A DNA stretch of 64,000 nt, taken from the NCBI GenBank assembly GCA_902577425.1, contig CACGZD010000001.1, forward strand, positions 638,414-702,413, written 5' to 3'. The stretch is from an uncultured Alphaproteobacteria bacterium (GTDB taxonomy: Bacteria; Pseudomonadota; Alphaproteobacteria; HIMB59; GCA-002718135). Positions 1 through 64,000 of the stretch are shown here, in pieces; the first letter of the stretch is position 1; the number at the start of each line of letters is the position of its first letter. Under the pieces are notes generated by a model. The model worked only from the letters and a program-made list of their open reading frames with translations. It was not told where the DNA came from and ran no database searches. Both the position numbers and the translations under genes were made by a program.

Positions 1-2
1 TA

Positions 3-740
3 GACAGTGAATTAATTAATAAACTAATAAAAGACGCTAACAATATTATAAATTTAAAGACTTCATGGGATGAAAAAATAAGCTCTTTTGAAATGTCAAT
101 TTTTAAATTTAATCAAAAGCTAGCTGACAAAATAATTAATACTAATGAAAAATGCCATTTGATATATTTTTCAGGATTAGGAGTAGATAAAGGTCCATTA
201 TCTTTAAGATCTCAAGCTATCTTGAAAAGTGAGGAATATTATCAAAATAATTTAATCAATTGTTCAATAATTAGGCCAGGAATAATAATTGGAGGAGAAG
301 ATAAGTTTTTAAAAGGTTTAATTCCTTTATTTAAAATGTCTCCCTTTATACCCTTGTTTGGCAATGGATTATCAAAATTTCAGCCAGTATCTATAGAAGA
401 TGTAACTATGGCTATTGAAAAAATAATATTAAGAAATTTAAAGGGAGTAAATGTATTTGAGTTTGTTGGAAATGATATTTTTAATTACAAAGAATTCTAT
501 TCTTTAATTTCTAATTATTTTAATAAAAAAAGATATTTTATTAAAGTTCCATTACGTTTAGTAAAATTAGTTATTTATTTTATAGATAAAACACCTTTTT
601 CTCCTATTAAAAGTGAACAGCTTAAATTATTTGAAAAAGACAATGTTGCTAGCAATCAGCACAAAAACTTAAAAAACTTAGATATAAACCCTCAAGATTT
701 AAAAGAAAAAATAAAAAAAATAATCTTAAAAAACCTATAA
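3..740 (+). CDS. Complex I NDUFA9-like NAD(P)-binding epimerase/SDR protein, 5'-truncated by the window edge
   Basis: The frame is open from position 3, upstream of the track's Met at 93. Motifs SIIRPGIIIGGEDKF, PLFGNGLSKFQPVSIEDV and FEFVG are typical of NDUFA9-like atypical SDRs. Confidence 0.72.
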   Translation, partial: DSELINKLIKDANNIINLKTSWDEKISSFEMSIFKFNQKLADKIINTNEKCHLIYFSGLGVDKGPLSLRSQAILKSEEYYQNNLINCSIIRPGIIIGGEDKFLKGLIPLFKMSPFIPLFGNGLSKFQPVSIEDVTMAIEKIILRNLKGVNVFEFVGNDIFNYKEFYSLISNYFNKKRYFIKVPLRLVKLVIYFIDKTPFSPIKSEQLKLFEKDNVASNQHKNLKNLDINPQDLKEKIKKIILKNL

Positions 741-874
741 AAAACAACAAATAATTCATTAAATTGCATTTATTGTACCATAATGATACTAATTTTTGGT
801 CTTTTTATTTGATTATTGTTTTTTTAGCTATAGATGTCATGTTCTATTAAAAATTAGTACAAAAAAGGGACTAT

Positions 875-2338
875 ATGTTAAAATTTGTTAATTTAAATCA
901 GGAAAACCCTCAAAAATCTAATTCAGATAAACGCTTAAAAAATTTCAATGAGATTTATGCTAGATTTTCTAAAGAGAAAGCAGAAAGTCAATCCTCTAGA
1001 TGTTCTCAATGTGGAATTCCTTATTGCCAGATACATTGTCCCCTCCAAAATAATATACCAGATTGGTTACAATTAACTGCAGAAAATAGATTACAAGAAG
1101 CATTTGAGATTTCTAGTGCTACAAATAATATGCCTGAAGTTTGTGGAAGAATTTGTCCTCAAGATAGATTATGTGAAGGTAATTGTGTCATTGAACAATC
1201 CGGTCATGGATCAGTAACTATTGGATCTATCGAAAAACATATTACTGATGTTGCCTGGGAAAAAGGATGGATAGACAAAATTAATGTTATTAATGAAAAA
1301 GAACAATCGGTAGGTATAATAGGATCAGGTCCTGCTGGATTAGCTGCTGGTGAAGAGCTTAGAAAAAAAGGATATCAAGTTACTATTTACGATCGTTATG
1401 ATAGACCGGGAGGTTTACTCATTTATGGAATACCTAATTTTAAATTAGAGAAAGAAATTGTTATTAGAAGAACGAACCGTTTAAGTGAAAGTGGTATCAA
1501 CTTTGAAATGAATTGTGAAATTGGAACTTCTACTTCATTTGAAAAAATTCAAAAGAAACATGAAGCGATATTAATTGCTACTGGAGTATACAAATCTCGT
1601 GAAATTAATTTAAATCATAATAATTCAAATAATGTTGTTCCAGCATTAGAGTATTTAGTTTCTAGTAACAGAAAAGGATTAAAAGATAATGTTAAAGATT
1701 TTGATAGTGGCAGATTAAATGCTCAAAATAAAAATGTAGTAGTTATTGGTGGTGGTGATACGGCTATGGATTGTGTTAGAACGGCTGTTCGTCAAGGCGC
1801 TAAATCAGTTAAATGCTTATACCGTAGAGATCAAAAAAATATGCCTGGATCTCAACGTGAAGTTGAGAATGCTATAGAAGAGGGTATAGATTTCCAATGG
1901 CTTACTTTACCAGCTGAATACATTGGTTCAGATTTAATTAATAAGTTAAAAATAATTAAAATGACATTAGGCTCTCCAGATGAATCAGGAAGAAGAAAAC
2001 CTGAACCGATTCCGGGTTCAGAAATAAACCTTGATGTTGATTTAATTATTGAGGCTCTTGGTTTTGAACCTGAAAATATTCCAAATATGTTTGATAAACC
2101 TGAGCTCGAAATTACTAAATGGGGTACTATTAAAATTAACTATAAAAATATGATGACTAATTTAAGCGGTGTTTTTGCTGCTGGAGATATTGTTAGAGGA
2201 GCAAGTTTAGTTGTTTGGGGAATTAAGGATGGCAGGGATGCAGCAACAAATATACACAATTATATTCAAGAAAAAAATAAAGCTAACTTAGAGAGTGTGC
2301 TTATAAAACAGGATTTCAGAGAAAATGCAGAAGCTTAA
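875..2338 (+). CDS. gltD: Glutamate synthase small (beta) subunit
   Basis: RCSQCGIPYCQIHCP and CGRICPQDRLCEGNC Fe-S motifs, GSGPAGL and GGGDTAMDC dinucleotide motifs; directly upstream of gltB. Confidence 0.97.
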   Translation: MLKFVNLNQENPQKSNSDKRLKNFNEIYARFSKEKAESQSSRCSQCGIPYCQIHCPLQNNIPDWLQLTAENRLQEAFEISSATNNMPEVCGRICPQDRLCEGNCVIEQSGHGSVTIGSIEKHITDVAWEKGWIDKINVINEKEQSVGIIGSGPAGLAAGEELRKKGYQVTIYDRYDRPGGLLIYGIPNFKLEKEIVIRRTNRLSESGINFEMNCEIGTSTSFEKIQKKHEAILIATGVYKSREINLNHNNSNNVVPALEYLVSSNRKGLKDNVKDFDSGRLNAQNKNVVVIGGGDTAMDCVRTAVRQGAKSVKCLYRRDQKNMPGSQREVENAIEEGIDFQWLTLPAEYIGSDLINKLKIIKMTLGSPDESGRRKPEPIPGSEINLDVDLIIEALGFEPENIPNMFDKPELEITKWGTIKINYKNMMTNLSGVFAAGDIVRGASLVVWGIKDGRDAATNIHNYIQEKNKANLESVLIKQDFRENAEA

Positions 2339-5300
2339 GAAAAACAAAGATTATCTAAAAAATAAAAAAAAACTTATTCAAAATCATGTTTATTCTGAAA
2401 ATGATGAGCACTCTTCATGTGGAGTAGGATTAATTGCTTCAATTTCTGGGTTGCCTTCAAGAAAAATTGTAGAGATGGGTGTTCAGGCATTAAAAGTTTT
2501 ATATCATCGCGGCGCTGTCGATGCTGATGGCAAAACAGGAGATGGCGCAGGAATTCAGCTTGGAATACCTAAAGATTTTTTTAAAGAAAAAATTAATCGC
2601 TCAGGACATAAACTAAATAATCTTCCATTTGCTGTAGGAATGATTTTTTTGCCTCGTACTAATTTTGAAGCACAAGAAAAGGCACGTATTATTATTGAGT
2701 CTGAAATTATTAAAGAAGGTTTTAAAATTTTTGGTTGGAGACATGTTCCTATTAATACTAAAATTATTGGAGAAAAAGCGAAGGCATCACTTCCTGAAAT
2801 TGAGCAGATATTAATTGGAAACGAAATTTTTAAAAATGAACTTGAATTTGATGATAAACTTTATTTAATTCGAAAACGAATAGAAAAAAAAATAAATAGT
2901 TCAAATATTAATGATTTTTATATTTGTTCATTATCATGCCAGTCAATTATTTATAAAGGTATGTTTCTAGCTGAACAGCTTTCAAATTTTTATCCAGATA
3001 TTCAGGATAAAAGATTTATTTCAAATTTTGCAGTCTACCATCAAAGGTATTCGACTAATACTTTTCCTACGTGGTCTTTAGCTCAACCTTTTAGAGTGAT
3101 TGCGCATAATGGTGAAATTAATACTCTAAAAGGAAACAAAAACTGGATGGAAGCACATGAACCCAGAATGTTTCATGCGAGTTATGATAAAGATATAGAT
3201 GACTTAAAGCCAATTATTGATAGAGCAGCTTCTGACTCTGCAGCTCTAGATTCTACTATAGAGCTTCTTGTTAGAACAAAAAGAAGCTTGCCCATGGCAA
3301 AGTTAATGACGATACCTGAAGCATTTGCACATAGAAGAGATTTTCCAAAAAAATTAAAAGATTTATATACCTACGCAAATGCAGTTATGGAATCTTGGGA
3401 TGGCCCAGCTGCTATTTGTGGATGCCATGATCAATGGGCAATTGCTGGAATGGATAGAAATGGTTTAAGGCCTCTAAGATATACATTAACAAATGACTTT
3501 CTTATTGCTGGTTCAGAAACAGGTATGGTTGAAATTGATGAGGCAGAAATTCTCGAAAGAGGTCGTGTAGGTCCAGGCCAAATGATAGCAGTAAATTTTA
3601 AAGAAGGTAAATTTTATAAAGATAAAGAAATAAAAAATAAACTTTCTCAATCTAGACCTTTTGGAGAATGGATTAAAAAAATTAAACATATTGATAAATT
3701 AGTTCAGTCCGTTGATGAAGAATTTAGAGATATTCAAACTTCAGATTTAAGAAGAAGAATGACTTCTTTTGGTTGGACTTCAGAGGATATGGAAATAATT
3801 CTTCATCCAATGATTGCATCACAAAAAGAGGCAGTTGGTTCCATGGGTGATGATACTCCTATTGCTGTTTTATCAGATAATTATAGAGGACTTCATCATT
3901 TTTTTAGACAAAATTTTAGTCAAGTCACAAACCCCCCAATTGATAGTTTGAGAGAAAGAGTTGTTATGAGTCTTAGGACAAGAATAGGCAATTTAAGTAA
4001 TATTCTTGATGAAGATCAATCACAATGTGATCATCTGCAATTAAATTCTCCAGTACTGTCCATAAATCAATTTAAAACTTTACGTCAGTATATGAAAGAT
4101 AAAGTTAAGATTATTGATACAACTATGGATATCCAACAAGAAAATTATCATTTTAAAAAAGAATTAGATAGAATTAATAAAGAAGCTGAAGAAGCTGTAC
4201 GTTCTGGCTATGTACACATTATATTAACTGACAAATCTTTAAGTAAATCTCGAGTAGCTCTACCTATGATTTTGGTTACTAGTTCTGTACATCATTATTT
4301 AATTAAAAAAAGATTAAGAACATTTATTTCATTAAATGTTCAATCTGCAGAATGTTTAGATGTTCATTATTTTGCTGTTTTAATAGGTGTAGGTGCTACT
4401 AGTATCAATGCGTATATGGCTCAACAAGCTATTGCTGAAAGGCATAAGAAAAAATTATTTGGTCAACTTACTTATGAAGAATGTGTAGAAAGATACATTC
4501 AATCTGTAAACAATGGATTACTCAAAATTATGAGCAAAATGGGAATCTCAGTTGTTAGTTCATATAGAGGAGGATGTAATTTTGAAGCAATTGGCTTAAG
4601 CAGAAATCTTATGAGCGAATATTTTCCTTCTATGAGCTCTAAAATATCAGGTATGGGCCTAAAAGGTTTAGAACAAAAATCTTTGTTTGCACATAACAAA
4701 GCATATTCAGATGATGTTATTAATTTACCCATAGGGGGCTTTTATAGATACCGCAAAGATGGAGAAAAACATTCTTTTGAAGGTACTGCAATTCATATTT
4801 TGCAAACAGCAGTAGGAACTAATAATTATTCTTTGTATAAAAAATATTCAAAACAAATTAATGAAAATTATCCTATTAATTTAAGAGATCTTGTTGATTT
4901 CAAATCAGATAAAGATTCTATTAATAATAAATCTGTAAATAATACTTATGAAATAAGAAAACGTTTAGTTGCACCAGGAATTTCCCTTGGTGCCTTAAGT
5001 CCTGAAGCGCACGAAACAATAGCTATTGCCATGAATCGTATAGGAGCAAAATCTGATTCAGGAGAAGGGGGAGAAGATCCTGAAAGATTTATTCTTAGAA
5101 GTAATGGAGATAATCCATCTTCAAAAATTAAACAAATAGCAAGTGGAAGATTTGGTGTAACTGCAGAATATTTAAACAGTTGTAATGAAATTGAAATAAA
5201 AATTGCTCAAGGGGCTAAACCAGGAGAAGGAGGACAACTTCCAGGTGAAAAAGTTACTCCTTTGATTGCAAAATTAAGACATTCAACAGAGGGTGTAACA

Positions 5301-6845
5301 TTAATAAGCCCTCCTCCTCATCATGATATCTATTCAATAGAAGATCTTGCGCAATTAATATATGATTTAAAACAGATTAATCCTAAAGCTAAAGTATGCG
5401 TTAAGCTTGTAGCTCAATCAGGTATAGGTACAGTTGCTGCAGGTGTTGCAAAAGCTAAAGCTGATGTAATTTTAATCTCTGGACATAATGGAGGAACAGG
5501 AGCAAGTCCTCAAAGTAGTATTAAATACGCTGGTTTACCATGGGAAATAGGATTAAGCGAAGTTCATCAAGTGCTTTCTCTAAATAATTTAAGAGATAAA
5601 GTTATTTTAAGAACAGATGGAGGTTTAAAAACTGGAAGAGATATAGTTATAGCAGCTATGTTGGGAGCAGAAGAGTATGGAATAGGTACTGCAAGTCTAG
5701 TTGCTATGGGTTGTATTATGGTAAGACAATGTCATTCTAATACTTGCCCTGTCGGTGTTTGTTCTCAAAATGAAAAGTTAAGAGAGAAGTTTACTGGCAC
5801 CCCTGAAAAAGTTGTAAACCTATTTACTTTCATAGCTGAAGAAACAAAGGAAATTCTTAATTCTTTAGGATATAATAAATTAGATGAAATTGTGGGCAGA
5901 TCAGATTTATTATATCAAATAAATAGAGGTAGTTCTTTTTTAGATGATTTAGATTTAAATCCAATTTTATCACAAATAGAATCAGATATTGGGGAGTATT
6001 CTTATAAAATAGAAAATAGAAATGAAGTTGATGCTAGTTTAGACAATAAAATTATTAAGGATGCAGAATCATTATTTAAAGATAAACAAAAAATTCAACT
6101 TACTTATAATATAAAAAATACTGATAGGGCATTAGGTACCAGATTTTCTTCAGAAGTTACTACAAAAATTGGAACTGACATTTTGAATGATGATCATGTG
6201 AATATAAAATTGATTGGAACTGCAGGTCAATCATTAGGTGCATTTTTATGTAAGGGAATTACTCTTTCTGTTTCAGGAGATGCTAATGACTATGTTGGAA
6301 AAGGACTTTCTGGAGGTAAAATTATTTTGAAACCAAAAAATAGTTCAAAATTAGACACAAAAGATAACGTTATTATAGGAAATACAATTTTATATGGTGC
6401 CACTAATGGCAGTTTATATGCTTCGGGCATTGCAGGAGATAGATTTTGTGTTAGAAATTCAGGAGCTCATGCAATTGTAGAAGGCTGTGGTGATAATGGG
6501 TGTGAGTATATGACTGGGGGCAGCGCTATAATATTAGGCTCAGTTGGCAATAATTTTGCTGCAGGAATGACGGGAGGTATCGCTTTTGTTTATGATAAAG
6601 AAGGCACCTTACCTATGAGAATCAATTTAGGCGATGTAATTTATCAACAGCAAATGACAGAGTATTGGGAAAATTTCTTACATTCTAAAATTATAGAATT
6701 TTATAAAATTACTAATTCTCAAAATGCAAAAAATATAATTGATAACTGGGAAAAAGAAAAATATCTTTTCTGGCAAATATGTCCAAAAGAAATGTTAACA
6801 AAATTTGAAAATCCAATTTTACTAGAAGATGAAAAAATAGCTTAG
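2325..6845 (+). CDS. gltB: Glutamate synthase large (alpha) subunit
   Basis: 1506 aa. CGVG Ntn-amidotransferase start, HQRYSTNT, KIAQGAKPGEGGQLPG, CHSNTCPVGVC 3Fe-4S motif and C-terminal GXGXG repeats. Confidence 0.98.
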   Translation: MQKLKKNKDYLKNKKKLIQNHVYSENDEHSSCGVGLIASISGLPSRKIVEMGVQALKVLYHRGAVDADGKTGDGAGIQLGIPKDFFKEKINRSGHKLNNLPFAVGMIFLPRTNFEAQEKARIIIESEIIKEGFKIFGWRHVPINTKIIGEKAKASLPEIEQILIGNEIFKNELEFDDKLYLIRKRIEKKINSSNINDFYICSLSCQSIIYKGMFLAEQLSNFYPDIQDKRFISNFAVYHQRYSTNTFPTWSLAQPFRVIAHNGEINTLKGNKNWMEAHEPRMFHASYDKDIDDLKPIIDRAASDSAALDSTIELLVRTKRSLPMAKLMTIPEAFAHRRDFPKKLKDLYTYANAVMESWDGPAAICGCHDQWAIAGMDRNGLRPLRYTLTNDFLIAGSETGMVEIDEAEILERGRVGPGQMIAVNFKEGKFYKDKEIKNKLSQSRPFGEWIKKIKHIDKLVQSVDEEFRDIQTSDLRRRMTSFGWTSEDMEIILHPMIASQKEAVGSMGDDTPIAVLSDNYRGLHHFFRQNFSQVTNPPIDSLRERVVMSLRTRIGNLSNILDEDQSQCDHLQLNSPVLSINQFKTLRQYMKDKVKIIDTTMDIQQENYHFKKELDRINKEAEEAVRSGYVHIILTDKSLSKSRVALPMILVTSSVHHYLIKKRLRTFISLNVQSAECLDVHYFAVLIGVGATSINAYMAQQAIAERHKKKLFGQLTYEECVERYIQSVNNGLLKIMSKMGISVVSSYRGGCNFEAIGLSRNLMSEYFPSMSSKISGMGLKGLEQKSLFAHNKAYSDDVINLPIGGFYRYRKDGEKHSFEGTAIHILQTAVGTNNYSLYKKYSKQINENYPINLRDLVDFKSDKDSINNKSVNNTYEIRKRLVAPGISLGALSPEAHETIAIAMNRIGAKSDSGEGGEDPERFILRSNGDNPSSKIKQIASGRFGVTAEYLNSCNEIEIKIAQGAKPGEGGQLPGEKVTPLIAKLRHSTEGVTLISPPPHHDIYSIEDLAQLIYDLKQINPKAKVCVKLVAQSGIGTVAAGVAKAKADVILISGHNGGTGASPQSSIKYAGLPWEIGLSEVHQVLSLNNLRDKVILRTDGGLKTGRDIVIAAMLGAEEYGIGTASLVAMGCIMVRQCHSNTCPVGVCSQNEKLREKFTGTPEKVVNLFTFIAEETKEILNSLGYNKLDEIVGRSDLLYQINRGSSFLDDLDLNPILSQIESDIGEYSYKIENRNEVDASLDNKIIKDAESLFKDKQKIQLTYNIKNTDRALGTRFSSEVTTKIGTDILNDDHVNIKLIGTAGQSLGAFLCKGITLSVSGDANDYVGKGLSGGKIILKPKNSSKLDTKDNVIIGNTILYGATNGSLYASGIAGDRFCVRNSGAHAIVEGCGDNGCEYMTGGSAIILGSVGNNFAAGMTGGIAFVYDKEGTLPMRINLGDVIYQQQMTEYWENFLHSKIIEFYKITNSQNAKNIIDNWEKEKYLFWQICPKEMLTKFENPILLEDEKIA

Positions 6846-7580
6846 CTAAATAAGTTTTCGAATATTATCTAAAGAATTTTTAATATTTATAAGGTCGGTT
6901 GCACTTGAGAGACTATGATCACTAGACTTTAAAAATTTAATTTGAACATTTTTACCACTTAATTTTTTCATTATTTTTATTGGCATTGTATCTTTCACAA
7001 TATTATCTTTATTACCGTGAATTAAAATTACTGGTTTATTAAAATTTATTTTTTTATTTAAAATTTTATTTTTTGTACAATGTATAAAAAATTCTTTTGT
7101 AAGATAATATGCAAAACATTTATATGTATATTTTGTTATTCCTTTAGTTTTGATATCTTGTTTATTTTTTATACTTAAACTATTAAATAGATCCTTTCCA
7201 AAATCTGCAGCAGAAGCTAATCCAATTAGACCAGATATTTTTCTTTTTTTAGATTTAGCAGCTAACAACATTAACCACCCTCCCATACTACTTCCTACGA
7301 GAATTTGAGGTCCCTTGGTAAGGTTATCAATTATGTCAAAAAGATCTTTTTTCCAATCAGAAATTGTAAAATCTTCAAAATTACCAGAAGATTTACCATG
7401 TCCCCTACAATCGAAACGAATAAATGATAGTTTATTTTTTTTTGCATATTTTTCAATAAAGATAGCCTTTTTTCCTTCCATGTTAGAATTTAAACCATGA
7501 ATAAAAACAATACCTGGAGATTTACCTTTGATTCTTTTATATGCTATTTTTTGATTTTTTTTGTTTATAAAGTAACTCAT
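6846..7580 (-). CDS. Alpha/beta hydrolase
   Basis: FIHG oxyanion motif, GSSMGG nucleophile elbow, IHGNKD and C-terminal DHSLS catalytic His. Confidence 0.88.
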   Translation of the reverse strand: MSYFINKKNQKIAYKRIKGKSPGIVFIHGLNSNMEGKKAIFIEKYAKKNKLSFIRFDCRGHGKSSGNFEDFTISDWKKDLFDIIDNLTKGPQILVGSSMGGWLMLLAAKSKKRKISGLIGLASAADFGKDLFNSLSIKNKQDIKTKGITKYTYKCFAYYLTKEFFIHCTKNKILNKKINFNKPVILIHGNKDNIVKDTMPIKIMKKLSGKNVQIKFLKSSDHSLSSATDLINIKNSLDNIRKLI

Positions 7581-7618
7581 TATTTAAATTAATTTTTAGT
7601 TTATAACATAATTTAATT

Positions 7619-8743
7619 ATGAAAATATTTAATTTGATGCAAATAGTACCATCTTTGCAATCAGGAGGAGTTGAGCAAGGAACAGTTGATTTATCAAATT
7701 ATTTAGCTTCACTTAAAATTAGGAATTTTATTATTTCCAATGGAGGTAATTTATTATCATACTTAAATAAGCAATATGTTGATCATAGTATCTTGCCTGT
7801 TCATTCAAAAAATTTTTTTAAAATGCCCTTTACTGCTAAAAAAATTAATAATTTATTAAAGAAATCAGAAATAAATATATTGCATTTAAGATCTCGTGCA
7901 CCTGCTTGGATGATACCATATTTAGATAAAGATAATCTAAAAATAGTCTCTACTTTTCACAATGTTTATGGTCATGAAAATATAATAAAAAAAATATATA
8001 ACAAAAGATTGTCTAAAGTTGATAAAATAGTTGCTATTTCTAGTTATGTTAAAAATGAAATAACAAATTTATATAAAATTAATCCTGAAAAAATAAAAGT
8101 TATAAATAGGGGTATAGACATTAATTTTTTTGATAATGATAATATAAATCAAGAGTTTTTTATAAATTTTTTAAAAAAAAATAATATTTCTCCAGATAAC
8201 AAAATTATTCTATTTCCGGGGCGATTGACAAAATGGAAAGGTCAAATTGAATTTTTAAATATAGTAAATGCTTTAAAAGATAAAAAAATAATTTTTTATT
8301 TTATTGGAGATGATAAAAATACTTCATATAAAAATAAATTTATTAATGAAATAAATAAAAAAAATTTAAACAATATATGTAGAGTTCTTGGAAATCTAAA
8401 TGCTGAAGAGCTTAAAATAATGTACAAATGTTCTGACATCGTAATATCTGCACCTTTAAAGCCTGAAGGCTTTGGTAGGATTATTAGTGAATCTCTTGCA
8501 ATGAAAAAAATAATCTTAGCATACAATTATGGAGGGGCAAAAGATCAAATCGATAAATTAGATGATTTATATAAGATAAATCCAGGCCAACTTAATGAGC
8601 TAAAAAATAAAATTATAAAAGTTTTAGAAATGGATCAAATTACTATTAACAATTTAGGAAATATTGCAAGACAACATGTTTCAAAAAATTATTCAAAAAG
8701 TTTAATGTTGGAGTCTTATTATAATTTTTATCAGGAGCTATAG
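7619..8743 (+). CDS. Glycosyltransferase family 4
   Basis: GGVE N-terminal motif, PGRLTKWKGQ and PEGFGRIISESLAM (EX7E-type). Confidence 0.9.
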   Translation: MKIFNLMQIVPSLQSGGVEQGTVDLSNYLASLKIRNFIISNGGNLLSYLNKQYVDHSILPVHSKNFFKMPFTAKKINNLLKKSEINILHLRSRAPAWMIPYLDKDNLKIVSTFHNVYGHENIIKKIYNKRLSKVDKIVAISSYVKNEITNLYKINPEKIKVINRGIDINFFDNDNINQEFFINFLKKNNISPDNKIILFPGRLTKWKGQIEFLNIVNALKDKKIIFYFIGDDKNTSYKNKFINEINKKNLNNICRVLGNLNAEELKIMYKCSDIVISAPLKPEGFGRIISESLAMKKIILAYNYGGAKDQIDKLDDLYKINPGQLNELKNKIIKVLEMDQITINNLGNIARQHVSKNYSKSLMLESYYNFYQEL

Positions 8744-9670
8744 TTGAAAAAAATTCTTTTAATAAAACATGGATCTTTAGGTGATATTATCACATCTACA
8801 TCGGTCATTAATGATATAAAAAAGCATTTTACTAGAGATCAAATTTATATTTTGACTTCTGATAAATTTAAGGATTTTTTTTATGAATTTAATTTTTTTG
8901 ATAAAATCATTATAGACAATAGAGAAGGTATATCTAAAACTATAGGTGTTATTAAAAAAATATTTAATTTAAAGATAGATCTTATAATTGATCTTCAAAA
9001 TTCAAAAAGAACTTCAGTTTATGCTCTTATTCTTAGAATTTTTTCAAAAATTAAAATTAATGGTACGGGAGTTTTTTCTACTCATAGATATCAATATGAT
9101 AAAACGAATATGCCATCTGTCATTGATGGCTTATCAAATCAAATTGAACTTTTAGGAATTAAAACATTACGTATGCCTCACCTAAATTGGCTTATTAAAG
9201 AGAAATTTGACTTTACTAAAATTAAAAACCAAAATTTCTTTTTAATTAATCCAGGATGTTCAAAAAAAAATTTTAAAAAAAAATGGCCAGCAGTAAATTA
9301 TGCAAAAATTTGTACTTATTTAAGTTCAAAAAATATTTTACCGATAATTATAGGGGCTAATGAAGATAAAGCTGAAATTGAAGAAATTTTGAGTTTAGAA
9401 AAAAATGTATTAAACTTGTTTAACAAATCTCCTCTTAGTATTGTTTTTCAATTATCACAAAAAGCAATTGGAGCTATATCAAATGATACAGGTCCAGCTC
9501 ATTTAATTGCAGCCAGTGGTTGTTCTATACATTTAATACTTTCTGATTTTTCTAATACAAACACAGTTATTCCTCAAGGCACTAATGTGTCTTTTATTAG
9601 AAAAAAAGACATAAAAAAAATTTTAGTTGAAGAAGTTATAGAAGATCTAAATAATAAATTTGATTTATGA
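8744..9670 (+). CDS. Glycosyltransferase family 9 (LPS heptosyltransferase-like)
   Basis: KHGSLGDII, IIDLQNS, KKWP and SNDTGPAHLIAA motifs; TTG start. Confidence 0.88.
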   Translation: MKKILLIKHGSLGDIITSTSVINDIKKHFTRDQIYILTSDKFKDFFYEFNFFDKIIIDNREGISKTIGVIKKIFNLKIDLIIDLQNSKRTSVYALILRIFSKIKINGTGVFSTHRYQYDKTNMPSVIDGLSNQIELLGIKTLRMPHLNWLIKEKFDFTKIKNQNFFLINPGCSKKNFKKKWPAVNYAKICTYLSSKNILPIIIGANEDKAEIEEILSLEKNVLNLFNKSPLSIVFQLSQKAIGAISNDTGPAHLIAASGCSIHLILSDFSNTNTVIPQGTNVSFIRKKDIKKILVEEVIEDLNNKFDL

Positions 9671-10764
9671 AAATTGATATAATACTTCCATATAAAGAAG
9701 TCTTTTCAAGCACAAAAGCATCAGCAGTATCTTTAACTGTAAAAAATTCTTCAGAATTTTCAATTTATAAAAAACAAATAAATGTTTATGGTCAATTTAC
9801 TGATTCACCTTTTAAAAATGTAAAATTTATTGGAATTAAAACTAATAAATTTCTACACTTAGGTAATAATAATTCTGTTTATTTAAACTATATAAAAAAG
9901 CGCGAATCTATAACAAAAAGAATTGTTGAGTTTCATAATCGACCCTATGTTTTTAATAAAGCAATACAATTAGAAAAAAAATATCCAATTACCTTACATT
10001 TTCACAATGATCCTAAAACTATGAGAGGATCAAAAACTGTTGATGAACGAAAAAATATTGCTGAAAATGCAGAGGCCGTATATTTTGTGAGTCATTATAT
10101 AAAAAATTGTTTTATTGATGGCTTAGATAAAGATTATAATAATCTTCATATCATCCCAAATGCAATACAAAGAAACTTAAAACAAAAACCAAATAAGAAT
10201 AAAGAAGTTTTGTTTGTGGGAAGGTTAGTTGAAGAAAAAGGCTGCCATTTGTATGTTAATGCAATAAAATCAATAGTGAAAAAGTATCCCGAATGGAAAT
10301 TTCGCATTATAGGTACCGAAAGAGCAGGTCAAAAATCATTAACATCATCATATGCAAAAAATTTAATTACTGACTTTGAATCTTTAGGTAAAAATACGGA
10401 ATATCTTGGTTTTGTTTCTAATACAGAAGTTACAAATATATTAAAAAAAACATCAATATTAATTGTTCCTTCTATTTGGCAAGAACCATTTGCTTTAACA
10501 GCTTTAGAGGGTGTTTGTAATGGGGCAGCTGTAATTGCTTCTAAGGTTGGGGGAATGCAAGAAATGTTAGAAGATGTAGGAATGTTGGTTAATGATATTG
10601 ATGCAATTAAACTTGAAAAATCAATTTTAAGCTTATTAGAAAATGAAAATTTATTAAATGACTATCATAACAAATCTTGGATAAATTATAAATATAACCA
10701 AAAAGATATTGTTAAAATTCAGGATGAAGTTAGAACAAAGATTTTCAACAAATATAATTATTAA
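9667..10764 (+). CDS. Glycosyltransferase family 4 (LPS core-type)
   Basis: FVGRLVEEKG and PSIWQEPFALTALEG motifs; overlaps the GT9 stop codon. Confidence 0.88.
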   Translation: MKIDIILPYKEVFSSTKASAVSLTVKNSSEFSIYKKQINVYGQFTDSPFKNVKFIGIKTNKFLHLGNNNSVYLNYIKKRESITKRIVEFHNRPYVFNKAIQLEKKYPITLHFHNDPKTMRGSKTVDERKNIAENAEAVYFVSHYIKNCFIDGLDKDYNNLHIIPNAIQRNLKQKPNKNKEVLFVGRLVEEKGCHLYVNAIKSIVKKYPEWKFRIIGTERAGQKSLTSSYAKNLITDFESLGKNTEYLGFVSNTEVTNILKKTSILIVPSIWQEPFALTALEGVCNGAAVIASKVGGMQEMLEDVGMLVNDIDAIKLEKSILSLLENENLLNDYHNKSWINYKYNQKDIVKIQDEVRTKIFNKYNY

Positions 10765-10886
10765 TATTAATAAAATGTTAAATCTAAACTTGAATAATTA
10801 TTTAAAAAGACATATATGTTTATTTAATGTGGTATTCTAATTAATTATGCTTTTAAAAGCAGTTTTCAACAAATTTTAATATAGTC

Positions 10887-11426
10887 TTGAGTTTCCAGTA
10901 TAGAGAAAAAAAAGATTCTGGTCCTAGGACTAATGAGCAAATTACTGCAAGTGAAGTAAGAGTTATTTCTTCTTCTGGTAAACAACTAGGCATTATAAGT
11001 ATTAGGGAAGCATTAAATCACGCAGAAGATGAGGGCTTTGATTTGGTTGAAGTATCTCCTGATGCCAAACCTCCTGTTTGTAAAATTCTGGATTATGGAA
11101 AACTAAAATATCGTGAACAGAAAAGTAAAAAGGAAGCTAAAAAGAAACAAAAAACTATAGAAATAAAAGAAATAAAGATTAGACCTGGTATCAATAAGCA
11201 TGATTATGAGGTTAAAGTTAAAGCATTCCATAAATTTATAAAGGGTGGAAATAAAGTTAAAGTTTCAATGAGATTTAGAGGAAGAGAAATGGAACATCAA
11301 AACCTAGGTTTAGATCTTTTAAAAAGACTTATTGAACAGGTGAAGGAATATGCAAAAGTTGAAGTGCCTCCTAAAAATGAGGGAAAGCAGATAATGATGG
11401 TTTTAGTCCCTTTTAGTGAAAAATAA
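10887..11426 (+). CDS. infC: Translation initiation factor IF-3
   Basis: GPRTNEQI, DLVEVSPDAKPPVCKILDYGK and KVKVSMRFRGRE motifs. There is no ATG start (TTG 10887 or ATA 10881), as is usual for infC. Confidence 0.97.
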   Translation: MSFQYREKKDSGPRTNEQITASEVRVISSSGKQLGIISIREALNHAEDEGFDLVEVSPDAKPPVCKILDYGKLKYREQKSKKEAKKKQKTIEIKEIKIRPGINKHDYEVKVKAFHKFIKGGNKVKVSMRFRGREMEHQNLGLDLLKRLIEQVKEYAKVEVPPKNEGKQIMMVLVPFSEK

Positions 11427-11436
11427 ATAAATTCTA

Positions 11437-11465
11437 TTGATTGAATTCTTTAATTTGTCTATAAG
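11437..11465 (+). promoter_or_regulatory. Putative sigma70 promoter of rpmI-rplT
   Basis: TTGATT (11437-42), a 17-bp spacer and TATAAG (11460-65), followed by a GC-rich leader and AAGGAG RBS before ATG 11530. Confidence 0.5.
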
Positions 11466-11529
11466 CTCGCCAAACTTGCTATGGCCTGCGGGGCAGCCTA
11501 GTAGTTAAATTTTTAATCAAGGAGTTTTA

Positions 11530-11730
11530 ATGCCCAAGCTAAAAACAAAAAGTAGTGTAAAAAAACGCTTTTCAAGAACAGGTTCAGGAAAAATTAAATT
11601 TAAGCCTGCTGGCAAACGTCATGGAATGAGTAAAAGAACAAATAAATTTATACGTAACACAAAAAGATCTAGCATTATGTCACCCGGTGACTCTGCATTA
11701 ATTGATCATATGTTACCTTACAATAAATAG
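11530..11730 (+). CDS. rpmI: 50S ribosomal protein L35
   Basis: [14 protein letters not shown]...GKRHGM; located between infC and rplT. Confidence 0.97.
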
Positions 11731-11739
11731 AGGTAAACT

Positions 11740-12093
11740 ATGGCAAGAGTATCAAGAGGAGTAACCACGCATGCAAGGCACAAAAAAGTAATTAAACGTG
11801 CCAAAGGATATTACGGTAGAAGAAAAAATGTTTTCAGAGTTGCTGTTCAGGCTGTCGAAAGAGCGCAACAATACGCTTATAGAGATAGAAGAAAAAGAAA
11901 AAGTGATTTTAGAGGTCTTTGGATACAACGCATTAATGCAGGTGCAAGAATGCATGGAATGACATATTCTCAGTTTATAAATGGCTTAAAAAAAGCAACT
12001 ATAGAAATTGATAGAAAAAATTTAGCAGAACTAGCAGTAAATCAACCAGATCTTTTTAAAGCTTTAGTAGAAAAAGCTCAATCTGCTAACTAG
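11740..12093 (+). CDS. rplT: 50S ribosomal protein L20
   Basis: MARVSRGV...AKGYYGRR...[23 protein letters not shown]. Confidence 0.98.
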
Positions 12094-12128
12094 TCTTTTA
12101 ACGATAGATAATTTATATATATAAAGAT

Positions 12129-13175
12129 ATGTCTATTAAATTAGATAAGCAAATTATATTAGAGGAATTAAAATTAATTTCTTCAATAGACTCCTTAGAA
12201 GCATTAAGGATAAAGTATTTAGGAAAAAAAGGATTAGTCTCTCTAGAGATGAAATCCTTATCTTCTTTATCCATAGATGAAAAAAAAATTAAAGGTCAGG
12301 AGCTAAATACCTTTAAGTCTTTTTTTGAAAAAGAAATTCAAAATAAAAGAATTGAAATTGAAACCTCTTCCATTAATGAAAAATTGCGAAAAGAAAATAT
12401 TGATGCAACTTTACCACCAAGAAATTTTGAAACGGGCAGACTCCATCCTATAAGTCAAACAACTTACAAGATTATTGAAATATTTGGCAATATGGGTTTT
12501 TCGGTCAAAAGTGGACCTGATATTGAAACAGATTTTAATAATTTTACTGCATTAAATATCCCTGACCATCATCCGGCAAGGGAAATGCAAGATACTTTTT
12601 ATTTAGATAAAAAAGTATTAAGAACTCACACCAGTCCAGTACAAGTAAGAACAATGTTGGAAAGTAAGCCACCAATTAGAATTATTGTTCCAGGAAGAAC
12701 TTATAGAAGTGACTCAGATTCAACGCATACTCCTATGTTTCATCAAGTAGAAGGTTTATTAATAGATGAAAAATCAACCATGTCCCATTTAAAAGGATGT
12801 TTAATAGATTTTTTAAAAGAATTTTTTGAAATTAGTGATCTAAAATATAGATTTCGTCCTAGTTATTTTCCTTTTACTGAACCAAGTGCAGAAATGGATA
12901 TCGCATATACAAAAACAAACAATATTCTTAAGTTTGGAGAAGGTGATGAATGGATGGAGATATTGGGTTGTGGAATGGTAAATCCAATTGTTTTAGAAAA
13001 TTGCAAAATAGATTCCAAAAAATTTCAAGGTTTTGCTTTTGGTATGGGAATTGAAAGATTAGCAATGTTAAAATATGGAATTACAGATATCAGAAGTTTT
13101 TATGAAAGTGATTTTAGATGGATTCAACATTATGGCTTTAATCCTTTGGACTTAAATTCTACATCAGGGTTATAA
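12129..13175 (+). CDS. pheS: Phenylalanine--tRNA ligase alpha subunit
   Basis: HPAREMQDTF, LRTHTSPVQVR, FRPSYFPFTEPS and GFAFGMGIERLAM motifs. Confidence 0.98.
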   Translation: MSIKLDKQIILEELKLISSIDSLEALRIKYLGKKGLVSLEMKSLSSLSIDEKKIKGQELNTFKSFFEKEIQNKRIEIETSSINEKLRKENIDATLPPRNFETGRLHPISQTTYKIIEIFGNMGFSVKSGPDIETDFNNFTALNIPDHHPAREMQDTFYLDKKVLRTHTSPVQVRTMLESKPPIRIIVPGRTYRSDSDSTHTPMFHQVEGLLIDEKSTMSHLKGCLIDFLKEFFEISDLKYRFRPSYFPFTEPSAEMDIAYTKTNNILKFGEGDEWMEILGCGMVNPIVLENCKIDSKKFQGFAFGMGIERLAMLKYGITDIRSFYESDFRWIQHYGFNPLDLNSTSGL

Positions 13176-13176
13176 T

Positions 13177-15579
13177 ATGAAATTTACCCTAAGTTGGCTT
13201 AAAGAGCATTTAGAAACAAAAGCTAAAATTGATATCATTACAGATACTTTAACAAATATTGGTTTAGAAGTTGAAAATATTGAAGATAAAGAAAATGATT
13301 ATAAGCATTTTACTATAGCTAAAGTTATTAGTGCTGACAAACATCCTAATGCTGATAGGTTAAAAGTTTGTAAAGTTGAAACTTCCAAAGGAAATGTTCA
13401 AGTTGTATGTGGAGCTCCAAACGCTAAGTCAGGTATGTTTGGCGTATTTGCTCCTAGTGATACTTATATACCTGGCACTAACATTAATCTTAAAAAATCT
13501 GAAATAAGAGGTGTAGAATCAAATGGAATGTTGCTTTCAGAGCGAGAATTAGGAATATCAGATGAACATGATGGCATAATAGAGTTAACAGGAAAACATA
13601 AAATAGGTGATCCCATTGCTTCTATATATGGATTTGATGATCCTGTAATAGAGATAAATTTAACACCGAATAGATCAGATTGCTTATCAGTTAGAGGAAT
13701 AGCAAGAGATCTGGCAGCTGCAGGTTTAGGTACTTTAAAAGAATTAAAAATTAAAAAGATAAAAGGCAGTTTTAAAAGTAATATAAAGTGGGTAAGGAAA
13801 TTTAAAAAAGATGAAGAGTATTTATGTCCTGGTGTAGCAGGTCGATTATTTAAAAATGTTAAAAATAGTCAAAGTCCTGAATGGTTAAAAAGAAGATTAA
13901 CACTTATTGGATTAAGACCTATCAGTACCTTAGTAGATATCACTAATTATGTAACTTTTGATCTTGGTCGTCCACTCCATGTTTATGATGCTAGTAAATT
14001 AAGTGGCAACTTAGTAATGCGTAAATCTGAAAATAAAGAAAAATGCAAAACCTTAGATGATAAGGAATATATTTTATCTGATGAAATGGTTGTTATAAGT
14101 GATGATAAATCTTTGCACGGTATAGGAGGAGTAATGGGTGGCTTAAATAGTGGTTGCTCAGAAAATACAACTGATGTTTTTTTAGAAGTAGCTCTTTTTG
14201 ATCCAATTAGTGTAACCAAAACTGGTAGAAAATTAAATTTACAGAGTGATGCACGGTACCGATTTGAAAGAGGTTTAGATTATACTTCAATTGATTGGGG
14301 AGTAGATATAGCAACACAAATGATTCTTGATTTATGTGGAGGTGAAACTAGTGAAATTGTTGCTGACAAATTAGATGGTCCAAAATCAAAAACTATTAAT
14401 TTTAATACTACACTTACTAAAACATATGGTGGTATTAATATTTCAGAAGATCAACAAAAAATAATTTTAGAAAAATTAGGTTTTTTAGTTAGTGGTAAAG
14501 ATAAAAAAATTTTTAAAATTACTATACCATCTTTTCGACCTGATATTGCATCATCAGCAGATATAGTTGAAGAAATACTTAGAATTTATGGATTTGATAA
14601 AATTGAACCCACTTCCTTACAAAAAGATGAAGGCAATACAGATGAAATTCTAAGTCCTAAATTAAAAAGTTTTTTTAAATCTAGACGATTAATAGCTAAC
14701 AGAGGTTACTTAGAAACTGTCACTTGGTCTTTTATGGATTCAAAAAATGCTGATTTTTTAAATAATAATTCATCTATAAAAATTAAAAATCCTATAAGTG
14801 TTGAGATGGATGCAATGCGACCTTCTACATTTCCTAACTTATTGAATTCAATAAATTTCAATATTTCAAAATTATTTACTGAAGGCAAAGTATTTGAGGT
14901 AGGTCCAAATTTTCATGGATTAGAAGAAGAAGATCAACAAATGGTTGCAACTGGTATTCATTATGGTTTTGATAGTTCAATTTCTTGGAACAAAAAACAA
15001 AGATCTGTTGATATTTATGATGTGAAAAGTGATGTTTTTTATATTTTAGATCAATTAAATGTTCCAGTAGAGAATTTGCAATATGATAAAATAGATAATA
15101 ATATTTATCATCCAGGTAAATCTACAAAACTGAGATTAGGCAGAAATACAATTGCGACCTTTGGAGAAATAAGTCCTTTATTATTAAATAGATTTAATAT
15201 TAAAACTTTAGTGTGTGGCTTTGAAATATATTTAGATGAACTTGATCAATTTCAAACGAAAAAAACTTCAACTAAAAAAAGTTTTGATAATAATTCTTTA
15301 CAGAAAATTGAAAGAGATTTTGCTTTTCTTTTTCCTTTAAAAATTCAAGCTATAGATATAATTAATGCTGTTAGAAAAATTGATAAAAAAATAATTAAAA
15401 ATGTCATTATCTTTGATGTTTTTGAAGGAAAGAATTTATCTGATAGTAAAAAAAGTATAGCATTCAAGGTTATAATGCAGCCTCAAGAAAAGACATTCAC
15501 AGATGCTGAAATTGAAAACCTATCTACTAATATTATTGATCTTATATCAAAATCATTTGATGGTGAATTAAGACAATAA
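13177..15579 (+). CDS. pheT: Phenylalanine--tRNA ligase beta subunit
   Basis: [34 protein letters not shown], and a C-terminal anticodon-binding domain. Confidence 0.98.
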
Positions 15580-17381
15580 TGACAGAATTAAAAAATTTAA
15601 GAAATTTTTCTATAGTTGCGCATATAGATCATGGCAAGTCTACCTTGGCTGATAGATTAATTCAATTTTGTGGAGGATTATCAGATAGAGAAATGAAAGA
15701 ACAAGTATTGGATTCTATGGAACTTGAGAGAGAGCGAGGTATAACTATAAAAGCTCAAACTGTTAGACTAAAATATCAAGGAGATGATGGTAATAATTAT
15801 ATTTTAAATCTAATGGATACTCCAGGACACGTTGATTTTTCTTATGAAGTATCAAGATCTCTAGCTGCGTGTGAAGGCTCAATATTAATTGTAGATTCTA
15901 CACAAGGAGTAGAAGCCCAAACATTAGCAAATGCTTATCAAGCTATTAATAATGATCATGAAATTGTTCCAGTTTTGAATAAGATTGACTTACCATCTTC
16001 TGAACCCGATAGAATTAAAGATCAAATAGAAGAAATTCTTGGAATAGACTCTCAAGAAGCTGCTTTAGTATCTGCTAAAACAGGTGACGGGATAAAAGAT
16101 TTGTTAGAAAAAATAATAAAGAAACTACCATCACCTTCAGGAAATGAAAGCGACCCATTGAAATGTATGTTGGTAGATAGTTGGTATGATAGTTATCTAG
16201 GAGTTGTAGTTTTAGTAAGAGTCATTGATGGCAAGTTAAGTAAAAATCAAAAAATTCGTTTCATGGCTGCTGGGGTAACTCACACTATAGATAGAGTAGG
16301 AATATTTTCACCTAAAGCAGAAGAAGTAGATTCTTTAGGTCCTGGAGAAATTGGTTTTATTAACTCTGGAATCAAAAGTGTTTCAGATTGTAAAGTTGGA
16401 GATACAATTACTGAGGAGAAAAATCCTGCTAAAGATCCACTACCTGGTTTTAAACCTTCGCAGCCAGTTGTTTTTTGTGGCATGTTTCCTGTAGACTCAG
16501 ATGATTATGAACATTTAAGAGATAGTATGGTGAAATTAGCATTAAATGATTCTAGTTTTTCTTATGAGCCAGAAGTTAGTCCTGCTCTTGGTTATGGCTT
16601 TAGGTGTGGTTTTCTCGGTTTGCTTCATCTAGAGATAATTCGGGACAGATTTGAAATAGAGTTTAATTTAGAATTAGTTACTACGGCACCTTCTGTTGTT
16701 TATAAAGTTAATATGAATGATGGAAGTGTAATTGATTTGCATAACCCTACAGATATGCCTGATCCAGTAAAAATAAACAACATCGAAGAGCCATGGATCA
16801 AAGCTACAATTTTGGTTCCTGATGAATATCTTGGACCAGTATTAGAATTATGCACTTCAAAAAGAGGAATTCAAAAAAATCTTAGTTATGTTGGGACTAG
16901 AGCATTGGTTGAATATAAATTACCTCTCAATGAGGTAGTTTTTGATTTTTATGATCGTCTTAAATCCATAACAAAAGGTTATGCTAGTTTTGACTATGAA
17001 ATGACAGGTTATGAAGTAAATGATTTGGTAAAAGTTTCTATTTTGATTAATGGAGAGCCTGTAGATGCCCTGTCATTAATTGTACATCGAGATAGATCAC
17101 AATCAAGAGGCAGGACTCTTTGTTCTAGATTAAAAGATTTAATTCCAAGACAACAATTTAAAGTTGCAATTCAAGCTGCCATAGGTGGTAAAATTATTGC
17201 GCGTGAGACGGTTGCTTCATTTAGAAAAGATGTTACGCAAAAATTATATGGCGGTGATGTTACAAGAAAGAATAAATTATTAGATAAACAAAAAAAAGGA
17301 AAAAAGAGAATGAAGCAATTTGGTAAAGTAGATATTCCTCAAAATGCTTTTTTAAATGCTCTTAAAATGAATGAAAACTAG
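15579..17381 (+). CDS. lepA: Elongation factor 4 (LepA)
   Basis: [39 protein letters not shown] and KCYGGD-like LYGGDVTRK; normal C-terminus. Confidence 0.98.
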
Positions 17382-17382
17382 T

Positions 17383-17427
17383 CTACGGATCTGGAGGTTA
17401 GGAGTTCGACTCTTCTCGGGCGCGCCA
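17383..17427 (+). pseudogene. 3' half of tRNA-Arg(ACG) (att-like fragment 1); 5' half absent
   Basis: CTACGGA anticodon loop, TCTGG, T-arm AGGAG-TTCGACT-CTTCT and CGGGCGC-GCCA. It starts 1 bp after the lepA stop; there is no D-arm or 5' acceptor strand upstream. Confidence 0.9.
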
Positions 17428-17473
17428 AGTAAAGTGGGAAATTTATCTACTGTTCCGTTTTGAAAATTCCTAT

Positions 17474-17495
17474 TCGGAACACTTACGGACCACTT
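17474..17495. repeat. Tandem 11-bp arm-type repeat (tRNA-distal side of Arg fragment 1)
   Basis: TCGGAACACTTACGGACCACTT is 17/22 identical to the Ser-module motif TCGGCGCACATACGGCGCACTT. An inverted half (TGTTCCG) lies 17 bp upstream. Confidence 0.72.
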
Positions 17496-17557
17496 CGTAT
17501 TCAAAAATTACTTTTTACGTATCAACTTTTCTTACTATTGGTGCTAAGACAGTTGTA

Positions 17558-18718
17558 ATGAAAAAAGAAACTGGCTACTGGTTGTTTAATTGTAATCCTG
17601 CAATATGGGATATTAAATCAAGGCTTCAAAGTAAAATTACAAAGGAAGATTGGGGAATTCCTAATAATAGAGTTAAACAATTTAAAAAAGGACAACTAGG
17701 ATTTATCAGAGTCGCGTTAGACACAAGACCTAAGAGACTTGTAAATAAAAAACTATTATCTGGTTTTTATGCTTTAGTAGAAATTGTAGACGAACCTTTT
17801 TATGGAAAAACAAAAAATCCTAAATTGTTTTTTAAGCCTACCAAATATACCCAAAAAGTTAAAAATGTTGAATTAAAAACACATTGGAGAGTTCCTATAA
17901 ATATTACAGAAAGTTTTTTAAACTCACCAATACTTATTTCAGATTTAAAAAATACTGAATTTAATTTTGATAAAGGAGTATTTCAACCAGGACAAGGAAT
18001 TTCAGTTAGACCAATAGAAAGAAAATCTTTTTTTGAACTTCTTAAAATGACTGGCAAAAAAGATAAATTATGGATTGAAGACATTAAGGAGGCGTTTAAT
18101 AGTCTTGGAAGAGAAGCGTCTTTAAAGGAAATTTATTCTGAAGTAAAAAAAATAAGAAAAAATATAAATCTCAATCAAGACTGGCAAGCAATTGTTCGAA
18201 GAGAAATAGGAGAAAATTCTTCAGATACAAAATATTGGAAAAAAAAATCTGATTTATTTTATAACGTATATGGACTTGGCGAAGGGTATTGGGGTTTAAG
18301 AAGTTTCGCAAATGATCCCAAAATAATTAAAAATTACAAAAAACAATTTGAAAAAAAAGTAAATAACAATTTAAAACTATCTGCTGCAGAACTTAAAAAA
18401 AGAGCAAACAAAAGTTTAAAAGTTAAAGTAAAAAATACTCAAACCAAATATTTTAATAGAGATGATTATGTTGAGGCTTATGTAAAAAAAATTGCAAAAG
18501 GTAAATGTGATTTATGTGAAAAAAATGCGCCTTTTAAAAAGAAAAAAACAAATGAGCCGTACCTAGAGTGTCATCATGTTAAGTGGCTTTCTAAAGGGGG
18601 AAAAGATATTATTGAAAATGCAGTAGCTCTTTGCCCCAATTGTCATAGAAAAATGCACTCATTAAGCCTTAACAAAGATATTAAAAAACTATTTGAAAAA
18701 ATAAATACTCGGCAATAA
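17558..18718 (+). CDS. EVE-domain + winged-helix + McrA-like HNH endonuclease (putative modification-dependent, type IV restriction enzyme)
   Basis: N-terminal YWLFNCNPAIWD...WGI...KGQLGF (EVE-like), central WIEDIKEAFNSLGREASLKEIY...GYWGLR (wHTH-like), and C-terminal CDLC...EPYLECHHVKWLSKGGKDIIENAVALCPNCHRKMH (McrA-type HNH). Confidence 0.8.
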   Translation: MKKETGYWLFNCNPAIWDIKSRLQSKITKEDWGIPNNRVKQFKKGQLGFIRVALDTRPKRLVNKKLLSGFYALVEIVDEPFYGKTKNPKLFFKPTKYTQKVKNVELKTHWRVPINITESFLNSPILISDLKNTEFNFDKGVFQPGQGISVRPIERKSFFELLKMTGKKDKLWIEDIKEAFNSLGREASLKEIYSEVKKIRKNINLNQDWQAIVRREIGENSSDTKYWKKKSDLFYNVYGLGEGYWGLRSFANDPKIIKNYKKQFEKKVNNNLKLSAAELKKRANKSLKVKVKNTQTKYFNRDDYVEAYVKKIAKGKCDLCEKNAPFKKKKTNEPYLECHHVKWLSKGGKDIIENAVALCPNCHRKMHSLSLNKDIKKLFEKINTRQ

Positions 18719-18729
18719 TTTTTTATATC

Positions 18730-18753
18730 CCAGTGCAAATTCGTAACACTTCA
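18730..18753. repeat. Orphan arm-type repeat between the HNH and YdjM-like genes
   Basis: GTGCAAATTCGTAACACTTCA (18733-53) is 18/21 identical to 19985-20005; no tRNA fragment follows it. Confidence 0.65.
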
Positions 18754-18754
18754 C

Positions 18755-19957
18755 TCAGAAATTCAAAGCAAAAATTAGATAGGGTGTGTCATAAGCTGGG
18801 CAATTAGTTACAATTTCAATTGATTTTTTTGCAAGTTTGTACTTACTAACTTCCCCATTACACATGCTTTTATTATCTTCTTTGTGATCAATTATTTTGA
18901 TTTTATTCTCTATAAAAGAAAAAACTGAATAAGTATTATGTCTAATATGAGCTGAACCTTGAGGTTGAGAGAAAGTAGAAATTAAATAATTATTTTCATT
19001 AAGTTTTAATAAAATTTCAGTATCCAATTGCTCTATCTCATTTTGCCAATCAATCTCATATATTGATTTATTAACAATATTATAAAGTTTAGACCTATCA
19101 AAGGATTTTAAGTCAATTTCTTGGTTATTGCTAAAGCAACAATCATAATTGTGAACCATATATGTTATAATTTTAGGATCAAAATTATTAATAGTTATGT
19201 TTTGGTTTGGACCAATCGTAGAATAATCTTTAAATTTTTGATAATCGTTAAATAATGTTACTCCATAATAAACGAAAAACAATACTATTAATAAAATTGA
19301 TAAATAAAAAATAAATTTAAAAAATTTGTAAACACCAGAAAAAAAACTATTTACTTTACGCTTTGCTATTTGAAGATTTTGAGTTGATTTTTCAGTGACA
19401 CTACTCAACTTTGGGAAATAGCTAAATATTTTTTTTTCACCAAAATAATCTACTGTTAATACTGCTATTGGTATCATTCGTATATCTTCTCCTTTAAGAA
19501 AGTATAAAAGAATACATATTCCCGCAGTAAGGTAGAAGTGATATGGATAAAACGAAAAACTATTTTCTTTAATTATTTTTAAGCAAAAATAACCACACGC
19601 TATTACATTTGCAAATATCCAAATAGGACTAAGCGGACCTATCCAACCAATAAATGGAACGCTGATTAAAGCATAACCTTTCCATGATTTGGGAAACAGA
19701 TCTGCAGATAGGTGGACCATAAATGCGAAATATATTGCAGCAATAATTAAAGGATATTGTTTTGAAGAGTATTTTTTTGAATAATAATCAATTAAAAAAG
19801 GTATAAAAATGCTGTGTGTTACAATTGAGCGATGAAGTAATAATTTTCCTGTAGCTAAATCCCAATCAGGTATACTTACAGTTACTAGTGCAATAAAAAA
19901 GAAAAATATACTTGAGCCAGTTTTTTTACCAAAGTTCTTTTCTAAATACTCAATCAT
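18755..19957 (-). CDS. YdjM-like membrane metal-dependent hydrolase with a C-terminal soluble domain
   Basis: IPDWD, HRSIVTHS and HLSADL motifs in a multi-TM N-terminal half, then a basic linker, one TM helix and a hydrophilic C-terminus. Confidence 0.65.
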   Translation of the reverse strand: MIEYLEKNFGKKTGSSIFFFFIALVTVSIPDWDLATGKLLLHRSIVTHSIFIPFLIDYYSKKYSSKQYPLIIAAIYFAFMVHLSADLFPKSWKGYALISVPFIGWIGPLSPIWIFANVIACGYFCLKIIKENSFSFYPYHFYLTAGICILLYFLKGEDIRMIPIAVLTVDYFGEKKIFSYFPKLSSVTEKSTQNLQIAKRKVNSFFSGVYKFFKFIFYLSILLIVLFFVYYGVTLFNDYQKFKDYSTIGPNQNITINNFDPKIITYMVHNYDCCFSNNQEIDLKSFDRSKLYNIVNKSIYEIDWQNEIEQLDTEILLKLNENNYLISTFSQPQGSAHIRHNTYSVFSFIENKIKIIDHKEDNKSMCNGEVSKYKLAKKSIEIVTNCPAYDTPYLIFALNF

Positions 19958-19981
19958 TTTATAAACTTATAACTAAACTTT

Positions 19982-20005
19982 GTGGTGCAAATTTGGAACA
20001 CTACA
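19982..20005. repeat. Tandem 11-bp arm-type repeat (upstream of Arg fragment 2)
   Basis: TGGTGCAAATT-TGGAACACTAC shows an 11-bp period. The second CAC (19999) is 86 bp before the anticodon loop at 20085. Confidence 0.68.
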
Positions 20006-20084
20006 GAATCATTTTTTTTCACTTAACGAATGATTTTTCCCGTAATTCCGTATATGTAATACAATCTGGTGCACGGGACACGGA

Positions 20085-20129
20085 CTACGGATCTGGAGGT
20101 TAGGAATTCGACTCTTCTCGGGCGCGCCA
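20085..20129 (+). pseudogene. 3' half of tRNA-Arg(ACG) (att-like fragment 2), decaying
   Basis: Same as 17383-17427 except that G53 is changed to A (AGGAA-TTCG), breaking the invariant G53-C61 pair; no 5' half. Confidence 0.9.
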
Positions 20130-20175
20130 TATAAACTGTCAAAAACTTAATTTTAAAAAATTATTAATTAAAAAA

Positions 20176-20197
20176 AAGTGTGCCGTTTGTGCACTTT
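20176..20197. repeat. Arm-type repeat after Arg fragment 2 (largely inverted)
   Basis: The reverse complement of 20176-94 is GTGCACAAACGGCACACTT, 16/19 identical to GCGCACATACGGCGCACTT. The following ~35 bp resemble those after 17495. Confidence 0.68.
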
Positions 20198-20243
20198 CGT
20201 ATTTAGAAATACTATTTTGGATTCAACATTCCTCTTAGAAGAA

Positions 20244-20990
20244 TTATTTTATTTTTTTATTAAAAACCACAGGCATTTTGCCTTTCCACTGAATCCAAAG
20301 GTTAGGTTGTTCAATGCACTCACACATAAAATGAGCGACGTTTGCTCGCGTAGTAGTAAGTCCATTAAAAATAGTTTGAGGAGGTGTCGTTACTACTTCA
20401 TAGTTCGAAATTTCAGCATTAATGAGTCCGTCTGGTCGGACCACTACCCATTCAATAAATTCATTTTCTGAACCAATGTTATCTCTCAAAAAAGCAGCGG
20501 AGGCTTCATTATCATAATGTGGTGGTATGAGGTTGCGTAACAGAGATAAAATAACTTTTTCGCTCGTGGTTACTCTCTCACCAGGATTGCGATTACCTAC
20601 GGTGTTCATTAATAAAAATTTTGTTTTATCTAGAGAATGAGTAGCCTTAATAGCTACACATAGACGTTTGACTGCTTCCAGAACAAGCGTTCTGGGTTTG
20701 CCAAATATTCCTTTAAAACTCATTGTGTGACCTAAGCAGGAAGCCACAGCAGCACAACCTTTTACGGCTTCCAACATTTGTTCGTCACTCAGATCAAGCA
20801 AACTTGCTTTTATGATTTTAAGCTTTGGATTTTCAAGAAGTTCTTGTGGAAATTTATCGAGTGACCGAACAATAATTCGAAGGTTATAGCCGCGGACAAG
20901 AAGCTGTTTTACAAGAGGGAAACCAGTATTTCCTGTGGCTCCAACCACTAAAACTGTTTTAAAATTTGAATTGGTTTTTTCGGTTGTCAT
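20244..20990 (-). CDS. NAD(P)H-binding atypical SDR (BVR-B/flavin reductase-like)
   Basis: VLVVGATGNTG, VASCLG, WVVVRPDGL and TTRANVAHFM motifs. Confidence 0.85.
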   Translation of the reverse strand: MTTEKTNSNFKTVLVVGATGNTGFPLVKQLLVRGYNLRIIVRSLDKFPQELLENPKLKIIKASLLDLSDEQMLEAVKGCAAVASCLGHTMSFKGIFGKPRTLVLEAVKRLCVAIKATHSLDKTKFLLMNTVGNRNPGERVTTSEKVILSLLRNLIPPHYDNEASAAFLRDNIGSENEFIEWVVVRPDGLINAEISNYEVVTTPPQTIFNGLTTTRANVAHFMCECIEQPNLWIQWKGKMPVVFNKKIK

Positions 20991-21006
20991 TTACCGGGCA
21001 TATAGA

Positions 21007-21609
21007 CTAACTCAAATTTATATTAAAACTTATTACAATTCTATCTTCATTTGATCTATTTACATCAACAGAGTGATGTAAGTAGCTAGGAAACAGTACT
21101 AACAAGCCTTCTTCAGGTTTTATTGAAACAATATTAGTATTTAAGTTATTAGGATTGTCTACTTTAGGGTGAAAATAAACTGGTTCACTTCTTGGATCAT
21201 GAAAAACAATATTGCCACAATTTTCAGGGGCTTTAACATAGTAGGCTGCACTTATATAATTGTTACTATGTATATGTCTTGCATTAGTGGCATCATTTCT
21301 ATTTATGATAGACCACATACTGGTAATTTTAACTTTTTGATTTTTTAAATCCCATCCCATATCTACAAGTGTTTCGTTTATGTAAGGGCCAATAGAGTTA
21401 ATATAATCTTTTATATTGTCAGCATTCATATCAAAGTCTTGAGAGTGCCATCCTTTTGAATTAGATTTTTGAACTCCTTTAGGATTTTGAGACTCTAAAC
21501 TTTTTATATATTCTAATATCTTTTTATTAACTTCTTGATGGTTTTTCACTCGTGAAACCCAAACAGGAGTTGAAAAAAAAAGTTTTAATTCTGACACTCT
21601 ATCTGTCAT
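21007..21609 (-). CDS. Putative 2OG-Fe(II) oxygenase, TIGR02466-like
   Basis: GWHS, HIHSNNYISAAYYV, IVFHDPR, GLLVLFPSYLHHSV and RIVISFN motifs. Confidence 0.85.
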   Translation of the reverse strand: MTDRVSELKLFFSTPVWVSRVKNHQEVNKKILEYIKSLESQNPKGVQKSNSKGWHSQDFDMNADNIKDYINSIGPYINETLVDMGWDLKNQKVKITSMWSIINRNDATNARHIHSNNYISAAYYVKAPENCGNIVFHDPRSEPVYFHPKVDNPNNLNTNIVSIKPEEGLLVLFPSYLHHSVDVNRSNEDRIVISFNINLS

Positions 21610-21667
21610 ACGTTTTAACTACCTTAACTTTTTGAATTTTGCTAGAAAATTCTACAGACTTATTGCA

Positions 21668-23638
21668 TTACTTAGTACTATCAATACAAACAATTGCATA
21701 AGGTAATAATTCCAGTTTAAGAGATCCATTAGCAGTTACGTGTTTTTTAAAGTTTTGAGCACGAAAAGTTTCAGGTGATTTCATTGCTTCCTCAATATTA
21801 CTTTCATTGAGATGTCGAATATTAACTGAACTACCTAAATTTTTTACTGTTAATTGTTGTACTTCTGAAACTAGATTAGCTAAAATAATTCTTATCTGAC
21901 CTTCTTTGTTTATAGCTAATCCATTTATTTTTAAAGGATTGCTTGATGAGGTTGAAATAATCTCTCCATCTGCAAATTCTCCTACATCAGCAAAAACATG
22001 ATAAAGAGGAAAAACAGATTCTTTAAATGAATAAAATTTTTCTGGAATAGGTGAACCATACTGAGTTTCCATTACACCTCGCCATCCTGTTGTTTCATAA
22101 TATGTCAAACTATGAGCCTCACTTTCACATAAATATTTTAAGCTGCCAACTGTCCAGCCTGCACCAAATAGAGACATCTGTCTCACATCTACTTGAGATG
22201 GAAGCTGGTTAGATTTCAATTCTGTTTCAGGAGAAGTAGCAAAGGGATTAAAACGCATTTTTAATGTAATAGGTGAAACCGCAATAAATTTATTATTAGA
22301 AAATTGACGAGCACTTTTTACTGTTTCCGGTTGAGCTGAAAGCGTTTCTATTAGTGAAAGATTATCAAAAGCATGTACCTGCGGATTGATAGAATAAGAT
22401 ACTAAATCCATATCTTCAAAAGAGGCAGTGGAACGATTCAGATCAGTAAATAAAACATTTGTACCAGAACCTATTTTGATATTATGATCATATTTTTGTA
22501 AATATTTTTTAGCTAATAATATCCATTTTTTAGAAGTTGTTATTTCTTCTTTATGGAAAATGAGCCAAGTTAAAATAGGAGGTTTAATCTTTTTTAATAA
22601 TTCAAGAAAAGCCATCAGTTCAGACTCAGCATCATTTGAAAGAAACAACGCTACTTCTAAATTAATTCCTAATTTGTGAGCATCCCTAGATGATTGTTCG
22701 AATTTTGCTTCATAATTAGGATCATATAAATTTAAATTAATTCTTTGATGAGATAGATTTAAAACTTTTAGTCGCTCCAACTCTTTTTCATTGAGTGGAT
22801 AATCATGACTAGCTTCATCCAATCCAATTTTTGGTAGTTTTCGTATTGCTTTTTCTTTTATTAAAAAAGTAAGCTCATCATTAGCTTTAAAAGATTTTAA
22901 TTCATGATCTTGATTTTTTAAAGTTAAAGAAAAGTTTTGAGAAATTTTTGTACCTGCTTTAACTTCTACTGGAGAAGGTTTGCTAAGTGGAGTACCGTAG
23001 GTTTTAAAAGAGGCATCTGTCCAGTTTCGTTGATCTTCCATTTCAAAATTTTCACCTTCAAAACGAACTTCTGCTAGTAAATTTTGTTTTACTTGATAGA
23101 CAAGTGCTCGCATATTAGAAAATGGTTCAACAGGTGAAGGCTTGTCATTAATGATAAGTTGCGGTGCTATAAATTTTGGAAATGTAGTTTGTTCAATTGT
23201 TCCATCCACATGTTCAATTTTACACTCTGTACTGGCATATTCCATTGGATGCAAAATACAAAAACCAATGCGGTTTCGCCAAAATGTGGAGCGCGCTTCA
23301 CCATCCATACTAAAGGTGATAGCACCATTAGCTTTACCAATAATTTTTCCTTGCCAGCAGAAATCAATGTCACTTTGAATATTATTGACAGTATATGTGA
23401 TAATAAAAGAATCATCTTTTATATCCATCTTCACATTTGATAAAACAGGTTTTACAGTGTCCCAATTACGATCACGCACAGCAACATAGATACGACGGAT
23501 TATTTCCTTATCACCATATTTAATATAGCGAAGATCTCCTGCTTCATAAAATAAATTTAATGGTCCAGCTTTAAGGTCTATCTGTTTGGGTAATGATTCA
23601 TCTTTTCCATAATATTGAACGTTTTTAGATAATTTCAT
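21668..23638 (-). CDS. apnL: D-apionate lactonase-like protein
   Basis: AGPL, GDLRYIKYG, VRDRNW, NRIGFCILHP and FEMEDQRNWTDASFKTY match my recollection of the ApnL family; adjacent to the ApsD-like gene. Confidence 0.7.
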   Translation of the reverse strand: MKLSKNVQYYGKDESLPKQIDLKAGPLNLFYEAGDLRYIKYGDKEIIRRIYVAVRDRNWDTVKPVLSNVKMDIKDDSFIITYTVNNIQSDIDFCWQGKIIGKANGAITFSMDGEARSTFWRNRIGFCILHPMEYASTECKIEHVDGTIEQTTFPKFIAPQLIINDKPSPVEPFSNMRALVYQVKQNLLAEVRFEGENFEMEDQRNWTDASFKTYGTPLSKPSPVEVKAGTKISQNFSLTLKNQDHELKSFKANDELTFLIKEKAIRKLPKIGLDEASHDYPLNEKELERLKVLNLSHQRINLNLYDPNYEAKFEQSSRDAHKLGINLEVALFLSNDAESELMAFLELLKKIKPPILTWLIFHKEEITTSKKWILLAKKYLQKYDHNIKIGSGTNVLFTDLNRSTASFEDMDLVSYSINPQVHAFDNLSLIETLSAQPETVKSARQFSNNKFIAVSPITLKMRFNPFATSPETELKSNQLPSQVDVRQMSLFGAGWTVGSLKYLCESEAHSLTYYETTGWRGVMETQYGSPIPEKFYSFKESVFPLYHVFADVGEFADGEIISTSSSNPLKINGLAINKEGQIRIILANLVSEVQQLTVKNLGSSVNIRHLNESNIEEAMKSPETFRAQNFKKHVTANGSLKLELLPYAIVCIDSTK

Positions 23639-23658
23639 TTTTTTGTAACTTTAAGCAT

Positions 23659-24696
23659 CTAATTGCCCATTGTTACAAGTGAACCACCTTTTGCAGCTGA
23701 TTGATAAGCTGCCTCTACTAGTTTCAATGTTTTTAAATTATCATCAACTGAGGTTTCAGGTTTAAGATTTTGTGGAACTGTGTCTATCCAATGACGACAT
23801 GTATTTTTAACGCTATCTTGAACTACATGCCAAGGTTTTTCACACCAGTCATCAACACTTGGTTCAGCATTTATTGTTTCAACTTTTTCACCAGATCTTT
23901 TTATCATTTGGTACCCTGCTCCTAGCGTTACTGCACCATTTGTTCCTTCAACAGAGACAAGAGTTTCAGGGAAAAGATCTGGGACTTGCTTAGATCCATA
24001 AGTACATTCAACAATTGCAGTCCGCTCTTTTGAAAATCCTAACATCATTGTAGCCATATCTTCACCAGCAATATCTGAACGAGTTTTTTGAGTTCGGCAA
24101 CATATAGAAGTAGCTTCTCCAAATAAAAAACGTGCGGTATCTAGAACATGAACTCCCAAGTCCATTAGCACTAGTTGATCTACTTCCTTAAGATAAGGTT
24201 GATTTGTATAAATATCGAAAGAAGTACGAAAACTTATCTTACAAAAAAGATGTTGACCAATGTTATCATTTGCAATGAAATTCTTTAGATCTCTTATAGG
24301 TTGTTGAAACCTGAAATTTTCATGAACCATCATGGGTGTTTTAGTTGTTTCAGCAAGATCAACAATTTTAGTTGCTTCTTTTAATGAGGGAGCCATAGGT
24401 TTTTGAATAATGGCAGAAATATTTAGAGAGGCTGCTAGTTTTGCAAGATGATAATGGGATGGCGCAGTTGTGACAATATCAACAACATCAGGTCGAACTT
24501 TTTTTAACATCAATTCAGCATCAGTGAAATATGGAGTGCCTTTCGAAATATTACTTGCATTAATAGCCTTCTCTTCATCTAGATCACAAACGCCAACTAG
24601 ATCTACGTCTTTAAAGTTGCTCCATGAAAGAATATGATTTGTTGCAAAAAATCCACAACCTATAACAGCTACTTTACTTTTATTTTTATTTATCAT
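23659..24696 (-). CDS. apsD: D-apiose dehydrogenase-like Gfo/Idh/MocA oxidoreductase
   Basis: IGCGFFA, QKP, HENFRFQ, SFR..FD.Y..QPYL, DLGVHVLD, FPETL, PWH and DNLKT..LVEAAY, as in ApsD. Confidence 0.72.
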   Translation of the reverse strand: MINKNKSKVAVIGCGFFATNHILSWSNFKDVDLVGVCDLDEEKAINASNISKGTPYFTDAELMLKKVRPDVVDIVTTAPSHYHLAKLAASLNISAIIQKPMAPSLKEATKIVDLAETTKTPMMVHENFRFQQPIRDLKNFIANDNIGQHLFCKISFRTSFDIYTNQPYLKEVDQLVLMDLGVHVLDTARFLFGEATSICCRTQKTRSDIAGEDMATMMLGFSKERTAIVECTYGSKQVPDLFPETLVSVEGTNGAVTLGAGYQMIKRSGEKVETINAEPSVDDWCEKPWHVVQDSVKNTCRHWIDTVPQNLKPETSVDDNLKTLKLVEAAYQSAAKGGSLVTMGN

Positions 24697-24744
24697 TTTT
24701 ATTTTATATATAACCTAATCATATTTTTATATTTTCTTATCCAA

Positions 24745-25563
24745 TTATGATTTAGCATCTCCATCTGCAGGATCCAAACTAGTAGCTGGTATCCGATCAC
24801 ATCCAACTTCTTCTAAGGACTGATGCAGAGATCGCATTAATAGTCCACTATCTGGTCCTAAAGCTAACATTCGAAAACCTTGATCACGTCGTTCAGTTAA
24901 ATTTTTAACACTAGTAGATATAACACCACAATGTTTTCCAGCAGCGTTAATTATGTCTTTTAATTCTAATATTTGTTCGGCTACACCAGGACCTTCCCAT
25001 TGTCCTCGATATCCTGCACTTGCTGAGAAATCAGCTGGACCAAAGAAAAATAGATCTATTCCATCTACTTTACACATGTTGGCTACATTAGGAATGGCAT
25101 TGATACTTTCAATCAAAGGTATAACTAGTACATTTTCATTTGCTTCATTAGTATGTTCACTTAAACACTGACCCCATACTGTTGCTCGTTCTCCTCCTAT
25201 TCCTCGTCGTCCTTCAGGTGGATAATGGCAATCACGAACGGCCTCTTCTACTTCTTCTACCTTTTCCATCCAAGGAACTATTATTCCATCAGCTCCAATA
25301 TCAAGAGCACGTTTTGACAAGGAAGTACTTCGTTCAGCAATACGGACAAGAACAACAGTATCACTTCGTAAAGCTGCCCTAATATGGGAATTTATGTCTC
25401 TCCAATCCAAATGACCATGTTCTGCATCAATTACAACCCAATCTAAACCGAGAGAAACGGCCATTTCAGTAATTGACGCTGATTCAAGAGTAACCCATAA
25501 TCCGTATATAGGCTCATTTTTTTTAAGCTTTTGCCTTAGTTTTTGAAGAGCTTTAACTTTCAT
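24745..25563 (-). CDS. HpcH/HpaI class II aldolase
   Basis: DWVVIDAEHG, ALDIGADGIIVP, YPPEGRRG, PLIES and FFGPADFSAS motifs. Confidence 0.9.
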   Translation of the reverse strand: MKVKALQKLRQKLKKNEPIYGLWVTLESASITEMAVSLGLDWVVIDAEHGHLDWRDINSHIRAALRSDTVVLVRIAERSTSLSKRALDIGADGIIVPWMEKVEEVEEAVRDCHYPPEGRRGIGGERATVWGQCLSEHTNEANENVLVIPLIESINAIPNVANMCKVDGIDLFFFGPADFSASAGYRGQWEGPGVAEQILELKDIINAAGKHCGVISTSVKNLTERRDQGFRMLALGPDSGLLMRSLHQSLEEVGCDRIPATSLDPADGDAKS

Positions 25564-25721
25564 TTTTTTTCAATTTATACATTATAGTCATTCTAATTAA
25601 AAACTATTAGCACTTGATAATAATTTTTAATACGATTATCATTCTTTTGATATGACAAATATGAGTATAATTTTATCATATTTATTTATCAAAACAAATT
25701 TTTAATACGTAGGAGGGAATA

Positions 25722-26756
25722 ATGGTATTAAGAAAAATAATAGCTGCTGGGTTTTTGAGTGTAGCAACACTTTTTAGTTTGTCTATATCAAGCATAGCTT
25801 CAGCCGGTCAGATAGTAGTTGGCTACGCTGCACCTTCTCTTGATGGTGCACAGAAGCAAATATTTGATGGCTTTAGGATTCCAGCAGAAGCAAAAGGTTG
25901 GAAAGTAGTTTCTGTAACATCTGGAGGAGATGCTCAAAAACAAATTAATGACGTTAATGACTTTATAACTCAAGGAGTTGATGCAATTGTAGCGGTTCCT
26001 GATGATAGTGCTGGAATTTGTGTTGCAGTAGCAGCAGCGGAAGAAGCTGGAATACCTTTTTATACAATTGATAGATCTGCAGTTGGTTGCCAAATGGAAA
26101 TGACTGTCCTAGCTGATAACAATCTAGGCGGAAATCAATCTGGTAATGCTGTTGTTGCGCATTTAACAAAAAAATATGGAGAACCTAAAGGAACAGTTTT
26201 GCATATTACTGGTAACTTAGCACAAAACGTTGCACAGTTAAGAAAAGCAGGATTTGATGAAATTATAAATCAACATTCTAACATTGAACACATTACCAAA
26301 GATGGTGAATGGCAAGTTGAAAAAGGAGTTCAAATAGTTCGTGACGTTTTATCAGTTCGCGATGTTGATGCAATTTATTTACATTCTGACTGTGCTTACT
26401 CTGAGAGTACTGTTCAAACTCTAAAAGAGATGGATCAATATGCACCTAGAGGCGAAGATGGTCATATCTTTATTGCAGCAATCGATGGTTGTAGCTCTGC
26501 TTTAAATTTAATCCGAGAAGGATCAACTGACCAAGCTTCAGGTCAACCAATTCCAGACTTTGGAAGTATGGTTGTTGTATATATTGAAAAGAAATTGAAT
26601 GGTGAACCAATTGAGGAAGGTCAAGTTGTTCAAGAAGGAGCATTATGGTCTCCAGCTCAACTTGTAATGACTGATGTTGGCTTTCAGCTTTTCTTAAGTA
26701 CAACTGATATTTCTATAGACAATGTGGACAATCCTGGACTTTGGGGTAACCAATAG
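25722..26756 (+). CDS. Sugar ABC transporter substrate-binding protein (RbsB-like)
   Basis: Signal peptide; QINDVNDFITQGVDAI, AGIPFYTIDR and ADNNLGG motifs; AGGAGG RBS. Confidence 0.9.
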   Translation: MVLRKIIAAGFLSVATLFSLSISSIASAGQIVVGYAAPSLDGAQKQIFDGFRIPAEAKGWKVVSVTSGGDAQKQINDVNDFITQGVDAIVAVPDDSAGICVAVAAAEEAGIPFYTIDRSAVGCQMEMTVLADNNLGGNQSGNAVVAHLTKKYGEPKGTVLHITGNLAQNVAQLRKAGFDEIINQHSNIEHITKDGEWQVEKGVQIVRDVLSVRDVDAIYLHSDCAYSESTVQTLKEMDQYAPRGEDGHIFIAAIDGCSSALNLIREGSTDQASGQPIPDFGSMVVVYIEKKLNGEPIEEGQVVQEGALWSPAQLVMTDVGFQLFLSTTDISIDNVDNPGLWGNQ

Positions 26757-26799
26757 TTGGATTGAACACTACGTTTGTTGATGTTATAAAAAAATAAAT

Positions 26800-26830
26800 T
26801 TTGGAGGGGTTAATTTTTATCCCCTCCAAA
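26800..26830 (+). terminator. Stem-loop between the SBP and ATPase genes (terminator or mRNA-stabilising hairpin)
   Basis: TTTGGAGGGG-N11-CCCCTCCAAA, a perfect 10-bp stem. Confidence 0.7.
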
Positions 26831-26890
26831 CTCGTAATTCAAAGATTATAAATATAATATAAGTATGATAAAAAGATTTTGGTTGGAATT

Positions 26891-27631
26891 ATGAAAATTC
26901 TTGAATTAAAAAATATTTCGAAAAGCTTTGGCGCAATCCATGCTTTAGAAAATGTAGATTTAGATATTACTCCAGGAGAAGCGCTTGGTCTAATGGGTGA
27001 TAATGGAGCTGGCAAATCAACACTTGTGAAAATTGTTGCTGGAAATTTTTCTCCTACAAATGGAGAAATTTTTGTTGCAGGAAAAAAAACGTCAATTTCT
27101 AATCCACTTGAAGCTAGAAATCATGGTATCGAAATCGTGTATCAAGATCTTAAATTGTGTAATAATTTAACAGCCTCTGCGAATGTTTTTTTAGGTCGGG
27201 AAATAAATTCAGGTTTTGGTGTTTTTTCACGGCTAAAACACACTGCTATGAATGATCGAGCTGCAGAATTATTTGGAGAATTACAATCCGAAACACGTCC
27301 AAATGATGTAGTAGAACGAATGTCTGGCGGCCAACGACAAGCAGTCGCGCTTGCACGAACACGTTTGTCTGATCCAAAGATTGTTTTGTTAGATGAGCCT
27401 ACTGCAGCAATTTCAATTCGCCAAGTAGCAGGAATTCTTGCAAGAATTAAACAACTTAAAGAAACTGGTCATGCTGTAATTTTGGTAAGTCACCGAATGA
27501 TGGATGTTTTTGAAGTATGTGATCGTGTCGCCGTTCTACGAAGAGGGAATAAAATTGCTGATAAACCAATCGCTAACACAAACCCAGAAGAGGTTACTGG
27601 ATTAATAACCGGAGCTTTAGAAAAAGCATGA
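26891..27631 (+). CDS. Sugar ABC transporter ATP-binding protein (single NBD)
   Basis: GDNGAGKST, MSGGQRQ and LLDEPT motifs; ATG at 26891 preferred over TTG 26879. Confidence 0.92.
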   Translation: MKILELKNISKSFGAIHALENVDLDITPGEALGLMGDNGAGKSTLVKIVAGNFSPTNGEIFVAGKKTSISNPLEARNHGIEIVYQDLKLCNNLTASANVFLGREINSGFGVFSRLKHTAMNDRAAELFGELQSETRPNDVVERMSGGQRQAVALARTRLSDPKIVLLDEPTAAISIRQVAGILARIKQLKETGHAVILVSHRMMDVFEVCDRVAVLRRGNKIADKPIANTNPEEVTGLITGALEKA

Positions 27632-27652
27632 ATTATTCATTAGAGGAAAGTT

Positions 27653-28687
27653 ATGTTTTCATATAATCGTTTATTATTTCTGATTGATCATTTAATTTGG
27701 GGTATTTTAGTACTTGTATTTGTGTTTTTCATATTTCAATCTGAATATTTTCTTACTGAAAGAAATATTTCTAATATTTTAACAGCAGCAGCAGTATTAG
27801 GTGTCTTGGTAGCGGGTCAAACTTTTGTTTTAATAAGTGGCAACTTCGATTTATCGACAGAGTCCACATTAGGATTGGCAGCTTTAGTTGGTATCTGGTT
27901 GATTGTACCTGCAGGTCCGACAACGTTTGGTGGTGGAATTTATATGAATCCCTACCTATCAATTATTTGTAGCTTATCAATGGGAGCTTTAATTGGTTAT
28001 ATTATTGGTTGCTTAATAACATATGGTAACATGCATAATTTCATCGTTACTCTAGCAGCTCTTCTTGTTATTAGAGGTTTAATGATGGCTTTTACAGAGG
28101 GTGCACCAGTAAGTGGTTTTAATAATCCAAGTGCAGATGTTTTCTACTGGCTTGGTCATGAAAAAGCTTTTAAAGTCCCAGGTCTTGGTAAGATTTCCGT
28201 TGCTGTTCTTGCAACAGGATTAGTTTATATTGTTTGTCATTTAATTTTAAAACATCACAAATTTGGTCGAGAACTATATGCAATTGGTGGTAACCGTGAT
28301 GCTGCAGAAGCATTAGGTATAAATGTCAATAGAAGAATTAGGCAAGTGTATATGCTTAGTGGACTACTAGCTGCCCTAGGTGGTTGGATGTTAGCAGGAA
28401 GAGTAGTATCCATACAAAGCAATCTTGGTGAAACTTTTATATTTACTGTTTTTGCTGGGGCTGTCATTGGTGGTGTAAGTCTTCAAGGCGGTAGAGGAAC
28501 AATGTTAGGTGCTTTAGGTGGAGTTTTATTACTTTCTACAATTGATCGGGGATTAAATTTAATGCAAGTTTCTGTTTTTTGGATAAAAGTCATTCAAGGA
28601 TCAGTAATTCTAGTAGCTATGCTTATTGACGCACAACGTGTCCGTCTTAAAGAACTTAGTATCATTGCAACCAGTGAAAAAAAATAA
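27653..28687 (+). CDS. Sugar ABC transporter permease (RbsC-like)
   Basis: GNFDLS, FIVTL, FGRELYAIGGNRDAAEALGI and AVIGGVSLQGGRG motifs. Confidence 0.92.
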   Translation: MFSYNRLLFLIDHLIWGILVLVFVFFIFQSEYFLTERNISNILTAAAVLGVLVAGQTFVLISGNFDLSTESTLGLAALVGIWLIVPAGPTTFGGGIYMNPYLSIICSLSMGALIGYIIGCLITYGNMHNFIVTLAALLVIRGLMMAFTEGAPVSGFNNPSADVFYWLGHEKAFKVPGLGKISVAVLATGLVYIVCHLILKHHKFGRELYAIGGNRDAAEALGINVNRRIRQVYMLSGLLAALGGWMLAGRVVSIQSNLGETFIFTVFAGAVIGGVSLQGGRGTMLGALGGVLLLSTIDRGLNLMQVSVFWIKVIQGSVILVAMLIDAQRVRLKELSIIATSEKK

Positions 28688-28705
28688 TTAATTGAATTTT
28701 AATAA

Positions 28706-28795
28706 GGAGAGATGTGAGAGCGGTTTAATCAGCACGCTTGGAAAGCGTGTATAGTGGAAACACTATCGAGGGTTCGAATCCCTCTCTCTCCGCCA
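28706..28795 (+). tRNA. tRNA-Ser(GGA), intact, 90 nt
   Basis: Acceptor GGAGAGA/TCTCTCC, D stem TGA/TCA, anticodon arm CACGC-TTGGAAA-GCGTG, long variable arm TAGTG-GAAA-CACTA, T arm GAGGG-TTCGAAT-CCCTC, and encoded GCCA. Confidence 0.96.
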
Positions 28796-28839
28796 TAAAT
28801 TAGGATTTTCCTTTAACGATTTTTCAACAAAAAAGTGTT

Positions 28840-28861
28840 TCGACGCACATACGGCGCACTT
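28840..28861. repeat. Tandem 11-bp arm-type repeat, GGCG type
   Basis: TCGACGCACATACGGCGCACTT is 21/22 identical to 30760-81; the second CAC is 62 bp after the tRNA CCA. Confidence 0.85.
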
Positions 28862-28899
28862 ACGAGCCTATTTTTCATCTTAATCCCGTATCGGTATTG

Positions 28900-28918
28900 T
28901 GGTAGGATAATCGTGATG
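28900..28918 (+). promoter_or_regulatory. Putative extended -10 promoter with leaderless start
   Basis: TG-G-TAGGAT-N7-ATG, 18/19 identical to 43015-43033; no Shine-Dalgarno sequence. Confidence 0.5.
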
Positions 28919-29344
28919 AAAAAATTATTTTTTTTAATAGCTTTATTATTTTTGTTTTCTTCATACGCTAACGCTAAAGTGGTAAAACTTTTATGTGAGC
29001 CAAGAGAATACTACATTTATGATCACAATCAATCATCTGGAACTTATACTAAGCGTTTTGAACCTAATATTTTGGATTTAATTATTTCCATAAGTGAAAA
29101 AAAATTAACCATGTATTATGATGATGCAGAAGATAGTTTTAGTAGAACAAAAATTAATGCCGACCCAACATCATTTCTTATGAAATTTCAGAATGAAAAA
29201 TATGGAGTAGTGGTTGGCTTTCTTTTTCATAGAAAATCAGGAAGATTAAATAAGTTTAAAAGTGGAGGTCAATATGGAGGTGATAATAATATTTTTTCTG
29301 AGACATATTATAATTGTGAAAAATATTTAGAGCCCGTTTTTTAA
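28916..29344 (+). CDS. Secreted hypothetical protein
   Basis: ATG 28916 begins a clear signal peptide, MKKLFFLIALLFLFSSYANA. The track's upstream GTG start would run through the arm repeat. Confidence 0.7.
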   Translation: MKKLFFLIALLFLFSSYANAKVVKLLCEPREYYIYDHNQSSGTYTKRFEPNILDLIISISEKKLTMYYDDAEDSFSRTKINADPTSFLMKFQNEKYGVVVGFLFHRKSGRLNKFKSGGQYGGDNNIFSETYYNCEKYLEPVF

Positions 29345-29351
29345 AAATTAT

Positions 29352-29981
29352 ATGACCAATAAAGTTAAATTAAAATATGACTATATAATGAAATTAGAAT
29401 ACGTTGGTGAAGTCAAGGACGGCTTGCCCCATGGATATGGTACTTTCAATATATATGGAGAATTATCATTTAAAGAATTAAGTAAGACACAAAATTATAA
29501 AGAAACAAAGAAGGGTGAATACGAATATTTATCTCATCATAAATCTACCACACATTATCTTCAGGCACTTATAGAGGTGTCTTTAACAAAAAGTAAGCCA
29601 AAGGATTTTGATAAAGATTGTTTGGAAATTTCTATTAAAGGGGGCTTTAAAGAAGGTCTTTGGGAGGGACGTTTTTTTAGGATTGATTATGATTTTTTAA
29701 ATGGAAAAGAAAGTGACAATGAAGAAACTGAAGATTTTGAAGTATATTCTGAAGCATCGATTTTTGAAAATAATATTATGGTTGAAGGAAGAATAGATTT
29801 TGATGATGGTTATTATTTTGGTGAAGTCATATTGAATGAATCCTATAATAAAGATTTTGAAAAAGCCACTGGAGATCTTTATTTACCTCATGGAGAAGGT
29901 GATTACATTTATCATGATCCGAATAAAGGCAAATGGTTTAGAGGAATTTGGGAAAATGGAAAATTAAAAAAAACAAATTAA
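29352..29981 (+). CDS. Acidic protein with MORN-like repeats
   Basis: YVGEVKDGLPHGYGTF, YFGEV...PHGEGDY and WFRGIWENGK motifs. Confidence 0.65.
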   Translation: MTNKVKLKYDYIMKLEYVGEVKDGLPHGYGTFNIYGELSFKELSKTQNYKETKKGEYEYLSHHKSTTHYLQALIEVSLTKSKPKDFDKDCLEISIKGGFKEGLWEGRFFRIDYDFLNGKESDNEETEDFEVYSEASIFENNIMVEGRIDFDDGYYFGEVILNESYNKDFEKATGDLYLPHGEGDYIYHDPNKGKWFRGIWENGKLKKTN

Positions 29982-30542
29982 ATGACTAAAAAAGAAAAAA
30001 TAAAAACAAAGGATTGGACTTACAATGGTGAGGTTAAAAATGGGGAACCTCATGGAGATGGAATAATGAAATTTAAAAATGGAGAAAAGTTAGAGGGTTG
30101 TTGGAAAAATGGTAACCCTATAAAAGCATATAAATATATTCTTTATTCAAATGAAAAAAAAGATATGAGATATGAATACGAAGGTACGTTAGGTTGGGGA
30201 AAAGGCGGCGTATTAAATGGAAAAGGAATTTTTAAAATTATAGATAAAGTTTCAAAACCCAAAGGTTATACTTATCTAAAAGGAAACTTTGTAGGAGCCT
30301 TATTGGAAGGCAAGGGAATAAGAATTTTGTATTATGATAAAAACTATAGCCGAGCAATAAATCTTTACAAAGGTGAATTCAAGAACGGTTTTCAACATGG
30401 AAAAGGTATAGAGTGGTTTTACCCAAATAAATATTTCTCTGAAGGAATATTTAAAAATAATAAATTTAAAGGTTCAAAACAAAAACCACTTACAAAAAAG
30501 GTTTTTAAATTAATATTAGATGCAAATAATATTAACAAATAA
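29982..30542 (+). CDS. Basic MORN-repeat protein
   Basis: YNGEVKNGEPHGDGIM, LEGCWKNG, YEGT..NGKGIF and YKGEFKNGFQHGKGI motifs; TAAATG-coupled to the upstream gene. Confidence 0.75.
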   Translation: MTKKEKIKTKDWTYNGEVKNGEPHGDGIMKFKNGEKLEGCWKNGNPIKAYKYILYSNEKKDMRYEYEGTLGWGKGGVLNGKGIFKIIDKVSKPKGYTYLKGNFVGALLEGKGIRILYYDKNYSRAINLYKGEFKNGFQHGKGIEWFYPNKYFSEGIFKNNKFKGSKQKPLTKKVFKLILDANNINK

Positions 30543-30563
30543 CTAAAACAAATGAAATAATTC

Positions 30564-30643
30564 TTGTCTCACATATGTCTCACTCGCGCACCCGGTATTT
30601 ACATTTTTACGTTTAATTTTTCCTAGAAACCTTACACTTTGTA
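30564..30643. repeat. Right-end arm of Ser module 1: GTCT-type tandem repeat plus a conserved ~60-bp spacer
   Basis: TTGTCTCACATATGTCTCACTC followed by CACCCGGTATTTACATTTTTACGTTTAATTTTTCCTAGAAACC..., near-identical at 42761-42840 and 43798-43877. Confidence 0.85.
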
Positions 30644-30715
30644 TTTAATCAGCACGCTTGGAAAGCGTGTATAGTAGCAATACTATCGAGGGTTCGAATC
30701 CCTCTCTCTCCGCCA
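30644..30715 (+). pseudogene. 72-bp 3' copy of tRNA-Ser(GGA), from the D-loop to CCA
   Basis: Starts at TTTAATCAGC with no 5' acceptor strand. The variable arm is TAGTA-GCAA-TACTA, a compensatory variant. Confidence 0.92.
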
Positions 30716-30759
30716 TAAATTAAGATTTCTCTTTAAAGATTTTTTAACAAAAAAGTGTT

Positions 30760-30781
30760 TCGGCGCACATACGGCGCACTT
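30760..30781. repeat. Tandem 11-bp arm-type repeat, GGCG type
   Basis: TCGGCGCACATACGGCGCACTT, identical to 42761-82; the second CAC is 62 bp after CCA. Confidence 0.88.
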
Positions 30782-30825
30782 ACACATTCTTTTTCATCTT
30801 TGAAAAGTATGTTATTTATATTTTC

Positions 30826-30849
30826 TTAATTGGTTTTTTCGGGTGTCAT
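30826..30849 (-). pseudogene. 7-codon stub (MTPEKTN*) matching the start of the 20244-20990 gene
   Basis: 30828-30852 is 24/25 identical to 20969-20993, which encodes MTTEKTN. Confidence 0.5.
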
Positions 30850-30862
30850 TTATGGTTATCTT

Positions 30863-32185
30863 CTAGTTTTTAATTTTTTTTGCTGCTTTTGCATATTCTA
30901 TATTTCTTCCGCCATAACGTCTTAGACGTATGTTGCATTGTTCGGCATGACCAAGAAAACCTTCTAAATATGAAAGTCTAGAGCCATACTCACCTATTAA
31001 GGTCGCAGCTTCATCTGTTAAAACTTTTTGATATGTGTGTGTTTTGATAAATTTACCCACCCATAATCCGCCAGTATAACGTCCGGCTTTTTTAGTAGGT
31101 AGGGTATGGTTTGTTCCAATCACTTTGTCACCATTTGCAACATTGGTTCTTGGGCCAAGAAATAATGCACCGTAAGATTTCATATTTTCCAAAAACCAAT
31201 CATCTTTTTTTGTCATCACTTGCACATGTTCCGAGGCAATTTCATTTGCTTTATCAAGCATTTCTTCGTACGAATCACAAAGTATAACTGCACCGTAATC
31301 TCTCCAACTTATACTTGCTGTTTCTTTAGTTGGTAAAATTTGAAGAATTCTTTCAATCTCTAATAGAGTAGACTCTGCTAAATTTTTTGAATTTGTAATT
31401 AGAACTGCGGGTGAATTATATCCATGTTCAGCTTGCCCTAAAAGATCAGTAGCACATAATTCTCCATCTACAGTATTATCTGCAATAACCATTGTTTCCG
31501 TTGGGCCAGCAAATAAATCAATCCCCACTTTTCCAAATAATTGTCTTTTAGCTTCAGCAACATAAGCGTTACCAGGACCAACAAGCATATCAACTGGTTT
31601 TATTGTTTCAGTTCCTATTGCCATTGCACCTATACCTTGCATACCACCTAATACATATATCTCATGGGCTCCACCTAAATGCATAGCCGCAATTACTGCT
31701 GGATTAGGTTTGCTTTGAAATGGAGATGTAGTAGCTACTATTCTAGGGACATCTGCAACAGATGCTGTTACTACAGACATGTGTGCGGATGCTACCATAG
31801 GAAATTTTCCTGCAGGAACATAACAGCCAACTGATTGTACTGGAATATTTTTGTGACCTAATATCACTCCAGGTAGTGTTTCAACTTCTAATTCCTTTAA
31901 TGTTGCAAGTTGTGCTTCTGCAAATTGTCTTATTTGTTTTTGCGCAAATTTGATGTCCTCAATGTCATCTTCAGATACCTTACTAATTAAATTTTGAATC
32001 TCGGAATCTGTTAACCTAAAACTTGTTGGGGAATAATTATCAAATTTCTCTGACAATTCTCTAACATATTGGTCACCTTGTTGTTCTATTTTTTTTAATG
32101 TTTCTTCAACAATGTTTTTAACTTTATCATTCTCAGCTGATCGTTCTTGTTCAGCAATTCCTTTTTTCAAATATTGAATAGTCAT
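30863..32185 (-). CDS. HisD-family dehydrogenase, sulfopropanediol 3-dehydrogenase (HpsN)-like
   Basis: VGCYVPAGK, GPGNAYVAEAKR, AGPTE, DLLGQAEH, SEH and GTNHTLP motifs. The MTIQYLKKG N-terminus and GRYTGGLWVGKF are HpsN-clade-like; there are no his genes nearby. Confidence 0.75.
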   Translation of the reverse strand: MTIQYLKKGIAEQERSAENDKVKNIVEETLKKIEQQGDQYVRELSEKFDNYSPTSFRLTDSEIQNLISKVSEDDIEDIKFAQKQIRQFAEAQLATLKELEVETLPGVILGHKNIPVQSVGCYVPAGKFPMVASAHMSVVTASVADVPRIVATTSPFQSKPNPAVIAAMHLGGAHEIYVLGGMQGIGAMAIGTETIKPVDMLVGPGNAYVAEAKRQLFGKVGIDLFAGPTETMVIADNTVDGELCATDLLGQAEHGYNSPAVLITNSKNLAESTLLEIERILQILPTKETASISWRDYGAVILCDSYEEMLDKANEIASEHVQVMTKKDDWFLENMKSYGALFLGPRTNVANGDKVIGTNHTLPTKKAGRYTGGLWVGKFIKTHTYQKVLTDEAATLIGEYGSRLSYLEGFLGHAEQCNIRLRRYGGRNIEYAKAAKKIKN

Positions 32186-32188
32186 AAG

Positions 32189-33283
32189 TTATTTTTTATG
32201 TATTAAATCAAATATATCAACGTCTATCTGGTTAAGTATGTGTGCAATATCAATGGGCACCCAGTTTTCTCTTATTAATCCTTCGTGATGTAAATAAAAA
32301 TCCATAACTCTCATTGTTACTGATTTGCCTGTGCCTTCATATCCAAGCCATTCTTTTGAACCATGCTTACACTCTATGCTGTGCCAACCTGATGTCATCG
32401 AAAAATTGCCATCTGCAATTTCAATATAGTGTCCTATTTTCCAATAGTCTCTTTCCTTAAATGTTAGTCGAAATGGTAATTGATGATGATCAACATATCC
32501 TTTTAGTCCTCTTGCAGTACCTATACCACTAGGACCATACCACATCATTTTAGGATGCCAGAAATCTTTTTGTGCATGATTTAATAATTTCTCTCTTATA
32601 TATTCATAATTAGATCCAGGATCAGTTTCAGGTTTGATGTTTAAACTTCTTTGCATTGTTAAAGCTTGCTCCATAGATTTAATTGATAATTCATTATCCA
32701 TATTTTCAAATGTTGTACCATCACCGGTTATTGGTCCTGGCCACATACCTTCCGCGCCTAGAGATTTATTTACTGGCCAAAATCCAGCCTGACGAATAAA
32801 ATCTAAAGTATCAATTAAAATGTGAGATTGAATAATTTTATTATCTTTGATTTCATGCGCTTCACATATTCTAAGATGAATTGTTTTGGCATGAGCAGGA
32901 ACATTAAGCCATGGATTTACAAAAGTCCCTGTTAAATGAGCTACTGTAGAAACAAAAATTTTATCTTGAAAAGATCCTCCAAGAATTAGATTATCCCTTC
33001 TTTCAAGATCAGGAAATGCACTTATAAGTGGTTTCCATAATTTTTCTGTTATTTTAGAAATTCCTTTTAAGTCATTAAGTGGATGGAATGCTCTTATTAC
33101 CGCATCATCATGATACGCATCACTAATATTTTTATTAATATTTTCTAAATTGGATTCAGCTATATTTTTTAGAAGAATTCTAATTTTTTTTTTATTTGCT
33201 AAATTTATCTTTGGATCTAAATTAATGACTTCAGTACTTCCCTCTTTTTTTATTCCAGTATTAAAATTTTCAATGTTTGTCAT
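32189..33283 (-). CDS. Tandem SnoaL-like / ester cyclase (NTF2-fold) protein
   Basis: FPDLERRD, WYGPSGIGTARG and RVMDFY...IRENWV motifs; paralogous to 40892-41965. Confidence 0.75.
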   Translation of the reverse strand: MTNIENFNTGIKKEGSTEVINLDPKINLANKKKIRILLKNIAESNLENINKNISDAYHDDAVIRAFHPLNDLKGISKITEKLWKPLISAFPDLERRDNLILGGSFQDKIFVSTVAHLTGTFVNPWLNVPAHAKTIHLRICEAHEIKDNKIIQSHILIDTLDFIRQAGFWPVNKSLGAEGMWPGPITGDGTTFENMDNELSIKSMEQALTMQRSLNIKPETDPGSNYEYIREKLLNHAQKDFWHPKMMWYGPSGIGTARGLKGYVDHHQLPFRLTFKERDYWKIGHYIEIADGNFSMTSGWHSIECKHGSKEWLGYEGTGKSVTMRVMDFYLHHEGLIRENWVPIDIAHILNQIDVDIFDLIHKK

Positions 33284-33332
33284 AATTATTTAAATTTTAG
33301 TTACTCACAATTAGGCAAATTTTAAATTGATT

Positions 33333-33370
33333 TATTCAATATTTTGAATATTATTCATTAAAAATGAATA
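33333..33370. promoter_or_regulatory. Candidate operator array in a divergent promoter
   Basis: TATTCA/TGAATA half-sites at 33333, 33345, 33352 and 33365, including the palindrome TGAATA-T-TATTCA; a similar array lies at 37526-37563. Confidence 0.4.
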
Positions 33371-33389
33371 AAATATAATTTTTCCTAAA

Positions 33390-34358
33390 ATGTCAATAGA
33401 TATAGAAAAACGTCTAGCAAGATTTAATGATCTTATTCCCAGTAAGATCCCTTTTGTAGAAGGTAAGTTAAAAGGTCATCAGGATAGAAAAAATTATTCA
33501 ATTGTCGGACCAGGGGTAAGTGAAGATTCTAAGCAAAATGTAAAAATTGCTGAAGCTCACGGATTTAATATCGGGGCTGTAAGTGCTGCCCCAATGAATG
33601 GTTCAGGATTGCATAGTCATACAACTGCCGAGGTGTTTATTATACATGCTGGTTCATGGCGTTTTTATTGGGGAGTAAATGGCGAAGAGGGCGAAGTAAT
33701 TCTTAGCAAAGGAGATGTAGCATCATTTCCTACTAATATGTTTAGAGGATTTCAAAATGTTAGTGATGAAGAAGCCCTTATGTTTGTTGCGCTAGGTGAA
33801 GATGATCCAGGTGTTATTACGTGGACTCCAAGATTATTGAAAGAAGCAAATGAATCAGGAATGTTATTAATGGAAGATCGTTCATTGGTTGATCTTAATA
33901 AGCAAAAAGTGCCTGAGGGTAAGTTAGTAACAAAACCTCTTGAAGATAAGGAACTGGAAAGCTTTGACCATTATACCTCAGATGAAATTGAGAAATTTGT
34001 TATTCGTTATAATGATAATAAAAATTATGTTGATGATGAACATTATAATTCAAATTCAATAATTAATTATTTAGATTCATTTGAAATACATGGAAAAAAA
34101 ATTGAACCTAAAATTCCTCACAAAACAGGCTTTGGATTGACTCTATTAAAAGGTGTTTCAGCCCATATGCATGCGTATTCTATTAATTCATCTGAAGTTT
34201 ATAATTGTTTAAATGGCAAGTGGGAAGTCACATGTAATGATGAGAAAGTTATTCTCGAACCACGTGATAGTTTCTCTGCTCCAAAGAATTCTACAAGAAG
34301 TGTAAAACAGATAAGCAATGATGAGGGTAGTTTATTTATCGTTAGGCAATCAAATTAA
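33390..34358 (+). CDS. Bicupin-domain protein
   Basis: GSGLHSHTTAEVFIIHAGSWRF cupin motif 1, GDVASFPTNMFRGF motif 2, and a second degenerate cupin domain. Confidence 0.8.
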   Translation: MSIDIEKRLARFNDLIPSKIPFVEGKLKGHQDRKNYSIVGPGVSEDSKQNVKIAEAHGFNIGAVSAAPMNGSGLHSHTTAEVFIIHAGSWRFYWGVNGEEGEVILSKGDVASFPTNMFRGFQNVSDEEALMFVALGEDDPGVITWTPRLLKEANESGMLLMEDRSLVDLNKQKVPEGKLVTKPLEDKELESFDHYTSDEIEKFVIRYNDNKNYVDDEHYNSNSIINYLDSFEIHGKKIEPKIPHKTGFGLTLLKGVSAHMHAYSINSSEVYNCLNGKWEVTCNDEKVILEPRDSFSAPKNSTRSVKQISNDEGSLFIVRQSN

Positions 34359-34370
34359 TTTATTAAAAAT

Positions 34371-35342
34371 ATGAAGGGTTTTGATAAAAAATTTAAAGAT
34401 CTGCCTGATTATATTCTTAAGATTACCTATCAGATTTGGGAGGATAAAGATGTTGAGTCAATTAGGGAGTATTATGCAAAGGGAATTCCGGTAAGATCTC
34501 CTGATGGAGTTATCTACGGACCTGATAAAGTAGTAAAAGCAACTTATGCTACGCTTGACGAATTTCCAGATCGGCAACTTCTTGGAGAGGATGTTATTTT
34601 TATAGGTAATGAAAATGATGGTTATTTATCTTCGCATCGTATTTTAACAAAAGCGACTCATCTAAATGATGGAGTTTACGGAAAAGCCACAGGAATTAAA
34701 ATATCTTACAGAGTTATAGCAGATTGTGCTTGTAAAAATAATCAAGTTTATGATGAATGGTTGGTTAGAGATCAGGGAGCAATAGTCAGACAGTTAAATT
34801 TAGATCCAAAAACCTATGCTAAAACATTAATTGATAAGCAAGGCGGTGTAACAAAATGCTCTATACCTTTTAATCAAAATACACCTCTAGATTTAAAATA
34901 TACCCAGTTAAGTTTGCCTAAAAATAACACTGGTTATGAATATGCTGAAATATTAAAAACTATATTTCAAAAGGATTTGGATAGTATTGAAAAATTTTAT
35001 GACAGATCTATTAATCAAGAACAACCTAGTGGTCTTAAAGCGTATGGAGTAGACGAGGTTAAATCTTTTTGGTCATCAATTTTTTCTTCCTTTCCTGAAG
35101 CGACATTTAAAATTGAACATGTCAGTTATCTGGATGAGCCTGCAGCATATAGAAAAGCAGCGATAAGATGGTCTTTAAATGGTATCCACTCTGGTCCTGG
35201 GTATTTTGGCAATCCTAGTCAAACAGAAGTTTATGTAATGGGAATTTCTCATGCAGAATTTGGTCCCAGAGGTATAAAAAATGAGTGGGTTTTATTTGAT
35301 GAAACTGCAATATGGAAACAAATTTTAATGAAAACTGGTTAA
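34371..35342 (+). CDS. Tandem SnoaL-like / ester cyclase protein
   Basis: TLDEFPDRQLLGEDVI, DEWLVRDQGAI, SFPEATFKIEH, RWSL.G.HSG.G.FG and EWVLFDE motifs. Confidence 0.75.
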   Translation: MKGFDKKFKDLPDYILKITYQIWEDKDVESIREYYAKGIPVRSPDGVIYGPDKVVKATYATLDEFPDRQLLGEDVIFIGNENDGYLSSHRILTKATHLNDGVYGKATGIKISYRVIADCACKNNQVYDEWLVRDQGAIVRQLNLDPKTYAKTLIDKQGGVTKCSIPFNQNTPLDLKYTQLSLPKNNTGYEYAEILKTIFQKDLDSIEKFYDRSINQEQPSGLKAYGVDEVKSFWSSIFSSFPEATFKIEHVSYLDEPAAYRKAAIRWSLNGIHSGPGYFGNPSQTEVYVMGISHAEFGPRGIKNEWVLFDETAIWKQILMKTG

Positions 35343-35355
35343 GGATAGATAAACA

Positions 35356-36486
35356 TTGAATACGAAAATTTTAACAACCCATGTTGGAAGTTTACCACGT
35401 TCAAAAACATTATCTGAATTTCTTTTTGCTAAAGATAAGGGAGAAAGTTTTAATTTAAATGAGTTTGATGAAGTAGTATCTCAAAATGTGCATGAAATTG
35501 TAAAAAAACAATTAGATATTGGTATTGATTTTATCAGTGATGGGGAAATGAGTAAAATCAGTTATGCTACCTATGTCAAAGAGAGAATAAATGGCTTTTC
35601 TGGAGAAAGTGAAAGAAGAGCTCCTGCTGATTTGGATGCATTTCCCGAATATAAAGAAAAAATTGCCAAAAGTGGTGGAACGCCTACTTATACCCGTCCC
35701 TGTTGTACTGGAGAGCTGTCACTTAAAAAAAATAGTGACCTTTTAAAAGATATAAATAATTTTACATCTGCTCTTAAATCAAACAACCATAAAAACGGCT
35801 TTATGAACTCTGCTTCACCAGGGGTTATAAATGTTTTTTTACCAAACAAATATTATAAAAATGATGATGAGTATCTTGAAAAACTATCTTCAATAATGTC
35901 TGATGAATATGAAACAATTACATCAAAAAATTTATATTTACAAATTGATTGTCCTGATTTGGCTTTAGCTAGGCATATGAATTTCAAAGATATGGATGAA
36001 AAAAGTTTTTTACATCGCGCTGAAAAACAAATTGAAGCTCTCAATGCTTCTCTCGCAGCAGTTCCACAGGATCAAATTAGAATTCATATTTGCTGGGGTA
36101 ATTATGAAGGGCCTCATACTTTTGATGTTGCTTTGGAAAAAATTTTACCAATTGTTCTAAAAGCTAAAACTAAATACCTGTTAATTGAGTCTTCAAATCC
36201 AAGACATGCTCATGAATGGAAGGTGTTTGAGAATATTAAATTACCAAAAGATAAAGTTATTGTTCCAGGGGTTATTGATTCGACATCAAATTTTGTTGAA
36301 CATCCTGAAGTTGTTTCAGATCGACTTAGACAATTTGCAAGTGTTGTTCCAAAAGATCAGATTATGGCAGGTACAGATTGTGGTTTTAGTACATTTGCTG
36401 GATTTGGAAAAGTTGACGAGAAAATTTGTTATGAAAAATTAGGCTCCCTAGTTAAAGGTGCTAAAATAGCCTCAAATATAATTTGA
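35356..36486 (+). CDS. Cobalamin-independent methionine synthase II family / epoxyalkane:CoM transferase-like Zn enzyme
   Basis: TTHVGSLPR, SDGE, QIDCPDL, HICWGNY, IE..NPRH and TDCGF motifs (Zn ligands H-x-C...E...C); single barrel. Confidence 0.85.
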   Translation: MNTKILTTHVGSLPRSKTLSEFLFAKDKGESFNLNEFDEVVSQNVHEIVKKQLDIGIDFISDGEMSKISYATYVKERINGFSGESERRAPADLDAFPEYKEKIAKSGGTPTYTRPCCTGELSLKKNSDLLKDINNFTSALKSNNHKNGFMNSASPGVINVFLPNKYYKNDDEYLEKLSSIMSDEYETITSKNLYLQIDCPDLALARHMNFKDMDEKSFLHRAEKQIEALNASLAAVPQDQIRIHICWGNYEGPHTFDVALEKILPIVLKAKTKYLLIESSNPRHAHEWKVFENIKLPKDKVIVPGVIDSTSNFVEHPEVVSDRLRQFASVVPKDQIMAGTDCGFSTFAGFGKVDEKICYEKLGSLVKGAKIASNII

Positions 36487-36499
36487 ATTGTTAATTTTT

Positions 36500-37501
36500 T
36501 TATCTAGTTGTATTTCGATAAATAAATTTGCCCTGTATTACATGATTAACAGGCTCAAATTCTGGATCCTTTATATTATCATCTATAATTTGGGTAACAA
36601 GCTTTGACATTTGTCTAATAGGTTGTCTAATTGTTGTTAAATTATATGAATACCAATTTGCTGTTGATATGTCATCATATCCAATTACCTCTATTTCTTT
36701 TGGGATATTTAATTTTGTATTTTCTTTAATATAATCAATGCAACCAAAAGCCATAGTATCGTCAGCACAAAACAATGCTGTAATATTTTTTTTTAAAAGT
36801 TTTTTTGCTGACTCGAAACCTCCTTCATATGTAAAATTTCCTTTTTCATGAAAAAATTTAATTTTGTTTAAATTTTTAAAATGGTTTTTAAAACCTTTAC
36901 ATCTTTCATTACTTACAAAGGATCCAGTTGGTCCTTCAACCATTCCTATATTAATATGTCCATTGGTAATGAAATGTTCTGCCGCTGCTTCTCCCCCATA
37001 TCTGTGATCACAAGCTACAGAACTCAATGTGGGTATTTTCCAATTTCTATTAAAAGCGATAAGTTGAATTTGTTTGGATAAACAATTTTCTACAAATGCA
37101 TCCGTAGGCTTTGTAGCCGAAACAATCGCAACTAATCTCTCTTTTAGGTAAGGTTGAATTAAGTTGTTATCAAGTTCTTCACCATCATCGGTTGTAATTA
37201 AAAGTATCCTGTACCCACTCATTCGAAGAGCCTCATGTAATTCAGTTAGGACTTCAGGATAATATCTATTGGTGATATAGGGTAATATTACGCCCACTAG
37301 CCCACCATCCACTGATGAAGAAAAAGAATGCTGAATAGTTTGATGTTTATAGCCCAATTTTTTAGCAGCTTCGATGACGCGTAATTTTGTCCGATTTGAG
37401 ATACTGGCTCCTTTGGTGAAGCACCGAGAGACTGCTGACTGGGATACACCAGCTAATGTGGCCACATTCTGGGATGTTGGATTCTTTAATTTAGTTTTCA
37501 T
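36500..37501 (-). CDS. LacI-family transcriptional regulator
   Basis: VATLAGVSQSAVSR HTH, followed by a periplasmic-binding-fold domain (ALFCADD, VIGYDD, LTTIRQP). Confidence 0.9.
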   Translation of the reverse strand: MKTKLKNPTSQNVATLAGVSQSAVSRCFTKGASISNRTKLRVIEAAKKLGYKHQTIQHSFSSSVDGGLVGVILPYITNRYYPEVLTELHEALRMSGYRILLITTDDGEELDNNLIQPYLKERLVAIVSATKPTDAFVENCLSKQIQLIAFNRNWKIPTLSSVACDHRYGGEAAAEHFITNGHINIGMVEGPTGSFVSNERCKGFKNHFKNLNKIKFFHEKGNFTYEGGFESAKKLLKKNITALFCADDTMAFGCIDYIKENTKLNIPKEIEVIGYDDISTANWYSYNLTTIRQPIRQMSKLVTQIIDDNIKDPEFEPVNHVIQGKFIYRNTTR

Positions 37502-37525
37502 TTATGCCTTTATCCACCGAAATAT

Positions 37526-37563
37526 TATTCATTACATTGCATATTTATTCAAAACAATGCAAT
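37526..37563. promoter_or_regulatory. Candidate operator array between lacI and the SBP gene
   Basis: TATTCA (37526), TGCATA (37538), TATTCA (37546) and TGCAAT (37558); spacing parallels 33333-33370. Confidence 0.4.
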
Positions 37564-37641
37564 ATATTTATTATAAATATTTATAATATTAATTCTCTTA
37601 ATATAACAATTTATTTTAAGGGTAATTAATAAGGAGGAAAA

Positions 37642-38883
37642 ATGTTATTTAAAAAACTAATATTAGTTGGATTTATTTCCCTATTTTTCAGCTCATCTTT
37701 GTATGCAGCTGATTGTGGACCGAATGGGCAATCAATCCGAATTCTAGCAAGTGATTTTCCAGCAATTCACGCAATAGCAAATTCTGCTGAAAGTAATTGT
37801 GCAGGATCTGCTTCTGAATTCAATCGAAATCATACTACCGAAGCACGTCAAATAATGAATGCTGCTCAAACACCAAATCCAGCAGAGTATACTTCAGTTA
37901 TTGTAGCTAACTCTACCCTAGTTCAATTAATGAACGATGGACTTGTTAGACCATTAGATGATTTAGTTGAAAAATATGGTGGTCACTTAAAATCTAACCA
38001 ACTGATAACTATTGATGGAAAAATAATGGCAATAGCGTTTATGGCAAATTCTCAGCACATGTATTATAGAACAGATATTTTAGAAAAATCTGGGGTTGAT
38101 GGAATACCAGCAACTTATGATGAAGTAATATCTGCTGCTGAAAAGATACGTGCAGCTGGTATCATGGAGCATCCACTTGTAATGAATCTCAAAGTCGGAT
38201 GGAATGTTGGTGAAGTATTTAACACTATATACCTAGCACATGGTGGAGAATTCTTTAAGCCTGGTAGTGCTGAAGCATCTATTAATAATGCCAAAGGTGT
38301 TGCTGCTCTAGAAACAATGAAAGCTCTTGTAGAGTATGCTCACCCTGATCATTTAACGCAGGCATCTGATGATACGCAAGGATTATGGGAAGCTGGTCAA
38401 GCGGCAATTGGCTTTATGTGGGGTTCTCGTGGAGGAGTTATACTAGATAATGAAGGTTCTTCAGCTGAAGTGACTTCAAATACTGTTTTATCTGCAGCTC
38501 CAACTGTTACTGGTGGCTCAATACCAGGAGCAACTCTATGGTGGGATGGAATAACTATAGCTACTAACGTGTCTGACAGTGAAGCAGAAGCAACGTTTGC
38601 AGCACTTGTAAGTGGTATGACTTCAGAAATGGTTGCTGCTAATAATGATGATGCAATTTGGTTAATTGATGGTTTTAAACCTGGTCCAGCTGCAGCAGGA
38701 GTTTCTGCAACTGCTCAAGGCGGTGCTAAATCTTACCCGATGTTTGCTCAAATGGGATTATTGCACAATGCATTAGGTGCAGAGCTAGTTGATTTTTTAA
38801 AGGGATCTGAGAGCGCTGAACAAGCACTTAGTGATGTAGAGGCTGTTTACGAAACAGCTGCTAAAGACGCAGGTTATCTGTAG
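37642..38883 (+). CDS. Carbohydrate ABC transporter substrate-binding protein (family 1)
   Basis: Signal peptide, YYRTDILEKSG.D.IPATYDE motif, and AAGGAGG RBS. Confidence 0.88.
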   Translation: MLFKKLILVGFISLFFSSSLYAADCGPNGQSIRILASDFPAIHAIANSAESNCAGSASEFNRNHTTEARQIMNAAQTPNPAEYTSVIVANSTLVQLMNDGLVRPLDDLVEKYGGHLKSNQLITIDGKIMAIAFMANSQHMYYRTDILEKSGVDGIPATYDEVISAAEKIRAAGIMEHPLVMNLKVGWNVGEVFNTIYLAHGGEFFKPGSAEASINNAKGVAALETMKALVEYAHPDHLTQASDDTQGLWEAGQAAIGFMWGSRGGVILDNEGSSAEVTSNTVLSAAPTVTGGSIPGATLWWDGITIATNVSDSEAEATFAALVSGMTSEMVAANNDDAIWLIDGFKPGPAAAGVSATAQGGAKSYPMFAQMGLLHNALGAELVDFLKGSESAEQALSDVEAVYETAAKDAGYL

Positions 38884-38905
38884 TCAATATAAATAAATCA
38901 GTAAA

Positions 38906-38933
38906 AAGGGGTTTTCAAATTTGAAAACCCCTT
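38906..38933 (+). terminator. Perfect 28-bp palindrome after the SBP gene (hairpin)
   Basis: AAGGGGTTTTCAAATTTGAAAACCCCTT equals its own reverse complement. Confidence 0.7.
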
Positions 38934-38963
38934 GTATCTTTCTATGTAATTTAAAATCGCATA

Positions 38964-39998
38964 ATGAAGCACAGCACATTCTTATTATTTTCTCTTCCTT
39001 CATTAAGTGTAATGTTTTTATTTATTGCAATACCTATAGTTTCTGTTTTTATTCAATCTCTGCATATTGAGCATAAACAAGTAATAATTGTTACAGAAAA
39101 TTGTGATCCTTTTGGATGTGAGACAACAACAGCTGTGGATACTGAAGCTTCCGCAAAGTTAAAAGAAAAAGCACCTCTTGGTAAATTTAATGGATTTAAA
39201 ACATATTCAAACAGAATGCATTTTGCATTTGATGAAGTAGGAGAAGCTTGGAAGAGCTCGGATAGTTTTACAGTTTTTACTAAAAAATTATATAATTACC
39301 CCCTATATAGAGCGCTCAGTTTCACTCTTACTTACACCTTCGTAGTTACTCCTTTTGTCTTATTTCTTGGTTTTTTAGTTGCCGTTGGAGTTAATAATCT
39401 TCCAAAGATGTTTAAAGGTCCAACAATTTTTGCATCTCTTCTTCCAATGATAGTTACACCTCTTGTTGGTTCATTGATACTTTTCTGGATGGTTGACGGT
39501 GATGGTGTGATTGGGGCTACACTCCAAAAAATATTTAATGATAATTCTCTTAGCTTGAAAGCATCACCTGTGCTTACCTGGATTATGTTGATGGTATACG
39601 GTATTTGGCATTTGATGCCTTTTAGTTTTATTGTTTTTTATGCAGGTCTTCAAACGGTTCCTCAAGAAACAATAGAGGCGGCAACAATAGATGGCGCATC
39701 AAAATTTCAAAGAATACGCCATGTTGTTATTCCTCATTTAATGCCACTTGCTATTTTCATCACTTTAATACTTTTGATGGATAATTTTAGAGTTTTTGAA
39801 CCAATCATAGGTTTTAGAGCAGAAGCGCACGCCACCTCAATATCGTGGTTAATATGGAATCATTTGCGAGAAAGTGCTTACCCTCTCTATAACGCCGCAG
39901 GTGCTACATCTATGGTTACTATTTTTGGTGTAGCAATTTTACTCTTGCCCGTACTAATTCGAACATGGCGAGATTTTAAAGAAAAAAATAAAGGTTAG
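38964..39998 (+). CDS. Carbohydrate ABC transporter permease (MalF-like)
   Basis: EAATIDGASKFQRIRHV EAA motif; multiple TM segments. Confidence 0.9.
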   Translation: MKHSTFLLFSLPSLSVMFLFIAIPIVSVFIQSLHIEHKQVIIVTENCDPFGCETTTAVDTEASAKLKEKAPLGKFNGFKTYSNRMHFAFDEVGEAWKSSDSFTVFTKKLYNYPLYRALSFTLTYTFVVTPFVLFLGFLVAVGVNNLPKMFKGPTIFASLLPMIVTPLVGSLILFWMVDGDGVIGATLQKIFNDNSLSLKASPVLTWIMLMVYGIWHLMPFSFIVFYAGLQTVPQETIEAATIDGASKFQRIRHVVIPHLMPLAIFITLILLMDNFRVFEPIIGFRAEAHATSISWLIWNHLRESAYPLYNAAGATSMVTIFGVAILLLPVLIRTWRDFKEKNKG

Positions 39999-40004
39999 GA
40001 ATTT

Positions 40005-40886
40005 GTGAATACAAAAATTGAAAATAAATTAACCCCAGTTCGTATTATTGCTTTTATATTTGTGGCTCTGTGGTTGGTTATTGCTATGTTTCCTTTTATT
40101 TGGACATTGTGGGGATCTTTCAAAGTACAAGCTGATTTTTTTTCAAAAGCTGATTGGTTAAATGCAATATTTGGCTTTCATACTGAAAAACAAACAGGCG
40201 GTTTTTTTACTATGGATGGATATTATGGCTCTTGGATTGAAGAAGAATTTTGGCGTGCCGTTATTAATACAAGCATAGTAGTATTTTTTACAGTTTTAAT
40301 TTCTCTTACTTTTGGAACTTTAGGTGGTTATGCTCTTGCAAGGTCTACTTATCGCTACGCCTTCTGGATTTTAATGGCAGGTCTTATCTTTCGTGCGATG
40401 CCTCATATGACTTTGATTTCAGGATATCTTCAACCTTTTTTTGCATGGAATGTTTGGGGAATTTTGCCTACAACAATAATTGTGCTTGTTGCAATTAATC
40501 AGCCTTTTACTCTGTGGATGCTACATTCATTTTTTTTAAACATACCAAAAGATTTAGATGAAAGCGCTATGTGCGATGGTTGTAATAGATTTCAAGCATT
40601 TAGATATGTGATCATTCCTATAATGTGGCCAGGGGTAATCACTACTGGATTATTTAGCTTCCTTCTTGCTTACAATGATTTTACAGTTACATCCATGTTG
40701 CTTTCAGATGAAAATGAAACAATGATTCCAGCAATTGCAAGTTTTCTAGGTACTGTCCAAGAAGAAGGTAAAGTAATGTATGCTGTAGCAGCCGTTGTTT
40801 CAGCAACTGCTCCATTATTCTTTTTTGTACTGTTTTTTCAAAGACAGATTGTTAGTGGATTAACAGCTGGAGCAGTAAAAGGTTAA
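40005..40886 (+). CDS. Carbohydrate ABC transporter permease (MalG-like)
   Basis: IPKDLDESAMCDGC EAA motif and FQRQIVSGLTAGAVKG C-terminus; GTG start. Confidence 0.9.
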   Translation: MNTKIENKLTPVRIIAFIFVALWLVIAMFPFIWTLWGSFKVQADFFSKADWLNAIFGFHTEKQTGGFFTMDGYYGSWIEEEFWRAVINTSIVVFFTVLISLTFGTLGGYALARSTYRYAFWILMAGLIFRAMPHMTLISGYLQPFFAWNVWGILPTTIIVLVAINQPFTLWMLHSFFLNIPKDLDESAMCDGCNRFQAFRYVIIPIMWPGVITTGLFSFLLAYNDFTVTSMLLSDENETMIPAIASFLGTVQEEGKVMYAVAAVVSATAPLFFFVLFFQRQIVSGLTAGAVKG

Positions 40887-40891
40887 AAGTA

Positions 40892-41965
40892 ATGAAATCA
40901 GAGCAATTAAAAAAATACTTTGAAGATTATCAAATAGCTACTCAAAATTTTAATAAAAATTCAATAAATAATTCTCTAACTAAATACTTCTCAGAACATT
41001 CTGTGTTTCAATTCTGTTATCCCTTTGGAACGTTTAATGGATTAGATAATTTTTTATCTAATTGTATCAATCCTCTTTTAGAAAGTATTCCAGATCTTGA
41101 AAGAAGAGATATGATTGTTATGGCAGGCACAACACCTGAAGATAAACACTGGGTAGGTACTATGGGTAATTATATGGGAACATTTTTAAAATCATTTTTA
41201 GATATTCCACCAACTGGTAATTTAGTTCATATGCGTTATCATGAGTTTTTCCAAATCGAAAATAATCAGATTATAGAAATGCAATCAATATGGGATCTAC
41301 CTGAACTGATGATCCAGGCCAATGCATGGCCAATGAGTCCTCAGCTAGGATCTTTTTTATGTACACCATCTCCGATGACCGGAGACGGTTTAAAAATAAA
41401 AGGCGATGGATCAAAAAATTTTGATCTTGTGATTAATATGCTTCAAGACATGGTTTTACACCCTAGTAATCCAGATCCACAAGTTATGAATTTAGATAAG
41501 TATTGGCACCCCAGATTTAATTGGTATGGACCAGCTGGAATTGGAACTGGAAGAGGTATAGCAGGATTTCGCCATTGGCATCAAATACCCTTCTTACGTG
41601 CAATGCCGGATAGAAAGGGAGGTTCATCAAATGATAGCTTAAAAAATGAGGGATTGAAGGATATGCAAACTCATTGGATATATGAAGGAGATTATGTCTG
41701 TGAAACTGGTTGGCCAAATATGCGATCTACAATATCACAAGATGGATGGATGGGTATTGCTCCTTCAAACCAGATTATAGAAATGCGGAGTTTAGATTTT
41801 TGGAGAGTTGAAAATAATCTTATAAGGGAGAATTGGGTTTTAGTAGATCTTCTGGATGTTTATCAGCAAATTGGCGTTAATGTTTTTGATAGAATAAAAG
41901 AATTTAACAAAGCAAGAAATGTTGGTGATATTAACATTTCTCAAGGACTTGATTTAATTAAATAA
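40892..41965 (+). CDS. Tandem SnoaL-like / ester cyclase protein
   Basis: IPDLERRD, WYGPAGIGTGRG, HQIPF and RSLDFWR...IRENWV motifs; paralog of 32189-33283. Confidence 0.75.
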   Translation: MKSEQLKKYFEDYQIATQNFNKNSINNSLTKYFSEHSVFQFCYPFGTFNGLDNFLSNCINPLLESIPDLERRDMIVMAGTTPEDKHWVGTMGNYMGTFLKSFLDIPPTGNLVHMRYHEFFQIENNQIIEMQSIWDLPELMIQANAWPMSPQLGSFLCTPSPMTGDGLKIKGDGSKNFDLVINMLQDMVLHPSNPDPQVMNLDKYWHPRFNWYGPAGIGTGRGIAGFRHWHQIPFLRAMPDRKGGSSNDSLKNEGLKDMQTHWIYEGDYVCETGWPNMRSTISQDGWMGIAPSNQIIEMRSLDFWRVENNLIRENWVLVDLLDVYQQIGVNVFDRIKEFNKARNVGDINISQGLDLIK

Positions 41966-41982
41966 ATATTGATATAGAAGAA

Positions 41983-42750
41983 ATGTATTTACAAAAATTT
42001 GAAGTCAAAAACAAAACTGCATTAGTAACGGGAGCAGGAAAAGGTTTGGGAAAAGCATGTGCTATTGCTTTGGCTGAGGCAGGAGCCAATCTCATTATAT
42101 TAAGTCGTACCAAAACTGACTTAACAAAAGTTGAAAAACAAATAATAAAATTAAATAGAAAATGTCGATCAATCGTATGTGATGTAACAAATTATGAAGA
42201 TGTAAAAAAAACTTTTTCCTCCATATCTAAGTTAGATATTCTTGTTAATAATGCTGGAACTAATAGACCTGAATATTTTACAAAAATTAAAAAAAAAGAT
42301 ATGGATGATGTTGTTGATTTGAATATTAAAGCCGCATTTCATATTGCACAATTGGCTTCAAAAATAATGCTAAGATCCAAAAATCGAAAGAAAGTTGGGG
42401 CTTCCATAATAAATATGTCTTCTCAATTAGGAAAAGTAGGAGCTCCACGCCGAAGTGTTTACAATATGACGAAATTTGGAATTGAAGGATTAACCAAAGG
42501 AATGGCTGTGGATTTAGCTAAACATAATATTCGTGTCAATTCAGTTTGTCCCACATTTGTTAAAACGCCAATGGTTGAAAAGTTTTTTAAAGATAAAGAA
42601 TTTATGAAATCTGTATTAAAAAACATTCCTTTAGGCAGAATAGGTTCAGAAAGCGATATTGCTACAGCTGTAGTGTATCTAGCCTCCAATGCATCATCAA
42701 TGATTACTGGCTCATCATTAGTAATAGATGGTGGTTGGACAGCAAAATAA
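41983..42750 (+). CDS. SDR oxidoreductase, HpsO-like
   Basis: TGAGKGLG, NNAGTNRP, YNMTK, CPTFVKTP and DGGWTA motifs. Confidence 0.8.
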   Translation: MYLQKFEVKNKTALVTGAGKGLGKACAIALAEAGANLIILSRTKTDLTKVEKQIIKLNRKCRSIVCDVTNYEDVKKTFSSISKLDILVNNAGTNRPEYFTKIKKKDMDDVVDLNIKAAFHIAQLASKIMLRSKNRKKVGASIINMSSQLGKVGAPRRSVYNMTKFGIEGLTKGMAVDLAKHNIRVNSVCPTFVKTPMVEKFFKDKEFMKSVLKNIPLGRIGSESDIATAVVYLASNASSMITGSSLVIDGGWTAK

Positions 42751-42760
42751 TTAAAATTTC

Positions 42761-42840
42761 TCGGCGCACATACGGCGCACTTAGACACCCGGTATTTACA
42801 TTTTCACGTTTAATTTTTCCTAGAAACTCTAGACATTGTA
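42761..42840. repeat. Right-end arm of Ser module 2 (GGCG tandem repeat plus conserved spacer)
   Basis: The 22-bp motif starts 10 bp after the SDR stop; the second CAC is 63 bp before the tRNA fragment. Confidence 0.88.
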
Positions 42841-42912
42841 TTTAATCAGCACGCTTGGAAAGCGTGTATAGTGGCAACACTATCGAGGGTTCGAATCCCT
42901 CTCTCTCCGCCA
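42841..42912 (+). pseudogene. 72-bp 3' copy of tRNA-Ser(GGA)
   Basis: TTTAATCAGC...CCGCCA; variable arm TAGTG-GCAA-CACTA. Confidence 0.92.
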
Positions 42913-42956
42913 TAAATTAAAATTTTTCTATAACGATATTTCAATAAATATGTGTT

Positions 42957-42978
42957 TTGTCTCACATAGGTCTCACTC
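42957..42978. repeat. Tandem 11-bp arm-type repeat, GTCT type
   Basis: TTGTCTCACATAGGTCTCACTC is 21/22 identical to 30564-85; the second CAC is 62 bp after CCA. Confidence 0.85.
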
Positions 42979-43014
42979 ACGAGCCTATTTTTGATCAACA
43001 TTTCTTTTCATTAA

Positions 43015-43033
43015 TGGTAGGATAATTGTGATG
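43015..43033 (+). promoter_or_regulatory. Putative extended -10 promoter with leaderless start
   Basis: TG-G-TAGGAT-N7-ATG, matching 28900-28918. Confidence 0.5.
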
Positions 43034-43792
43034 TCAAAATTACTCCTCTTTTTTGTATTAGTTTTTTATTCATTTTCAAATTCATATGCTAAACCACCCT
43101 ATTGGGGTACAATATTTGATTTTCCTGATATTATTAATTCTAACGATCCAACAACATTTCAAGAATTAATTTATGTTGGTCAAGATCATCGTGAAATGTT
43201 TGATCGAAGAAAAGGAGGGCGTTGGATAACAAAAAAAGTTTTTTTGTTTAATGCAATTTACGAAGATAGATCAATTGAAATTCAAGTTAATCCCGAGTTT
43301 AATAATTATGAAAATGCTCTTGAAGAAGCTCTTACATATTCTAAAGTAATTGGACGGCTTCCAAATTTTTTACTTACTAATGTTAAAACCATTTGGATTC
43401 ACAAAGGAAATAATGACTATGGGGGTGGCAATCAAAACCTACTTATTCATATCGGGAGGAGCGTAGAATATATTTCAAAAAAAATCCTTGAAGAGACATT
43501 TATTCATGAAGCTGGTCATACTTCGCTTGATTGGGATTGGGGAGGTGTAATTAATAAATCTCAATGGTACAAAGCTGCAAAAAAAGATAAAGAATATATT
43601 TCTGAATACGCAAAACAATATCCAAAAAGTGAAGATGTTGCTGAAAGTATAGTAGCATGGATTGCTGTGCGGTATCGCTTAGATAGAATTTCTAATGGAA
43701 ATGCAGAAATAATTTTAAAAACTATACCTAATCGATTAAAATTCTTTGATGAACAAAATTTTGATATGTATCCATTGGTGCCTCGTGAATAA
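43031..43792 (+). CDS. Secreted zinc-metallopeptidase-like protein
   Basis: Signal peptide MSKLLLFFVLVFYSFSNSYA, HEAGH (HExxH) motif, and downstream SEYA...EDVAES. Confidence 0.65.
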   Translation: MSKLLLFFVLVFYSFSNSYAKPPYWGTIFDFPDIINSNDPTTFQELIYVGQDHREMFDRRKGGRWITKKVFLFNAIYEDRSIEIQVNPEFNNYENALEEALTYSKVIGRLPNFLLTNVKTIWIHKGNNDYGGGNQNLLIHIGRSVEYISKKILEETFIHEAGHTSLDWDWGGVINKSQWYKAAKKDKEYISEYAKQYPKSEDVAESIVAWIAVRYRLDRISNGNAEIILKTIPNRLKFFDEQNFDMYPLVPRE

Positions 43793-43797
43793 TTTTA

Positions 43798-43877
43798 TGG
43801 TAGCACATAGGTTGCACTAGCGCACCCTGTATTTACATTTTCATGTTTAATTTTTCCTAGAAACCCTACACTTTGTT
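43798..43877. repeat. Right-end arm of Ser module 3
   Basis: TGGTAGCACATAGGTTGCACTA begins 5 bp after the stop codon; the second CAC is 63 bp before the tRNA fragment. Confidence 0.82.
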
Positions 43878-43949
43878 TTTAATCAGCACGCTTGGAAAGC
43901 GTGTATAGTGGCAACACTATCGAGGGTTCGAATCCCTCTCTCTCCACCA
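43878..43949 (+). pseudogene. 72-bp 3' copy of tRNA-Ser(GGA), terminal copy
   Basis: Ends TCTCC-A-CCA (discriminator G to A) and is not followed by an arm repeat. Confidence 0.92.
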
Positions 43950-44035
43950 TAAATTAAATATTTAAAAATAAATATTCACTAACAATAAATTGAAAAAATA
44001 AAATAAAAATATAAAGTTTATTTTAGTAAATTAAT

Positions 44036-44839
44036 ATGAATAAATTAAATGTAATTTTGTTAGTAGGAGGCAAAAATACAAGATTAAAAAATTTCAATAA
44101 GCAAAAATTTTCTGTTCCAAAGGCTCTTCAAAAAATAAATTCTAATAACCTTATTTTGCATGTTATAAAAAATTTTACTAATAATGAATTTAATAATTTT
44201 ATATTACCAATAGGGCATTATAAAGAAAGTTTTGAAAACTTTTTTAAAAATAAAAAGAAGATTAATGGAAAAAAATGTTCAATTTTTTTTGATTATAAAA
44301 AATATTTAAAATCAATAAATGATGCCAAAAATACTATTAACATATTACTTTTTAATTCTGGATTAAACTCAAATAAGGCAAAGAGAGCTTTAATGGTTAT
44401 TAACAAACTTAAATTAAATGAATTTGCTATATCTTATGGAGATGGAGTAGGAGATATTAAAATTAATGATTTATATAAAAAACACATTAAATCAAAATGT
44501 ATTGCTTCTTGTGCAGCAGTAAAGCCTAATTCACAATATGGCCATTTTATTTTTAAAAAGAAAACAAATAAAACAAATATTTATACTAATGATGTAATAG
44601 ATTTTATAGAAAAACCAATAATAGACGATTGGGTAAATATAGGCTATTTTTTTTTCAAAAAAAAATCAATAAATTATTTTTTAAAGTATTATAAGGATGA
44701 TTTAGAAATGGGAATTATTAAAAGAATTGCTAATAATAATAAGTTACTAATTCAGAAGCATTATGGTTTTTGGAAATCAGTAGATACTCAAAAGGATGTA
44801 AAAGAATTATCAAAAATATTAAAAAATGATAAAAAATAA
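44036..44839 (+). CDS. Sugar-1-phosphate nucleotidyltransferase (RfbF-like)
   Basis: LLVGGKNTRL, PK, SYGDG, F.EKP, WVNIGYF and GFWKSVDTQKD motifs. Confidence 0.75.
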   Translation: MNKLNVILLVGGKNTRLKNFNKQKFSVPKALQKINSNNLILHVIKNFTNNEFNNFILPIGHYKESFENFFKNKKKINGKKCSIFFDYKKYLKSINDAKNTINILLFNSGLNSNKAKRALMVINKLKLNEFAISYGDGVGDIKINDLYKKHIKSKCIASCAAVKPNSQYGHFIFKKKTNKTNIYTNDVIDFIEKPIIDDWVNIGYFFFKKKSINYFLKYYKDDLEMGIIKRIANNNKLLIQKHYGFWKSVDTQKDVKELSKILKNDKK

Positions 44840-45800
44840 ATTATTTCTTGTTACAGGATGTTATGGATTTGTTGCGCAACATTTAATCCATAATTTATTA
44901 CTAAATAACAATAGAGTTATTGGAATTTATAATAAAAAATATCAACTTAAGATTTTTAATAATAAAAACTATATTAATAAAAAAAAATTAATTGTAAAAA
45001 AAGTTGATATAAGAGATAAAAAATCTTTAATTAACCTTTTTAAAAAATATAAATTTGACTATTGTTATCATCTTGCAGCTATTTCTCAAGTTTTGACATC
45101 AAATCAAAGTCCAGAAGAAACTTATGAAATAAATGTTTTTGGCACTATAAATTTACTAGAATCTTCTAAATTATATAGACCCAAGATTAAATTTATTTTT
45201 AGTTCAAGCGATAAGGCTTATGGAAGTTCCAAAAAATTACCATATAAAGAAGATTTTCCCTTAAATGGATTAAATCCATATGATGCCTCTAAAGCTTGCG
45301 CAGATATTATTTCCAGATCTTATGCGAAAGCATTTAATTTACAAGTTTGTGTAACAAGATTTGTAAATATTTATGGACCAGGAGATGTAAATTGGGATCG
45401 TATAATTCCAGGCACAATTAAAAGTTTAATAAATAATAAAAAACCAATTTTGAGATCTAATGGAAGATTCTTAAGAGATTATTTATTTATTGATGATGTC
45501 ATAGATGGTTACATTATGTTGGGTAAAGCAATGCAGAATAAAAAAGTAAAAGGCATTGCTATTAATTTTGGTTCAGGTAAACCAATTACAGTACTAAATT
45601 TAGTTAAAAAAATGTTAAAAATTAATAATAATAATAGTAAATTCTATATAATAAAAAATAAAGTTAAAAATGAAATAAAAGATCAATATTCAGGATATCA
45701 ACTTGCTAAGGAAACTATTCATTGGAAACCAAAAATATCACTAGAAGAAGGTTTAGTTAAAACTTTTTCTTGGTATAAAAAAAGAATTAAAAAAAATTGA
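44826..45800 (+). CDS. NAD-dependent nucleotide-sugar epimerase/dehydratase (RfbG-like)
   Basis: TGCYGFVA, HLAA, SSDKAYG, YDASK and RFVNIYGPGD motifs. Confidence 0.85.
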   Translation: MIKNKLFLVTGCYGFVAQHLIHNLLLNNNRVIGIYNKKYQLKIFNNKNYINKKKLIVKKVDIRDKKSLINLFKKYKFDYCYHLAAISQVLTSNQSPEETYEINVFGTINLLESSKLYRPKIKFIFSSSDKAYGSSKKLPYKEDFPLNGLNPYDASKACADIISRSYAKAFNLQVCVTRFVNIYGPGDVNWDRIIPGTIKSLINNKKPILRSNGRFLRDYLFIDDVIDGYIMLGKAMQNKKVKGIAINFGSGKPITVLNLVKKMLKINNNNSKFYIIKNKVKNEIKDQYSGYQLAKETIHWKPKISLEEGLVKTFSWYKKRIKKN

Positions 45801-46492
45801 AATTATCAATAATTATTTGTGTTTTTAATGAAGCATCAACCATAGAGGAAATCTATAAAAGAGTTCGAAATGTTAAATTAATTAAAAAAATTGAAAAAGA
45901 GATTATAATTGTTGATAATAACTCAGATGATGGAACTTTGGAAAAATTAAAAAAAATTAAAAAAGATTTAGATACACTTATTATTTTTCAAAATCAAAAT
46001 CATGGAAAGGGAAATTCTATAATTGAAGGCTTAAAACATGCCAAAGGAGAGTATGTGATATTTCAGGATGCAGACTTAGAGTATGATCCTGAAAATTATA
46101 ATAAATTATTAGAAAAAATCATTGATAATAATTTAGATGCGGTATTTGGATCTAGAATCAAAAGCAATGTTAATTATCATGTTTATTATTTAAATAAGCT
46201 AGCTGTAGTTTTTTTTACAAAAATGATCAATATATTTTATAACACTAATTTTAGTGACACTGCCACTAACCATAAATTAATCAAAACTGAAATTTTAAGA
46301 AATTTAAAGCTTAAATCAAAAAGTTTCGCTTTAGATTTTGAAATAGCTATCAAACTTGGTAAAACAAAATGTAAATGTGCTGAAGTTCCTATAGAATATT
46401 CTCCAAGAAAATACAATCAGGGTAAAAAAATTAATTTTATTGATGCTTTTAAAAGTCTATTTGTAATATTTTATTTTTTATTTAAAAATTAA
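45797..46492 (+). CDS. Glycosyltransferase family 2 (DPM1/ArnC-like)
   Basis: SIIICVFNE, VDNNSDDGT, NHGKG, QDADLEYDP and GSR motifs. Confidence 0.88.
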   Translation: MKLSIIICVFNEASTIEEIYKRVRNVKLIKKIEKEIIIVDNNSDDGTLEKLKKIKKDLDTLIIFQNQNHGKGNSIIEGLKHAKGEYVIFQDADLEYDPENYNKLLEKIIDNNLDAVFGSRIKSNVNYHVYYLNKLAVVFFTKMINIFYNTNFSDTATNHKLIKTEILRNLKLKSKSFALDFEIAIKLGKTKCKCAEVPIEYSPRKYNQGKKINFIDAFKSLFVIFYFLFKN

Positions 46493-46533
46493 AATATTTT
46501 TTGATAATAATATATAGAAGGTGACTAGATAGT

Positions 46534-47328
46534 ATGATTTATGATTTAGAGTTGTTCTATAAAAAATATCAAAAGAACGGTTTTGTGTTTCCAATCAAAG
46601 TTATTGATTTGGAAAATGCAACACAATGCAGAATAAAATTAGAAGATGTAGAGAAAAAAATTGGAACATTACATTATAAATCAAAAGTTCATACAATTCT
46701 TCCCTGGGTATATAAACTAGCTACTCATAATAATATTTTAGATCTAGTTGAAAAAATTCTTGGTCCCAATATACTTTTTCATAATGCAACTTTTATTATT
46801 AAGGAAGCCAACACTCCTTCACATGTCAGTTGGCACCAAGATTTAACATATTGGGGATTTAGTCATGATGATCAAGTATCTGTTTGGCTGGCTCTTTCAC
46901 CAGCTAATGAATTAAGCGGAGCTATGCAAATGATTCCAGAAAGTCATACATCTGGAATGATTGAACATATTACAACAAAAGATAAAAATAATGTTCTTTT
47001 ACAAGGACAAAAAGTTGTAGGAGTAAATGAAAAGAAAGCAACTCTTTGCCCACTTTTACCAGGAGAAGCTTCATTTCATCATGGATGGACGCTTCACAGA
47101 TCCAAACCAAATAGAAGTTCTGATCGTCGTATTGGTCTAAATTTTCAATATTTAGCAACTCATGTTAAACAAACTAAACACAATAATGATAGTGCAATAT
47201 GTGTTCGAGGTTTTGATCAGTATAATAATTTTAAAAAAGATCAACTTGCTACACAAGATCTAGATCCTATTGCTTTAGAAAAATTTATTATTTTAGATGA
47301 GCTATATAAAAATACAGCTGGAAGCTAA
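46534..47328 (+). CDS. Phytanoyl-CoA dioxygenase (PhyH) family Fe/2OG enzyme
   Basis: WHQDLTYWG, VWLAL, GAMQMIPESH, HHGWTLHRS and RRIG motifs. Confidence 0.9.
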   Translation: MIYDLELFYKKYQKNGFVFPIKVIDLENATQCRIKLEDVEKKIGTLHYKSKVHTILPWVYKLATHNNILDLVEKILGPNILFHNATFIIKEANTPSHVSWHQDLTYWGFSHDDQVSVWLALSPANELSGAMQMIPESHTSGMIEHITTKDKNNVLLQGQKVVGVNEKKATLCPLLPGEASFHHGWTLHRSKPNRSSDRRIGLNFQYLATHVKQTKHNNDSAICVRGFDQYNNFKKDQLATQDLDPIALEKFIILDELYKNTAGS

Positions 47329-47520
47329 ATTTTTTTCAATATTCTTTATGTGTGTTAAAATCTTTTTCTAAAATATTTATTTATTTTAGTATGATTTTCT
47401 TCTTTAATAATATTTAAATGAAAAAACTACAATCTAAAATTTACCAATAAAGATCTAAACACTATAAGTTTAAGTTTCAATATTTCCATATAAATTTTAA
47501 GAAAATATAAAGGAGTAAAA

Positions 47521-47814
47521 ATGATTTATGTAATAGTTAAGCTGCCATGTCATGAAAAGGGAGCTGCAAAATTTATTGATTGGGCTAAAAGTGAAGATGG
47601 ATTTTCTGTGACAAGAGCATACAAGGGATTTAAGCATATAGAACTTTTAGTTGATGAAAATAAAAAAACAATTTGGTTATATGAGCAATGGGATTCAAAA
47701 GAAGATCATCAAGCATATCTGAGTTTTAGAATGGATAATGGTTTTGAAGATTTTGTAAAAGAAATAGTGGAAGATGAATTTACACTTTCATATCTTATGA
47801 ATGTAGGTGTTTGA
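47521..47814 (+). CDS. Antibiotic biosynthesis monooxygenase (ABM)-like small protein
   Basis: TRAYKGF...LYEQWDSKEDHQAYL dimeric alpha/beta-barrel signature; AAGGAG RBS. Confidence 0.75.
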   Translation: MIYVIVKLPCHEKGAAKFIDWAKSEDGFSVTRAYKGFKHIELLVDENKKTIWLYEQWDSKEDHQAYLSFRMDNGFEDFVKEIVEDEFTLSYLMNVGV

Positions 47815-47832
47815 TTAAAGAAAGTAAATCTT

Positions 47833-48114
47833 ATGAAATTTTTAATAACTTTTAAAATAAAGCATGGTTTTAATAGATGGTTAAAATTGGTGGATGATCT
47901 GCAACCGTATATGGATAAATATAAATATACAATGATATTTGCGTGCACTAACAATGATGAAACTCAAGTTTGGGATATGGGTGAAGCTAATAATCCTGAC
48001 TTAGTAAATGAATTTTTGGGTGATCAAGAAGTGGTTAATATGAGAAAAGAAGCTGGAGTAGATTTAGAGAGTTCAGAGGTCATATCTACAATTAGTAAAC
48101 ATAAAATTTGGTGA
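47833..48114 (+). CDS. Small hypothetical protein (DUF3764-like)
   Basis: 93-aa ORF with coding-like composition and ferredoxin-like patterning; family guess from memory. Confidence 0.5.
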   Translation: MKFLITFKIKHGFNRWLKLVDDLQPYMDKYKYTMIFACTNNDETQVWDMGEANNPDLVNEFLGDQEVVNMRKEAGVDLESSEVISTISKHKIW

Positions 48115-48261
48115 TATCAAAAAAGAGATAGTTAAAGAATATATTTATTTTAAGCTTTATCATTTTTTAGCAATTAGCTTAGGTATTTATTGTGTGGTTG
48201 ATCTACCGCTAGATTTAAGACTTAACTTTTACCAATAGATGGTATTATAATGATCTGATAA

Positions 48262-48435
48262 ATGAGTAAAAAAGATAAAGATATACTAGATAAATTCTTT
48301 AATTTTTTAAAAAAGGAAGTATCTCCTCCAATCAAAAAAGATTTTACATGGTTGGGTCAGATAATAAACGAAGATTTAGAAAAGCTAACAAAAGAAAAAA
48401 AAGAATCAAAAAAAAGGAAAAACAAATCAAATTAA
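48262..48435 (+). CDS. Small lysine-rich hypothetical protein (57 aa), not in the ORF track
   Basis: ATG 48262 to TAA 48435 encodes MSKKDKDILDKFFNFLKKEV...; TATAAT lies at 48246-51 and the ORF fills the gap before mutT. Confidence 0.4.
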   Translation: MSKKDKDILDKFFNFLKKEVSPPIKKDFTWLGQIINEDLEKLTKEKKESKKRKNKSN

Positions 48436-48447
48436 CTTAAAATTAAT

Positions 48448-48825
48448 ATGAAATCAACTAATGTAGTTGCAGCAATTATTAAAAAAGATAACCAATATTT
48501 AATTGTTCAAAGAAATAAGAATAAACACTTGGGATTAAAATGGGAGTTCCCTGGCGGGAAAGTTGATGAAAATGAAAGTTTTGAAAGTGCTTTAAAAAGA
48601 GAAATTCAGGAAGAATTGAATATAGAAATAAATATTTACAAAAAAATTGCAGAAGAAGCATATGAAGATGAAAAAATAGATATTATTTTACATTATTACT
48701 TATGTTCACAAAAAAATGGAAATATTACACTTAATGAGCATGAAAGTTTAGCTTGGGTAGAAAAAAAAGATTTTGAAAAATATGATTTTGCTGAAGGTGA
48801 TGGTAATATACTTTCATTATTATGA
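48448..48825 (+). CDS. mutT: MutT-like NUDIX hydrolase (8-oxo-dGTP diphosphatase)
   Basis: WEFPGGKVDENESFESALKREIQEEL Nudix box. Confidence 0.82.
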   Translation: MKSTNVVAAIIKKDNQYLIVQRNKNKHLGLKWEFPGGKVDENESFESALKREIQEELNIEINIYKKIAEEAYEDEKIDIILHYYLCSQKNGNITLNEHESLAWVEKKDFEKYDFAEGDGNILSLL

Positions 48826-49397
48826 TAAAAAAATTTTTGTTTTTTAGGTTGTATTTTTTTATAATAATTCTATTTAGTTATTCATTTGCAATGGCTTACG
48901 AGGAACCTTCTTTTAAAATAGTTCATCAAACGGATAAATATGAAATTCGTCACTACAAAGAGAGATTAGCTGTTCAATCAACTTATACCAATCAAAATAG
49001 TAGTTTTCGAAATCTTTTTAATTATATTTCTGGGGCAAATAAAGAATCAATAAAAATAAAAATGACTACACCTGTTACACAACATGAGAACAATTCAGAA
49101 ATAGTAATGCAGTTCTATCTTCCTTCTATATTTACTACAAAAACAGCACCTATCCCTAGCGATCCTAGAGTTAAGCTTATAAATATAGAAGAAGGATATT
49201 ATGCTGTGATTAGATATTCTGGAAATGCAAGAAATAAAAATTTTGATAAACACGCTCAAATTCTAAGATCATCTCTTATAGAAGATAAAGTAGAAATTTT
49301 AGGTCCATCTATAAAGGCAATATATAATGGGCCTTTTACTCTACCAATAATGCGCCGCAATGAAGCTATGTTTAAAGTAGAATGGAAAAAATTGTAA
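48822..49397 (+). CDS. SOUL heme-binding family protein
   Basis: YEEP, YEIRHY, FRNLFNYISGAN, IKMTTPV, MQFYLP and P..RRNE motifs. Confidence 0.88.
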   Translation: MIKKFLFFRLYFFIIILFSYSFAMAYEEPSFKIVHQTDKYEIRHYKERLAVQSTYTNQNSSFRNLFNYISGANKESIKIKMTTPVTQHENNSEIVMQFYLPSIFTTKTAPIPSDPRVKLINIEEGYYAVIRYSGNARNKNFDKHAQILRSSLIEDKVEILGPSIKAIYNGPFTLPIMRRNEAMFKVEWKKL

Positions 49398-49418
49398 GTA
49401 AATTACTAATTACATAAA

Positions 49419-50168
49419 TTGAACAAAATTGATTTAAAATCATTAGCCAAGAGACAGTGGCAAGATTATCAACAAAATAATCCAGGTACTTTTTTTTCAA
49501 CAGAAAATAATACACTTAGTTTAGAAGAGGCATATAAAGTTCAAAAAGAATATACAAAAATCAGATGTAGCTTAGGTGATGAAATAGCAGGGTATAAAGT
49601 TGGGTGTACAGGCTCTAAAATTATTAAACAATTTGGAATAGCTGGACCTATATATGGTCGATTATTTAGAAATGAAATTTATTTTTCTGGAATTAAACTA
49701 AAAAAAAATAATTTTAAAAATCTAGCTGTTGAGGCTGAGATGGCAGTTGAGATTGGAAAAGATTTAAAAATAAAAAAAGCATTTCCAGTTATTGAACTTC
49801 ATAATTTTATTTTTAGATCTAAAAGAAAAACGCTTATGGAATTGATTGTTAATAATGCCTTAAATGCTGGCTTAGTTTTATCTGATAAAAAGATAGCAAA
49901 GCCAATTAATCAATGGGATAGTGCGAAGCACCTTATATTAAAAGTAAATGATAAAATCGTTGAATTTGGTAGTCCTTGGGCTATGAAAGGTGGTGCAAAT
50001 GAATCAGTTAAGTGGCTTCAAGCAAACTTAAATTTACATGGTTTATCAATAAAACAAAGTAATATTATTTTAACAGGAACCTCACTTTCATTATATCATG
50101 TAAATGTTGGTGATTTTATATCTGTTTTTGTAGATAAAGATGAATTAGTAAATTGCAAAATTGAATAA
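49419..50168 (+). CDS. 2-keto-4-pentenoate hydratase-like (FAH superfamily)
   Basis: LEEAYKVQ, GYKVG, PIYGRLF, VEAE and IILTGT motifs; TTG start. Confidence 0.78.
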   Translation: MNKIDLKSLAKRQWQDYQQNNPGTFFSTENNTLSLEEAYKVQKEYTKIRCSLGDEIAGYKVGCTGSKIIKQFGIAGPIYGRLFRNEIYFSGIKLKKNNFKNLAVEAEMAVEIGKDLKIKKAFPVIELHNFIFRSKRKTLMELIVNNALNAGLVLSDKKIAKPINQWDSAKHLILKVNDKIVEFGSPWAMKGGANESVKWLQANLNLHGLSIKQSNIILTGTSLSLYHVNVGDFISVFVDKDELVNCKIE

Positions 50169-50198
50169 TGTTTTTTTTTATAATAAGAGTAATTATTT

Positions 50199-51071
50199 AT
50201 GAGTAAAATTAAAGTTGGTTTTATCGGTGTAGGCTTAATGGGTTTGCCAATGGTAAAGAATATAGCAAAAAGTAATTATCCTTTAGCAATCTGGAATAGA
50301 TCTAAAAAAAATTTAAAAAAAATTAAAAATAAAAAAATTAACATTTGTAAAAATCTGATTGATATACCTTCTAAGTCTGAGGTGATTATAATGATGTTAT
50401 CTAATGACAAAGTTTGCTTAGATATTTCTAAACAGATAACCAAAAAAATAAAAAAAGGACAAATACTAATTGATATGAGCTCTACTAAGCAAAAAACAGC
50501 AATTGAGATTGAAAAAAAAGTTAAAAGAAAGGGAGGATATTTTCTAGATGCACCTGTTTCTGGTGGAACATTAGCTGCTAAAAGTGGACAATTAGCAATA
50601 ATGGTAGGCGGTCAAAAAAAAATATTTTCAAAAACTAAAAATTTATTAAAAAGTATGGGTGACCCAACATATTTAGGAAAAACAGGTTCTGGACAAATTG
50701 CAAAACTTGCAAATCAAACAATAGTAGGGATAACTATTGGAGCTGTTGCAGAGGCAATAATTATGGCTGAGGCTGCCGGTGTAGATGCAAAAGCTCTTAG
50801 ACAAGCTATAAAAAATGGATTTGCAGGAAGTAAAATTTTAGAAATTCATGGTCAAAGAATGATAAATAAAAATTTTCAGGCGGGTGGAAAATGTTCTACA
50901 CAATTAAAAGATATGAATAATATTATTGAAACAGCAAAAAATTATAATGTTAATTTACCGATATCAAAAACAATAAAAAAACTTTATGAACAAACAGTTG
51001 CAAAAGGTCACGCCGATTTGGATCATAGCGCGCTCTATTTATTATTAAAAAATTTAAAAAAAATTAAATAA
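50199..51071 (+). CDS. 3-hydroxyisobutyrate dehydrogenase / 2-hydroxy-3-oxopropionate reductase family
   Basis: GFIGVGLMG, DMSS, FLDAPVSGG, LAIMVGG and GSGQIAKLANQ motifs. Confidence 0.9.
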   Translation: MSKIKVGFIGVGLMGLPMVKNIAKSNYPLAIWNRSKKNLKKIKNKKINICKNLIDIPSKSEVIIMMLSNDKVCLDISKQITKKIKKGQILIDMSSTKQKTAIEIEKKVKRKGGYFLDAPVSGGTLAAKSGQLAIMVGGQKKIFSKTKNLLKSMGDPTYLGKTGSGQIAKLANQTIVGITIGAVAEAIIMAEAAGVDAKALRQAIKNGFAGSKILEIHGQRMINKNFQAGGKCSTQLKDMNNIIETAKNYNVNLPISKTIKKLYEQTVAKGHADLDHSALYLLLKNLKKIK

Positions 51072-51076
51072 CAAAA

Positions 51077-52369
51077 ATGTATCTTCATTCAAAATTACAA
51101 AATCATAAAGAAATGATTAATGTTGCATTAATTGGATGTGGAAAATTTATTTCAATGTTTTTATCTCAATATAATCAACTTAAAAAAATTAACATAGATT
51201 CAATTGTAGATATAGATATTGAAAAAGCAAAATTAAATTGCATCAATAGTGGCTTAAATAAAGAAACTATTAAAAAAATTAATTTTGTAAATTCTTTAGA
51301 TAACACTCTAGATAGAAATATTGAAATATACATAGAGGCCACTGGCAATCCTATTATAGGGACACAACATGCTTCAAAGGTAATTCAAGCAAACAAAAAT
51401 ATAATTATGGTTAATGTAGAAGCTGATGTTTTGTGTGGAAAATATTTATCAGATTTAGCAAATAAGCATAATATAAATTATTCTATGGCTTATGGTGATC
51501 AACCTTCTTTAATTTTAGAACAAATAGAATGGGCGAGATTAAATGGTTTCTTAGTAACTTGTGCAGGTAAAGGTACAAAATATCATTCTAGTTTTGAGTA
51601 CTCAACTCCTGATAATGTTTGGGATAACTATGGCTTGACTCAGAAAGAAGCAAAAGAAGCAGGCATGAATCCAAAAATGTTTAATTCTTTTGTGACAGGC
51701 GACAAAAGTTCAATCGAAATGGCTGCAGTTGCAAATGCATCGGGATTAAAATGTCCCAGTAATGGATTAACTTATCCTTCAGTAGGAGTTCTAGATATTG
51801 CAAATAAGTTAATTCCAAAAGATAAAGGAGGATTAATTGATTATGAAGGACAAGTAGAAGTAATTTCAAGTATTGATGAAAATAAAAAGCAAATACCTAA
51901 TGATTTAAGATGGGGTGTTTATATAGTTATTAAAGCTCAAAATAATTATACAAAAAAATGTTTTAAAGAATACGGAATGATTACTGATAAATCTGGAAAT
52001 TATTCATCTATATGGCGGCCTTATCACTATATTGGTTTAGAGCTAGCACAGTCTATATATTCAATTTCTTTAGATAAAAAATCAACAGGCGCAACAAAGT
52101 TTTTTAATGCAGAAGTAATTGCAGTTGCAAAAAAAAATTTAAATATTGGAGATATTCTTGATGGAGAAGGTGGTTTTGCTGCAAGAGGTAAATTAATTTC
52201 TTCTAAAGATAGCGTAGATAATAATTTTTTACCACTTGGTTTATCTGATGGAGCAACAATAAAAAAAGAAATTAAAAAAGATAACTTTATAAAAATTAGT
52301 GATGTTAATATTAATTGGAATCCTGAAGTATTAAAAGCAAGAAATTATCAGACTAATTTGATTAAATAA
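51077..52369 (+). CDS. NAD(P)-dependent oxidoreductase with a C-terminal SAF domain
   Basis: LIGCGKF, EATG, MVNVEAD, GDQP, AGKG, DKSSIEM, RPYH and AKKNL..GD.LDGEGG motifs. Confidence 0.82.
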   Translation: MYLHSKLQNHKEMINVALIGCGKFISMFLSQYNQLKKINIDSIVDIDIEKAKLNCINSGLNKETIKKINFVNSLDNTLDRNIEIYIEATGNPIIGTQHASKVIQANKNIIMVNVEADVLCGKYLSDLANKHNINYSMAYGDQPSLILEQIEWARLNGFLVTCAGKGTKYHSSFEYSTPDNVWDNYGLTQKEAKEAGMNPKMFNSFVTGDKSSIEMAAVANASGLKCPSNGLTYPSVGVLDIANKLIPKDKGGLIDYEGQVEVISSIDENKKQIPNDLRWGVYIVIKAQNNYTKKCFKEYGMITDKSGNYSSIWRPYHYIGLELAQSIYSISLDKKSTGATKFFNAEVIAVAKKNLNIGDILDGEGGFAARGKLISSKDSVDNNFLPLGLSDGATIKKEIKKDNFIKISDVNINWNPEVLKARNYQTNLIK

Positions 52370-52384
52370 AATTTTTAATTTAAA

Positions 52385-52807
52385 CTAAATTATTATAATA
52401 ATTAAAATTAAACTAATCAATATTGTAAGAGGCAATCTTAAAAAATAAAAAACTTTCTTATTTGTTAAATTTGCAAATATTAAAATAAAATCAAAAAATA
52501 ATTGTGAAATTAAAAGAATAATAGACAATAAAAATAATGTTTTAATATTATATGAATATAAATTTAGGATTATTATAATGAGAGAACAAACAGTTGGTAT
52601 AAAACCATAGATAATGAGATGATTTGGAACTTTTTTTTGAAGATCCCAGTTTATAGAACCAATAAAAACACAAATAATTAATGTATAATATAAAATAAAA
52701 CTAAGAAGAATTTCTTCTTTAATGTTTAAAAATAAATATTTATCAATTAATAAATAGATATATGGAATTAATCCAAGGTATGAAATTATATACTGCAAAT
52801 TTTTCAC
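52385..52807 (-). CDS. DUF3429-family membrane protein
   Basis: LGLIP, Y...I..FIGSINW and LR..LT motifs; four TM segments. Confidence 0.7.
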   Translation of the reverse strand: MKNLQYIISYLGLIPYIYLLIDKYLFLNIKEEILLSFILYYTLIICVFIGSINWDLQKKVPNHLIIYGFIPTVCSLIIIILNLYSYNIKTLFLLSIILLISQLFFDFILIFANLTNKKVFYFLRLPLTILISLILIIIII

Positions 52808-52820
52808 AATTTTTTTTATT

Positions 52821-54416
52821 TTAAATTACAGCTGTTAATAGTTCTTTTGTATAGTTACTTTTAGGCAAACTAAAAACATCCTCAGCAGAACCTTCTTCTA
52901 CAATTTTACCTTTTTTAAGTACAATTATATAATCAGATACTGAACGAATAACTCTAATATCATGACTTATGAATATATAGCTTAATTCATATTTTTTTTG
53001 TAATTTAATTAAAAGTTTAATAATTTGATTTTGTATACTCACATCTAGCGCTGAGGTTGGTTCATCTAATATTAAAAGTTTAGGTTTTAGAATTATTGCT
53101 CTTGCTATAGCTATTCTTTGTCTTTGTCCCCCAGAAAACTCATGAGGAAAGCGATTTCTAACATCATCATAATTTAATCCAACTTCATTTAATATATCTA
53201 TTATCATTTTCTGCTTTTCTTTAATTGGAACTTCTTTCATATGAATATCTAGACCCTCTTTTACTATTTCTTCTACTGTCATTCTTGGACTTAAAGAACT
53301 AAATGGATCTTGAAAAATAATTTGCATATCTTTTCTGATTTTAATGAGATCTTTGCTTTTTAATTTTGATATATCTAAATCATTAAATAGGATCTTACCC
53401 TTAAACGAAATTAATTTTAAAAGTGCCAGAATTAAAGAAGTTTTTCCTGATCCAGATTCTCCTACTATTCCTAATGTTTGGTTATAAAATAAGTCTATAT
53501 TTATTGAATTTACGGCCTTAACATAGTCTATAGTTCTTTTAAAAATTCCTTTTTTTATGGGATACCAAACTTTCATATCTTGAATTTTTAAAATAGTTTT
53601 CTTAGAAATTATTTTTTTTTCTTTATCTATATTTTTATTACCTATTAATTCTTTTGTATAAGCATGCTGAGGATTATTAAATATATTTGATTTCGTATTT
53701 TGCTCTATAATATTTCCATCTTTCATTATACAAATATAATCAGCAATGTTTTTTACTACTGCTAAATCATGACTTATAAATAAAATTGCCATTTCCAAAT
53801 TTTCTTGTAATTTTTTTAACAATCTCAAAATTTGTAGTTGAATAGTGACATCTAAAGCAGTTGTAGGTTCATCAGCAATTAATAAATCAGGGTTATTTGC
53901 AATACTCATTGCAATCATAACTCTCTGTCTTTGCCCCCCAGATAATTCATGGGAATATGATTTTAATCTATTAGATAAATTTTCTAGTCCAACACTTTTT
54001 AATAATTCTTTAGTTTTAGTAGAGGCTTCAGCATAGGATATTTTTGAATGAATCATTAATATTTCATTAATTTGTTTTTCAATTGTGTGTAGAGGATTTA
54101 AGCTCGACATAGGTTCTTGAAATATTGTAGAAATATTATTACCTCTAATATTTTGCATTTCTTTATTTGATATTTGGAGTAAATTTTTATTTTGATAAGT
54201 GATTTCACCAGATTCATGATAAGCTGAAGGATATGGTAATAATTTTAAAATACTTAAAGCTGTCACTGTTTTTCCAGATCCTGATTCACCAACTAAAGCA
54301 ACTGTTTTGCCTTTAGGGATATCAAAAGATATTGAATGAACAACATTATTCTTTTTATTATTTGTTTGAAAACCTACGCTTAAATTTTTAACTGAAATAA
54401 TATTTGTCATAATCAA
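52821..54416 (-). CDS. yejF: Peptide ABC transporter ATP-binding protein (double NBD)
   Basis: Two GESGSGK(T/S) and (L/F)SGGQRQR sets; follows yejE. Confidence 0.88.
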   Translation of the reverse strand: MIMTNIISVKNLSVGFQTNNKKNNVVHSISFDIPKGKTVALVGESGSGKTVTALSILKLLPYPSAYHESGEITYQNKNLLQISNKEMQNIRGNNISTIFQEPMSSLNPLHTIEKQINEILMIHSKISYAEASTKTKELLKSVGLENLSNRLKSYSHELSGGQRQRVMIAMSIANNPDLLIADEPTTALDVTIQLQILRLLKKLQENLEMAILFISHDLAVVKNIADYICIMKDGNIIEQNTKSNIFNNPQHAYTKELIGNKNIDKEKKIISKKTILKIQDMKVWYPIKKGIFKRTIDYVKAVNSINIDLFYNQTLGIVGESGSGKTSLILALLKLISFKGKILFNDLDISKLKSKDLIKIRKDMQIIFQDPFSSLSPRMTVEEIVKEGLDIHMKEVPIKEKQKMIIDILNEVGLNYDDVRNRFPHEFSGGQRQRIAIARAIILKPKLLILDEPTSALDVSIQNQIIKLLIKLQKKYELSYIFISHDIRVIRSVSDYIIVLKKGKIVEEGSAEDVFSLPKSNYTKELLTAVI

Positions 54417-55441
54417 CTAAATGTCTTTCTGGGATCTAAGGCATCTCTTATTGCTTCACCAACAAAGACTAAAAGACCAAGCATTAAGCCAAGAGTAAAA
54501 AAGCTGGTTAATCCAAGCCATGGAGCTTGTAAATTATTTCTTCCTTGATTGACCATTTCACCTAATGAAGCTGAGCCAGGTGGCAAACCAAAACCTAAAA
54601 AATCTAATCCAGATAACGCTGTGACTGAGGCACTAAGACTAAAAGGTAAAAAAGTGATAGTCGCAACAGTTGCATTTGGTAGCAAATGCCTTAACATAAT
54701 TGTATTATTTGAAACTCCTAAAGCTTTAGCTGCTCTTACATAATCCAAGTTTCTTGCACGCAGAAATTCTGCTCTAACTACACCAACATATCCCATCCAA
54801 CTAAAAAGAAGTAAAATTATTAAAAGCCACCAAAAATTTGGCTGCACTATACTTGCTAATATTATTAAAACATAAAGTGTAGGTATTGCAGACCAAATTT
54901 CCATAAATCTTTGAAAAAATAAATCTGTCTTCCCACCAAAATATCCTTGGACTGCTCCAGCAGAAACTCCAATAATCATTGAAAAAAAAGTAAGAGTAAA
55001 ACCAAATAATATTGAAATTCTAAATCCATAAATTAATCTTGCCAATACATCTCTAGCTTGATCATCTGTGCCAAGCCAATTTTTTTTTGATGGGGGTGCA
55101 GGAGCAGGAACTTCTAAATCTCTAATAATAGTATTATATGTATAAGGTATGATAGGCATCACTAACCAACCTTTATTTTCAATTAATTCTATTACATAAG
55201 GGTCTCTGTAATCAGCTTCTGTCTCAAAATCTCCTCCAAAATTTGTTTCTGGATATTCTACAAAAATTGGAAAATATAAATTATTATTATATTTAATTAT
55301 CAAAGGTTTATCATTTGCTATAAAATCTGCAAAAATTGATATAAAAAATAAAAAACTAAATATCCAAAAAGAATACCAACCTCTTTTATTTAATTTAAAA
55401 TTATTTAATCTTCTTCTATTAAGAGGAGAAATTTTCATCAA
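54413..55441 (-). CDS. yejE: Peptide ABC transporter permease
   Basis: NRRRLNNFK..KRG..S, LGTDDQARDV and VRAEFLRAR motifs. Confidence 0.9.
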   Translation of the reverse strand: MMKISPLNRRRLNNFKLNKRGWYSFWIFSFLFFISIFADFIANDKPLIIKYNNNLYFPIFVEYPETNFGGDFETEADYRDPYVIELIENKGWLVMPIIPYTYNTIIRDLEVPAPAPPSKKNWLGTDDQARDVLARLIYGFRISILFGFTLTFFSMIIGVSAGAVQGYFGGKTDLFFQRFMEIWSAIPTLYVLIILASIVQPNFWWLLIILLLFSWMGYVGVVRAEFLRARNLDYVRAAKALGVSNNTIMLRHLLPNATVATITFLPFSLSASVTALSGLDFLGFGLPPGSASLGEMVNQGRNNLQAPWLGLTSFFTLGLMLGLLVFVGEAIRDALDPRKTFS

Positions 55442-56544
55442 TATTCTCTTGTTTCAAAATCTATTCTAGGATCAATTATTGAATACATAATATCTCCAAG
55501 TATTCCCATGATTAAACCAAGAAGTGAAAAGAAATATAAAGTGGCAAATATAACAGGGTAATCTCTAGTTAAAGCTGCTTCATATCCCAGTAACCCTAAT
55601 CCATCCAATGAAAAAATAACTTCAATAAATAGAGAGCTGGAAAAAAGTATTCCTATAAAAGCAGATGGAAAACCTGCAATTACTATTAGCATAGCATTTC
55701 GAAATACATGTCCATATAATACTTTTCTTTCAGGCAAACCTTTAGCTCTAGCAGTCATCACATATTGTTGATTTATTTGATCAAGAAAAGAATTTTTAGT
55801 TAAAAAAGTTAAACCTGCAAAACCGCTGACTACCATAGCTAGCAACGGAAGAGTTAAATGCCAAAAATAATCTTTTATCTTTAATAAAAAACTAAGATCT
55901 TCAAAATTTTCAGAAACTAATCCTCGAAGAGGAAAAATATCATAATACCTACCACCTGCAAAAAATACAATTAGTATAACTGCAAATAAAAAATTTGGAA
56001 TGGCATAACCAATAGTAATAATTGTACTAGATGTTATATCAAATTGACTACCATCCTTTATTGCTTTTCTAATGCCTAGAGGTATAGAAATTAAATACAC
56101 AAGAAGAGTGGTCCATAGCCCTAAAGATATAGAAACTGGCATTTTATCTAAAACTAAATCTATAACCTTTTGATCTCTAAAAAAACTTTCACCAAAATCA
56201 AAAGTTAAATAATTTATTATCATTTCAAAAAAACGTTTGTGAGCAGGCTTATCCATCCCATACATTTTTTCAATTTCTTTAATTATGTCTGGATCAAGTC
56301 CCTGTGCACCTCTGTATTTTGAATCAAAAGTAGAAGATTCAGAATAATCAAATGAGTTAAGATTCTCACCTTCATCTGTCCCTGAAAATCTAGCAGTAGA
56401 TTCAACAGCTGTTCCAGTCATCTGAGCAATCATTTGTTCCACAGGTCCTCCAGGAACAATTTGAACAACGGCAAAATTAATTATCATAATTCCTAGAAGA
56501 GTAGGAATAACTAAAAGCAACCGTCTAAAGATGTATGCGGTCAT
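55438..56544 (-). CDS. yejB: Peptide ABC transporter permease
   Basis: PGGPVEQMIA, YRGAQGLDP, FDFGESFF and TARAKGL motifs. Confidence 0.9.
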   Translation of the reverse strand: MTAYIFRRLLLVIPTLLGIMIINFAVVQIVPGGPVEQMIAQMTGTAVESTARFSGTDEGENLNSFDYSESSTFDSKYRGAQGLDPDIIKEIEKMYGMDKPAHKRFFEMIINYLTFDFGESFFRDQKVIDLVLDKMPVSISLGLWTTLLVYLISIPLGIRKAIKDGSQFDITSSTIITIGYAIPNFLFAVILIVFFAGGRYYDIFPLRGLVSENFEDLSFLLKIKDYFWHLTLPLLAMVVSGFAGLTFLTKNSFLDQINQQYVMTARAKGLPERKVLYGHVFRNAMLIVIAGFPSAFIGILFSSSLFIEVIFSLDGLGLLGYEAALTRDYPVIFATLYFFSLLGLIMGILGDIMYSIIDPRIDFETREY

Positions 56545-56594
56545 AGATTTTAATTATATCATTTTTTATGATTAAAAGATGATTATTCTATTAA

Positions 56595-58421
56595 CTATTC
56601 TAAAGAATTTTTTGTTTGACGAATATTTTTTTCTTTTTCAGGATCTATCCACCAAGTATTTGTGCCAAGAGAATATTTAGGTCTTATTTCAGGTTTATCA
56701 AATATATCCCAATATAAGGTTCTATATGAAGAAATATGCCATTGTGGAATTACATAATGCCCCCATAGTAAAACTCTGTCTAAAGCTCTTGTTGATTGAA
56801 TAAGCTCTTCTCTATTTTTAGCAGAAATAACTTTTTCAATTAATAAATCTATAACTTCATTTTCTATTCCAATGATATTTCTAGAGCCATTAGTTTTAGC
56901 AGCATCTGAACCCCAAAAATTTCTTTGTTCATTTCCTGGTGATAATGATTGAGAAAATGTACTAACAATCATATCAAAATCAAATGAATCTATTCTATTT
57001 TGATATTGAGCACTATCAATCGTTCTAACACTTACTTCAATTCCAAGTTTTTTTAAGTTGTCTACAAACGGCAGAACAATTCTTTCAAAAGCAGGAGATA
57101 CTAAAAGTATCTCAAAAACAAACTTTTTCCCTGTACTATTGTTTACTAAGTTTCCTTCTTTTAAAATCCATCCTGATTGTTTTAATAACTCAGTAGCTTT
57201 TTGTAATTCTTTTCTTATAAAACCAGATCCATCAGTTTCTGGTACTTTAAACTCAGTTTTAAACATTTGTTGAGGTAGTTGATCCATATACGAATGTAGT
57301 AAATCTAATTCTTTTCCTGACGGTAGTCCTGATGATGCTAGTTCAGAATTTTCAAAAAAACTATTAGTTCTTTTATAAGCATCATAAAATAAGTTTTTAT
57401 TAGTCCATTCAAAATCAAATGCGTATGATAATGCTTCTCTTACTTTTTTATCTTTAAAAATTTCTCTTCGCGTATTGTAAACAAAAGCTTGCATACCTTG
57501 AGGGTTTTCGTGGCTAATTAAATCTTTTTTAATTAAATTATTTTTTACAGCGGGAATTTCATAACTTGTAGCCCACTCTTTTGAAGAATTTTCTGAAAAA
57601 AAGTCTATGTCCCCTGATTTAAAAGCTTCACGCTCAATTGATCTGTCTTTATAGTATTCATATTGAATAATACCAAAATTTTCAGTACCTTTTTTTATAG
57701 GTATGTTTTTCCCCCAGTAATTATTATCTAGTTCATAAGTAATTGATCTTCCTGCATCAAAATCTTTAATTCTATATGGGCCACTACCAATTGGAATTTC
57801 TAAGGTAGTTTCTTCAAAATTTTTATTCTCCCAATAATGTTTTGGTAATACTGGTAACTGACCTACAATTAGAGCTAATTCTAAATTGGTATTTCCTTTA
57901 AAATTAAACCTAACTTTATTCTCACTTTCTTTAATTGCCTCAACTACATCTCCATAATAATATTTATAAAAAGGATGACCTTTTTCCATTAGAGTGTTGA
58001 AAGTCCAAATTACATCTTCTGGTGTAATTTTTTTTCCATCATGCCAAATTGCTTCTTCTCGAATAGTATATGCTACCCATGAACGATCTTTTGGCCATTC
58101 AATACTTTCTGCAATCAGGCCATATTCTGTAAAAGCTTCATCACTTGAACTTGTAGTTAGAGTTTCATATAAATTTCCAATTCCAGCAGCTGCAGTTCCT
58201 TTTAAAATAAAAGGGTTAAAAGAATCATAAGATCCAGTGCTACTGAAAGTTACCTTTCCACCTTTTAGGGCATTTGGATTAACATAATCAACATACTTGA
58301 AATCATTAGGATATTTTGGATTTCCATGCATAGCTATTGCATGCGAATTATTAATTTCTGCTTTAACAGATAATGTTAATAATAAGAAACAGGCAAAAAA
58401 AAGTATTTTTATAAAATTCAT
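56595..58421 (-). CDS. yejA: Peptide ABC transporter substrate-binding protein
   Basis: HAIAMHG.PKY..DF..DYVNP.A.KGG, FDSFNPFILKG, GSGPY and SLSPGNEQR..WGS motifs. Confidence 0.9.
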   Translation of the reverse strand: MNFIKILFFACFLLLTLSVKAEINNSHAIAMHGNPKYPNDFKYVDYVNPNALKGGKVTFSSTGSYDSFNPFILKGTAAAGIGNLYETLTTSSSDEAFTEYGLIAESIEWPKDRSWVAYTIREEAIWHDGKKITPEDVIWTFNTLMEKGHPFYKYYYGDVVEAIKESENKVRFNFKGNTNLELALIVGQLPVLPKHYWENKNFEETTLEIPIGSGPYRIKDFDAGRSITYELDNNYWGKNIPIKKGTENFGIIQYEYYKDRSIEREAFKSGDIDFFSENSSKEWATSYEIPAVKNNLIKKDLISHENPQGMQAFVYNTRREIFKDKKVREALSYAFDFEWTNKNLFYDAYKRTNSFFENSELASSGLPSGKELDLLHSYMDQLPQQMFKTEFKVPETDGSGFIRKELQKATELLKQSGWILKEGNLVNNSTGKKFVFEILLVSPAFERIVLPFVDNLKKLGIEVSVRTIDSAQYQNRIDSFDFDMIVSTFSQSLSPGNEQRNFWGSDAAKTNGSRNIIGIENEVIDLLIEKVISAKNREELIQSTRALDRVLLWGHYVIPQWHISSYRTLYWDIFDKPEIRPKYSLGTNTWWIDPEKEKNIRQTKNSLE

Positions 58422-58452
58422 TATTTAAATATAATTAAAAAATATAAAATTG

Positions 58453-59229
58453 CTAATTATTAATGATATCAATTACTTGATTATGTAAAGATTTATTTGC
58501 AGTCGCAAGAATACTGCCATCTGAATTAATAGTTATAGGTTGACCATATTTATTAGTTACTATCCCACCAGCGCCTTCAATTACTGGAATTAATGCCATA
58601 TAATCATGCGCTTTTAATGTATCTTCTAATACTATATCTATTAATCCTGATGCAATCATTCCGTACATATAACAATCTCCCCCTAATCTATAATATTTTG
58701 TTTGTTTAATTATTTTATCACAACTTTTTTTAAAGTGATCATTTTCCAAATATAAACCAGTAGTACAAAAATAACTGTTGTTTACTAAATTAGTATTGGA
58801 TGTTTTAACTACTTCATCATTCATAGTTGTTTTTTCATTTATTATGCCAACCCATCTTTCATTATGCATTGGACAATTAATTATACCAATTATAGGTTGG
58901 TTATTATGGATAAGAGCAATTAAAGTTCCAAAATCTTTATGTCCAGCAATAAAACTTCTCGTTCCATCTATTGGGTCAATTACCCAAAGAAATTCTGAGT
59001 CAATATTTTGAGAATCAAACTCTTCCCCAAGTATTCCATGACTAGGATATTTTTTGTTTATTAACTCTCTAATTTTTAATTCAACTTCTTTATCAGCTAA
59101 AGTGACAGGACTTTTATCTTCTTTACTTTCTATATTTAGAGAAGTTCTAAAATATTTTTTTATCAACCTTTCTGATTCATCAGCAAGATGTTTGGAAAAG
59201 CTTATAAGTTCATCTAAATTTGAAAGCAC
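58453..59229 (-). CDS. hisN: Histidinol-phosphate phosphatase (inositol monophosphatase family)
   Basis: SPVTLAD, GEE, WVIDPIDGT, GGDCY.Y and D..ALIPVIEGAGG motifs. Confidence 0.8.
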   Translation of the reverse strand: MLSNLDELISFSKHLADESERLIKKYFRTSLNIESKEDKSPVTLADKEVELKIRELINKKYPSHGILGEEFDSQNIDSEFLWVIDPIDGTRSFIAGHKDFGTLIALIHNNQPIIGIINCPMHNERWVGIINEKTTMNDEVVKTSNTNLVNNSYFCTTGLYLENDHFKKSCDKIIKQTKYYRLGGDCYMYGMIASGLIDIVLEDTLKAHDYMALIPVIEGAGGIVTNKYGQPITINSDGSILATANKSLHNQVIDIINN

Positions 59230-59250
59230 GAATAATTAATAACTTATATT

Positions 59251-59796
59251 TTATGGAAGTGGTACAGGATTATCAGATTGTTCTCTCATGAATAAGATTA
59301 GATTGGCTCTATCTTCAGCTTTTTTAAGTCCAGCAAAATTCATTTTAGTACCTTTAATATAATCTTTAGGCTTATATAGAAATTTAGAAAGTTCTTCATA
59401 CCCCCATACACCTCCAAATTCTGCTAAAGCACTAGAATAAGCAAAGCCATCTACATTTGCTTTTGGCCTATTAATAATATTCCATAAATTTGGCCCCACT
59501 TTATTTTTACCATCTTTTGTATAACTATGACAAGATCCACATTTCTTATAAGTTTTTTCTCCTTTTTCTAATGAAGCACTGGCAAGTAATGTTAAGATAG
59601 ATTCTATTTCTATTTCTGAAGTATCTTTATTTTCTTCTGTTGAAGTAGATTCTGTGCTTTCAACATTATAGGCAGTTTTAGTATTTGAGTCTTTTTTTGG
59701 ATTAACTAAAAAATCTCCAATATTAGTGATTAAAAACACTATAAGAACTGCCATAATTATAGCAGCAAGAATTTTATTAACTTCAAGACCAGACAT
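59251..59796 (-). CDS. cycM: Membrane-anchored cytochrome c (CycM/c2-type)
   Basis: N-terminal TM anchor, CGSCH heme motif, VGPNL and GTKMNFAG motifs. Confidence 0.85.
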   Translation of the reverse strand: MSGLEVNKILAAIIMAVLIVFLITNIGDFLVNPKKDSNTKTAYNVESTESTSTEENKDTSEIEIESILTLLASASLEKGEKTYKKCGSCHSYTKDGKNKVGPNLWNIINRPKANVDGFAYSSALAEFGGVWGYEELSKFLYKPKDYIKGTKMNFAGLKKAEDRANLILFMREQSDNPVPLP

Positions 59797-59888
59797 GTGT
59801 AAGAACCATATATAGTTTTTTTTATAAAATGAATAGAGCTCAAATCATTCAAATAATTTTTTTAATAGTTTAATTGTCGCATAAACAT

Positions 59889-60617
59889 ATGAAAACAATA
59901 ATTATTATTCCAGCAAGAATGGCTTCACAAAGATTTCCTAATAAACCTATGGCTTTAATTGACGGAATACCAATGATTCAAAGGGTATGGGAAAAAGCAA
60001 AATTAGCCAATATTGGAGAAGTGGTCGTTGCATGTTGTGAAAAAGTAGTTTTTGATAAAATTAATTCTATTGGTGGTGCAGCAATAATGACAAACCCTGA
60101 TTTGCCTAGTGGAACTGATCGAGTTTATGAAATTATTAATAACCATCCAAATGCTAATCAATTTGAATGTATAATTAATTTACAAGGAGATATGCCTTTA
60201 GTTAATCCTAATGATATTCAAAAAGTCAGCATACCTTTAATGCAAGGTTTTGATATTGGCACCTTAGTTACCCATATATCTAAAGAAGAGGAAAAAAATA
60301 TTAATATTACTAAGGTTAAGGTAAACTGGATAAAAAGAGATAATATTGGGGAAGCAATAGATTTTTATAAAAAACCAAAAAAAGTTTTAAAAAATATTTA
60401 TCACCATATTGGAATATATAGTTTTAGAATTAATAGTTTAAAAAAGTTTATAGGTTTAAAACCGTCAGAAAATGAATTATTTCATAAGCTTGAACAATGG
60501 CGTGCACTTGATTCTAATATGACTATCGGTACAAAATATATAGATGAATCATATTTTGGTGTTGATACAGAAGAAGATTTGCTTAAAGCAGAAAATATTA
60601 TAAAGGATAAAAAATGA
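59889..60617 (+). CDS. kdsB: 3-deoxy-manno-octulosonate cytidylyltransferase
   Basis: IIPARMASQRFPNKP, SGTDR, NLQGD, HIGIY and LEQWRAL motifs; ATG 59889 preferred. Confidence 0.92.
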   Translation: MKTIIIIPARMASQRFPNKPMALIDGIPMIQRVWEKAKLANIGEVVVACCEKVVFDKINSIGGAAIMTNPDLPSGTDRVYEIINNHPNANQFECIINLQGDMPLVNPNDIQKVSIPLMQGFDIGTLVTHISKEEEKNINITKVKVNWIKRDNIGEAIDFYKKPKKVLKNIYHHIGIYSFRINSLKKFIGLKPSENELFHKLEQWRALDSNMTIGTKYIDESYFGVDTEEDLLKAENIIKDKK

Positions 60618-61456
60618 ATACAAATTTCAAATTTTCTTTTCAAGGAGTTAATGGAGCTTATAGTGAATTAGCGGGTATTGATCTTTATCCAAATTATAAT
60701 TCAATTCCATGCAAAACTTTTGAAGAAATGTTTGAAAAAGTTAGAGATCAGGAAGCTGAAATTGCTATTGTTCCTATAGAGAACTCTAGAGCTGGTAGAG
60801 TAGGTGATACACAAAGATTAATACCTGACTCAAAATTGAAAATTATCGGAGAATATTTTTTAGAAGTAAATCATTGTCTTTTAGGTGTTCCTGGTTCAAC
60901 AATGAAAGAAATAAAAAGAGTACATAGTCATGAACAAGCGATTGCTCAATGTAGAAATAATTTAATTAAACAAAACAAAGATATGATAGTAGCCGCTGAT
61001 ACTGCAGGAGCAGCTAAAATGGTTTCAGAATTAAATCAGAAAGAGGATGCAGCAATAGCTTCTGAACTTGCAGCAAAAACTTATTCTTTAGACATATTGC
61101 AAAATAATTTTCAAGACTCTGAAAAAAATGTAACTCGTTTTTTAATTATGTCTAATAATCTTAATACTCCAGATAGTAATGATGACGATTTAATGACCAC
61201 CTTAGTTTTTGAATTAAAAAGTATTCCAGCTGCTTTGTACAAAGCCCTAGGAGGACTAGCAAGTAATGGGGTAAATATGACAAAATTAGAAAGCTATATA
61301 AATCCCCAGGGTTTTGATGTTGCTCAATTTTATACTGATATTGAGGGACATCCAGAGAATCAAAAGGTTAAATTAGCTTTAGAAGAAATGAAGTATTACT
61401 GTAAGCATGTTGATATATTAGGTGTTTATAAAATGTCAAATTTTAGAAAAAAATAA
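60614..61456 (+). CDS. pheA: Prephenate dehydratase
   Basis: FQGVNGAYS, PIENSRAG, HSHEQA, DTAGAA, NVTRF and NMTKLES (ACT domain) motifs. Confidence 0.93.
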   Translation: MNTNFKFSFQGVNGAYSELAGIDLYPNYNSIPCKTFEEMFEKVRDQEAEIAIVPIENSRAGRVGDTQRLIPDSKLKIIGEYFLEVNHCLLGVPGSTMKEIKRVHSHEQAIAQCRNNLIKQNKDMIVAADTAGAAKMVSELNQKEDAAIASELAAKTYSLDILQNNFQDSEKNVTRFLIMSNNLNTPDSNDDDLMTTLVFELKSIPAALYKALGGLASNGVNMTKLESYINPQGFDVAQFYTDIEGHPENQKVKLALEEMKYYCKHVDILGVYKMSNFRKK

Positions 61457-61509
61457 TAAAATAGTTGTAACTGAGAGTAGGTCTTTTTTAGCAATAATGT
61501 TATATTGAA

Positions 61510-61605
61510 GCTGGAAGGTATTGAGGGCAAATAACTTGCTAATCCAGTCAGATCTGAAAAGAAGCAGCTGTAACAAGCTTATTTGGGTCTCTTTTGCCTT
61601 CCATT
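61510..61605 (+). ncRNA. ffs: Signal recognition particle RNA (4.5S)
   Basis: Terminal stem TGGAAGG/CCTTCCA and helix-8 motif TCAGATCT-GAAA-AGAAGCAGC (a covariant of CAGGTCC-GGAA-GGAAGCAGC); canonical position upstream of dnaX. Confidence 0.88.
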
Positions 61606-61636
61606 AAAAAATTTGCAAATGAAAGATTAATTATTA

Positions 61637-63313
61637 ATGAATAATGAATATAAGGTTTTAGCGAGAAAATACCGCCCTCAAAAATTTAACGATTTAATTG
61701 GACAAGAAGTATTAGTAAAGACTTTAACAAATTCAATATTACAAAACCGTATCGCTCATGCTTATATTTTAACAGGTGTTAGAGGCGTAGGAAAAACAAC
61801 TACTGCAAGATTAATAGCAATGAGTTTGAATTGTGAAAACCGATCTGAAAAAACCTGTGAACCTTGTGGTAAATGTAACTCATGTTTAGCAGTTCTTGAA
61901 GATAATAATCTTGATGTTCTTGAAATGGACGCTGCAAGTAAAACAGGCGTCGATGATATTCGTGAAATAATTGATAATATTAAATATAAGCCTGTTAATA
62001 GCAAATATAAAATTTTTATTATTGATGAAGTTCACATGCTATCAAAAAGTGCATTTAACGCACTTTTAAAAACTTTAGAAGAACCTCCTGAACATATAAA
62101 ATTTATATTTGCTACTACAGAAGTTAAAAAGATACCTATAACTATTATTTCTCGCTGCCAGAGGTTTGATTTATTAAGAATTCAGATAAAAGATTTAAGT
62201 GAGCAGTTATCAAAAATATCAATAGAGGAAAAAATAAAAATAGATCAAGAAGCTCTTAATTTAATTGTTCGTTCTGCTGATGGTTCTATGCGAGATGGTT
62301 TAAGCCTACTCGATCAAGCTATAGCAAATGAAAATGAAAATATAACAGCTATGTCAATTATTAAAATGTTAGGTTTAGCAAATAGAGAGGGAGTATTTGA
62401 CCTTTTAGAGTCAATTTTTAATGGAGATGCTCCACAAGCTATAAAAATCTATCATTCTATTTATGAAGCTGGCGCAGATGTTGTTATGATTTTTGATGAA
62501 ATGTTGAATATTGTTCATTTTATTACTCAGATGAAAATTGCACCTGAATTAAAAAATGAACTTTATATTCCAGAGTTAGAGAGAACAAGAGGTCAAGAAA
62601 TATCCTCCAAAATTTCAATGACATCTTTAGGTATGGTTTGGCAGGTTTTATTTAAAGGATATGAAGAATTACAATCAGGTTATCATCTATATCAACATGG
62701 AGAGATGATAATATTGAGGTTAATACATTTATATGATGGGCCAAATCCTGATGACTTAATAAAAAAATATTCTACATCTAATGTAGAAGAAAATACTGTA
62801 TTGAACAAAAAAAAAGATGAATTAAATATAGGTGAAAAAAATCAAGCAAATATAATTAAGAATATCGAACAAAAATCAACAAATATTAAGGGAATAATAT
62901 CTATTAAGTCTTACAGACATTTTGTAGAATTATTTTATAAAAATAAAGAAGCTATTTTGCATACTAATTTATACAACAATGTTAAACTAATTTCATTTAA
63001 AGAAGGAGAAATAGAAATTAATTCTAGTTCTATTTCTGATAAACACTTTAACAGAACTATAGCAAAATTAATTTCTAAGTGGACAGGAAGAATTTGGCAA
63101 GTAAGTAGCAGCACAAGCAACCTTGGTCAAAGCTTATATGAGGAAGATTTAATTCAAGAACAAAAAGAAATTGAGCAGATGAAAGATGACCCAGAAGTTA
63201 AAAAACTACTAGATTCTTTTCCAGGAATTAAAATTCACTCAATTACTAATATTAAAGAGACTATTGCAGAACAAGAAGAAAAAATTCAAACTAGTACAAA
63301 AAAGGAGAAGTAA
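61637..63313 (+). CDS. dnaX: DNA polymerase III subunits gamma/tau
   Basis: LARKYRP, GVRGVGKTT, Zn-binding Cys motif, EMDAAS, IIDEVHML and SRC motifs. Confidence 0.97.
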   Translation: MNNEYKVLARKYRPQKFNDLIGQEVLVKTLTNSILQNRIAHAYILTGVRGVGKTTTARLIAMSLNCENRSEKTCEPCGKCNSCLAVLEDNNLDVLEMDAASKTGVDDIREIIDNIKYKPVNSKYKIFIIDEVHMLSKSAFNALLKTLEEPPEHIKFIFATTEVKKIPITIISRCQRFDLLRIQIKDLSEQLSKISIEEKIKIDQEALNLIVRSADGSMRDGLSLLDQAIANENENITAMSIIKMLGLANREGVFDLLESIFNGDAPQAIKIYHSIYEAGADVVMIFDEMLNIVHFITQMKIAPELKNELYIPELERTRGQEISSKISMTSLGMVWQVLFKGYEELQSGYHLYQHGEMIILRLIHLYDGPNPDDLIKKYSTSNVEENTVLNKKKDELNIGEKNQANIIKNIEQKSTNIKGIISIKSYRHFVELFYKNKEAILHTNLYNNVKLISFKEGEIEINSSSISDKHFNRTIAKLISKWTGRIWQVSSSTSNLGQSLYEEDLIQEQKEIEQMKDDPEVKKLLDSFPGIKIHSITNIKETIAEQEEKIQTSTKKEK

Positions 63314-63636
63314 TGGTAAATATAGGAAATATGATGAAACAAGCACAGCAGCTTCAAAAAAAAATGTCTGAGGCACAAGAAAAATTAAATTCCATAGAGG
63401 TTGAGGGTGTTTCAGGAGGAGGCTTAGTAAAAGTTACAGCAACTGCAAAAGGTGAAATTAAAAAAATATTACTTGATGAATCTTTATTAAAAAAAGAAGA
63501 TAAAGAAATGACTGAAGATTTGATAGTTGCTGCTATTAATGATGCAAAACAAAAAGGTGAAGTTGCTTCACAAGAAGAAATGAAATCTTTAACTGGAGGA
63601 TTACCTTTACCACCTGGAATGAAGTTGCCTTTTTAA
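63313..63636 (+). CDS. ybaB: YbaB/EbfC nucleoid-associated protein
   Basis: MMKQAQQLQ, GVSGGGLVKV and EDLIVAAINDA motifs; between dnaX and recR. Confidence 0.93.
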   Translation: MVNIGNMMKQAQQLQKKMSEAQEKLNSIEVEGVSGGGLVKVTATAKGEIKKILLDESLLKKEDKEMTEDLIVAAINDAKQKGEVASQEEMKSLTGGLPLPPGMKLPF

Positions 63637-63643
63637 TATATTG

Positions 63644-64000
63644 ATGAATAGTTCTGAGATAGATATATTGATAAACGAAATATCAAAACTCCCTGGATTG
63701 GGAAGACGATCAGCTCAGCGTATTGCTATTTACTTATTAAAAAACAAAAGCGCTAAACTTTCACCTTTAATTAAAACACTTACTGATGCCCAAACAAACA
63801 TCGTAGATTGTCATAAATGTGGAAATATTGATATGATTGATCCTTGTAACTTATGCCAAAATAACAAAAGAGATGATAATACTATCCTAGTAGTAGAAGA
63901 TGTATCTGACCTATGGACTTTTGAAAGAACAGGTTTTTATAAAGGTAAATATCACGTATTAGGAGGATCTTTGTCAGCAATGAACGGTTTAGGTATTAAT
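63644..64000 (+). CDS. recR: Recombination mediator RecR, 3'-truncated by the window edge
   Basis: My translation: MNSSEIDILINEISKLPGLGRRSAQRIA...CHKCGNIDMIDPCNLC...VVEDVSDL..FERTG.YKGKYHVLGG. Confidence 0.95.
   Translation, partial: MNSSEIDILINEISKLPGLGRRSAQRIAIYLLKNKSAKLSPLIKTLTDAQTNIVDCHKCGNIDMIDPCNLCQNNKRDDNTILVVEDVSDLWTFERTGFYKGKYHVLGGSLSAMNGLGIN

Follow-up and report, generated by a model that had tools for sequence, protein, structure and literature searches.

Within the window, by which we mean the whole 64,000-nucleotide stretch of DNA analysed here, positions 21668-28687 hold six ORFs, all intact, in which the genes for an ABC importer (substrate-binding protein (SBP), single-domain ATPase and permease) are transcribed away from those for an HpcH/HpaI aldolase, a dehydrogenase of the Gfo/Idh/MocA family and a lactonase homologue. 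The original prediction had described divergent operons in a streamlined planktonic bacterium, and both parts hold: the six genes lie where it placed them, and the host is a HIMB59/AEGEAN-169 alphaproteobacterium, a lineage abundant in the open ocean. The features of the locus and its surroundings are as follows.

21007-21609, minus strand: 2OG-Fe(II) oxygenase, TIGR02466 (profile matches)
21668-23638, minus strand: lactonase homologue of the ApnL clade, 656 aa, closing the catabolic operon (NF049900)
23659-24696, minus strand: ApsD-like Gfo/Idh/MocA sugar 1-dehydrogenase, 345 aa (Gfo/Idh/MocA domain, 5UHW match)
24697-24761, no strand: junction at which relatives have a D-2-hydroxyacid dehydrogenase gene of ~1.1 kb (DNA homology break)
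24745-25563, minus strand: 2-oxo-acid aldolase of HpcH/HpaI class II (metal-dependent), 272 aa, leading the operon (PF03328)
25564-25721, no strand: intergenic region between the divergent operons, carrying AT-rich TGATAA/TTATCA repeats that are conserved (eight-locus alignment)
25722-26756, plus strand: periplasmic sugar-binding protein, CUT2-type, with signal peptide (Peripla_BP_4)
26879-27631, plus strand: ABC ATPase, 250 aa, one nucleotide-binding domain (profile matches)
27653-28687, plus strand: ABC permease, RbsC-like (BPD_transp_2)
28706-28795, plus strand: tRNA-Ser(GGA), right-hand boundary of the cluster (ARAGORN)
50199-51071, plus strand: tartronate-semialdehyde-reductase-like dehydrogenase (NAD_binding_2), 75% identical to the gene located after the permease in most marine copies

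The cluster contains no regulator, as had been proposed; the nearest is a LacI/RbsR-like gene at 36500-37501, which flanks a different ABC system. The intergenic region between the operons carries promoter-like hexamers on both strands alongside the repeats, which are conserved across the eight aligned loci; these promoter-like matches are no commoner than in shuffled sequence, and the promoters are putative. The 2OG-Fe(II) oxygenase is an uncertain member of the cluster: it shares the strand of the lactonase gene and lies 58 bp downstream of it, with no terminator-like site found between the two, and it also follows ApnL in L004 and L005, not in copies that carry the D-2-hydroxyacid dehydrogenase.

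The SBP and permease fit CUT2 monosaccharide importers, whereas the ATPase carries a single nucleotide-binding domain, not the fused pair found in CUT2 systems, and aligns only with the N-terminal half of the RbsA/AraG/XylG models, which are ~500 aa long. The best PDB matches of the SBP are ribose-type binding proteins; its match to 5IBQ, which we take to be an apiose complex, reaches only 41.8 bits (E 6e-10), and its identity to the SBP of a rhizobial apiose cluster is ~25%. By these two comparisons it is not orthologous to characterised apiose-binding proteins, which counts against an apiose reading, as does the fact that apiose is not known to be a major open-ocean sugar. An SBP near Gfo-ApnL in L080 is 45-47% identical. 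The SBP, ATPase, permease, HpcH and Gfo genes are covered by transcript contigs in a marine metatranscriptome, where the SBP is the most covered gene.

For the dehydrogenase, the point of reference is PDB 5UHW, the ApsD orthologue in the apiose clusters of rhizobia, which matches with 652 bits the Gfo gene that adjoins ApnL on pRL12 of R. johnstonii. The window protein matches 5UHW with 266 bits (E 5e-78, ~44% identity), and its gene lies directly upstream of that for the ApnL homologue, the same order as in rhizobia. Its nearest plasmid homologues (43-44% identical) sit in canonical RLP/OiaK/ApnO/ApnL clusters, identity to Gfo genes of canonical apiose clusters spans 37-44%, and the closest homologues of known context are all ApsD. 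The homology to ApsD claimed earlier is upheld by these comparisons, and by sequence the enzyme classes as an ApsD orthologue and predicted D-apiose 1-dehydrogenase. Its identity to Gfo proteins encoded beside ApnL of the same clade in other phyla is only 33-36%, an observation that speaks against apiose.

The lactonase scores 319.5 bits (E 4e-95) on the NCBIfam model NF049900 'D-apionate lactonase ApnL', under the equivalog cut-off of 750, a shortfall that also weighs against apiose; the model is centred on rhizobial ApnL, members of which score 1061 and 899 bits. The ApnL of L003, whose neighbours are ApnO, OiaK and an OiaX-like RLP in a canonical RLP cluster, scores 325 bits, level with the window protein; the two are 61% identical and are sister sequences in a neighbour-joining tree in which the window lactonase nests among ApnO-associated sequences. 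Precomputed Pfam annotation assigns the Apionate_lact_N/M/C domains to near-identical homologues, our local copy of Pfam gave no match to the window lactonase, and its AF2 model consists of a beta-sandwich, a TIM barrel and a second beta-sandwich. The protein is a member of a second ApnL clade, other members of which adjoin ApnO, OiaK and RuBisCO-like Oia enzymes. The proposed homology to ApnL is upheld, as it is for ApsD, with good evidence from gene context, and the enzyme is a candidate D-apionolactonase.

What of the lower pathway? ApnO belongs to the PGDH_C type (PDB 5T57) and not among the Gfo proteins; it has a weak KARI_N match. Searching the window by tblastn with three references and with an HMM built from 15 sequences recovered no ApnO, the only hit being to the NAD_binding_2 gene, a Rossmann match of 15.9 bits. 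Likewise, tblastn of reference proteins and HMMs built from neighbours, run against all six-frame ORFs of the 64 kb, found no DUF1537 kinase OiaK, RuBisCO-like OiaX/OiaT, alternative decarboxylase for a non-phosphorylated substrate, AP_endonuc_2 barrel, transketolase, D-2-hydroxyacid dehydrogenase, Ldh_2 or enolase-superfamily dehydratase, nor any homologue of the sugar-acid dehydratase family MR_MLE. ApnO, OiaK and RLP are also absent from 14 of 14 related marine loci, within up to 10 kb on each side, so the reported lack of ApnO and the downstream Oia genes extends beyond this window.

The aldolase matches Pfam PF03328 HpcH_HpaI with 114.6 bits (cut-off 25) and falls below every equivalog cut-off of its named relatives (HpaI TIGR02311, 175 bits against 369; GarL, 148 against 407; RhmA, 126 against 441); it represents a distinct subfamily of HpcH/HpaI class II aldolases. 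Its catalytic residues are intact: in an alignment with YfaU/HpaI, His49 and Arg74 are conserved, as are the Glu of 'LIES', which binds the metal, and the Asp of 'GPAD'. The C-terminal tail is shortened. At the junction, DNA homology to L009/L001 stops at 24761 and restarts at 24739/24698, and ~1175 bp of L009, including the D-2-hydroxyacid dehydrogenase gene, have no counterpart in the window; L004 and L005 lack that dehydrogenase as well. Because the gene is absent, the window cluster does not encode the step that would make the 2-oxo acid substrate of the aldolase, and no other window enzyme makes it from the aldonate, an observation against an aldolase route. Since HpcH was kept after the loss, the dehydrogenase may instead act downstream, for example as a hydroxypyruvate reductase. 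In the three copies without it, HpcH, Gfo and ApnL are under purifying selection (dN/dS 0.08-0.15). The window HpcH allele differs from that of L004 with a dS of 0.79, against 0.06-0.23 for flanking genes, a signature of recombination.

The cluster is not confined to this window: its gene order is repeated in 13 further marine contigs, SAGs and MAGs, all independent, and so is not a chance arrangement. HpcH is the first gene of the ApnL operon in every marine copy, and an HpcH of one exact sequence appears in 231 of the collection's blocks. The common marine form runs HpcH, D-2-hydroxyacid dehydrogenase, Gfo, ApnL, with the tartronate-semialdehyde-reductase-like NAD_binding_2 gene after the permease. 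Unlike most relatives, the window lacks that last gene beside its permease; the homologue at 50199-51071 may be a partner that acts from this more distant site. Outside the marine group, D-2-hydroxyacid dehydrogenase and HpcH are contiguous with ApnL on unrelated contigs of 54-71% GC (L032, L040, L047, L067 and L085), in L032 together with an OtnI-like barrel and a DUF1537 kinase. The lineage of the host, the common marine form and the recurrence of the trio of ApnL, D-2-hydroxyacid dehydrogenase and HpcH in unrelated high-GC lineages are new here.

Our best reading is that the window holds a reduced copy of a widespread marine catabolic island of HIMB59/AEGEAN-169 type, which would perform an ApnO-independent, aldolase-based variant of the oxidative catabolism of D-apiose or a very similar aldose; we regard this as about evenly balanced between right and wrong. 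Such a route is probably undescribed, because two enzymes of ApsD/ApnL type are followed by an aldolase and not by the known downstream enzymes. What the data show is the genes present, their homologies and conservation, purifying selection and transcription in situ; the substrate and every chemical step that follows are inferred. The SBP-dependent ABC system would take up the sugar, the ApsD-like enzyme would oxidise C1 with NAD(P)+ to give a lactone, and the ApnL-clade enzyme would hydrolyse the lactone to the aldonate (D-apionate). The aldonate would then be converted to a 2-oxo acid, bypassing ApnO and the Oia enzymes, and cleaved by the HpcH aldolase. In most relatives the 2-oxo acid would probably come from the D-specific 2-hydroxyacid dehydrogenase encoded between aldolase and ApsD, an enzyme class that fits because D-apionate is a 2R-hydroxy acid. 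In the window copy, since that gene is missing, the oxidation, or a dehydration by an IlvD- or enolase-type enzyme, would have to come from another part of the genome. From 2-dehydro-apionate, retro-aldol cleavage would yield formaldehyde and 2-oxo-tetronate, then hydroxypyruvate, and the tartronate-semialdehyde-reductase-like enzyme would convert the C3 product to glycerate. The more specific proposal, that this abundant lineage has an ApnO-independent route for a branched-chain sugar, that D-apionate is oxidised at C2 by the D-2-hydroxyacid dehydrogenase, that HpcH strips the hydroxymethyl branch or branches as formaldehyde, and that the module was assembled repeatedly in unrelated phyla, is one we consider unlikely; the cleavage would feed C1 oxidation and glycerate or tetronate metabolism. 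Formaldehyde release is unusual for a sugar pathway, which tells against our best reading. The earlier suggestion of aldol cleavage of an apionate-derived 2-oxo acid gains indirect backing from operons of ApnL, dehydrogenase and HpcH in unrelated lineages and loses some from the window copy itself, which lacks both the dehydrogenase and the adjacent reductase-like gene.

Alternatively, the cluster could encode a non-phosphorylative pathway of Dahms/GarL type whose substrate is another pentose, deoxy-sugar or uronate, probably a linear one. The sugar would pass through lactone and aldonate to a 2-keto-3-deoxy acid, with the dehydratase encoded elsewhere; HpcH would release pyruvate and glycolaldehyde or tartronate semialdehyde, the NAD_binding_2 enzyme or 2-hydroxyacid dehydrogenase would reduce the aldehyde, and the ApsD and ApnL homologues would have shifted specificity. 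HpcH is indeed closest to the 2-keto-3-deoxy-acid aldolases HpaI, GarL and RhmA, the reductase-like partner resembles GarR, and the SBP resembles ribose-type binders. An enolase-superfamily dehydratase at the cluster end in some relatives only (L009 and L092) points to the classical 2-keto-3-deoxy route, and enolase-superfamily genes lie near ApnL in L018, L044, L059 and L077. The general scheme is set out in PMC12994016, and the 'fructose' ABC transporter annotated in the AEGEAN-169 literature (PMC10308909) is probably the window system. Yet the dehydratase is in neither the window nor most marine copies, and both the lactonase's 61% identity to a member of a canonical cluster, nested among ApnO-associated sequences, and the ApsD context of the closest Gfo homologues argue against another sugar. 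We think this pathway rather unlikely.

The canonical pathway, with apnO and oia genes elsewhere in the genome and HpcH an accessory or unrelated neighbour, is improbable in our view. Only 64 kb of the genome is visible, and in some other lineages (L032 and L045) HpcH or 2-hydroxyacid dehydrogenase co-occurs with ApnO and an OiaK-like kinase; against this, none of the 14 marine loci has ApnO, OiaK or RLP within up to 10 kb on each side, genes that normally cluster with ApnL (ApnO lies nearby in 19 of ~75 non-marine loci), and HpcH heads the ApnL operon throughout the marine copies. It is very unlikely, finally, that the pathway is truncated, such that after loss of the dehydrogenase uptake and oxidation to the acid are useful alone, through NADH gain or detoxification, and the aldolase serves another 2-oxo acid. 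The two missing genes and the recombined HpcH allele fit such decay, but HpcH, Gfo and ApnL all show purifying selection, at comparable dN/dS, across the three dehydrogenase-less genomes, and the operon structure is kept.

If the aldolase-based variant is correct, apiose catabolism would have an extra lower branch with chemistry unlike the known routes, in which aldol removal of the hydroxymethyl branch replaces oxidoisomerisation and the RuBisCO-like enzymes or transketolase. A cluster very common in marine metagenomes would also gain a function, and the variant without the dehydrogenase would serve as a natural experiment on which steps are essential. Broader sugar use distinguishes AEGEAN-169/HIMB59 from SAR11 (PMC10308909). 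Which dissolved sugar does this lineage harvest in open-ocean waters, which have no apiose-rich plants?

Among known systems, the closest is the oxidative D-apiose pathway of Carter et al. 2018, which PMC12994016 and PMC11747546 cite; it comprises ApsD, ApnL, ApnO, OiaK and either RuBisCO-like OiaX/OiaT or OiaC. The window shares with it an SBP-dependent ABC importer and an ApsD homologue encoded directly upstream of an ApnL homologue, whose clade is used elsewhere with ApnO, OiaK and RLP. It differs in lacking a PGDH_C/5T57-type ApnO, a DUF1537 kinase, a RuBisCO-like protein and an AP_endonuc_2 barrel, in having the HpcH aldolase, to which relatives add the D-2-hydroxyacid dehydrogenase and the reductase-like enzyme, and in the SBP subfamily, the single-domain ATPase and a lactonase only ~28-29% identical to rhizobial ApnL. 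As in glucarate/galactarate degradation by GarL/GarR, the marine clusters pair an HpcH class II aldolase with a beta-hydroxyacid (tartronate semialdehyde) reductase, and the logic of dehydrogenase, lactonase and aldolase recalls the Dahms and L-rhamnose LRA pathways; unlike these, the window and most marine copies lack a sugar-acid dehydratase, and the upper enzymes are of ApsD/ApnL rather than Xyl/Rha/Udh type.

The L-threonate/D-erythronate (2-oxo-tetronate) pathway of Zhang et al. 2016 reportedly comprises LtnD, OtnI, OtnK and OtnC. That pathway, described in part in PMC12994016, also starts with C2 oxidation of a small polyhydroxy acid, and 2-oxo-tetronate would be the aldolase product from 2-dehydro-apionate, a link suggested by the chemistry and by a single metagenomic locus, L032; OtnI, OtnK and OtnC are all absent from the window. 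Valine/pantothenate metabolism (IlvC, IlvD, PanB) offers a chemical analogue, with no IlvD or PanB homology found in the cluster. D-apionate may be seen as 2,3-dihydroxyisovalerate with both methyls hydroxylated, so that by analogy ApnO would mirror ketol-acid reductoisomerase run in reverse, and removing a hydroxymethyl group from the quaternary C3 would correspond to a reversed PanB reaction.

Six intact genes lie between 21668 and 28687 in two divergent operons, as the original prediction had it, with the aldolase side on the minus strand and the ABC side on the plus strand:

24745-25563, minus strand: HpcH/HpaI aldolase, 272 aa, first in transcription order (Pfam PF03328, 114.6 bits)
23659-24696, minus strand: Gfo/Idh/MocA oxidoreductase, second in transcription order
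21668-23638, minus strand: lactonase homologue, 656 aa, third in transcription order (NCBIfam ApnL)
25722-26756, plus strand: Peripla_BP_4 binding protein (SBP), divergent from the aldolase operon
26879-27631, plus strand: ABC ATPase, 250 aa, with one nucleotide-binding domain
27653-28687, plus strand: BPD_transp_2 permease
28706-28795: tRNA-Ser(GGA), straight after the permease stop codon, the right-hand limit of the cluster

The cluster contains no regulator, also as predicted; the nearest is a LacI/RbsR-like gene at 36500-37501, beside another ABC system. GC content of the window is ~30%, and its nearest relatives are the SAG AG-414-E06 (locus L004; proteins 94-100% identical, gene order the same) and the MAG HIMB59-LRMED-201 (L005), so the host is a HIMB59/AEGEAN-169-type alphaproteobacterium. 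A scan of genome contigs with a single protein gave three close relatives only, and the exact lactonase sequence has no match in the contig index. The cluster region is common to many marine metagenomes, of 10 or more studies. In the L005 locus, at 7268-7666, the alignment of ApnL falls into two pieces that overlap close to the 3' end of the gene, owing to a frameshift or else to faulty assembly.

Are the dehydrogenase and lactonase what they resemble? Annotated rhizobial plasmids carry a canonical order of RLP (RuBisCO-like protein, NCBI name OiaX), four-carbon acid sugar kinase, PGDH_C protein, SBP, DUF2291, ATPase, permease and Gfo/Idh/MocA, closing with a ~600-aa 'hypothetical protein' whose score on the ApnL model is 899-1061 bits. 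The PGDH_C ('phosphogluconate dehydrogenase C-terminal domain') protein, adjoining OiaK, matches PDB 5T57 at 437 bits, an entry named D-apionate oxidoisomerase ApnO in a published classification (10.1101/2020.08.24.261826). ApnO is therefore the PGDH_C protein and not the Gfo/Idh/MocA gene, a candidate we ruled out, and the lone Gfo/Idh/MocA gene beside ApnL is thus ApsD. The rhizobial ApnL-adjacent Gfo protein matches PDB 5UHW at 652 bits; the best plasmid homologues of the window's own dehydrogenase, in Shinella and Martelella (43-44% identical), lie in RLP/OiaK/ApnO/ApnL clusters. The ApsD/ApnL likeness first noted for the pair holds for the dehydrogenase, which matches the ApsD orthologue 5UHW over its full length (266 bits, ~44% identity), and is less clear-cut for the lactonase, whose sole curated match, NCBIfam 'D-apionate lactonase ApnL' (E 4e-95), reaches 319.5 bits against an equivalog cut-off of 750 that reflects a model seed restricted to rhizobial sequences. 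The binding protein matches plasmid sequences at no more than 32% identity, with no informative gene context.

The lactonase is only ~28-29% identical to rhizobial ApnL and falls instead into a large clade whose members are ~655 aa long (5763 hits in the database; of 600 metagenomic candidate stretches, 597 were confirmed). A local Pfam scan gave it no match, Apionate_lact models being seen in precomputed annotations only. One member is the lactonase of locus L003, 61% identical to the window's and on par with it on the ApnL model (325 bits), which is flanked by a Gfo gene and a mutarotase on one side and by ApnO, OiaK and RLP (526 bits on the OiaX model) on the other. In an NJ tree of 85 sequences the marine lactonase clade is sister to L003, nested among sequences that neighbour ApnO, RLP, OiaK, RhaT-type symporters and AP_endonuc_2 barrels. 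We therefore regard the pair as homologous to ApsD-ApnL, with a function that is probably shared. An AlphaFold model of the lactonase (pLDDT 72) consists of a beta-sandwich, a TIM barrel and a second beta-sandwich; Foldseek matches it to glycoside hydrolases at ~10% identity, a likeness of fold only, and a search for a solved structure of the family found none.

The lower half of the known pathway is another matter. Tblastn and HMM searches of all six-frame ORFs found no homologue of ApnO, OiaK, RLP, the AP_endonuc_2 barrel or transketolase in the 64-kb window, bearing out the original claim, and none of these occurs in any of 14 marine loci with flanks of up to 10 kb (the window, L001, L004, L005, L009-L012, L039 and L089-L093). 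Among the other ~75 ApnL loci, 19 have ApnO nearby and six have RLP.

An aldolase accompanies ApnL outside the marine clade as well. Non-marine ApnL contigs of 54-71% GC carry, beside ApnL, an orthologous D-2-hydroxyacid dehydrogenase (2-Hacid_dh; 47-52% identical to the marine one), and the HpcH aldolase beside non-marine ApnL belongs to a different subfamily (24-31% identical to the marine aldolase):

L047: ApnL, 2-Hacid_dh and HpcH, the genes overlapping
L085 and L040: 2-Hacid_dh, HpcH, ApnL
L067: 2-Hacid_dh and HpcH alongside ApnL
L032, 2975-11947: 2-Hacid_dh, PGDH_C (ApnO-like), HpcH, DUF1537 kinase, GntR, second PGDH_C, AP_endonuc_2 barrel, ApnL, epimerase

Outside that set, L018 has HpcH and an enolase-superfamily gene, and in L002 the dehydrogenase alone adjoins ApnL. 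The ApnL sequences of these loci are scattered over the tree. The module has thus come together with ApnL on repeated occasions, and this speaks for a functional tie and not for chance adjacency. In L032 the aldolase occupies the expected RLP position. A frequent non-marine order (L023, L024, L020, L026 and others) is SDR, ApnL, ApnO, RhaT-like symporter and AP_endonuc_2 barrel, with the SDR in place of the Gfo dehydrogenase and a proton symporter in place of the ABC system.

In its common marine form (L001, L009, L039 and L089-L093) the cluster is larger than the copy in the window: a NAD_binding_2 gene, nearest to tartronate semialdehyde reductases, with permease, ATPase and SBP, divergent from HpcH, 2-Hacid_dh, Gfo and ApnL. 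A further member in some copies is an Ldh_2 dehydrogenase (L001, L012) or an enolase-superfamily gene (L009, L092). In the contig collection, a single exact HpcH sequence belonging to the common form is listed for 231 blocks. DNA homology of the window to common-form loci stops at 24761 and restarts at 24739-24698; the ~1.1 kb with the 2-Hacid_dh gene has no counterpart, and a search for its remnant at the junction found none. The aldolase is 272 aa in the window against 280-281 aa in almost all of the best 120 matches, with its non-catalytic C-terminal tail alone altered and His49, Arg74 and the metal-binding Glu and Asp retained. A homologue 75% identical to the NAD_binding_2 gene lies 22 kb away (50199-51071).

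The short arrangement is common to the window, L004 and L005. Across these three copies dN/dS is 0.08-0.15 for HpcH, 0.12-0.13 for Gfo and 0.12-0.15 for ApnL, with zero stop codons, and the reduced cluster is therefore not decaying. Short and long forms are sister groups in the NJ tree, a topology that fits change in either direction; we favour loss of 2-Hacid_dh, since in other phyla ApnL and HpcH have this dehydrogenase as their companion. The aldolase allele of the window differs from that of L004 (7995-8906) at dS 0.79 and 81-82% amino acid identity, against dS 0.06-0.23 and 94-100% in flanking genes, which suggests local recombination; the C-terminal tails of the window, L004 and L005 are three different ones. 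Chromosomal sites of the cluster also vary, next to rpoD-dnaG (L089/L090), sarcosine oxidase (L091) or lepA (window), so that it behaves like a movable island. At the tRNA-Ser(GGA) site, occupied in most marine relatives by the tartronate-semialdehyde-reductase-like gene, contig depth jumps 50-100-fold in metagenomes and a metatranscriptome. Between lepA and a 2OG oxygenase gene, the window carries an insert (17558-20990) that is not in L004:

17558-18718: HNH-endonuclease-domain protein
18755-19957: membrane protein, 400 aa, no family match
20244-20990: NmrA-like NAD(P)-binding protein

The data show which genes are present, how they are related and conserved, and that they are under purifying selection and transcribed; the chemistry below is inferred. 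The SBP/ABC system would import a sugar, the ApsD-like enzyme would oxidise its C1 and the ApnL-clade enzyme would open the lactone to an aldonate. The aldolase would require a 4-hydroxy-2-oxo acid, which could form in two ways. Oxidation at C2 by 2-Hacid_dh, whose D-specificity fits the 2R centre, would turn D-apionate into 2-dehydro-apionate, from which retro-aldol cleavage could only give formaldehyde and 2-oxo-tetronate; a second cleavage would yield hydroxypyruvate, which could be reduced to glycerate by the tartronate-semialdehyde-reductase-like enzyme, 2-Hacid_dh or Ldh_2. The OtnI-like barrel and DUF1537 kinase of L032 would suit a passage of 2-oxo-tetronate into the known tetronate pathway. 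Alternatively, the enolase-superfamily enzyme (L009, L092) or housekeeping IlvD might dehydrate D-apionate, which can be viewed as 2,3-dihydroxyisovalerate with both methyls hydroxylated, to a 2-keto-3-deoxy acid; from this the aldolase would produce formaldehyde and 4-hydroxy-2-oxobutanoate and, in a further cleavage, pyruvate. Both 2-Hacid_dh and a dehydratase are missing from the window, so the supplier must sit elsewhere in the genome. Retention of the aldolase after loss of 2-Hacid_dh counts against C2 oxidation as the sole route, and suggests redundancy or a 2-Hacid_dh that acts after the aldolase.

Could the cluster serve another sugar? The main alternative, a Dahms/GarL-like pathway, draws on the nearest named relatives of the aldolase, a GarR-like reductase, the sporadic dehydratase among relatives, a ribose-like SBP and the 'fructose transporter' annotated in the AEGEAN-169 literature (PMC10308909); set against the ApsD-ApnL homology of the dehydrogenase-lactonase pair, we consider it possible but rather unlikely. 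That the canonical pathway is finished by genes elsewhere in the genome seems improbable, with none of its lower genes near any of the 14 marine loci, and a truncated pathway ending at the acid, in a cluster that keeps its aldolase under purifying selection, slightly more so. For the aldolase route we prefer, the searchable literature, in which seven papers mention apionate, yielded no description of an HpcH/aldolase branch of apiose catabolism; a paper on SAR11 SBPs does no more than cite Carter et al. 2018. A marine Rhodobacteraceae isolate grows on D-apiose (PMC11747546, which also lists the canonical enzymes), and according to a 2026 preprint, alternative routes may serve organisms in which the described enzymes are missing.

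Genes of the cluster are transcribed. In a marine metatranscriptome (run X21), contig depth, a rough guide to expression, is 64-449 over the SBP gene (window 25806-26873), about 10-13 over ATPase and permease, 2-28 over the aldolase and about 1 over the dehydrogenase; oligotrophs typically express their binding proteins strongly, and the heavy SBP coverage agrees with that, though contig depth measures expression poorly. Promoter and terminator scans gave matches no more than at shuffled-sequence level. In the divergent spacer (25564-25721), TGATAA/TTATCA-type repeats (for example TGATAAT, ~14-nt spacer, ATTATCA) are conserved in seven of eight aligned loci, the L001 spacer being divergent, and overlap promoter-like hexamers on both strands; they may serve as an operator for a regulator whose gene lies elsewhere, or may just be the promoters themselves.

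An apparent three-gene operon (49419-52369) places the tartronate-semialdehyde-reductase-like dehydrogenase between two further genes:

49419-50168: HpaH/MhpD-like 2-oxo-enoate hydratase (NCBIfam TIGR02312, 82 bits)
51077-52369: DRL_cat (DXR-like family) oxidoreductase

We considered this hydratase and oxidoreductase as missing steps and dropped them, as no related locus has a counterpart; a link of the operon to the aldolase is speculative. A second unusual cluster (30863-42750) encodes a histidinol-dehydrogenase-family protein, three two-domain SnoaL-like proteins, a bicupin, a MetE-like protein, an RbsR-like LacI regulator, a CUT1 ABC system (SBP_bac_1 and two permeases) and a glucose-1-dehydrogenase-subfamily SDR, which scores 222 bits on an HMM from ApnL-neighbour SDRs of other phyla, a score common among classical SDRs. 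Two small tandem proteins with glycine-rich repeats, MORN-like by eye, the first lacking an NCBIfam match, lie at 29352-30542, preceded by a small secreted or lipoprotein-like ORF (28835-29344).

In conclusion, the cluster is ecologically relevant and widespread, with a putative substrate and putative chemistry, and the window copy is the less complete form; the L032 metagenomic operon is a good candidate for biochemistry of the alternative route. Compared with the oxidative apiose pathway, the lower half is missing from the window; the upper half agrees in its dehydrogenase, and its putative lactonase scores below the curated cut-off.

Follow-up and report, generated by a model that had tools for sequence, protein, structure and literature searches.

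In Streptococcus thermophilus, att-flanked elements free of recombination genes, termed CIMEs (cis-mobilisable elements), are reportedly stacked in tandem at one site, the att sites of ICESt1 and ICESt3, and are said to move via a related integrase that acts on the outer sites. The attC sites of integrons are imperfect inverted repeats that are recombined as folded single strands. In the marine environment, the tycheposons of Prochlorococcus are defined by an integrase of their own and by hallmark replication genes (Hackl et al., bioRxiv 10.1101/2020.12.28.424599). Additive flexible genomic islands are tRNA-anchored hot spots at which strains differ by cassettes with partial tRNA repeats. In fGI-2 of the Methylophilaceae, the final 20 bp of tRNA-Lys were reported to be repeated (PMC10872708), and a partial tRNA repeat was reported for the SAR11 islands gMED GI-20/30/50/58, where the authors report no canonical mobile elements (PMC11796062).

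The locus described here presents a phenomenon already known as a kind of island, in a stripped-down form. Its three cassettes are integrase-less derivatives of a family of site-specific integrative elements, and the presence, number and kind of cassettes vary between relatives, with partial tRNA repeats in between, as in the additive islands. Whereas the earlier reports of such islands end at the tRNA repeat, the flanking P and P' arms, the arm repeats with their cassette-wise covariation, the crossover region and the cognate integrase family are identified here. The DNA that was analysed, a stretch of 64 kb referred to as the window, is a chromosome segment of a member of the Pelagibacterales (SAR11). 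SAR11 is the most abundant bacterium of the ocean, and the tRNA-Ser(GGA) locus is a site of gene shuffling in it.

The only tRNA gene of the window is tRNA-Ser(GGA), found by both ARAGORN and Rfam, with the anticodon loop TTGGAAA at about 28737-28743. Its last 72 nt recur three times downstream (Table 1), with 95.8-98.6% identity to the tRNA and start-to-start distances of 1920, 12197 and 1037 bp. An earlier note on this DNA had described an intact tRNA-Ser, three 72-bp copies bounding modules of these lengths, flanking arms and no recombinase; the alignment gave the same spacing, and the observation as a whole was confirmed. In copy 1, a pair of the variable arm has changed in a compensatory way, and copy 3 has a G-to-A change in the acceptor strand. 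Because the variable-arm variants are compensatory, each fragment must once have been part of a working tRNA. The same note had the cassettes stacked newest-first; such an order may hold, but copy identity shows no gradient along the arrays.

Table 1. Features of the cassette array and of a second locus in the window (window positions).
Feature	Position	Strand	Tandem 11-bp repeat	Basis
Intact tRNA-Ser(GGA), attachment site	28706..28795	+		ARAGORN; Rfam tRNA, 53 bits
P' arm, cassette 1	28796..28880	+	CGACGCACATA + CGGCGCACTTA, 28841-28862	alignment, motif search
Cassette 1 cargo: secreted protein and two MORN-repeat proteins	28916..30542	+		ORF list; Pfam MORN
P arm, cassette 1	30556..30643	+	TGTCTCACATA + TGTCTCACTCG, 30565-30586	alignment, motif search
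tRNA-Ser 3' fragment, copy 1 (72 nt, 95.8% identity to the tRNA)	30644..30715	+		alignment
P' arm, cassette 2	30716..30800	+	CGGCGCACATA + CGGCGCACTTA, 30761-30782	alignment, motif search
Cassette 2 cargo: predicted catabolic/uptake cluster	30863..42750	.		Pfam
P arm, cassette 2	42753..42840	+	CGGCGCACATA + CGGCGCACTTA, 42762-42783	alignment, motif search
tRNA-Ser 3' fragment, copy 2 (98.6% identity to the tRNA)	42841..42912	+		alignment
P' arm, cassette 3	42913..42997	+	TGTCTCACATA + GGTCTCACTCA, 42958-42979	alignment, motif search
Cassette 3 cargo: one secreted 254-aa protein, HEAGH motif	43028..43792	+		ORF list
P arm, cassette 3	43790..43877	+	GGTAGCACATA + GGTTGCACTAG, 43799-43820	alignment, motif search
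tRNA-Ser 3' fragment, copy 3 (terminal, no P' arm behind)	43878..43949	+		alignment
Second integrase-less cassette pair of the same system, outside the main finding	17383..21000	.		motif search

Each internal junction, a unit of about 230 bp, runs in the order P arm, tRNA fragment, P' arm. The 88 nt upstream of the three copies are 80-82% identical to one another and the proximal 42 nt of these 95-98%, so that the near-identity first described for about 80 bp is true of the proximal part and not of the full arm; the stretch upstream of the intact tRNA is at background (45-48%). Over the 85 nt downstream of the tRNA, copy 1 and copy 2, the identity is 72-86%, the P' arm of cassette 1 being 86% and 80% identical to the other two. 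Behind copy 3 it falls to the background of 52-56%, and the last copy therefore lacks a downstream arm. Both downstream relations had been noticed before and are borne out.

Tandem 11-bp repeats are found 44-47 nt after and 78-81 nt before each tRNA fragment, at a position that is fixed in 13 cassette types. The motif occurs exactly six times in the arms; when one mismatch is allowed, there are nine occurrences against 1.0 expected, and at least nine were reached in none of 100 shuffles. A repeat unit is common to the P' and P arms of the same cassette in 10 of the 13 cassettes (2.5 expected; at least 10 in 0 of 100,000 shuffles), and in cassette 2 the two arms carry the identical variant, whereas none of seven junctions has a unit common to both arms around one core. 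The cassettes are units, since the repeat variant follows the cassette ends and not the sides of a junction.

The point of exchange is indicated by relatives in which the tRNA itself is recombined. Three loci (L003, L023 and L035) contain chimeric tRNAs that agree fully with the window core from CGCTTGGAAA on but not before it, and whose anticodon stem has a C.U mismatch; the host 5' halves in L035 and L045 end at TTGGAAA. Behind the P arm of module 2 (cassette 2), core positions 1-21 are constant and variants begin at position 22. On sequence grounds, the chimeric tRNAs locate the crossover to the anticodon loop. It might be argued that recombination takes place at the tandem 11-bp repeats instead, by a host-encoded or unknown recombinase, with the tRNA fragment as a passenger; the same variant at both cassette ends, as expected if these were the att sites flanking an inserted element, would agree with this. 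Such a course is very unlikely, as the array begins exactly inside the intact tRNA and closes at a fragment without a P' arm, and the chimeric and split tRNAs put the breakpoints in the anticodon loop. Moreover, the repeats are direct, whereas the core sites of tyrosine recombinases are inverted, and in autonomous relatives the integrase gene starts a short way downstream of the repeat.

The cassettes measure 1.9, 12.2 and 1.0 kb, and each seems to have a promoter-like leader of its own, which sets them apart from the cassettes of an integron. The secreted protein of cassette 1 (about 142 aa) begins with an ATG at 28916 within the reading frame of ORF 28835-29344; the MORN-repeat proteins (Pfam MORN) are encoded at 29352-29981 and 29982-30542. 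By its Pfam content, cassette 2 is a predicted catabolic/uptake cluster: it encodes a histidinol-dehydrogenase-family protein, three SnoaL-like proteins, a cupin, a MetE-like protein, a LacI regulator, an ABC solute-binding protein together with two permeases, and an SDR. The protein of cassette 3 matched no Pfam family; it has a homologue inside a cassette of locus L017.

No integrase, recombinase or transposase was matched by Pfam (E <= 1e-3) among the window ORFs of at least 90 aa other than 61637-63313 and 63313-63636, which by sequence look like dnaX and ybaB, and tblastn of the 64-kb window with the cognate integrase family gave nothing at E <= 1. The absence claimed by the earlier note is thus supported for the ORFs scanned, and so is its description of non-autonomous cassettes with both att arms: they are discrete, recombinase-free units with complete arms on each side.

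These properties bear on where the cassettes belong. As with tycheposons, cargo elements sit at a tRNA gene of a streamlined marine bacterium, a full-length tRNA and partial copies form the flanks, neighbouring elements have only a partial tRNA copy between them, degenerate elements and additional partial tRNAs lie dispersed as in tycheposon islands, and some cargo is related to nutrient uptake. However, the host here belongs to SAR11, units as small as 0.4-1 kb occur with both complete arms and matched arm repeats, and the window cassettes carry MORN proteins, a cluster for transport and catabolism, and one further secreted protein where an integrase of their own, be it a tycheposon-clade tyrosine recombinase or a large serine recombinase (Pfam in the scanned ORFs; tblastn), and primase, helicase or excisionase hallmarks would be expected. 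The modules thus fall outside the definition of a tycheposon, a kind of island that the earlier note had cited. There is also a likeness to CIMEs: the elements are tandem and att-flanked, neither recombination nor transfer genes were detected in the window (Pfam, tblastn), and the sites are related to those of an autonomous element (25 of 30 positions of the P' arm match locus L058). The parents of CIMEs are conjugative (ICEs), whereas no conjugation genes were seen at the present locus. The present system differs further in its target, a tRNA anticodon loop, in its longer arrays, and in cassettes of much smaller size and greater diversity. The comparison with an integron, also made at the outset, holds as an analogy of the array, with largely co-oriented cassettes of mostly one to three genes and exchange at population level by site-specific recombination. 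It does not extend to the machinery: there is no IntI and no attI, nor any integrase beside the array, the junctions are a tRNA fragment with direct arm repeats, and the related integrase scored 22 bits against an integron-integrase model with a cut-off of 265.

The same site was compared across related loci, about 40 in all, from single cells and metagenomes. Cassette number, order and cargo are all variable, from one cassette (L037, L038, L041) to at least four (L050), with more than 20 cargo types of 0.43-12 kb between the same arms; SAGs AG-426-C22, AG-404-D18, AG-414-E06 and AG-435-K07, as well as metagenomes, hold different cargo. Module 2 is present in eight other loci with 98.7-99.7% identity and different followers. 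Repeats often break short-read assemblies, and this is the only point in favour of an assembly artefact, or of chance similarity in AT-rich DNA. Copies that are 96-99% identical over 72 nt and arms at 72-86%, against a background of 45-56%, are at odds with it, and because the architecture recurs in independent single-cell and metagenome assemblies of many projects, the artefact is refuted and can be set aside with near certainty. Scaffold L048 comprises more than two laps of module 2, 100% identical and self-joined via P-core-P'. It could be a tandem array or a circle, and as a circular junction of the kind sought it is ambiguous, being compatible with excision by a related integrase.

Other SAR11 genomes encode a family of lambda-type tyrosine integrases, the genes of which immediately follow a homologous P' arm at either tRNA-Ser or tRNA-Gln. 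In L058 and L062, an intact tRNA-Gln is followed by GTGTTTCG, the repeat and CTTAG, then by a ribosome-binding site and the integrase gene; the window's P' arm shares its layout with L062, L035, L057 and L059. In L035, a truncated integrase N-terminus stands right after the arm repeat within a split tRNA-Ser, and in L057 and L061 the integrase is found at the lepA/tRNA-Ser locus. The integrase search proposed in the earlier note thus succeeded as far as homologous arms are concerned, but among the loci examined no integrase-bearing element was seen with the window's own repeat variants (GGCGCAC, GTCTCAC, GTTGCAC). As in lambda-type systems, the relatives' integrase combines an N-domain with a three-stranded sheet and a helix (modelled, pLDDT 91-94), a SAM-like core-binding domain and a catalytic domain with R-H-R-Y in the alignment (Pfam Int_N, SAM_5, PF00589), and tandem direct repeats, putative arm-type sites, are present in both arms. 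Foldseek gave full-length lambda Int as the best structural matches of the model; the Int_N assignment is a weak Pfam match (E 0.025-0.04), so that the N-terminal domain is tentatively predicted to be arm-binding. NCBIfam and PHROGs returned only 'generic tyrosine integrase'. Unlike lambda-type systems, the window lacks the integrase, and the variable repeat positions differ between cassettes and covary within a cassette. We know of no description of such covariation for lambda-type att sites.

Taken together, the island was probably formed, as we hold with moderate confidence, by repeated site-specific integration at tRNA-Ser(GGA) by a lambda-type integrase, with cassettes that could still be mobilised in trans. 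Small circular elements of one family would have been added one after another to the anticodon-loop region, each with an att site made of a P arm, the 3' part of the tRNA (D-loop to CCA) and a P' arm. Each integration would restore a functional tRNA, with the 5' part from the host and the 3' part from the element, and displace the previous 3' part downstream, so that the units would line up as tRNA - P' - cargo - P - fragment - P' - cargo - P - fragment and onward. The recombinase would be a heterobivalent tyrosine integrase with an N-terminal arm-binding domain, and the 11-bp repeats its likely arm-type sites. The integrase gene begins right after the P' repeat in autonomous relatives; the window cassettes would have lost it completely, but they keep both arms, with the matched repeat variant at the ends. 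A related integrase from another element in the cell may then excise and insert them. The earlier interpretation is thus supported in part: the discrete, variable, arm-bounded and recombinase-free units stand, as does their origin in a duplication of the tRNA 3' end by a tyrosine integrase that targets tRNA genes, and movement in trans is inferred. Homologous recombination between the junction units could also exchange, lose or duplicate cassettes.

The defective integrases of the relatives lend good support to the view that the cassettes were once autonomous elements and have decayed. All copies read as DNA are defective: L035 and L062 are truncated, L057 is cut short where it is fused to the leader found at the start of the window's cassette 1, L061 is frameshifted, L059 ends at the contig end, and the internal deletion in L058 and the frameshift in L060 may be sequencing errors of these low-coverage long-read contigs. 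One may go further and suppose that the elements are now immobile as substrates of site-specific recombination and that variation arises only by homologous recombination, which is very active in SAR11, at the junction units or flanking genes. The L057 deletion, which joins half an integrase gene to the cassette 1 leader, would suit this, as would the degenerate terminal cores in L005, L006 and L001 and an ADH cassette that stands behind module 2 with two core variants (L049 and L056), which suggests a part for homologous recombination or gene conversion too. The 136 homologues found with an N-terminal query (domains Int_N, SAM-like and PF00589) are all 270 aa or shorter, but mostly come from contigs below 2 kb, the ends of which may cut them, and there are full-length relatives of 328-351 aa, one of them labelled as Pelagibacterales. 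A purely fossil array would also hardly keep about 230 bp of non-coding junction per cassette under a strong deletion bias, exact repeat distances in 13 unrelated cassettes and matched variants at the cassette ends. Complete immobility is possible but rather unlikely, and continued mobility in trans is the preferred reading.

A phage origin, in which pelagiphage or phage-satellite integration gave rise to the junctions and decayed prophages left the cargo behind, deserves mention since SAR11 tRNA genes are targets of pelagiphages (bioRxiv 10.1101/410191) and Pelagibacter has integrase-bearing satellites (PMC9618062). It appears highly improbable. The known pelagiphage sites are tRNA-Cys, tRNA-Leu and tRNA-Arg, not tRNA-Ser (10.1101/410191), the arms matched no phage record, and exact-pattern scans of IMG/VR for arm and core gave no match. 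The integrase family has a single, distant relative (25%) in IMG/VR, and no phage structural gene was found in any cassette examined.

A second pair of cassettes is present elsewhere in the window. The 3' part of tRNA-Arg(ACG) occurs there in two 46-nt copies, at 17383-17428 and 20084-20130, with arm-like tandem repeats nearby; the copies bound a cassette of an HNH and a membrane protein, followed by an NmrA-like cassette. The segment is missing in the close relatives L034-L036.

The window has a G+C content of about 30% and carries the housekeeping genes gltDB, infC, rplT, pheST and lepA together with the SRP RNA; a further ORF looks dnaX-like. Its LepA shares 89% identity with proteins assigned by name to Pelagibacterales and 98-100% with GORG single-cell proteins labelled 'uncultured Alphaproteobacteria'. 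The window is a SAR11-clade chromosome. Its sole tRNA, tRNA-Ser(GGA), is followed by three copies of its last 72 nt that are 95.8-98.6% identical to it, and the tRNA, the copies and their spacing agree with what the earlier note had described (see the table). The 88 nt preceding each copy (the P arm) share 80-82% mutual identity, and the 85 nt behind the tRNA, copy 1 and copy 2 (the P' arm) share 72-86%. The three P arms are therefore alike and the three P' arms related, as had been claimed, but 'near-identical' describes only the proximal 42 nt of the P arms (95-98%). The stretches before the intact tRNA and after copy 3 show background identity only (45-56%), so the last copy indeed lacks a downstream arm. 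The order of the array, tRNA - P' - cargo 1 - P - fragment - P' - cargo 2 - P - fragment - P' - cargo 3 - P - fragment, is what would result if elements had integrated one behind another, each with an attP built as P - core - P', where the core is the tRNA fragment. The proposed newest-first stacking is not supported by copy identity: the copies are 95.8, 98.6 and 98.5% identical to the tRNA along the window, and this identity gives no age gradient with distance.

Coordinates of the features of the window and of related single-cell and metagenome loci (L numbers)
Feature	Locus	Position	Content
tRNA-Ser(GGA)	window	28706-28795	
tRNA-Ser 3' copy 1	window	start 30644	spacing 1920 bp; cassette 1: small secreted protein, two MORN-repeat proteins
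tRNA-Ser 3' copy 2	window	start 42841	spacing 12197 bp; cassette 2: LacI-regulated cluster with ABC solute-binding protein, two permeases, three SnoaL-like, cupin, MetE-like, histidinol-dehydrogenase-family, SDR
tRNA-Ser 3' copy 3	window	start 43878	spacing 1037 bp; cassette 3: single secreted 254-aa protein with HEAGH motif
Opening sequence of cassette 1	window	28887-28918	CTTAATCCCGTATCGGTATTGTGGTAGGATAATCGTGATG
Leader copies	window	28880-28918, 42985-43030	
Leader copy	L038	6490-6540	
Leader copy	L057	9900-9945	
Leader copies	L058	2940-2985, 3230-3270	reverse strand
Genes from lepA to tRNA	window	21668-28687	656-aa protein, GFO/IDH/MocA oxidoreductase, HpcH aldolase, ribose-type ABC transporter
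Three genes of 19-25% G+C	window	43950-46500	nucleotidyl transferase, epimerase/dehydratase, family-2 glycosyltransferase
tRNA-Arg-like copies (region 17383-21000)	window	17383-17428, 20084-20130	46-nt direct repeat
Arm-like tandem repeat	window	~17472-17495	CGGAACACTTACGGACCAC
Arm-like tandem repeat	window	~19985-20005	GGTGCAAATTTGGAACAC
HNH protein	window	17558-18718	
11-kb cassette	L010	58-11214	HerA-type helicase, AAA_15/DUF3696 ATPase, sigma-70-like factor, exonuclease I
Mirror-image element	L035	19542-21063	
Mirror-image element	L003	3865-3954	
Mirror-image element	L023, L045, L057, L061		
tRNA-Gln(TTG) integrase site	L058	1242-2196	adjoins ispE
tRNA-Gln(TTG) integrase site	L059	4836-5678	adjoins ispE
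tRNA-Gln(TTG) integrase site	L060	9747-10950	adjoins ispE
tRNA-Gln(TTG) integrase site	L062	5149-9067	adjoins ispE

In both arms, units of 11 bp are repeated directly in tandem, as in CGGCGCACATA followed by CGGCGCACTTA. Exact matches to the pattern CACATANGNNNCAC number six in the window, and each of them is within an arm; with one mismatch there are nine occurrences against 1.0 expected, a number reached by none of the shuffles. Across 13 unrelated cassette types, the repeat starts 44-47 nt past the end of the tRNA fragment in P' and 78-81 nt before the start of the fragment in P. The four bases preceding CAC vary by cassette (GGCG, GTCT, GGCA, GCTA, GACT, GTTG and others) and covary between both repeat units. 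In 10 of 13 distinct cassettes the P' arm has a repeat unit in common with the P arm at the other end; when P arms were shuffled among cassettes the mean was 2.5, and 0 of 100000 shuffles reached 10. The two arms around one tRNA fragment share a unit at none of seven junctions. Since the unit is matched within a cassette and not across a junction, the unit of inheritance is P' - cargo - P, with breakpoints in the tRNA fragment. The 11-bp repeats are predicted to be binding sites of an integrase N-domain. The main alternative is that the cassettes are fossils, which may now be shuffled solely by homologous recombination between junction units (P-core-P') of about 230 bp. The matched repeat variants at the cassette ends argue against this, as do the exactly spaced non-coding arms, which have been kept despite strong genome streamlining. 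Rfam searches of the arms and of the window's tRNA-Arg-like repeats returned no known RNA.

Related loci were collected by an exact scan with a P-arm 20-mer, which gave four GORG single-cell genomes, 15 metagenome contigs with real arms and one MAG contig that is probably mis-binned. Look-ups with the permease just upstream of the tRNA and the SDR ending module 2 (the second cassette) added 20 loci. These relatives bear out the array pictured in the earlier note, in that the number and cargo of cassettes between arm and tRNA fragment vary from locus to locus. The site holds from one cassette (L037, L038, L041) up to at least four (L050). More than 20 distinct cargos of 0.43 kb to 12 kb were found, the smallest unit being an 'empty' P'-P unit of 0.43 kb in L005 and L050. 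The cargo includes zinc alcohol dehydrogenase (ADH), MORN, Agenet, dienelactone hydrolase and PLD-like proteins, along with numerous secreted proteins whose family is unknown. Module 2 is present in eight loci at 98.7-99.7% nucleotide identity, followed by differing cassettes or directly by the right flank, and its SDR is listed in 557 blocks of the collection. A real tandem of canonical module 2 and a variant with an S-methyltransferase and an RraA-like gene occurs in L054. A 26-kb scaffold (L048; 26,010 bp) runs through module 2 more than twice, and over 8571 nt these laps are 100% identical; they are joined via the P arm, the core and module 2's own P' arm, the junction expected of either a circle or a tandem duplication. 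The same arms also enclose the 11-kb cassette of L010, whose cargo is probably for anti-phage defence.

The position of the crossover was approached through variants of the core. Positions 1-21 are constant behind module 2's invariant P arm and variants begin at position 22; a second P-arm type has its own variants of the first core bases. The ADH cassette was found with two core variants behind module 2, which leaves this mapping only partly clean and speaks for shuffling by homologous recombination. Variants in the variable arm of the fragments are compensatory (TATAGTG..CACTATC, TGTAGTA..TACTACC, TAAAGTA..TACTTTC), so every fragment was formerly within a working tRNA. Chimeric tRNAs in L003, L023 and L035 are the same as the window core only from CGCTTGGAAA onward and have a C.U mismatch at anticodon stem positions 28-42, and in L035 and L045 the host 5' half that was displaced ends in TTGGAAA. 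These features agree with strand exchange in the anticodon stem-loop, where tyrosine integrases that target tRNAs classically recombine. A mirror-image type of element was also seen at tRNA-Ser. It carries the tRNA 5' half and a promoter-like arm, with the 3' half only degenerate, so that the host 5' half is pushed upstream and a chimeric tRNA with the C.U anticodon-stem mismatch is left; the repeat GATCACAC is common to both of its ends.

The earlier note had stated that the 64 kb contain no integrase, recombinase or transposase. No Pfam match to any of these was obtained among the non-nested window ORFs of at least 90 aa, all of which were scanned save 61637-63313 and 63313-63636 (by sequence these look like dnaX and ybaB), and the sole nuclease-like match is the HNH protein. 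A tblastn search of the window with ten integrase-family members gave nothing at E <= 1, so the cassettes are integrase-less even as to remnants. With those two ORFs excepted, the statement is correct.

Integrases were found in other SAR11 genomes. In the single-cell genome GCA_902532875.1 (L035) the native tRNA-Ser is cut directly past the anticodon loop, between CGCTTGGAAA and CCTTGTC. Behind the cut come an arm and the tandem repeat GTGATCACACTCTGATCACACTTAG, then a ribosome-binding site in front of a 95-aa ORF. Farther on are a 300-aa ORF on the opposite strand, a second GTGATCACACTCTGATCACACTTAG, a promoter-like arm and an entire tRNA-Ser, the 5' half of which differs in sequence. The 95-aa ORF encodes the N-terminal part of a tyrosine integrase, and its homologues extend into an Int_N/SAM-like core-binding domain and PF00589. 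The first search gave fragments only. N-terminal queries returned 136 proteins, all of 270 aa or less and mostly on contigs shorter than 2 kb. Longer forms came from a profile search and then from an exhaustive search, in which the full-length profile recovered relatives that are complete at 328-351 aa (E 1e-102 to 1e-68); the members of one such cluster include a 'site-specific integrase [Pelagibacterales bacterium]' (MDB9985570.1) on a 124-kb contig. LepA-anchored contigs were a mostly unproductive route to integrases because metagenome contigs end right past lepA. In a model of the N-terminal 246 residues, residues 1-45 form a three-stranded sheet and a helix (pLDDT 91-94), behind which lies a helical core-binding domain, and the closest structural matches were to full-length lambda integrase.

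Members of this family lie directly beside arms homologous to those of the window. In L058 and L062 an intact tRNA-Gln(TTG) is followed by about 36 nt, GTGTTTCG with a CGTCACA-type repeat and CTTAG, a ribosome-binding site and the integrase gene; the L058 stretch matches the window P' arm at 25 of 30 positions, and in L062 a tRNA-Gln fragment of 51 nt lies 3.8 kb downstream. In L057 and L061 the integrase is at the lepA/tRNA-Ser locus, behind a degenerate tRNA-Ser 3' half and a repeat. The L057 gene stops at about codon 225, where it is fused to the sequence that opens window cassette 1, and this fusion is a snapshot of integrase loss. The integrase of L062 is an 85-aa remnant; L060 has a frameshifted gene of about 351 codons, situated on a long-read contig of low coverage. 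In both L058 and L060 the integrase gene has a short hydrophobic ORF behind it. All readable integrase copies beside the arms are defective or cut by a contig end, as would be expected of fossils, but the family does have intact integrases.

The earlier note had suggested looking elsewhere in the genome, and in phages and satellites, for a tyrosine integrase adjoining the same arms. A family behind a homologous P' arm and repeat exists in other SAR11 genomes; in IMG/VR the integrase profile found only one contig, at 25% identity. A phage origin was rejected: blastn of the junction against 50,697 phage records gave generic tRNA-Ser matches only, and in IMG/VR no exact match turned up to two stretches of the P arm (30 and 20 nt) or to one of the core (26 nt).

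The architecture, its modularity in the population, the arm-associated enzyme family and the crossover region are all observed. On the best supported reading, the three cassettes are integrase-less and belong to, or derive from, a family of small integrative elements. This family would use a lambda-type integrase, the 11-bp repeats as arm-type sites and the tRNA-Ser anticodon region as core. We infer that the cassettes are still moved by integrase in trans; site-specific movement and homologous recombination probably act together.

Islands that grow additively at a tRNA and contain partial repeats of it are already established, as in Methylophilaceae (PMC10872708), and tycheposons build islands in Prochlorococcus in the same way (10.1101/2020.12.28.424599). 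By definition a tycheposon, unlike the window array, brings its own integrase and hallmark genes (10.1101/2020.12.28.424599). For Pelagibacter, tyrosine-recombinase elements have been reported close to tRNAs (PMC9618062, PMC11876622), and the known pelagiphage sites are tRNA-Cys, tRNA-Leu and tRNA-Arg (10.1101/410191). A recent preprint proposes phage insertion at tRNAs for HVR2 without att evidence (10.64898/2026.04.03.716430). As far as we found, the literature describes neither minimal integrase-less cassettes with both complete arms nor a covarying arm repeat, a link to a lambda-type integrase family, or the use of tRNA-Ser, tRNA-Gln and tRNA-Arg by one system. The kind of island is already known; the locus is a clear mechanistic handle on SAR11 gene flux.

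SAR11 is the most abundant bacterial lineage of the ocean and has a huge pangenome; to our knowledge, it has long been described as nearly free of mobile elements. The locus offers a concrete, testable mechanism for the entry and exit of its flexible genes, with an attachment site in the anticodon-loop region of tRNA-Ser(GGA), arms with a cassette-wise covarying repeat, and a candidate enzyme family. Cassettes with transport, catabolic, secreted-protein and defence genes are interchangeable across the population. Even very small integrase-less units keep complete att arms, which makes their movement in trans testable, and the arm 20-mer and the tRNA fragment are simple markers of cassette turnover in metagenomes and single cells. 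A bolder and rather doubtful proposal is that SAR11 harbours a tRNA-anchored, integron-like gene-capture network. Its lambda-type integrases would have an arm specificity set by a few variable bases of the 11-bp repeat, matched at the cassette ends, and rare integrase-bearing elements would mobilise a large pool of 0.4-12 kb integrase-less cassettes in trans among tRNA-Ser(GGA), tRNA-Gln(TTG) and tRNA-Arg(ACG), as a main engine of the flexible genome.

A second array was seen in the window, which holds no intact tRNA-Arg. The two 46-nt copies are 100% and 98% identical to positions 33-77 of SAR11 tRNA-Arg(ACG), from the anticodon loop, and the first begins 2 nt past the lepA stop. With arm-like tandem repeats nearby, they bound a cassette with the HNH protein and a membrane protein, behind which lies an NmrA-like cassette with 98.4% identity to the one that opens a tRNA-Arg array in L062. 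The close relatives L034-L036 are without the whole segment and keep only TCTACGGATCTGGAG after lepA.

Many cassettes have a conserved leader of about 40 nt (…TCAACATTYCT…GGTAGGATAATCGTGATG) directly before their first ORF, often a secreted-protein gene. It reads like a -35/-10 promoter with the start codon a few bases past the -10 box, as in a leaderless mRNA, so each cassette may bring its own promoter. A consensus scan for promoters and terminators gave no information: shuffled sequences contained more promoter-like sites.

Three genes of very low G+C separate the last tRNA fragment from PhyH, with no att arms around them. PhyH is directly behind the last fragment in L037, L038 and L041, and a small ABM gene alone intervenes in L050. 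In L038 a P' arm with the repeat precedes PhyH, so the old right flank of the array may be a decayed cassette. On the other side, the genes from lepA to the tRNA look like an apiose/apionate catabolic cluster; homologues of the 656-aa protein in relatives have Pfam apionate-lactonase domains. This cluster is kept in the closest relatives, and in L018 the tRNA is directly behind lepA.

What the first reader, a model, noticed from the sequence alone, without database searches (positions are those of the whole stretch)
28796..43819. Cassette ends are mosaic, with arm types switching at the repeat
Seen: arm types run GGCG [module 1] GTCT | GGCG [module 2] GGCG | GTCT [module 3] GTAG/GTTG, so only module 2 has matched ends (22/22). 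The tRNA-to-arm segment of module 1 (28796-28861) is nearly identical to that of module 2 (30716-30781). Immediately after the arm, module 1 switches to ACGAGCCTATTTTT and the promoter block shared with module 3 (42979 onward), and its right arm is 21/22 identical to the left arm of module 3. Inference: module 1 is a recombinant with a breakpoint at the arm repeat. Ends and interiors are being shuffled, which could retarget cargo between integrase specificities.
Basis: partly seen in the sequence, partly recalled or inferred. Interest (0 to 1): 0.68.

Follow-up and report, generated by a model that had tools for sequence, protein, structure and literature searches.

The report
Mosaic integrase-less cassettes at tRNA-Ser
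Three gene cassettes with no integrase of their own sit in tandem behind a serine tRNA gene of a SAR11-type marine bacterium; each is bounded by paired 11-base repeats that look like docking sites for a lambda-like integrase family found elsewhere in the ocean, and two of the three have had an end swapped by recombination.

Summary
Six 22-nt "arms" (two 11-nt units, GNNNCACATAN GNNNCACNNNN) flank three cassettes inserted at tRNA-Ser(GGA). All six are on the + strand at fixed distances from four copies of the tRNA 3' part.

In 13 complete cassettes from other SAR11-type genomes and metagenomes, the left and right arms normally match (0 of 100000 shuffles did as well). Window modules 1 and 3 break that rule.

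The same arm types sit 10-12 nt upstream of the ribosome-binding site of a marine family of tyrosine integrases. These have a lambda-Int-like three-domain fold, and some lie on 7-9 kb primase-helicase elements. One such element (L252) shows a full attP: arms, tRNA core, arm, int. I therefore read the arms as arm-type integrase sites, with the crossover in the anticodon loop.

The window holds no integrase, so its cassettes are non-autonomous.

Module 3's cargo carries GTTG-type arms in 11 of 11 other contigs. Only here is its left arm, plus 14 nt, of GTCT type. Module 1's arm equals L174 (22/22) and its leader equals L156 (52/53).

Recombination is therefore shown, but breakpoints also occur away from the arms. 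Retargeting between integrase specificities remains untested; arm versus N-domain covariation is only moderate.

The parts
28706..28795 (+). Intact tRNA-Ser(GGA), the chromosomal attachment site. The anticodon stem-loop CACGC-TTGGAAA-GCGTG at 28733-28749 is the inferred core (crossover) site.
   Evidence: ARAGORN. Core inferred from hybrid tRNAs in L003 and L256, and from the variant P-side copies in L006 and L184.
28796..28841 (+). 46-nt spacer between the tRNA end and the left arm of module 1. It contains a second direct repeat, GATTTT(C/T)C ... GATTTTTC. Equivalent spacers lie at 30716-30761 and 42913-42958.
   Evidence: Alignments. The distance from the tRNA motif to the L arm is 73-76 nt in 25 of 25 junctions.
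28842..28863 (+). Left arm of module 1, GACGCACATAC GGCGCACTTAC (GACG/GGCG type). It does not match this module's right arm.
   Evidence: It is 22/22 identical to the L174 arm.
28864..28915 (+). Leader of module 1 (GAGCCTATTTTTCATC...GTGGTAGGATAATCGTG). It is near-identical to the leader of a GTCT-type cassette in L156.
   Evidence: 52/53 identity to L156, falling off on both sides. Not flagged as a promoter.
28916..30542 (+). Module 1 cargo: a secreted 142-aa protein and two MORN-repeat proteins (28916-29344, 29352-29981, 29982-30542).
   Evidence: ORFs; Pfam MORN. ORF1 is 95% identical in nucleotides to L269, ORF2 81% to L005, and the start of ORF3 84% to L174.
30566..30587 (+). Right arm of module 1, GTCTCACATAT GTCTCACTCGC (GTCT type).
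   Evidence: With flanks it is 23/23 identical to the arm upstream of integrase P0001 in L254.
30588..30643 (+). 56-nt P-side block between the right arm and the tRNA fragment. It recurs at 42785-42840 and 43822-43877.
   Evidence: Pattern found 3 times in the window against 0 expected. In other cassette families the block is unrelated in sequence but the same length.
30644..30715 (+). tRNA-Ser 3' fragment, from D-loop to CCA (junction 2).
30762..30783 (+). Left arm of module 2, GGCGCACATAC GGCGCACTTAC.
30784..42762 (.). Module 2 cargo, 12 kb. It encodes an HpsN-like sulfopropanediol/histidinol dehydrogenase, three SnoaL-like proteins, a cupin, a MetE-like protein, a LacI regulator, a sugar ABC transporter and an SDR.
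   Evidence: ORFs; Pfam; cluster names. The same right end occurs in L001, L005, L006 and L007, next to a different neighbouring cassette in L001, L005 and L006 (L007 ends just after the tRNA fragment).
42763..42784 (+). Right arm of module 2, GGCGCACATAC GGCGCACTTAG. It matches the module's left arm.
42841..42912 (+). tRNA-Ser 3' fragment (junction 3).
42959..42980 (+). Left arm of module 3, GTCTCACATAG GTCTCACTCAC (GTCT type). It is foreign to this cargo.
   Evidence: The arm plus the following 12 nt is 34/34 identical to L156. The cargo has GTTG-type left arms in 11 of 11 other contigs.
42981..43030 (+). Leader of module 3. The recombination breakpoint lies between about 42992 and 43000.
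   Evidence: Pairwise alignments to L156 and L241.
43031..43792 (+). Module 3 cargo: a 253-aa secreted protein with an HExxH motif and no Pfam family.
   Evidence: Its 90%-identity cluster has 273 members, mostly on contigs of 1-1.7 kb.
43800..43821 (+). Right arm of module 3, GTAGCACATAG GTTGCACTAGC. This is the native arm type for this cargo.
   Evidence: The same arm occurs in L241 and in most of L259-L268.
43878..43949 (+). Distal tRNA-Ser 3' fragment, read as the displaced original 3' half. It has one change (CCACCA), no spacer or arm after it, and is followed by AT-rich native flank.

Best explanation
The region is a tandem array of three non-autonomous integrative cassettes at tRNA-Ser(GGA) of a SAR11-type alphaproteobacterium.

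**Cassette structure.** Each cassette was once a circle whose attP read: right arm, about 56 nt, tRNA 3' part (core in the anticodon stem-loop), about 46 nt, left arm.

**Integration.** A lambda-like tyrosine integrase, supplied in trans, would bind the core with its central and catalytic domains and the two-unit arms with its small N-terminal domain. It would exchange strands in the anticodon loop. This rebuilds a working tRNA on the left and pushes the old 3' half to the right. Repeated integrations give the array.

**Arm types.** Arms come in many sequence types and are normally the same at both ends of a cassette. This is because both ends descend from, and presumably must be read by, one type of integrase.

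**Origin of the mismatches.** The mismatched ends of modules 1 and 3 arose later, by ordinary homologous or microhomology recombination (patchy gene conversion) between the similar end modules (tRNA fragment, spacer, arm, leader) of different cassettes. They did not arise by integrase action at the arms.

**Shown:** the anatomy; the matched-arm rule; the fixed spacing; the recombinant structure of modules 1 and 3; the existence of integrases with the same arms next to their genes.

**Inferred:** that the arms are bound by the integrase N-domain; that the crossover lies in the anticodon loop; that cassettes are mobilised in trans; the mechanism of the swaps.
For: **Anatomy and statistics.**

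**The same architecture elsewhere.** It occurs in 4 SAR11-type single-cell genomes, one MAG and many marine metagenome contigs.

**Matched arms.** The mean L-versus-R distance at the 6 variable positions is 1.23 in 13 cassettes, against 3.82 when shuffled; 0 of 100000 shuffles did as well. Window M1 and M3 each score 4.

**Fixed spacing.** It holds within 1-3 nt: R arm to tRNA motif 121-122 nt in 18 of 18 junctions, and motif to L arm 73-76 nt in 25 of 25. This holds even where the intervening DNA is unrelated.

**Crossover within the tRNA.**
- The distal tRNA fragment has native flank and no arm.
- L003 and L256 have a host-type 5' half (GCGCCCGC) joined to an element-type 3' strand (GCGTG), giving a mismatched anticodon stem.

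**Integrases.**
- A family of at least 154 proteins carries PF00589.
- Two-unit arms lie 10-12 nt before the ribosome-binding site in 15 loci. Types include GTCT (L149, L254), GCCA, GTCA and GATCA, which also occur on cassettes or at cassette-like R-arm positions.
- L252 shows a complete attP, with matching arms on both sides of a functional tRNA-Ser 3' half, then int, plus a DUF5906 primase-helicase.
- The AF2 model has an N-terminal three-strand sheet plus helix (residues 2-45, pLDDT about 90). Full-length lambda Int aligns over 367-379 columns.
- Tandem repeats of about 11 nt, 40-60 nt after tRNA-Ser, are common in unrelated integrated elements.

**Recombination.**
Against: - No integrase is present anywhere in the 64-kb window. 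Mobility of these particular cassettes is therefore unproven, and they may be fossils.
- No integrase with GGCG, GTTG or GCTA arms was found.
- Binding of the N-domain to the arms is inferred from position and fold only. The Pfam arm-binding model scores below threshold (E 0.084).
- Arm versus hairpin covariation is moderate and confounded by physical linkage and relatedness. L149 and L254 share an arm but differ at 8 of 14 hairpin residues.
- No circular cassette or clean tRNA-to-tRNA excision joint was seen in metagenome contigs.
- In most integrase-bearing copies the tRNA 3' half next to int is degenerate. Their polarity therefore differs from that of the window cassettes.
Confidence: 0.7

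Rival explanations
1. The arms themselves are the recombination (crossover) sites, as attC sites are in integrons. Cassettes move by recombination between arms, so arm switching at cassette borders is the direct footprint of the recombinase.
For: - Arms bound every cassette.
- One M1 breakpoint lies exactly at the arm edge.
- If M2 were removed, the junction would carry two GTCT arms.
Against: - Each insertion duplicates 72 nt of tRNA, and the last copy abuts native flank. This is what a crossover inside the tRNA predicts, not one at the arm.
- The arms are direct repeats without the inverted symmetry of core sites or attC hairpins.
- In L252 the arms flank the tRNA core on both sides within a single attP.
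- M3's breakpoint lies about 15 nt beyond the arm, and M1 has other breakpoints.
Confidence: 0.06
2. The arms are operator sites for a transcription regulator. Direct 7-nt repeats with an 11-nt period resemble the sites of OmpR/PhoB-type regulators. They would control the cassette's first gene or the integrase gene and have no role in recombination.
For: - The left arm lies just upstream of the leader and first ORF in many cassettes.
- It lies immediately upstream of the integrase ribosome-binding site.
- The 7+4+7 layout (sequence) is, from general knowledge, like a Pho box.
Against: - An equivalent arm sits at the 3' end of each cassette, where there is nothing to regulate.
- It matches the left arm and keeps a fixed distance to the tRNA core.
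- Module 2's first gene is on the opposite strand.
- More than ten arm variants coexist at one locus.
- A dual role, as an arm site that also autoregulates int, remains possible.
Confidence: 0.08
3. The arms are bound not by the integrase but by an accessory protein, such as an excisionase/recombination directionality factor or a host bending protein.
For: - Xis-type proteins bind tandem direct repeats (general knowledge).
- The hairpin-arm correlation is weak in places (L149 versus L254).
- A second conserved repeat, GATTTTTC twice, exists in the spacer. More than one protein is therefore likely to bind there.
Against: - The arms occur on both sides of the core, as Int arm sites do.
- The integrases have an extra N-terminal sheet-helix domain that needs a target.
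- Arms and the N-terminal coding region lie within about 100 nt of each other and covary across clades with different tRNA targets (GCAAC arms with the Q hairpin in L231, L251, L257 and L258).
- No excisionase gene was identified in the loci examined (no dedicated Xis/RDF search was run).
Confidence: 0.1
4. The mismatched arms are not recombinant at all. They reflect point-mutation drift of short repeats in old, immobile remnants.
For: - The distal tRNA copy is decaying.
- No integrase is nearby.
- Some arms elsewhere are imperfect (L005b, L162, L229).
Against: - The foreign segments are long exact matches to other cassettes: 22/22, 52/53 and 34/34.
- These are flanked by sharply lower identity.
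- The cargo of M3 is about 97% identical to copies that carry a different arm.
Confidence: 0.03

Closest known systems
Lambda-type attP/attL/attR with arm-type sites (heterobivalent tyrosine integrases: lambda, HP1, P2/P4-like, Tn916/Tn1549)
   Same: - Three-domain integrase fold.
- Core site with inverted repeats around a 7-nt overlap, here the anticodon stem-loop.
- Short direct-repeat sites on both sides of the core at fixed distances.
- An arm next to the int start, which could also autoregulate.
   Different: - The cassettes in the window carry no integrase, excisionase or replication genes.
- The arm sequence is hypervariable within one integrase family and one tRNA target.
- Binding has not been demonstrated.
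Tycheposons and their arrays in Prochlorococcus genomic islands (Hackl et al., bioRxiv 10.1101/2020.12.28.424599)
   Same: - Streamlined marine bacterium.
- Tyrosine-recombinase elements that integrate at tRNA genes.
- Partial tRNA copies between neighbouring elements.
- Newer elements pushing older ones into the island.
- Nutrient-uptake cargo, and satellite-like relatives with primase/helicase genes.
   Different: - Different host and, as far as tested, a different integrase set. Relatedness to tycheposon recombinases was not tested.
- That preprint has no word beginning 'arm'.
- Here most units lack any integrase yet keep a complete two-armed att architecture.
Additive flexible genomic islands with repeated tRNA fragments (Rodriguez-Valera/Lopez-Perez concept; noted for SAR11 in PMC11796062 and for Methylophilaceae in PMC10872708)
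   Same: - tRNA-anchored island built from cassettes separated by partial copies of the tRNA.
- Cassette content differs between co-occurring strains.
   Different: - Those descriptions stop at the tRNA repeat.
- The arms, their matching, the leader module and the link to a specific integrase family are not described in the papers I could search.
CIMEs (cis-mobilisable elements) and accretion with integrative elements in Streptococcus (from my own knowledge; not checked in the library)
   Same: - Units flanked by attL/attR but lacking recombination and transfer genes.
- They sit in tandem with integrase-bearing relatives at a tRNA-type site. L231, L198 and L156 show integrase-bearing and integrase-less units side by side.
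   Different: - CIMEs derive from conjugative elements.
- Here the autonomous relatives are small primase-helicase elements.
- No accretion-mobilisation has been shown.
VEIMEs, virion-encapsidated integrative mobile elements of Pelagibacter (Eppley et al., PMC9618062)
   Same: The integrase-bearing relatives (L248-L250, L252) are 7-9 kb, carry a tyrosine integrase plus a DUF5906 primase-helicase, and occur in SAR11-type contexts.
   Different: - Membership of a VEIME module was not tested.
- The window cassettes have none of the satellite genes.
Integron cassette arrays
   Same: - Promoter-poor, mostly single-function cassettes stacked at one site.
- Mobilised by a recombinase encoded outside the cassette.
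   Different: - No IntI, attI or attC hairpin.
- The recombination site is a tRNA core with flanking direct-repeat arms.
- Each insertion duplicates 72 nt of tRNA.

Membership tests
Arm-site-dependent (lambda-type) tyrosine integrase system | Tyrosine recombinase catalytic domain (R..HxxR..Y) | tested here: met
   Met in related loci only. PF00589 E 1e-20 to 1e-26. Invariant R228, H308, R311 and Y343 in 50 sequences.
Arm-site-dependent (lambda-type) tyrosine integrase system | Integrase encoded by the element itself | tested here: not met
   No integrase in any cassette or anywhere in the 64-kb window (Pfam; phmmer).
Arm-site-dependent (lambda-type) tyrosine integrase system | Separate N-terminal arm-binding domain (three-stranded sheet plus helix) | tested here: met
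   The AF2 model of P0001 has strands 2-7, 10-17 and 20-26 and helix 29-45, with pLDDT about 90. Full-length lambda Int 1z1g/1z1b aligns over 367-379 columns. Pfam Arm-DNA-bind_4 reaches only E 0.084.
Arm-site-dependent (lambda-type) tyrosine integrase system | Arm-type repeats on both sides of a core site at fixed distances | tested here: met
   121-122 nt in 18 of 18 junctions and 73-76 nt in 25 of 25. L252 attP has arms on both sides.
Arm-site-dependent (lambda-type) tyrosine integrase system | Strand exchange in a short overlap between inverted core-binding sites | tested here: inconclusive
   CACGC-TTGGAAA-GCGTG fits. The host-type to element-type switch lies within the anticodon stem-loop in L003, L256, L006 and L184. 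No products were sequenced.
Arm-site-dependent (lambda-type) tyrosine integrase system | Integrase physically binds the arm repeats | not testable with these tools
   Needs EMSA or footprinting.
Tycheposon | Integration at a tRNA, leaving partial tRNA copies, with tandem arrays inside an island | tested here: met
   Description of the family.
Tycheposon | Integrase belongs to the tycheposon recombinase clades | not tested
Integron | IntI integrase, attI, and attC sites with imperfect inverted repeats | tested here: not met
   No integrase in the window. The arms are direct repeats. The tRNA is duplicated at each insertion.
Additive flexible genomic island | tRNA-anchored, with cassettes separated by partial tRNA repeats and content variable between strains | tested here: met
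   Cassette depths differ up to 100-fold within a metagenome. Family description.
CIME-like non-autonomous element | Flanked by functional-looking att sites, with no recombinase or transfer genes | tested here: met
CIME-like non-autonomous element | Mobilised by a related integrase-bearing element | not testable with these tools
   Only co-occurrence was seen (L231, L198, L156).
VEIME / phage satellite | Integrase plus primase-helicase on a 5-10 kb element | tested here: not met
   Not met by the window cassettes. Met by the relatives L248-L250 and L252.

The most novel reading that the evidence does not exclude
The variable triplets in the arms act as address labels. Many elements share the same tRNA core and pile up in tandem. 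The arm type, read by a matching integrase N-domain whose coding region lies within about 100 nt of the arm, would decide which attL/attR pair is synapsed. Each integrase would then move only its own element, plus any integrase-less cassettes that carry the same label. Swapping an arm by recombination would hand a cargo from one integrase, carried by a satellite-like element, to another. If so, SAR11, which is thought to lack mobile elements, would have a modular, trans-mobilised cassette system.
Probability: 0.25. Interest if true: 0.8.

Novelty: new variant of a known kind. Interest (0 to 1): 0.55.

Why it matters
SAR11 is the most abundant bacterial group in the ocean. Its flexible genes sit in islands whose mode of acquisition is unclear, because the genomes carry almost no recognisable mobile elements.

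This locus shows a concrete architecture for that acquisition:
- small cassettes, from 0.4 kb in related loci (L005) to 12 kb in the window, with a complete two-armed att site but no integrase;
- stacked at tRNA-Ser;
- sharing arm sequences with a widespread marine integrase family carried on satellite-like elements.

This makes trans-mobilisation testable with a handful of cloned parts. It also gives a sequence signature (arm, about 56 nt, tRNA fragment, about 46 nt, arm) for cataloguing cassettes in genomes and long-read metagenomes.

The mosaic ends show that cargo, leader and arm are reassorted in nature. This matters only if arm types confer integrase specificity, which is still open.

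Tried and rejected
- **Genome-collection scan.** The 20-mer from the 56-nt block was too strict: 7 hits, 2 by chance.
- **Viral-contig scans.** Scans for the block and for the tRNA 5' part found nothing. The tRNA 3' end alone hit 120 unrelated elements. These were useful only as a general illustration of tandem repeats after tRNA-Ser.
- **Integrase motif searches.** A strict regular-expression search for integrase motifs found nothing. A looser one hit L247 by luck, in its N-terminal part; phmmer with that protein then found the family.
- **Metagenome contigs laid on the array.** These gave depth differences between cassettes but only short, unreliable joints. There was no clean excision or circle junction.
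- **Promoter scan.** It did not support the 'promoter block' reading of the shared leader.
- **Hairpin prediction.** I predicted that integrases with an L149-like hairpin (P0028) would have GTCT arms. They have GGCGTCAC. P0001, 94% identical to L149 but with a different hairpin, keeps GTCT arms. Simple one-to-one hairpin-arm rules therefore fail.
- **Reconstruction of events.** I tried to derive the window's arm order from a single event, such as unequal crossover, insertion of M2, or a leader-to-leader deletion. No single event fits, and the order of events cannot be recovered from these data.
- **Arms as crossover sites.** Rejected (see rivals).

Full report
**1. What is there**

The window has about 30% G+C. 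It carries one intact tRNA-Ser(GGA) at 28706-28795, directly after a sugar ABC permease gene.

The 3' 72 nt of this tRNA (D-loop to CCA) recur at 30644-30715, 42841-42912 and 43878-43949. They divide the region into three modules:
- M1 (28864-30565): a secreted protein and two MORN proteins.
- M2 (30784-42762): 12 kb with an HpsN-like dehydrogenase, SnoaL-like proteins, a LacI regulator, a sugar ABC transporter and an SDR.
- M3 (42981-43799): one secreted HExxH protein.

Every internal junction has the same layout:
- a 22-nt right arm;
- a 56-nt block;
- the tRNA fragment;
- a 46-nt spacer;
- a 22-nt left arm.

The last junction lacks the spacer and left arm. It carries a mutated CCA end and runs into AT-rich native flank.

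An arm is two 11-nt units, GNNNCACATAN GNNNCACNNNN. The motif occurs six times in 64 kb, all on the + strand and only at these places, against 0.87 expected.

**2. The same design elsewhere, and a rule**

A DNA pattern from the 56-nt block found the same architecture in four single-cell genomes labelled uncultured Alphaproteobacteria (AG- series) and one MAG.

Taken with the composition, the gene content and the literature on SAR11 islands, I infer a SAR11/Pelagibacter-type host.

Many further arm types appear: GGCA, GCTA, GCCA, GTCA, GTTG, GATC and GCGC/GCTC.
- In 13 cassettes with both ends on one contig, the two arms match. The mean distance is 1.23 at the six variable positions, against 3.82 after shuffling partners; 0 of 100000 shuffles did as well.
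- The window's M2 scores 0. M1 and M3 each score 4, the typical between-cassette value.
- The distances are almost invariant: right arm to tRNA motif 121-122 nt in 18 of 18 junctions, and motif to left arm 73-76 nt in 25 of 25. This holds even in cassette families whose 56-nt block and spacer are unrelated in sequence.

A length constraint without a sequence constraint points to a protein-DNA architecture.

**3. The integrases**

No cassette and no ORF in the window encodes a recombinase. Several metagenome contigs do: L247, L192, L193, L149, L231, L198 and L156.

A database search with the L149 protein gave at least 154 relatives with PF00589.

In all 15 loci where I could read the upstream DNA, a two-unit arm lies 10-12 nt before the ribosome-binding site of int.
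- Several of these arm types also occur on cassettes or at cassette-like R-arm positions: GTCT in L149 and L254, GCCA in L192, GTCA in L193, GATCA in L198.
- The L254 arm is 23/23 identical, with flanks, to the window's M1 right arm.

L252 shows a whole attP on one contig:
- three right-arm units (CGCTACAC, CGCGACTT, CGCGACAC);
- about 125 nt;
- the anticodon loop and a functional tRNA-Ser 3' half;
- 47 nt;
- the left arm (CGCGACAC twice);
- int;
- a DUF5906 primase-helicase.

A related clade does the same at tRNA-Gln(TTG), on 7.4-kb contigs that also carry DUF5906.

The protein has a central SAM-like domain and a catalytic domain. An AlphaFold model built from 50 sequences (pLDDT 85.7) adds an N-terminal three-stranded sheet plus helix, residues 2-45. 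Foldseek aligns full-length lambda integrase over 367-379 columns, and Tn1549 integrase is the top hit.

This is the heterobivalent, arm-site-dependent design.

**4. Where the crossover is**

Three observations place the exchange inside the tRNA:
- the tRNA duplication;
- the native flank after the last copy;
- the position of the arms on both sides of the tRNA part in L252.

In L003 and L256 the host 5' half is of another type (GAAGGCGCCCGC). It is joined to the element-type 3' strand (GCGTG), which leaves a mismatched anticodon stem. In L006 and L184 the P-side copy differs up to the loop (TAATCGTAACAC|TTGGAAAGCGTG).

The switch therefore lies in or next to TTGGAAA, between the inverted CACGC/GCGTG. 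This is the sublocation used by many tRNA-targeting integrases (general knowledge). It is an inference; no recombination products were seen.

**5. The mosaic**

Left ends of a large family of cassettes align as spacer, arm and a leader of about 52 nt ending in GGTA(G/A)GATAAT(C/T)GTGATG.

Pairwise alignments show the following:
- M1 equals L174 through spacer and arm (60/68, arm 22/22) up to CACTTAC.
- M1 then equals L156, whose own arm is GTCT, for 52 of 53 nt up to just past the start codon. After that it diverges.
- M3 equals L156 for 34 of 34 nt (arm plus ACGAGCCTATTTTT). It then follows L241, at about 97% in the ORF.

L241 and ten further contigs with the same cargo (L259-L268) all have GTTG-type left arms and G(T/C)AG/GTTG right arms. 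The window copy is therefore the one exception among 12.

M1's relatives are more scrambled:
- L269/L270 share only ORF1 (95% nucleotide identity). They have a GGCA left arm, another leader and a GTCG/GACG right arm.
- ORF2 is shared with L005 and ORF3 with L174.
- Partly mismatched arms also occur in L005b and L229.

Recombination among cassette ends is thus real and frequent. It is not confined to the arm. The arm's outer edge is the end of the att module common to all cassettes, which is where homologous exchanges would naturally resolve. I could not derive the window's arrangement from a single event.

**6. Does arm type follow the integrase?**

Arm type does not follow the catalytic-domain clade. 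Integrases 77-79% identical to L149 have GGCAAC arms, and a tRNA-Gln clade member has GTGCAAC.

Against the 14-residue N-terminal hairpin there is a moderate correlation. Mantel r is 0.38, with 7 of 20000 permutations as high; without one near-duplicate, r is 0.34 with 80 of 20000. The correlation is carried mainly by four integrases with R(V/A/T)Q(K/R)SF and GCAAC arms.

The counter-example is L149 versus L254: 94% identical overall, the same GTCT arm, but 8 of 14 hairpin residues different.

Arm and N-terminal codons lie within about 100 nt of each other, so linkage alone could produce some of this signal.

**7. Mechanism: shown and inferred**

Shown:
- the array;
- the arms and their statistics;
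- the matched-arm rule;
- the fixed spacing;
- the integrase family with identical arm types and a lambda-like fold;
- the recombinant ends.

Inferred:
- arms are arm-type sites bound by the N-domain;
- the crossover is in the anticodon loop;
- the cassettes are mobilised in trans by integrases carried on small primase-helicase elements;
- the mismatches come from homologous or microhomology exchange.

Metagenome depths show the cassettes vary independently of the flanking core. In run X1, M2 has a depth of about 200 against 68 for the neighbouring permease gene, while M1 has 2-40. M2's right end abuts different neighbours in three other genomes (L001, L005, L006); L007 carries the same right end but stops just after the tRNA fragment.

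**8. Comparison with what is known**

- In the preprint version I read, tycheposons are described in Prochlorococcus, with partial tRNAs between tandem elements; that text mentions neither SAR11 nor Pelagibacter.
- Additive islands with tRNA repeats are a known concept.
- Pelagibacter hosts integrase/primase satellites, the VEIMEs.
- A 2026 preprint on 135 complete Pelagibacter genomes discusses tRNA-bounded hypervariable regions. It has none of the partial-tRNA, att-site or Ser-tRNA terms I searched for.

I found no description of the two-armed att architecture on integrase-less cassettes, of the arm-type diversity, or of the arm/leader reassortment.

I therefore class this as a new variant of a known kind, not as a new kind.

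**9. Verdict**

The finding is genuine and the recombinant reading is correct. It should be widened, because there are several breakpoints and the cargo is patchwork too. It should also be toned down, because there is no evidence that the arm is the recombination point or that specificity is retargeted.

The more interesting result lies underneath: a trans-dependent cassette system at SAR11 tRNA genes, tied to a specific integrase family.

Noticed in passing
window 30784-42762: Module 2 is a self-contained catabolic and uptake cassette. It has an HpsN-like sulfopropanediol 3-dehydrogenase (named so in 90%-identity cluster members), three SnoaL-like proteins, a cupin, a MetE-like protein, a LacI regulator, a sugar ABC transporter and an SDR. 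In two metagenomes its depth is 2-3 times that of the flanking core gene.
   Followed up: partly
window 28804-28828, 30724-30748, 42921-42945: The 46-nt spacer holds a second conserved direct repeat, GATTTT(T/C)C ... GATTTTTC, with a period of about 14 nt. It is conserved in most left ends of this cassette family and may be a site for an accessory protein such as an excisionase or a bending factor.
   Followed up: no
window 43031-43792: A 253-aa secreted protein with FIHEAGH (an HExxH metalloprotease-like motif) and no Pfam family. Its 90%-identity cluster has 273 members. Most of the members listed are on contigs of 1-1.7 kb, as expected if assemblies break at the flanking repeats.
   Followed up: partly
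window 17558-19957: A 386-aa ORF with a C-terminal HNH endonuclease domain and a convergent 400-aa ORF with no Pfam match lie between lepA and a block of oxidoreductase genes. This may be another small insertion. The arm-like hit at 17476 looks like chance.
   Followed up: no
L192, L193, L149, L251, L253, L254, L256, L257 (upstream of int); L003, L130, L144, L156, L174, L239 (upstream of the full tRNA): Most integrase-bearing copies have the opposite polarity to the window cassettes. Next to int lies a tRNA 5' half joined to a degenerate 3' half. An R-arm-like repeat plus a block of about 80 nt precedes a full tRNA in many loci. This suggests these elements bring the promoter and 5' half and rebuild the live tRNA at their far end.
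   Followed up: partly
L253 8750-8800: The integrase gene has a stop codon where relatives have the conserved Trp (MASIQKFRTK*KV, against KWKV in P0017). This indicates a decaying copy or a sequencing error.
   Followed up: no
L248 6560-7707, L249, L250, L255, L258: A sister clade of the integrase (about 50% identity) targets tRNA-Gln(TTG) with the same layout: tRNA half, spacer, two-unit arm, int. In L248-L250 it sits on an element of about 7.4 kb with a DUF5906 primase-helicase. L249 and L250 look like permuted copies of the free element.
   Followed up: partly
L247 1-10335: An integrase with a divergent arm (ACGTCGTG twice) heads an island of more than 9 kb. The island carries a GntR regulator, a PHP-like protein and an oligopeptide ABC transporter. 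Here tRNA similarity stops within the T-arm, not at the anticodon loop.
   Followed up: no
window 44000-46500: Directly after the last tRNA fragment the G+C content falls to 19-26%. A small sugar-nucleotide and glycosyltransferase cluster follows. L269 has a similar cluster on the other side of its tRNA-Ser.
   Followed up: no
L005 2211-2537, L189 477-942: Some 'cassettes' between matched arms are only about 300-450 nt, with no ORF of 100 aa or more in L005 (-style ORF scan not run for L189). These may be empty shells or remnants that keep both arms.
   Followed up: no
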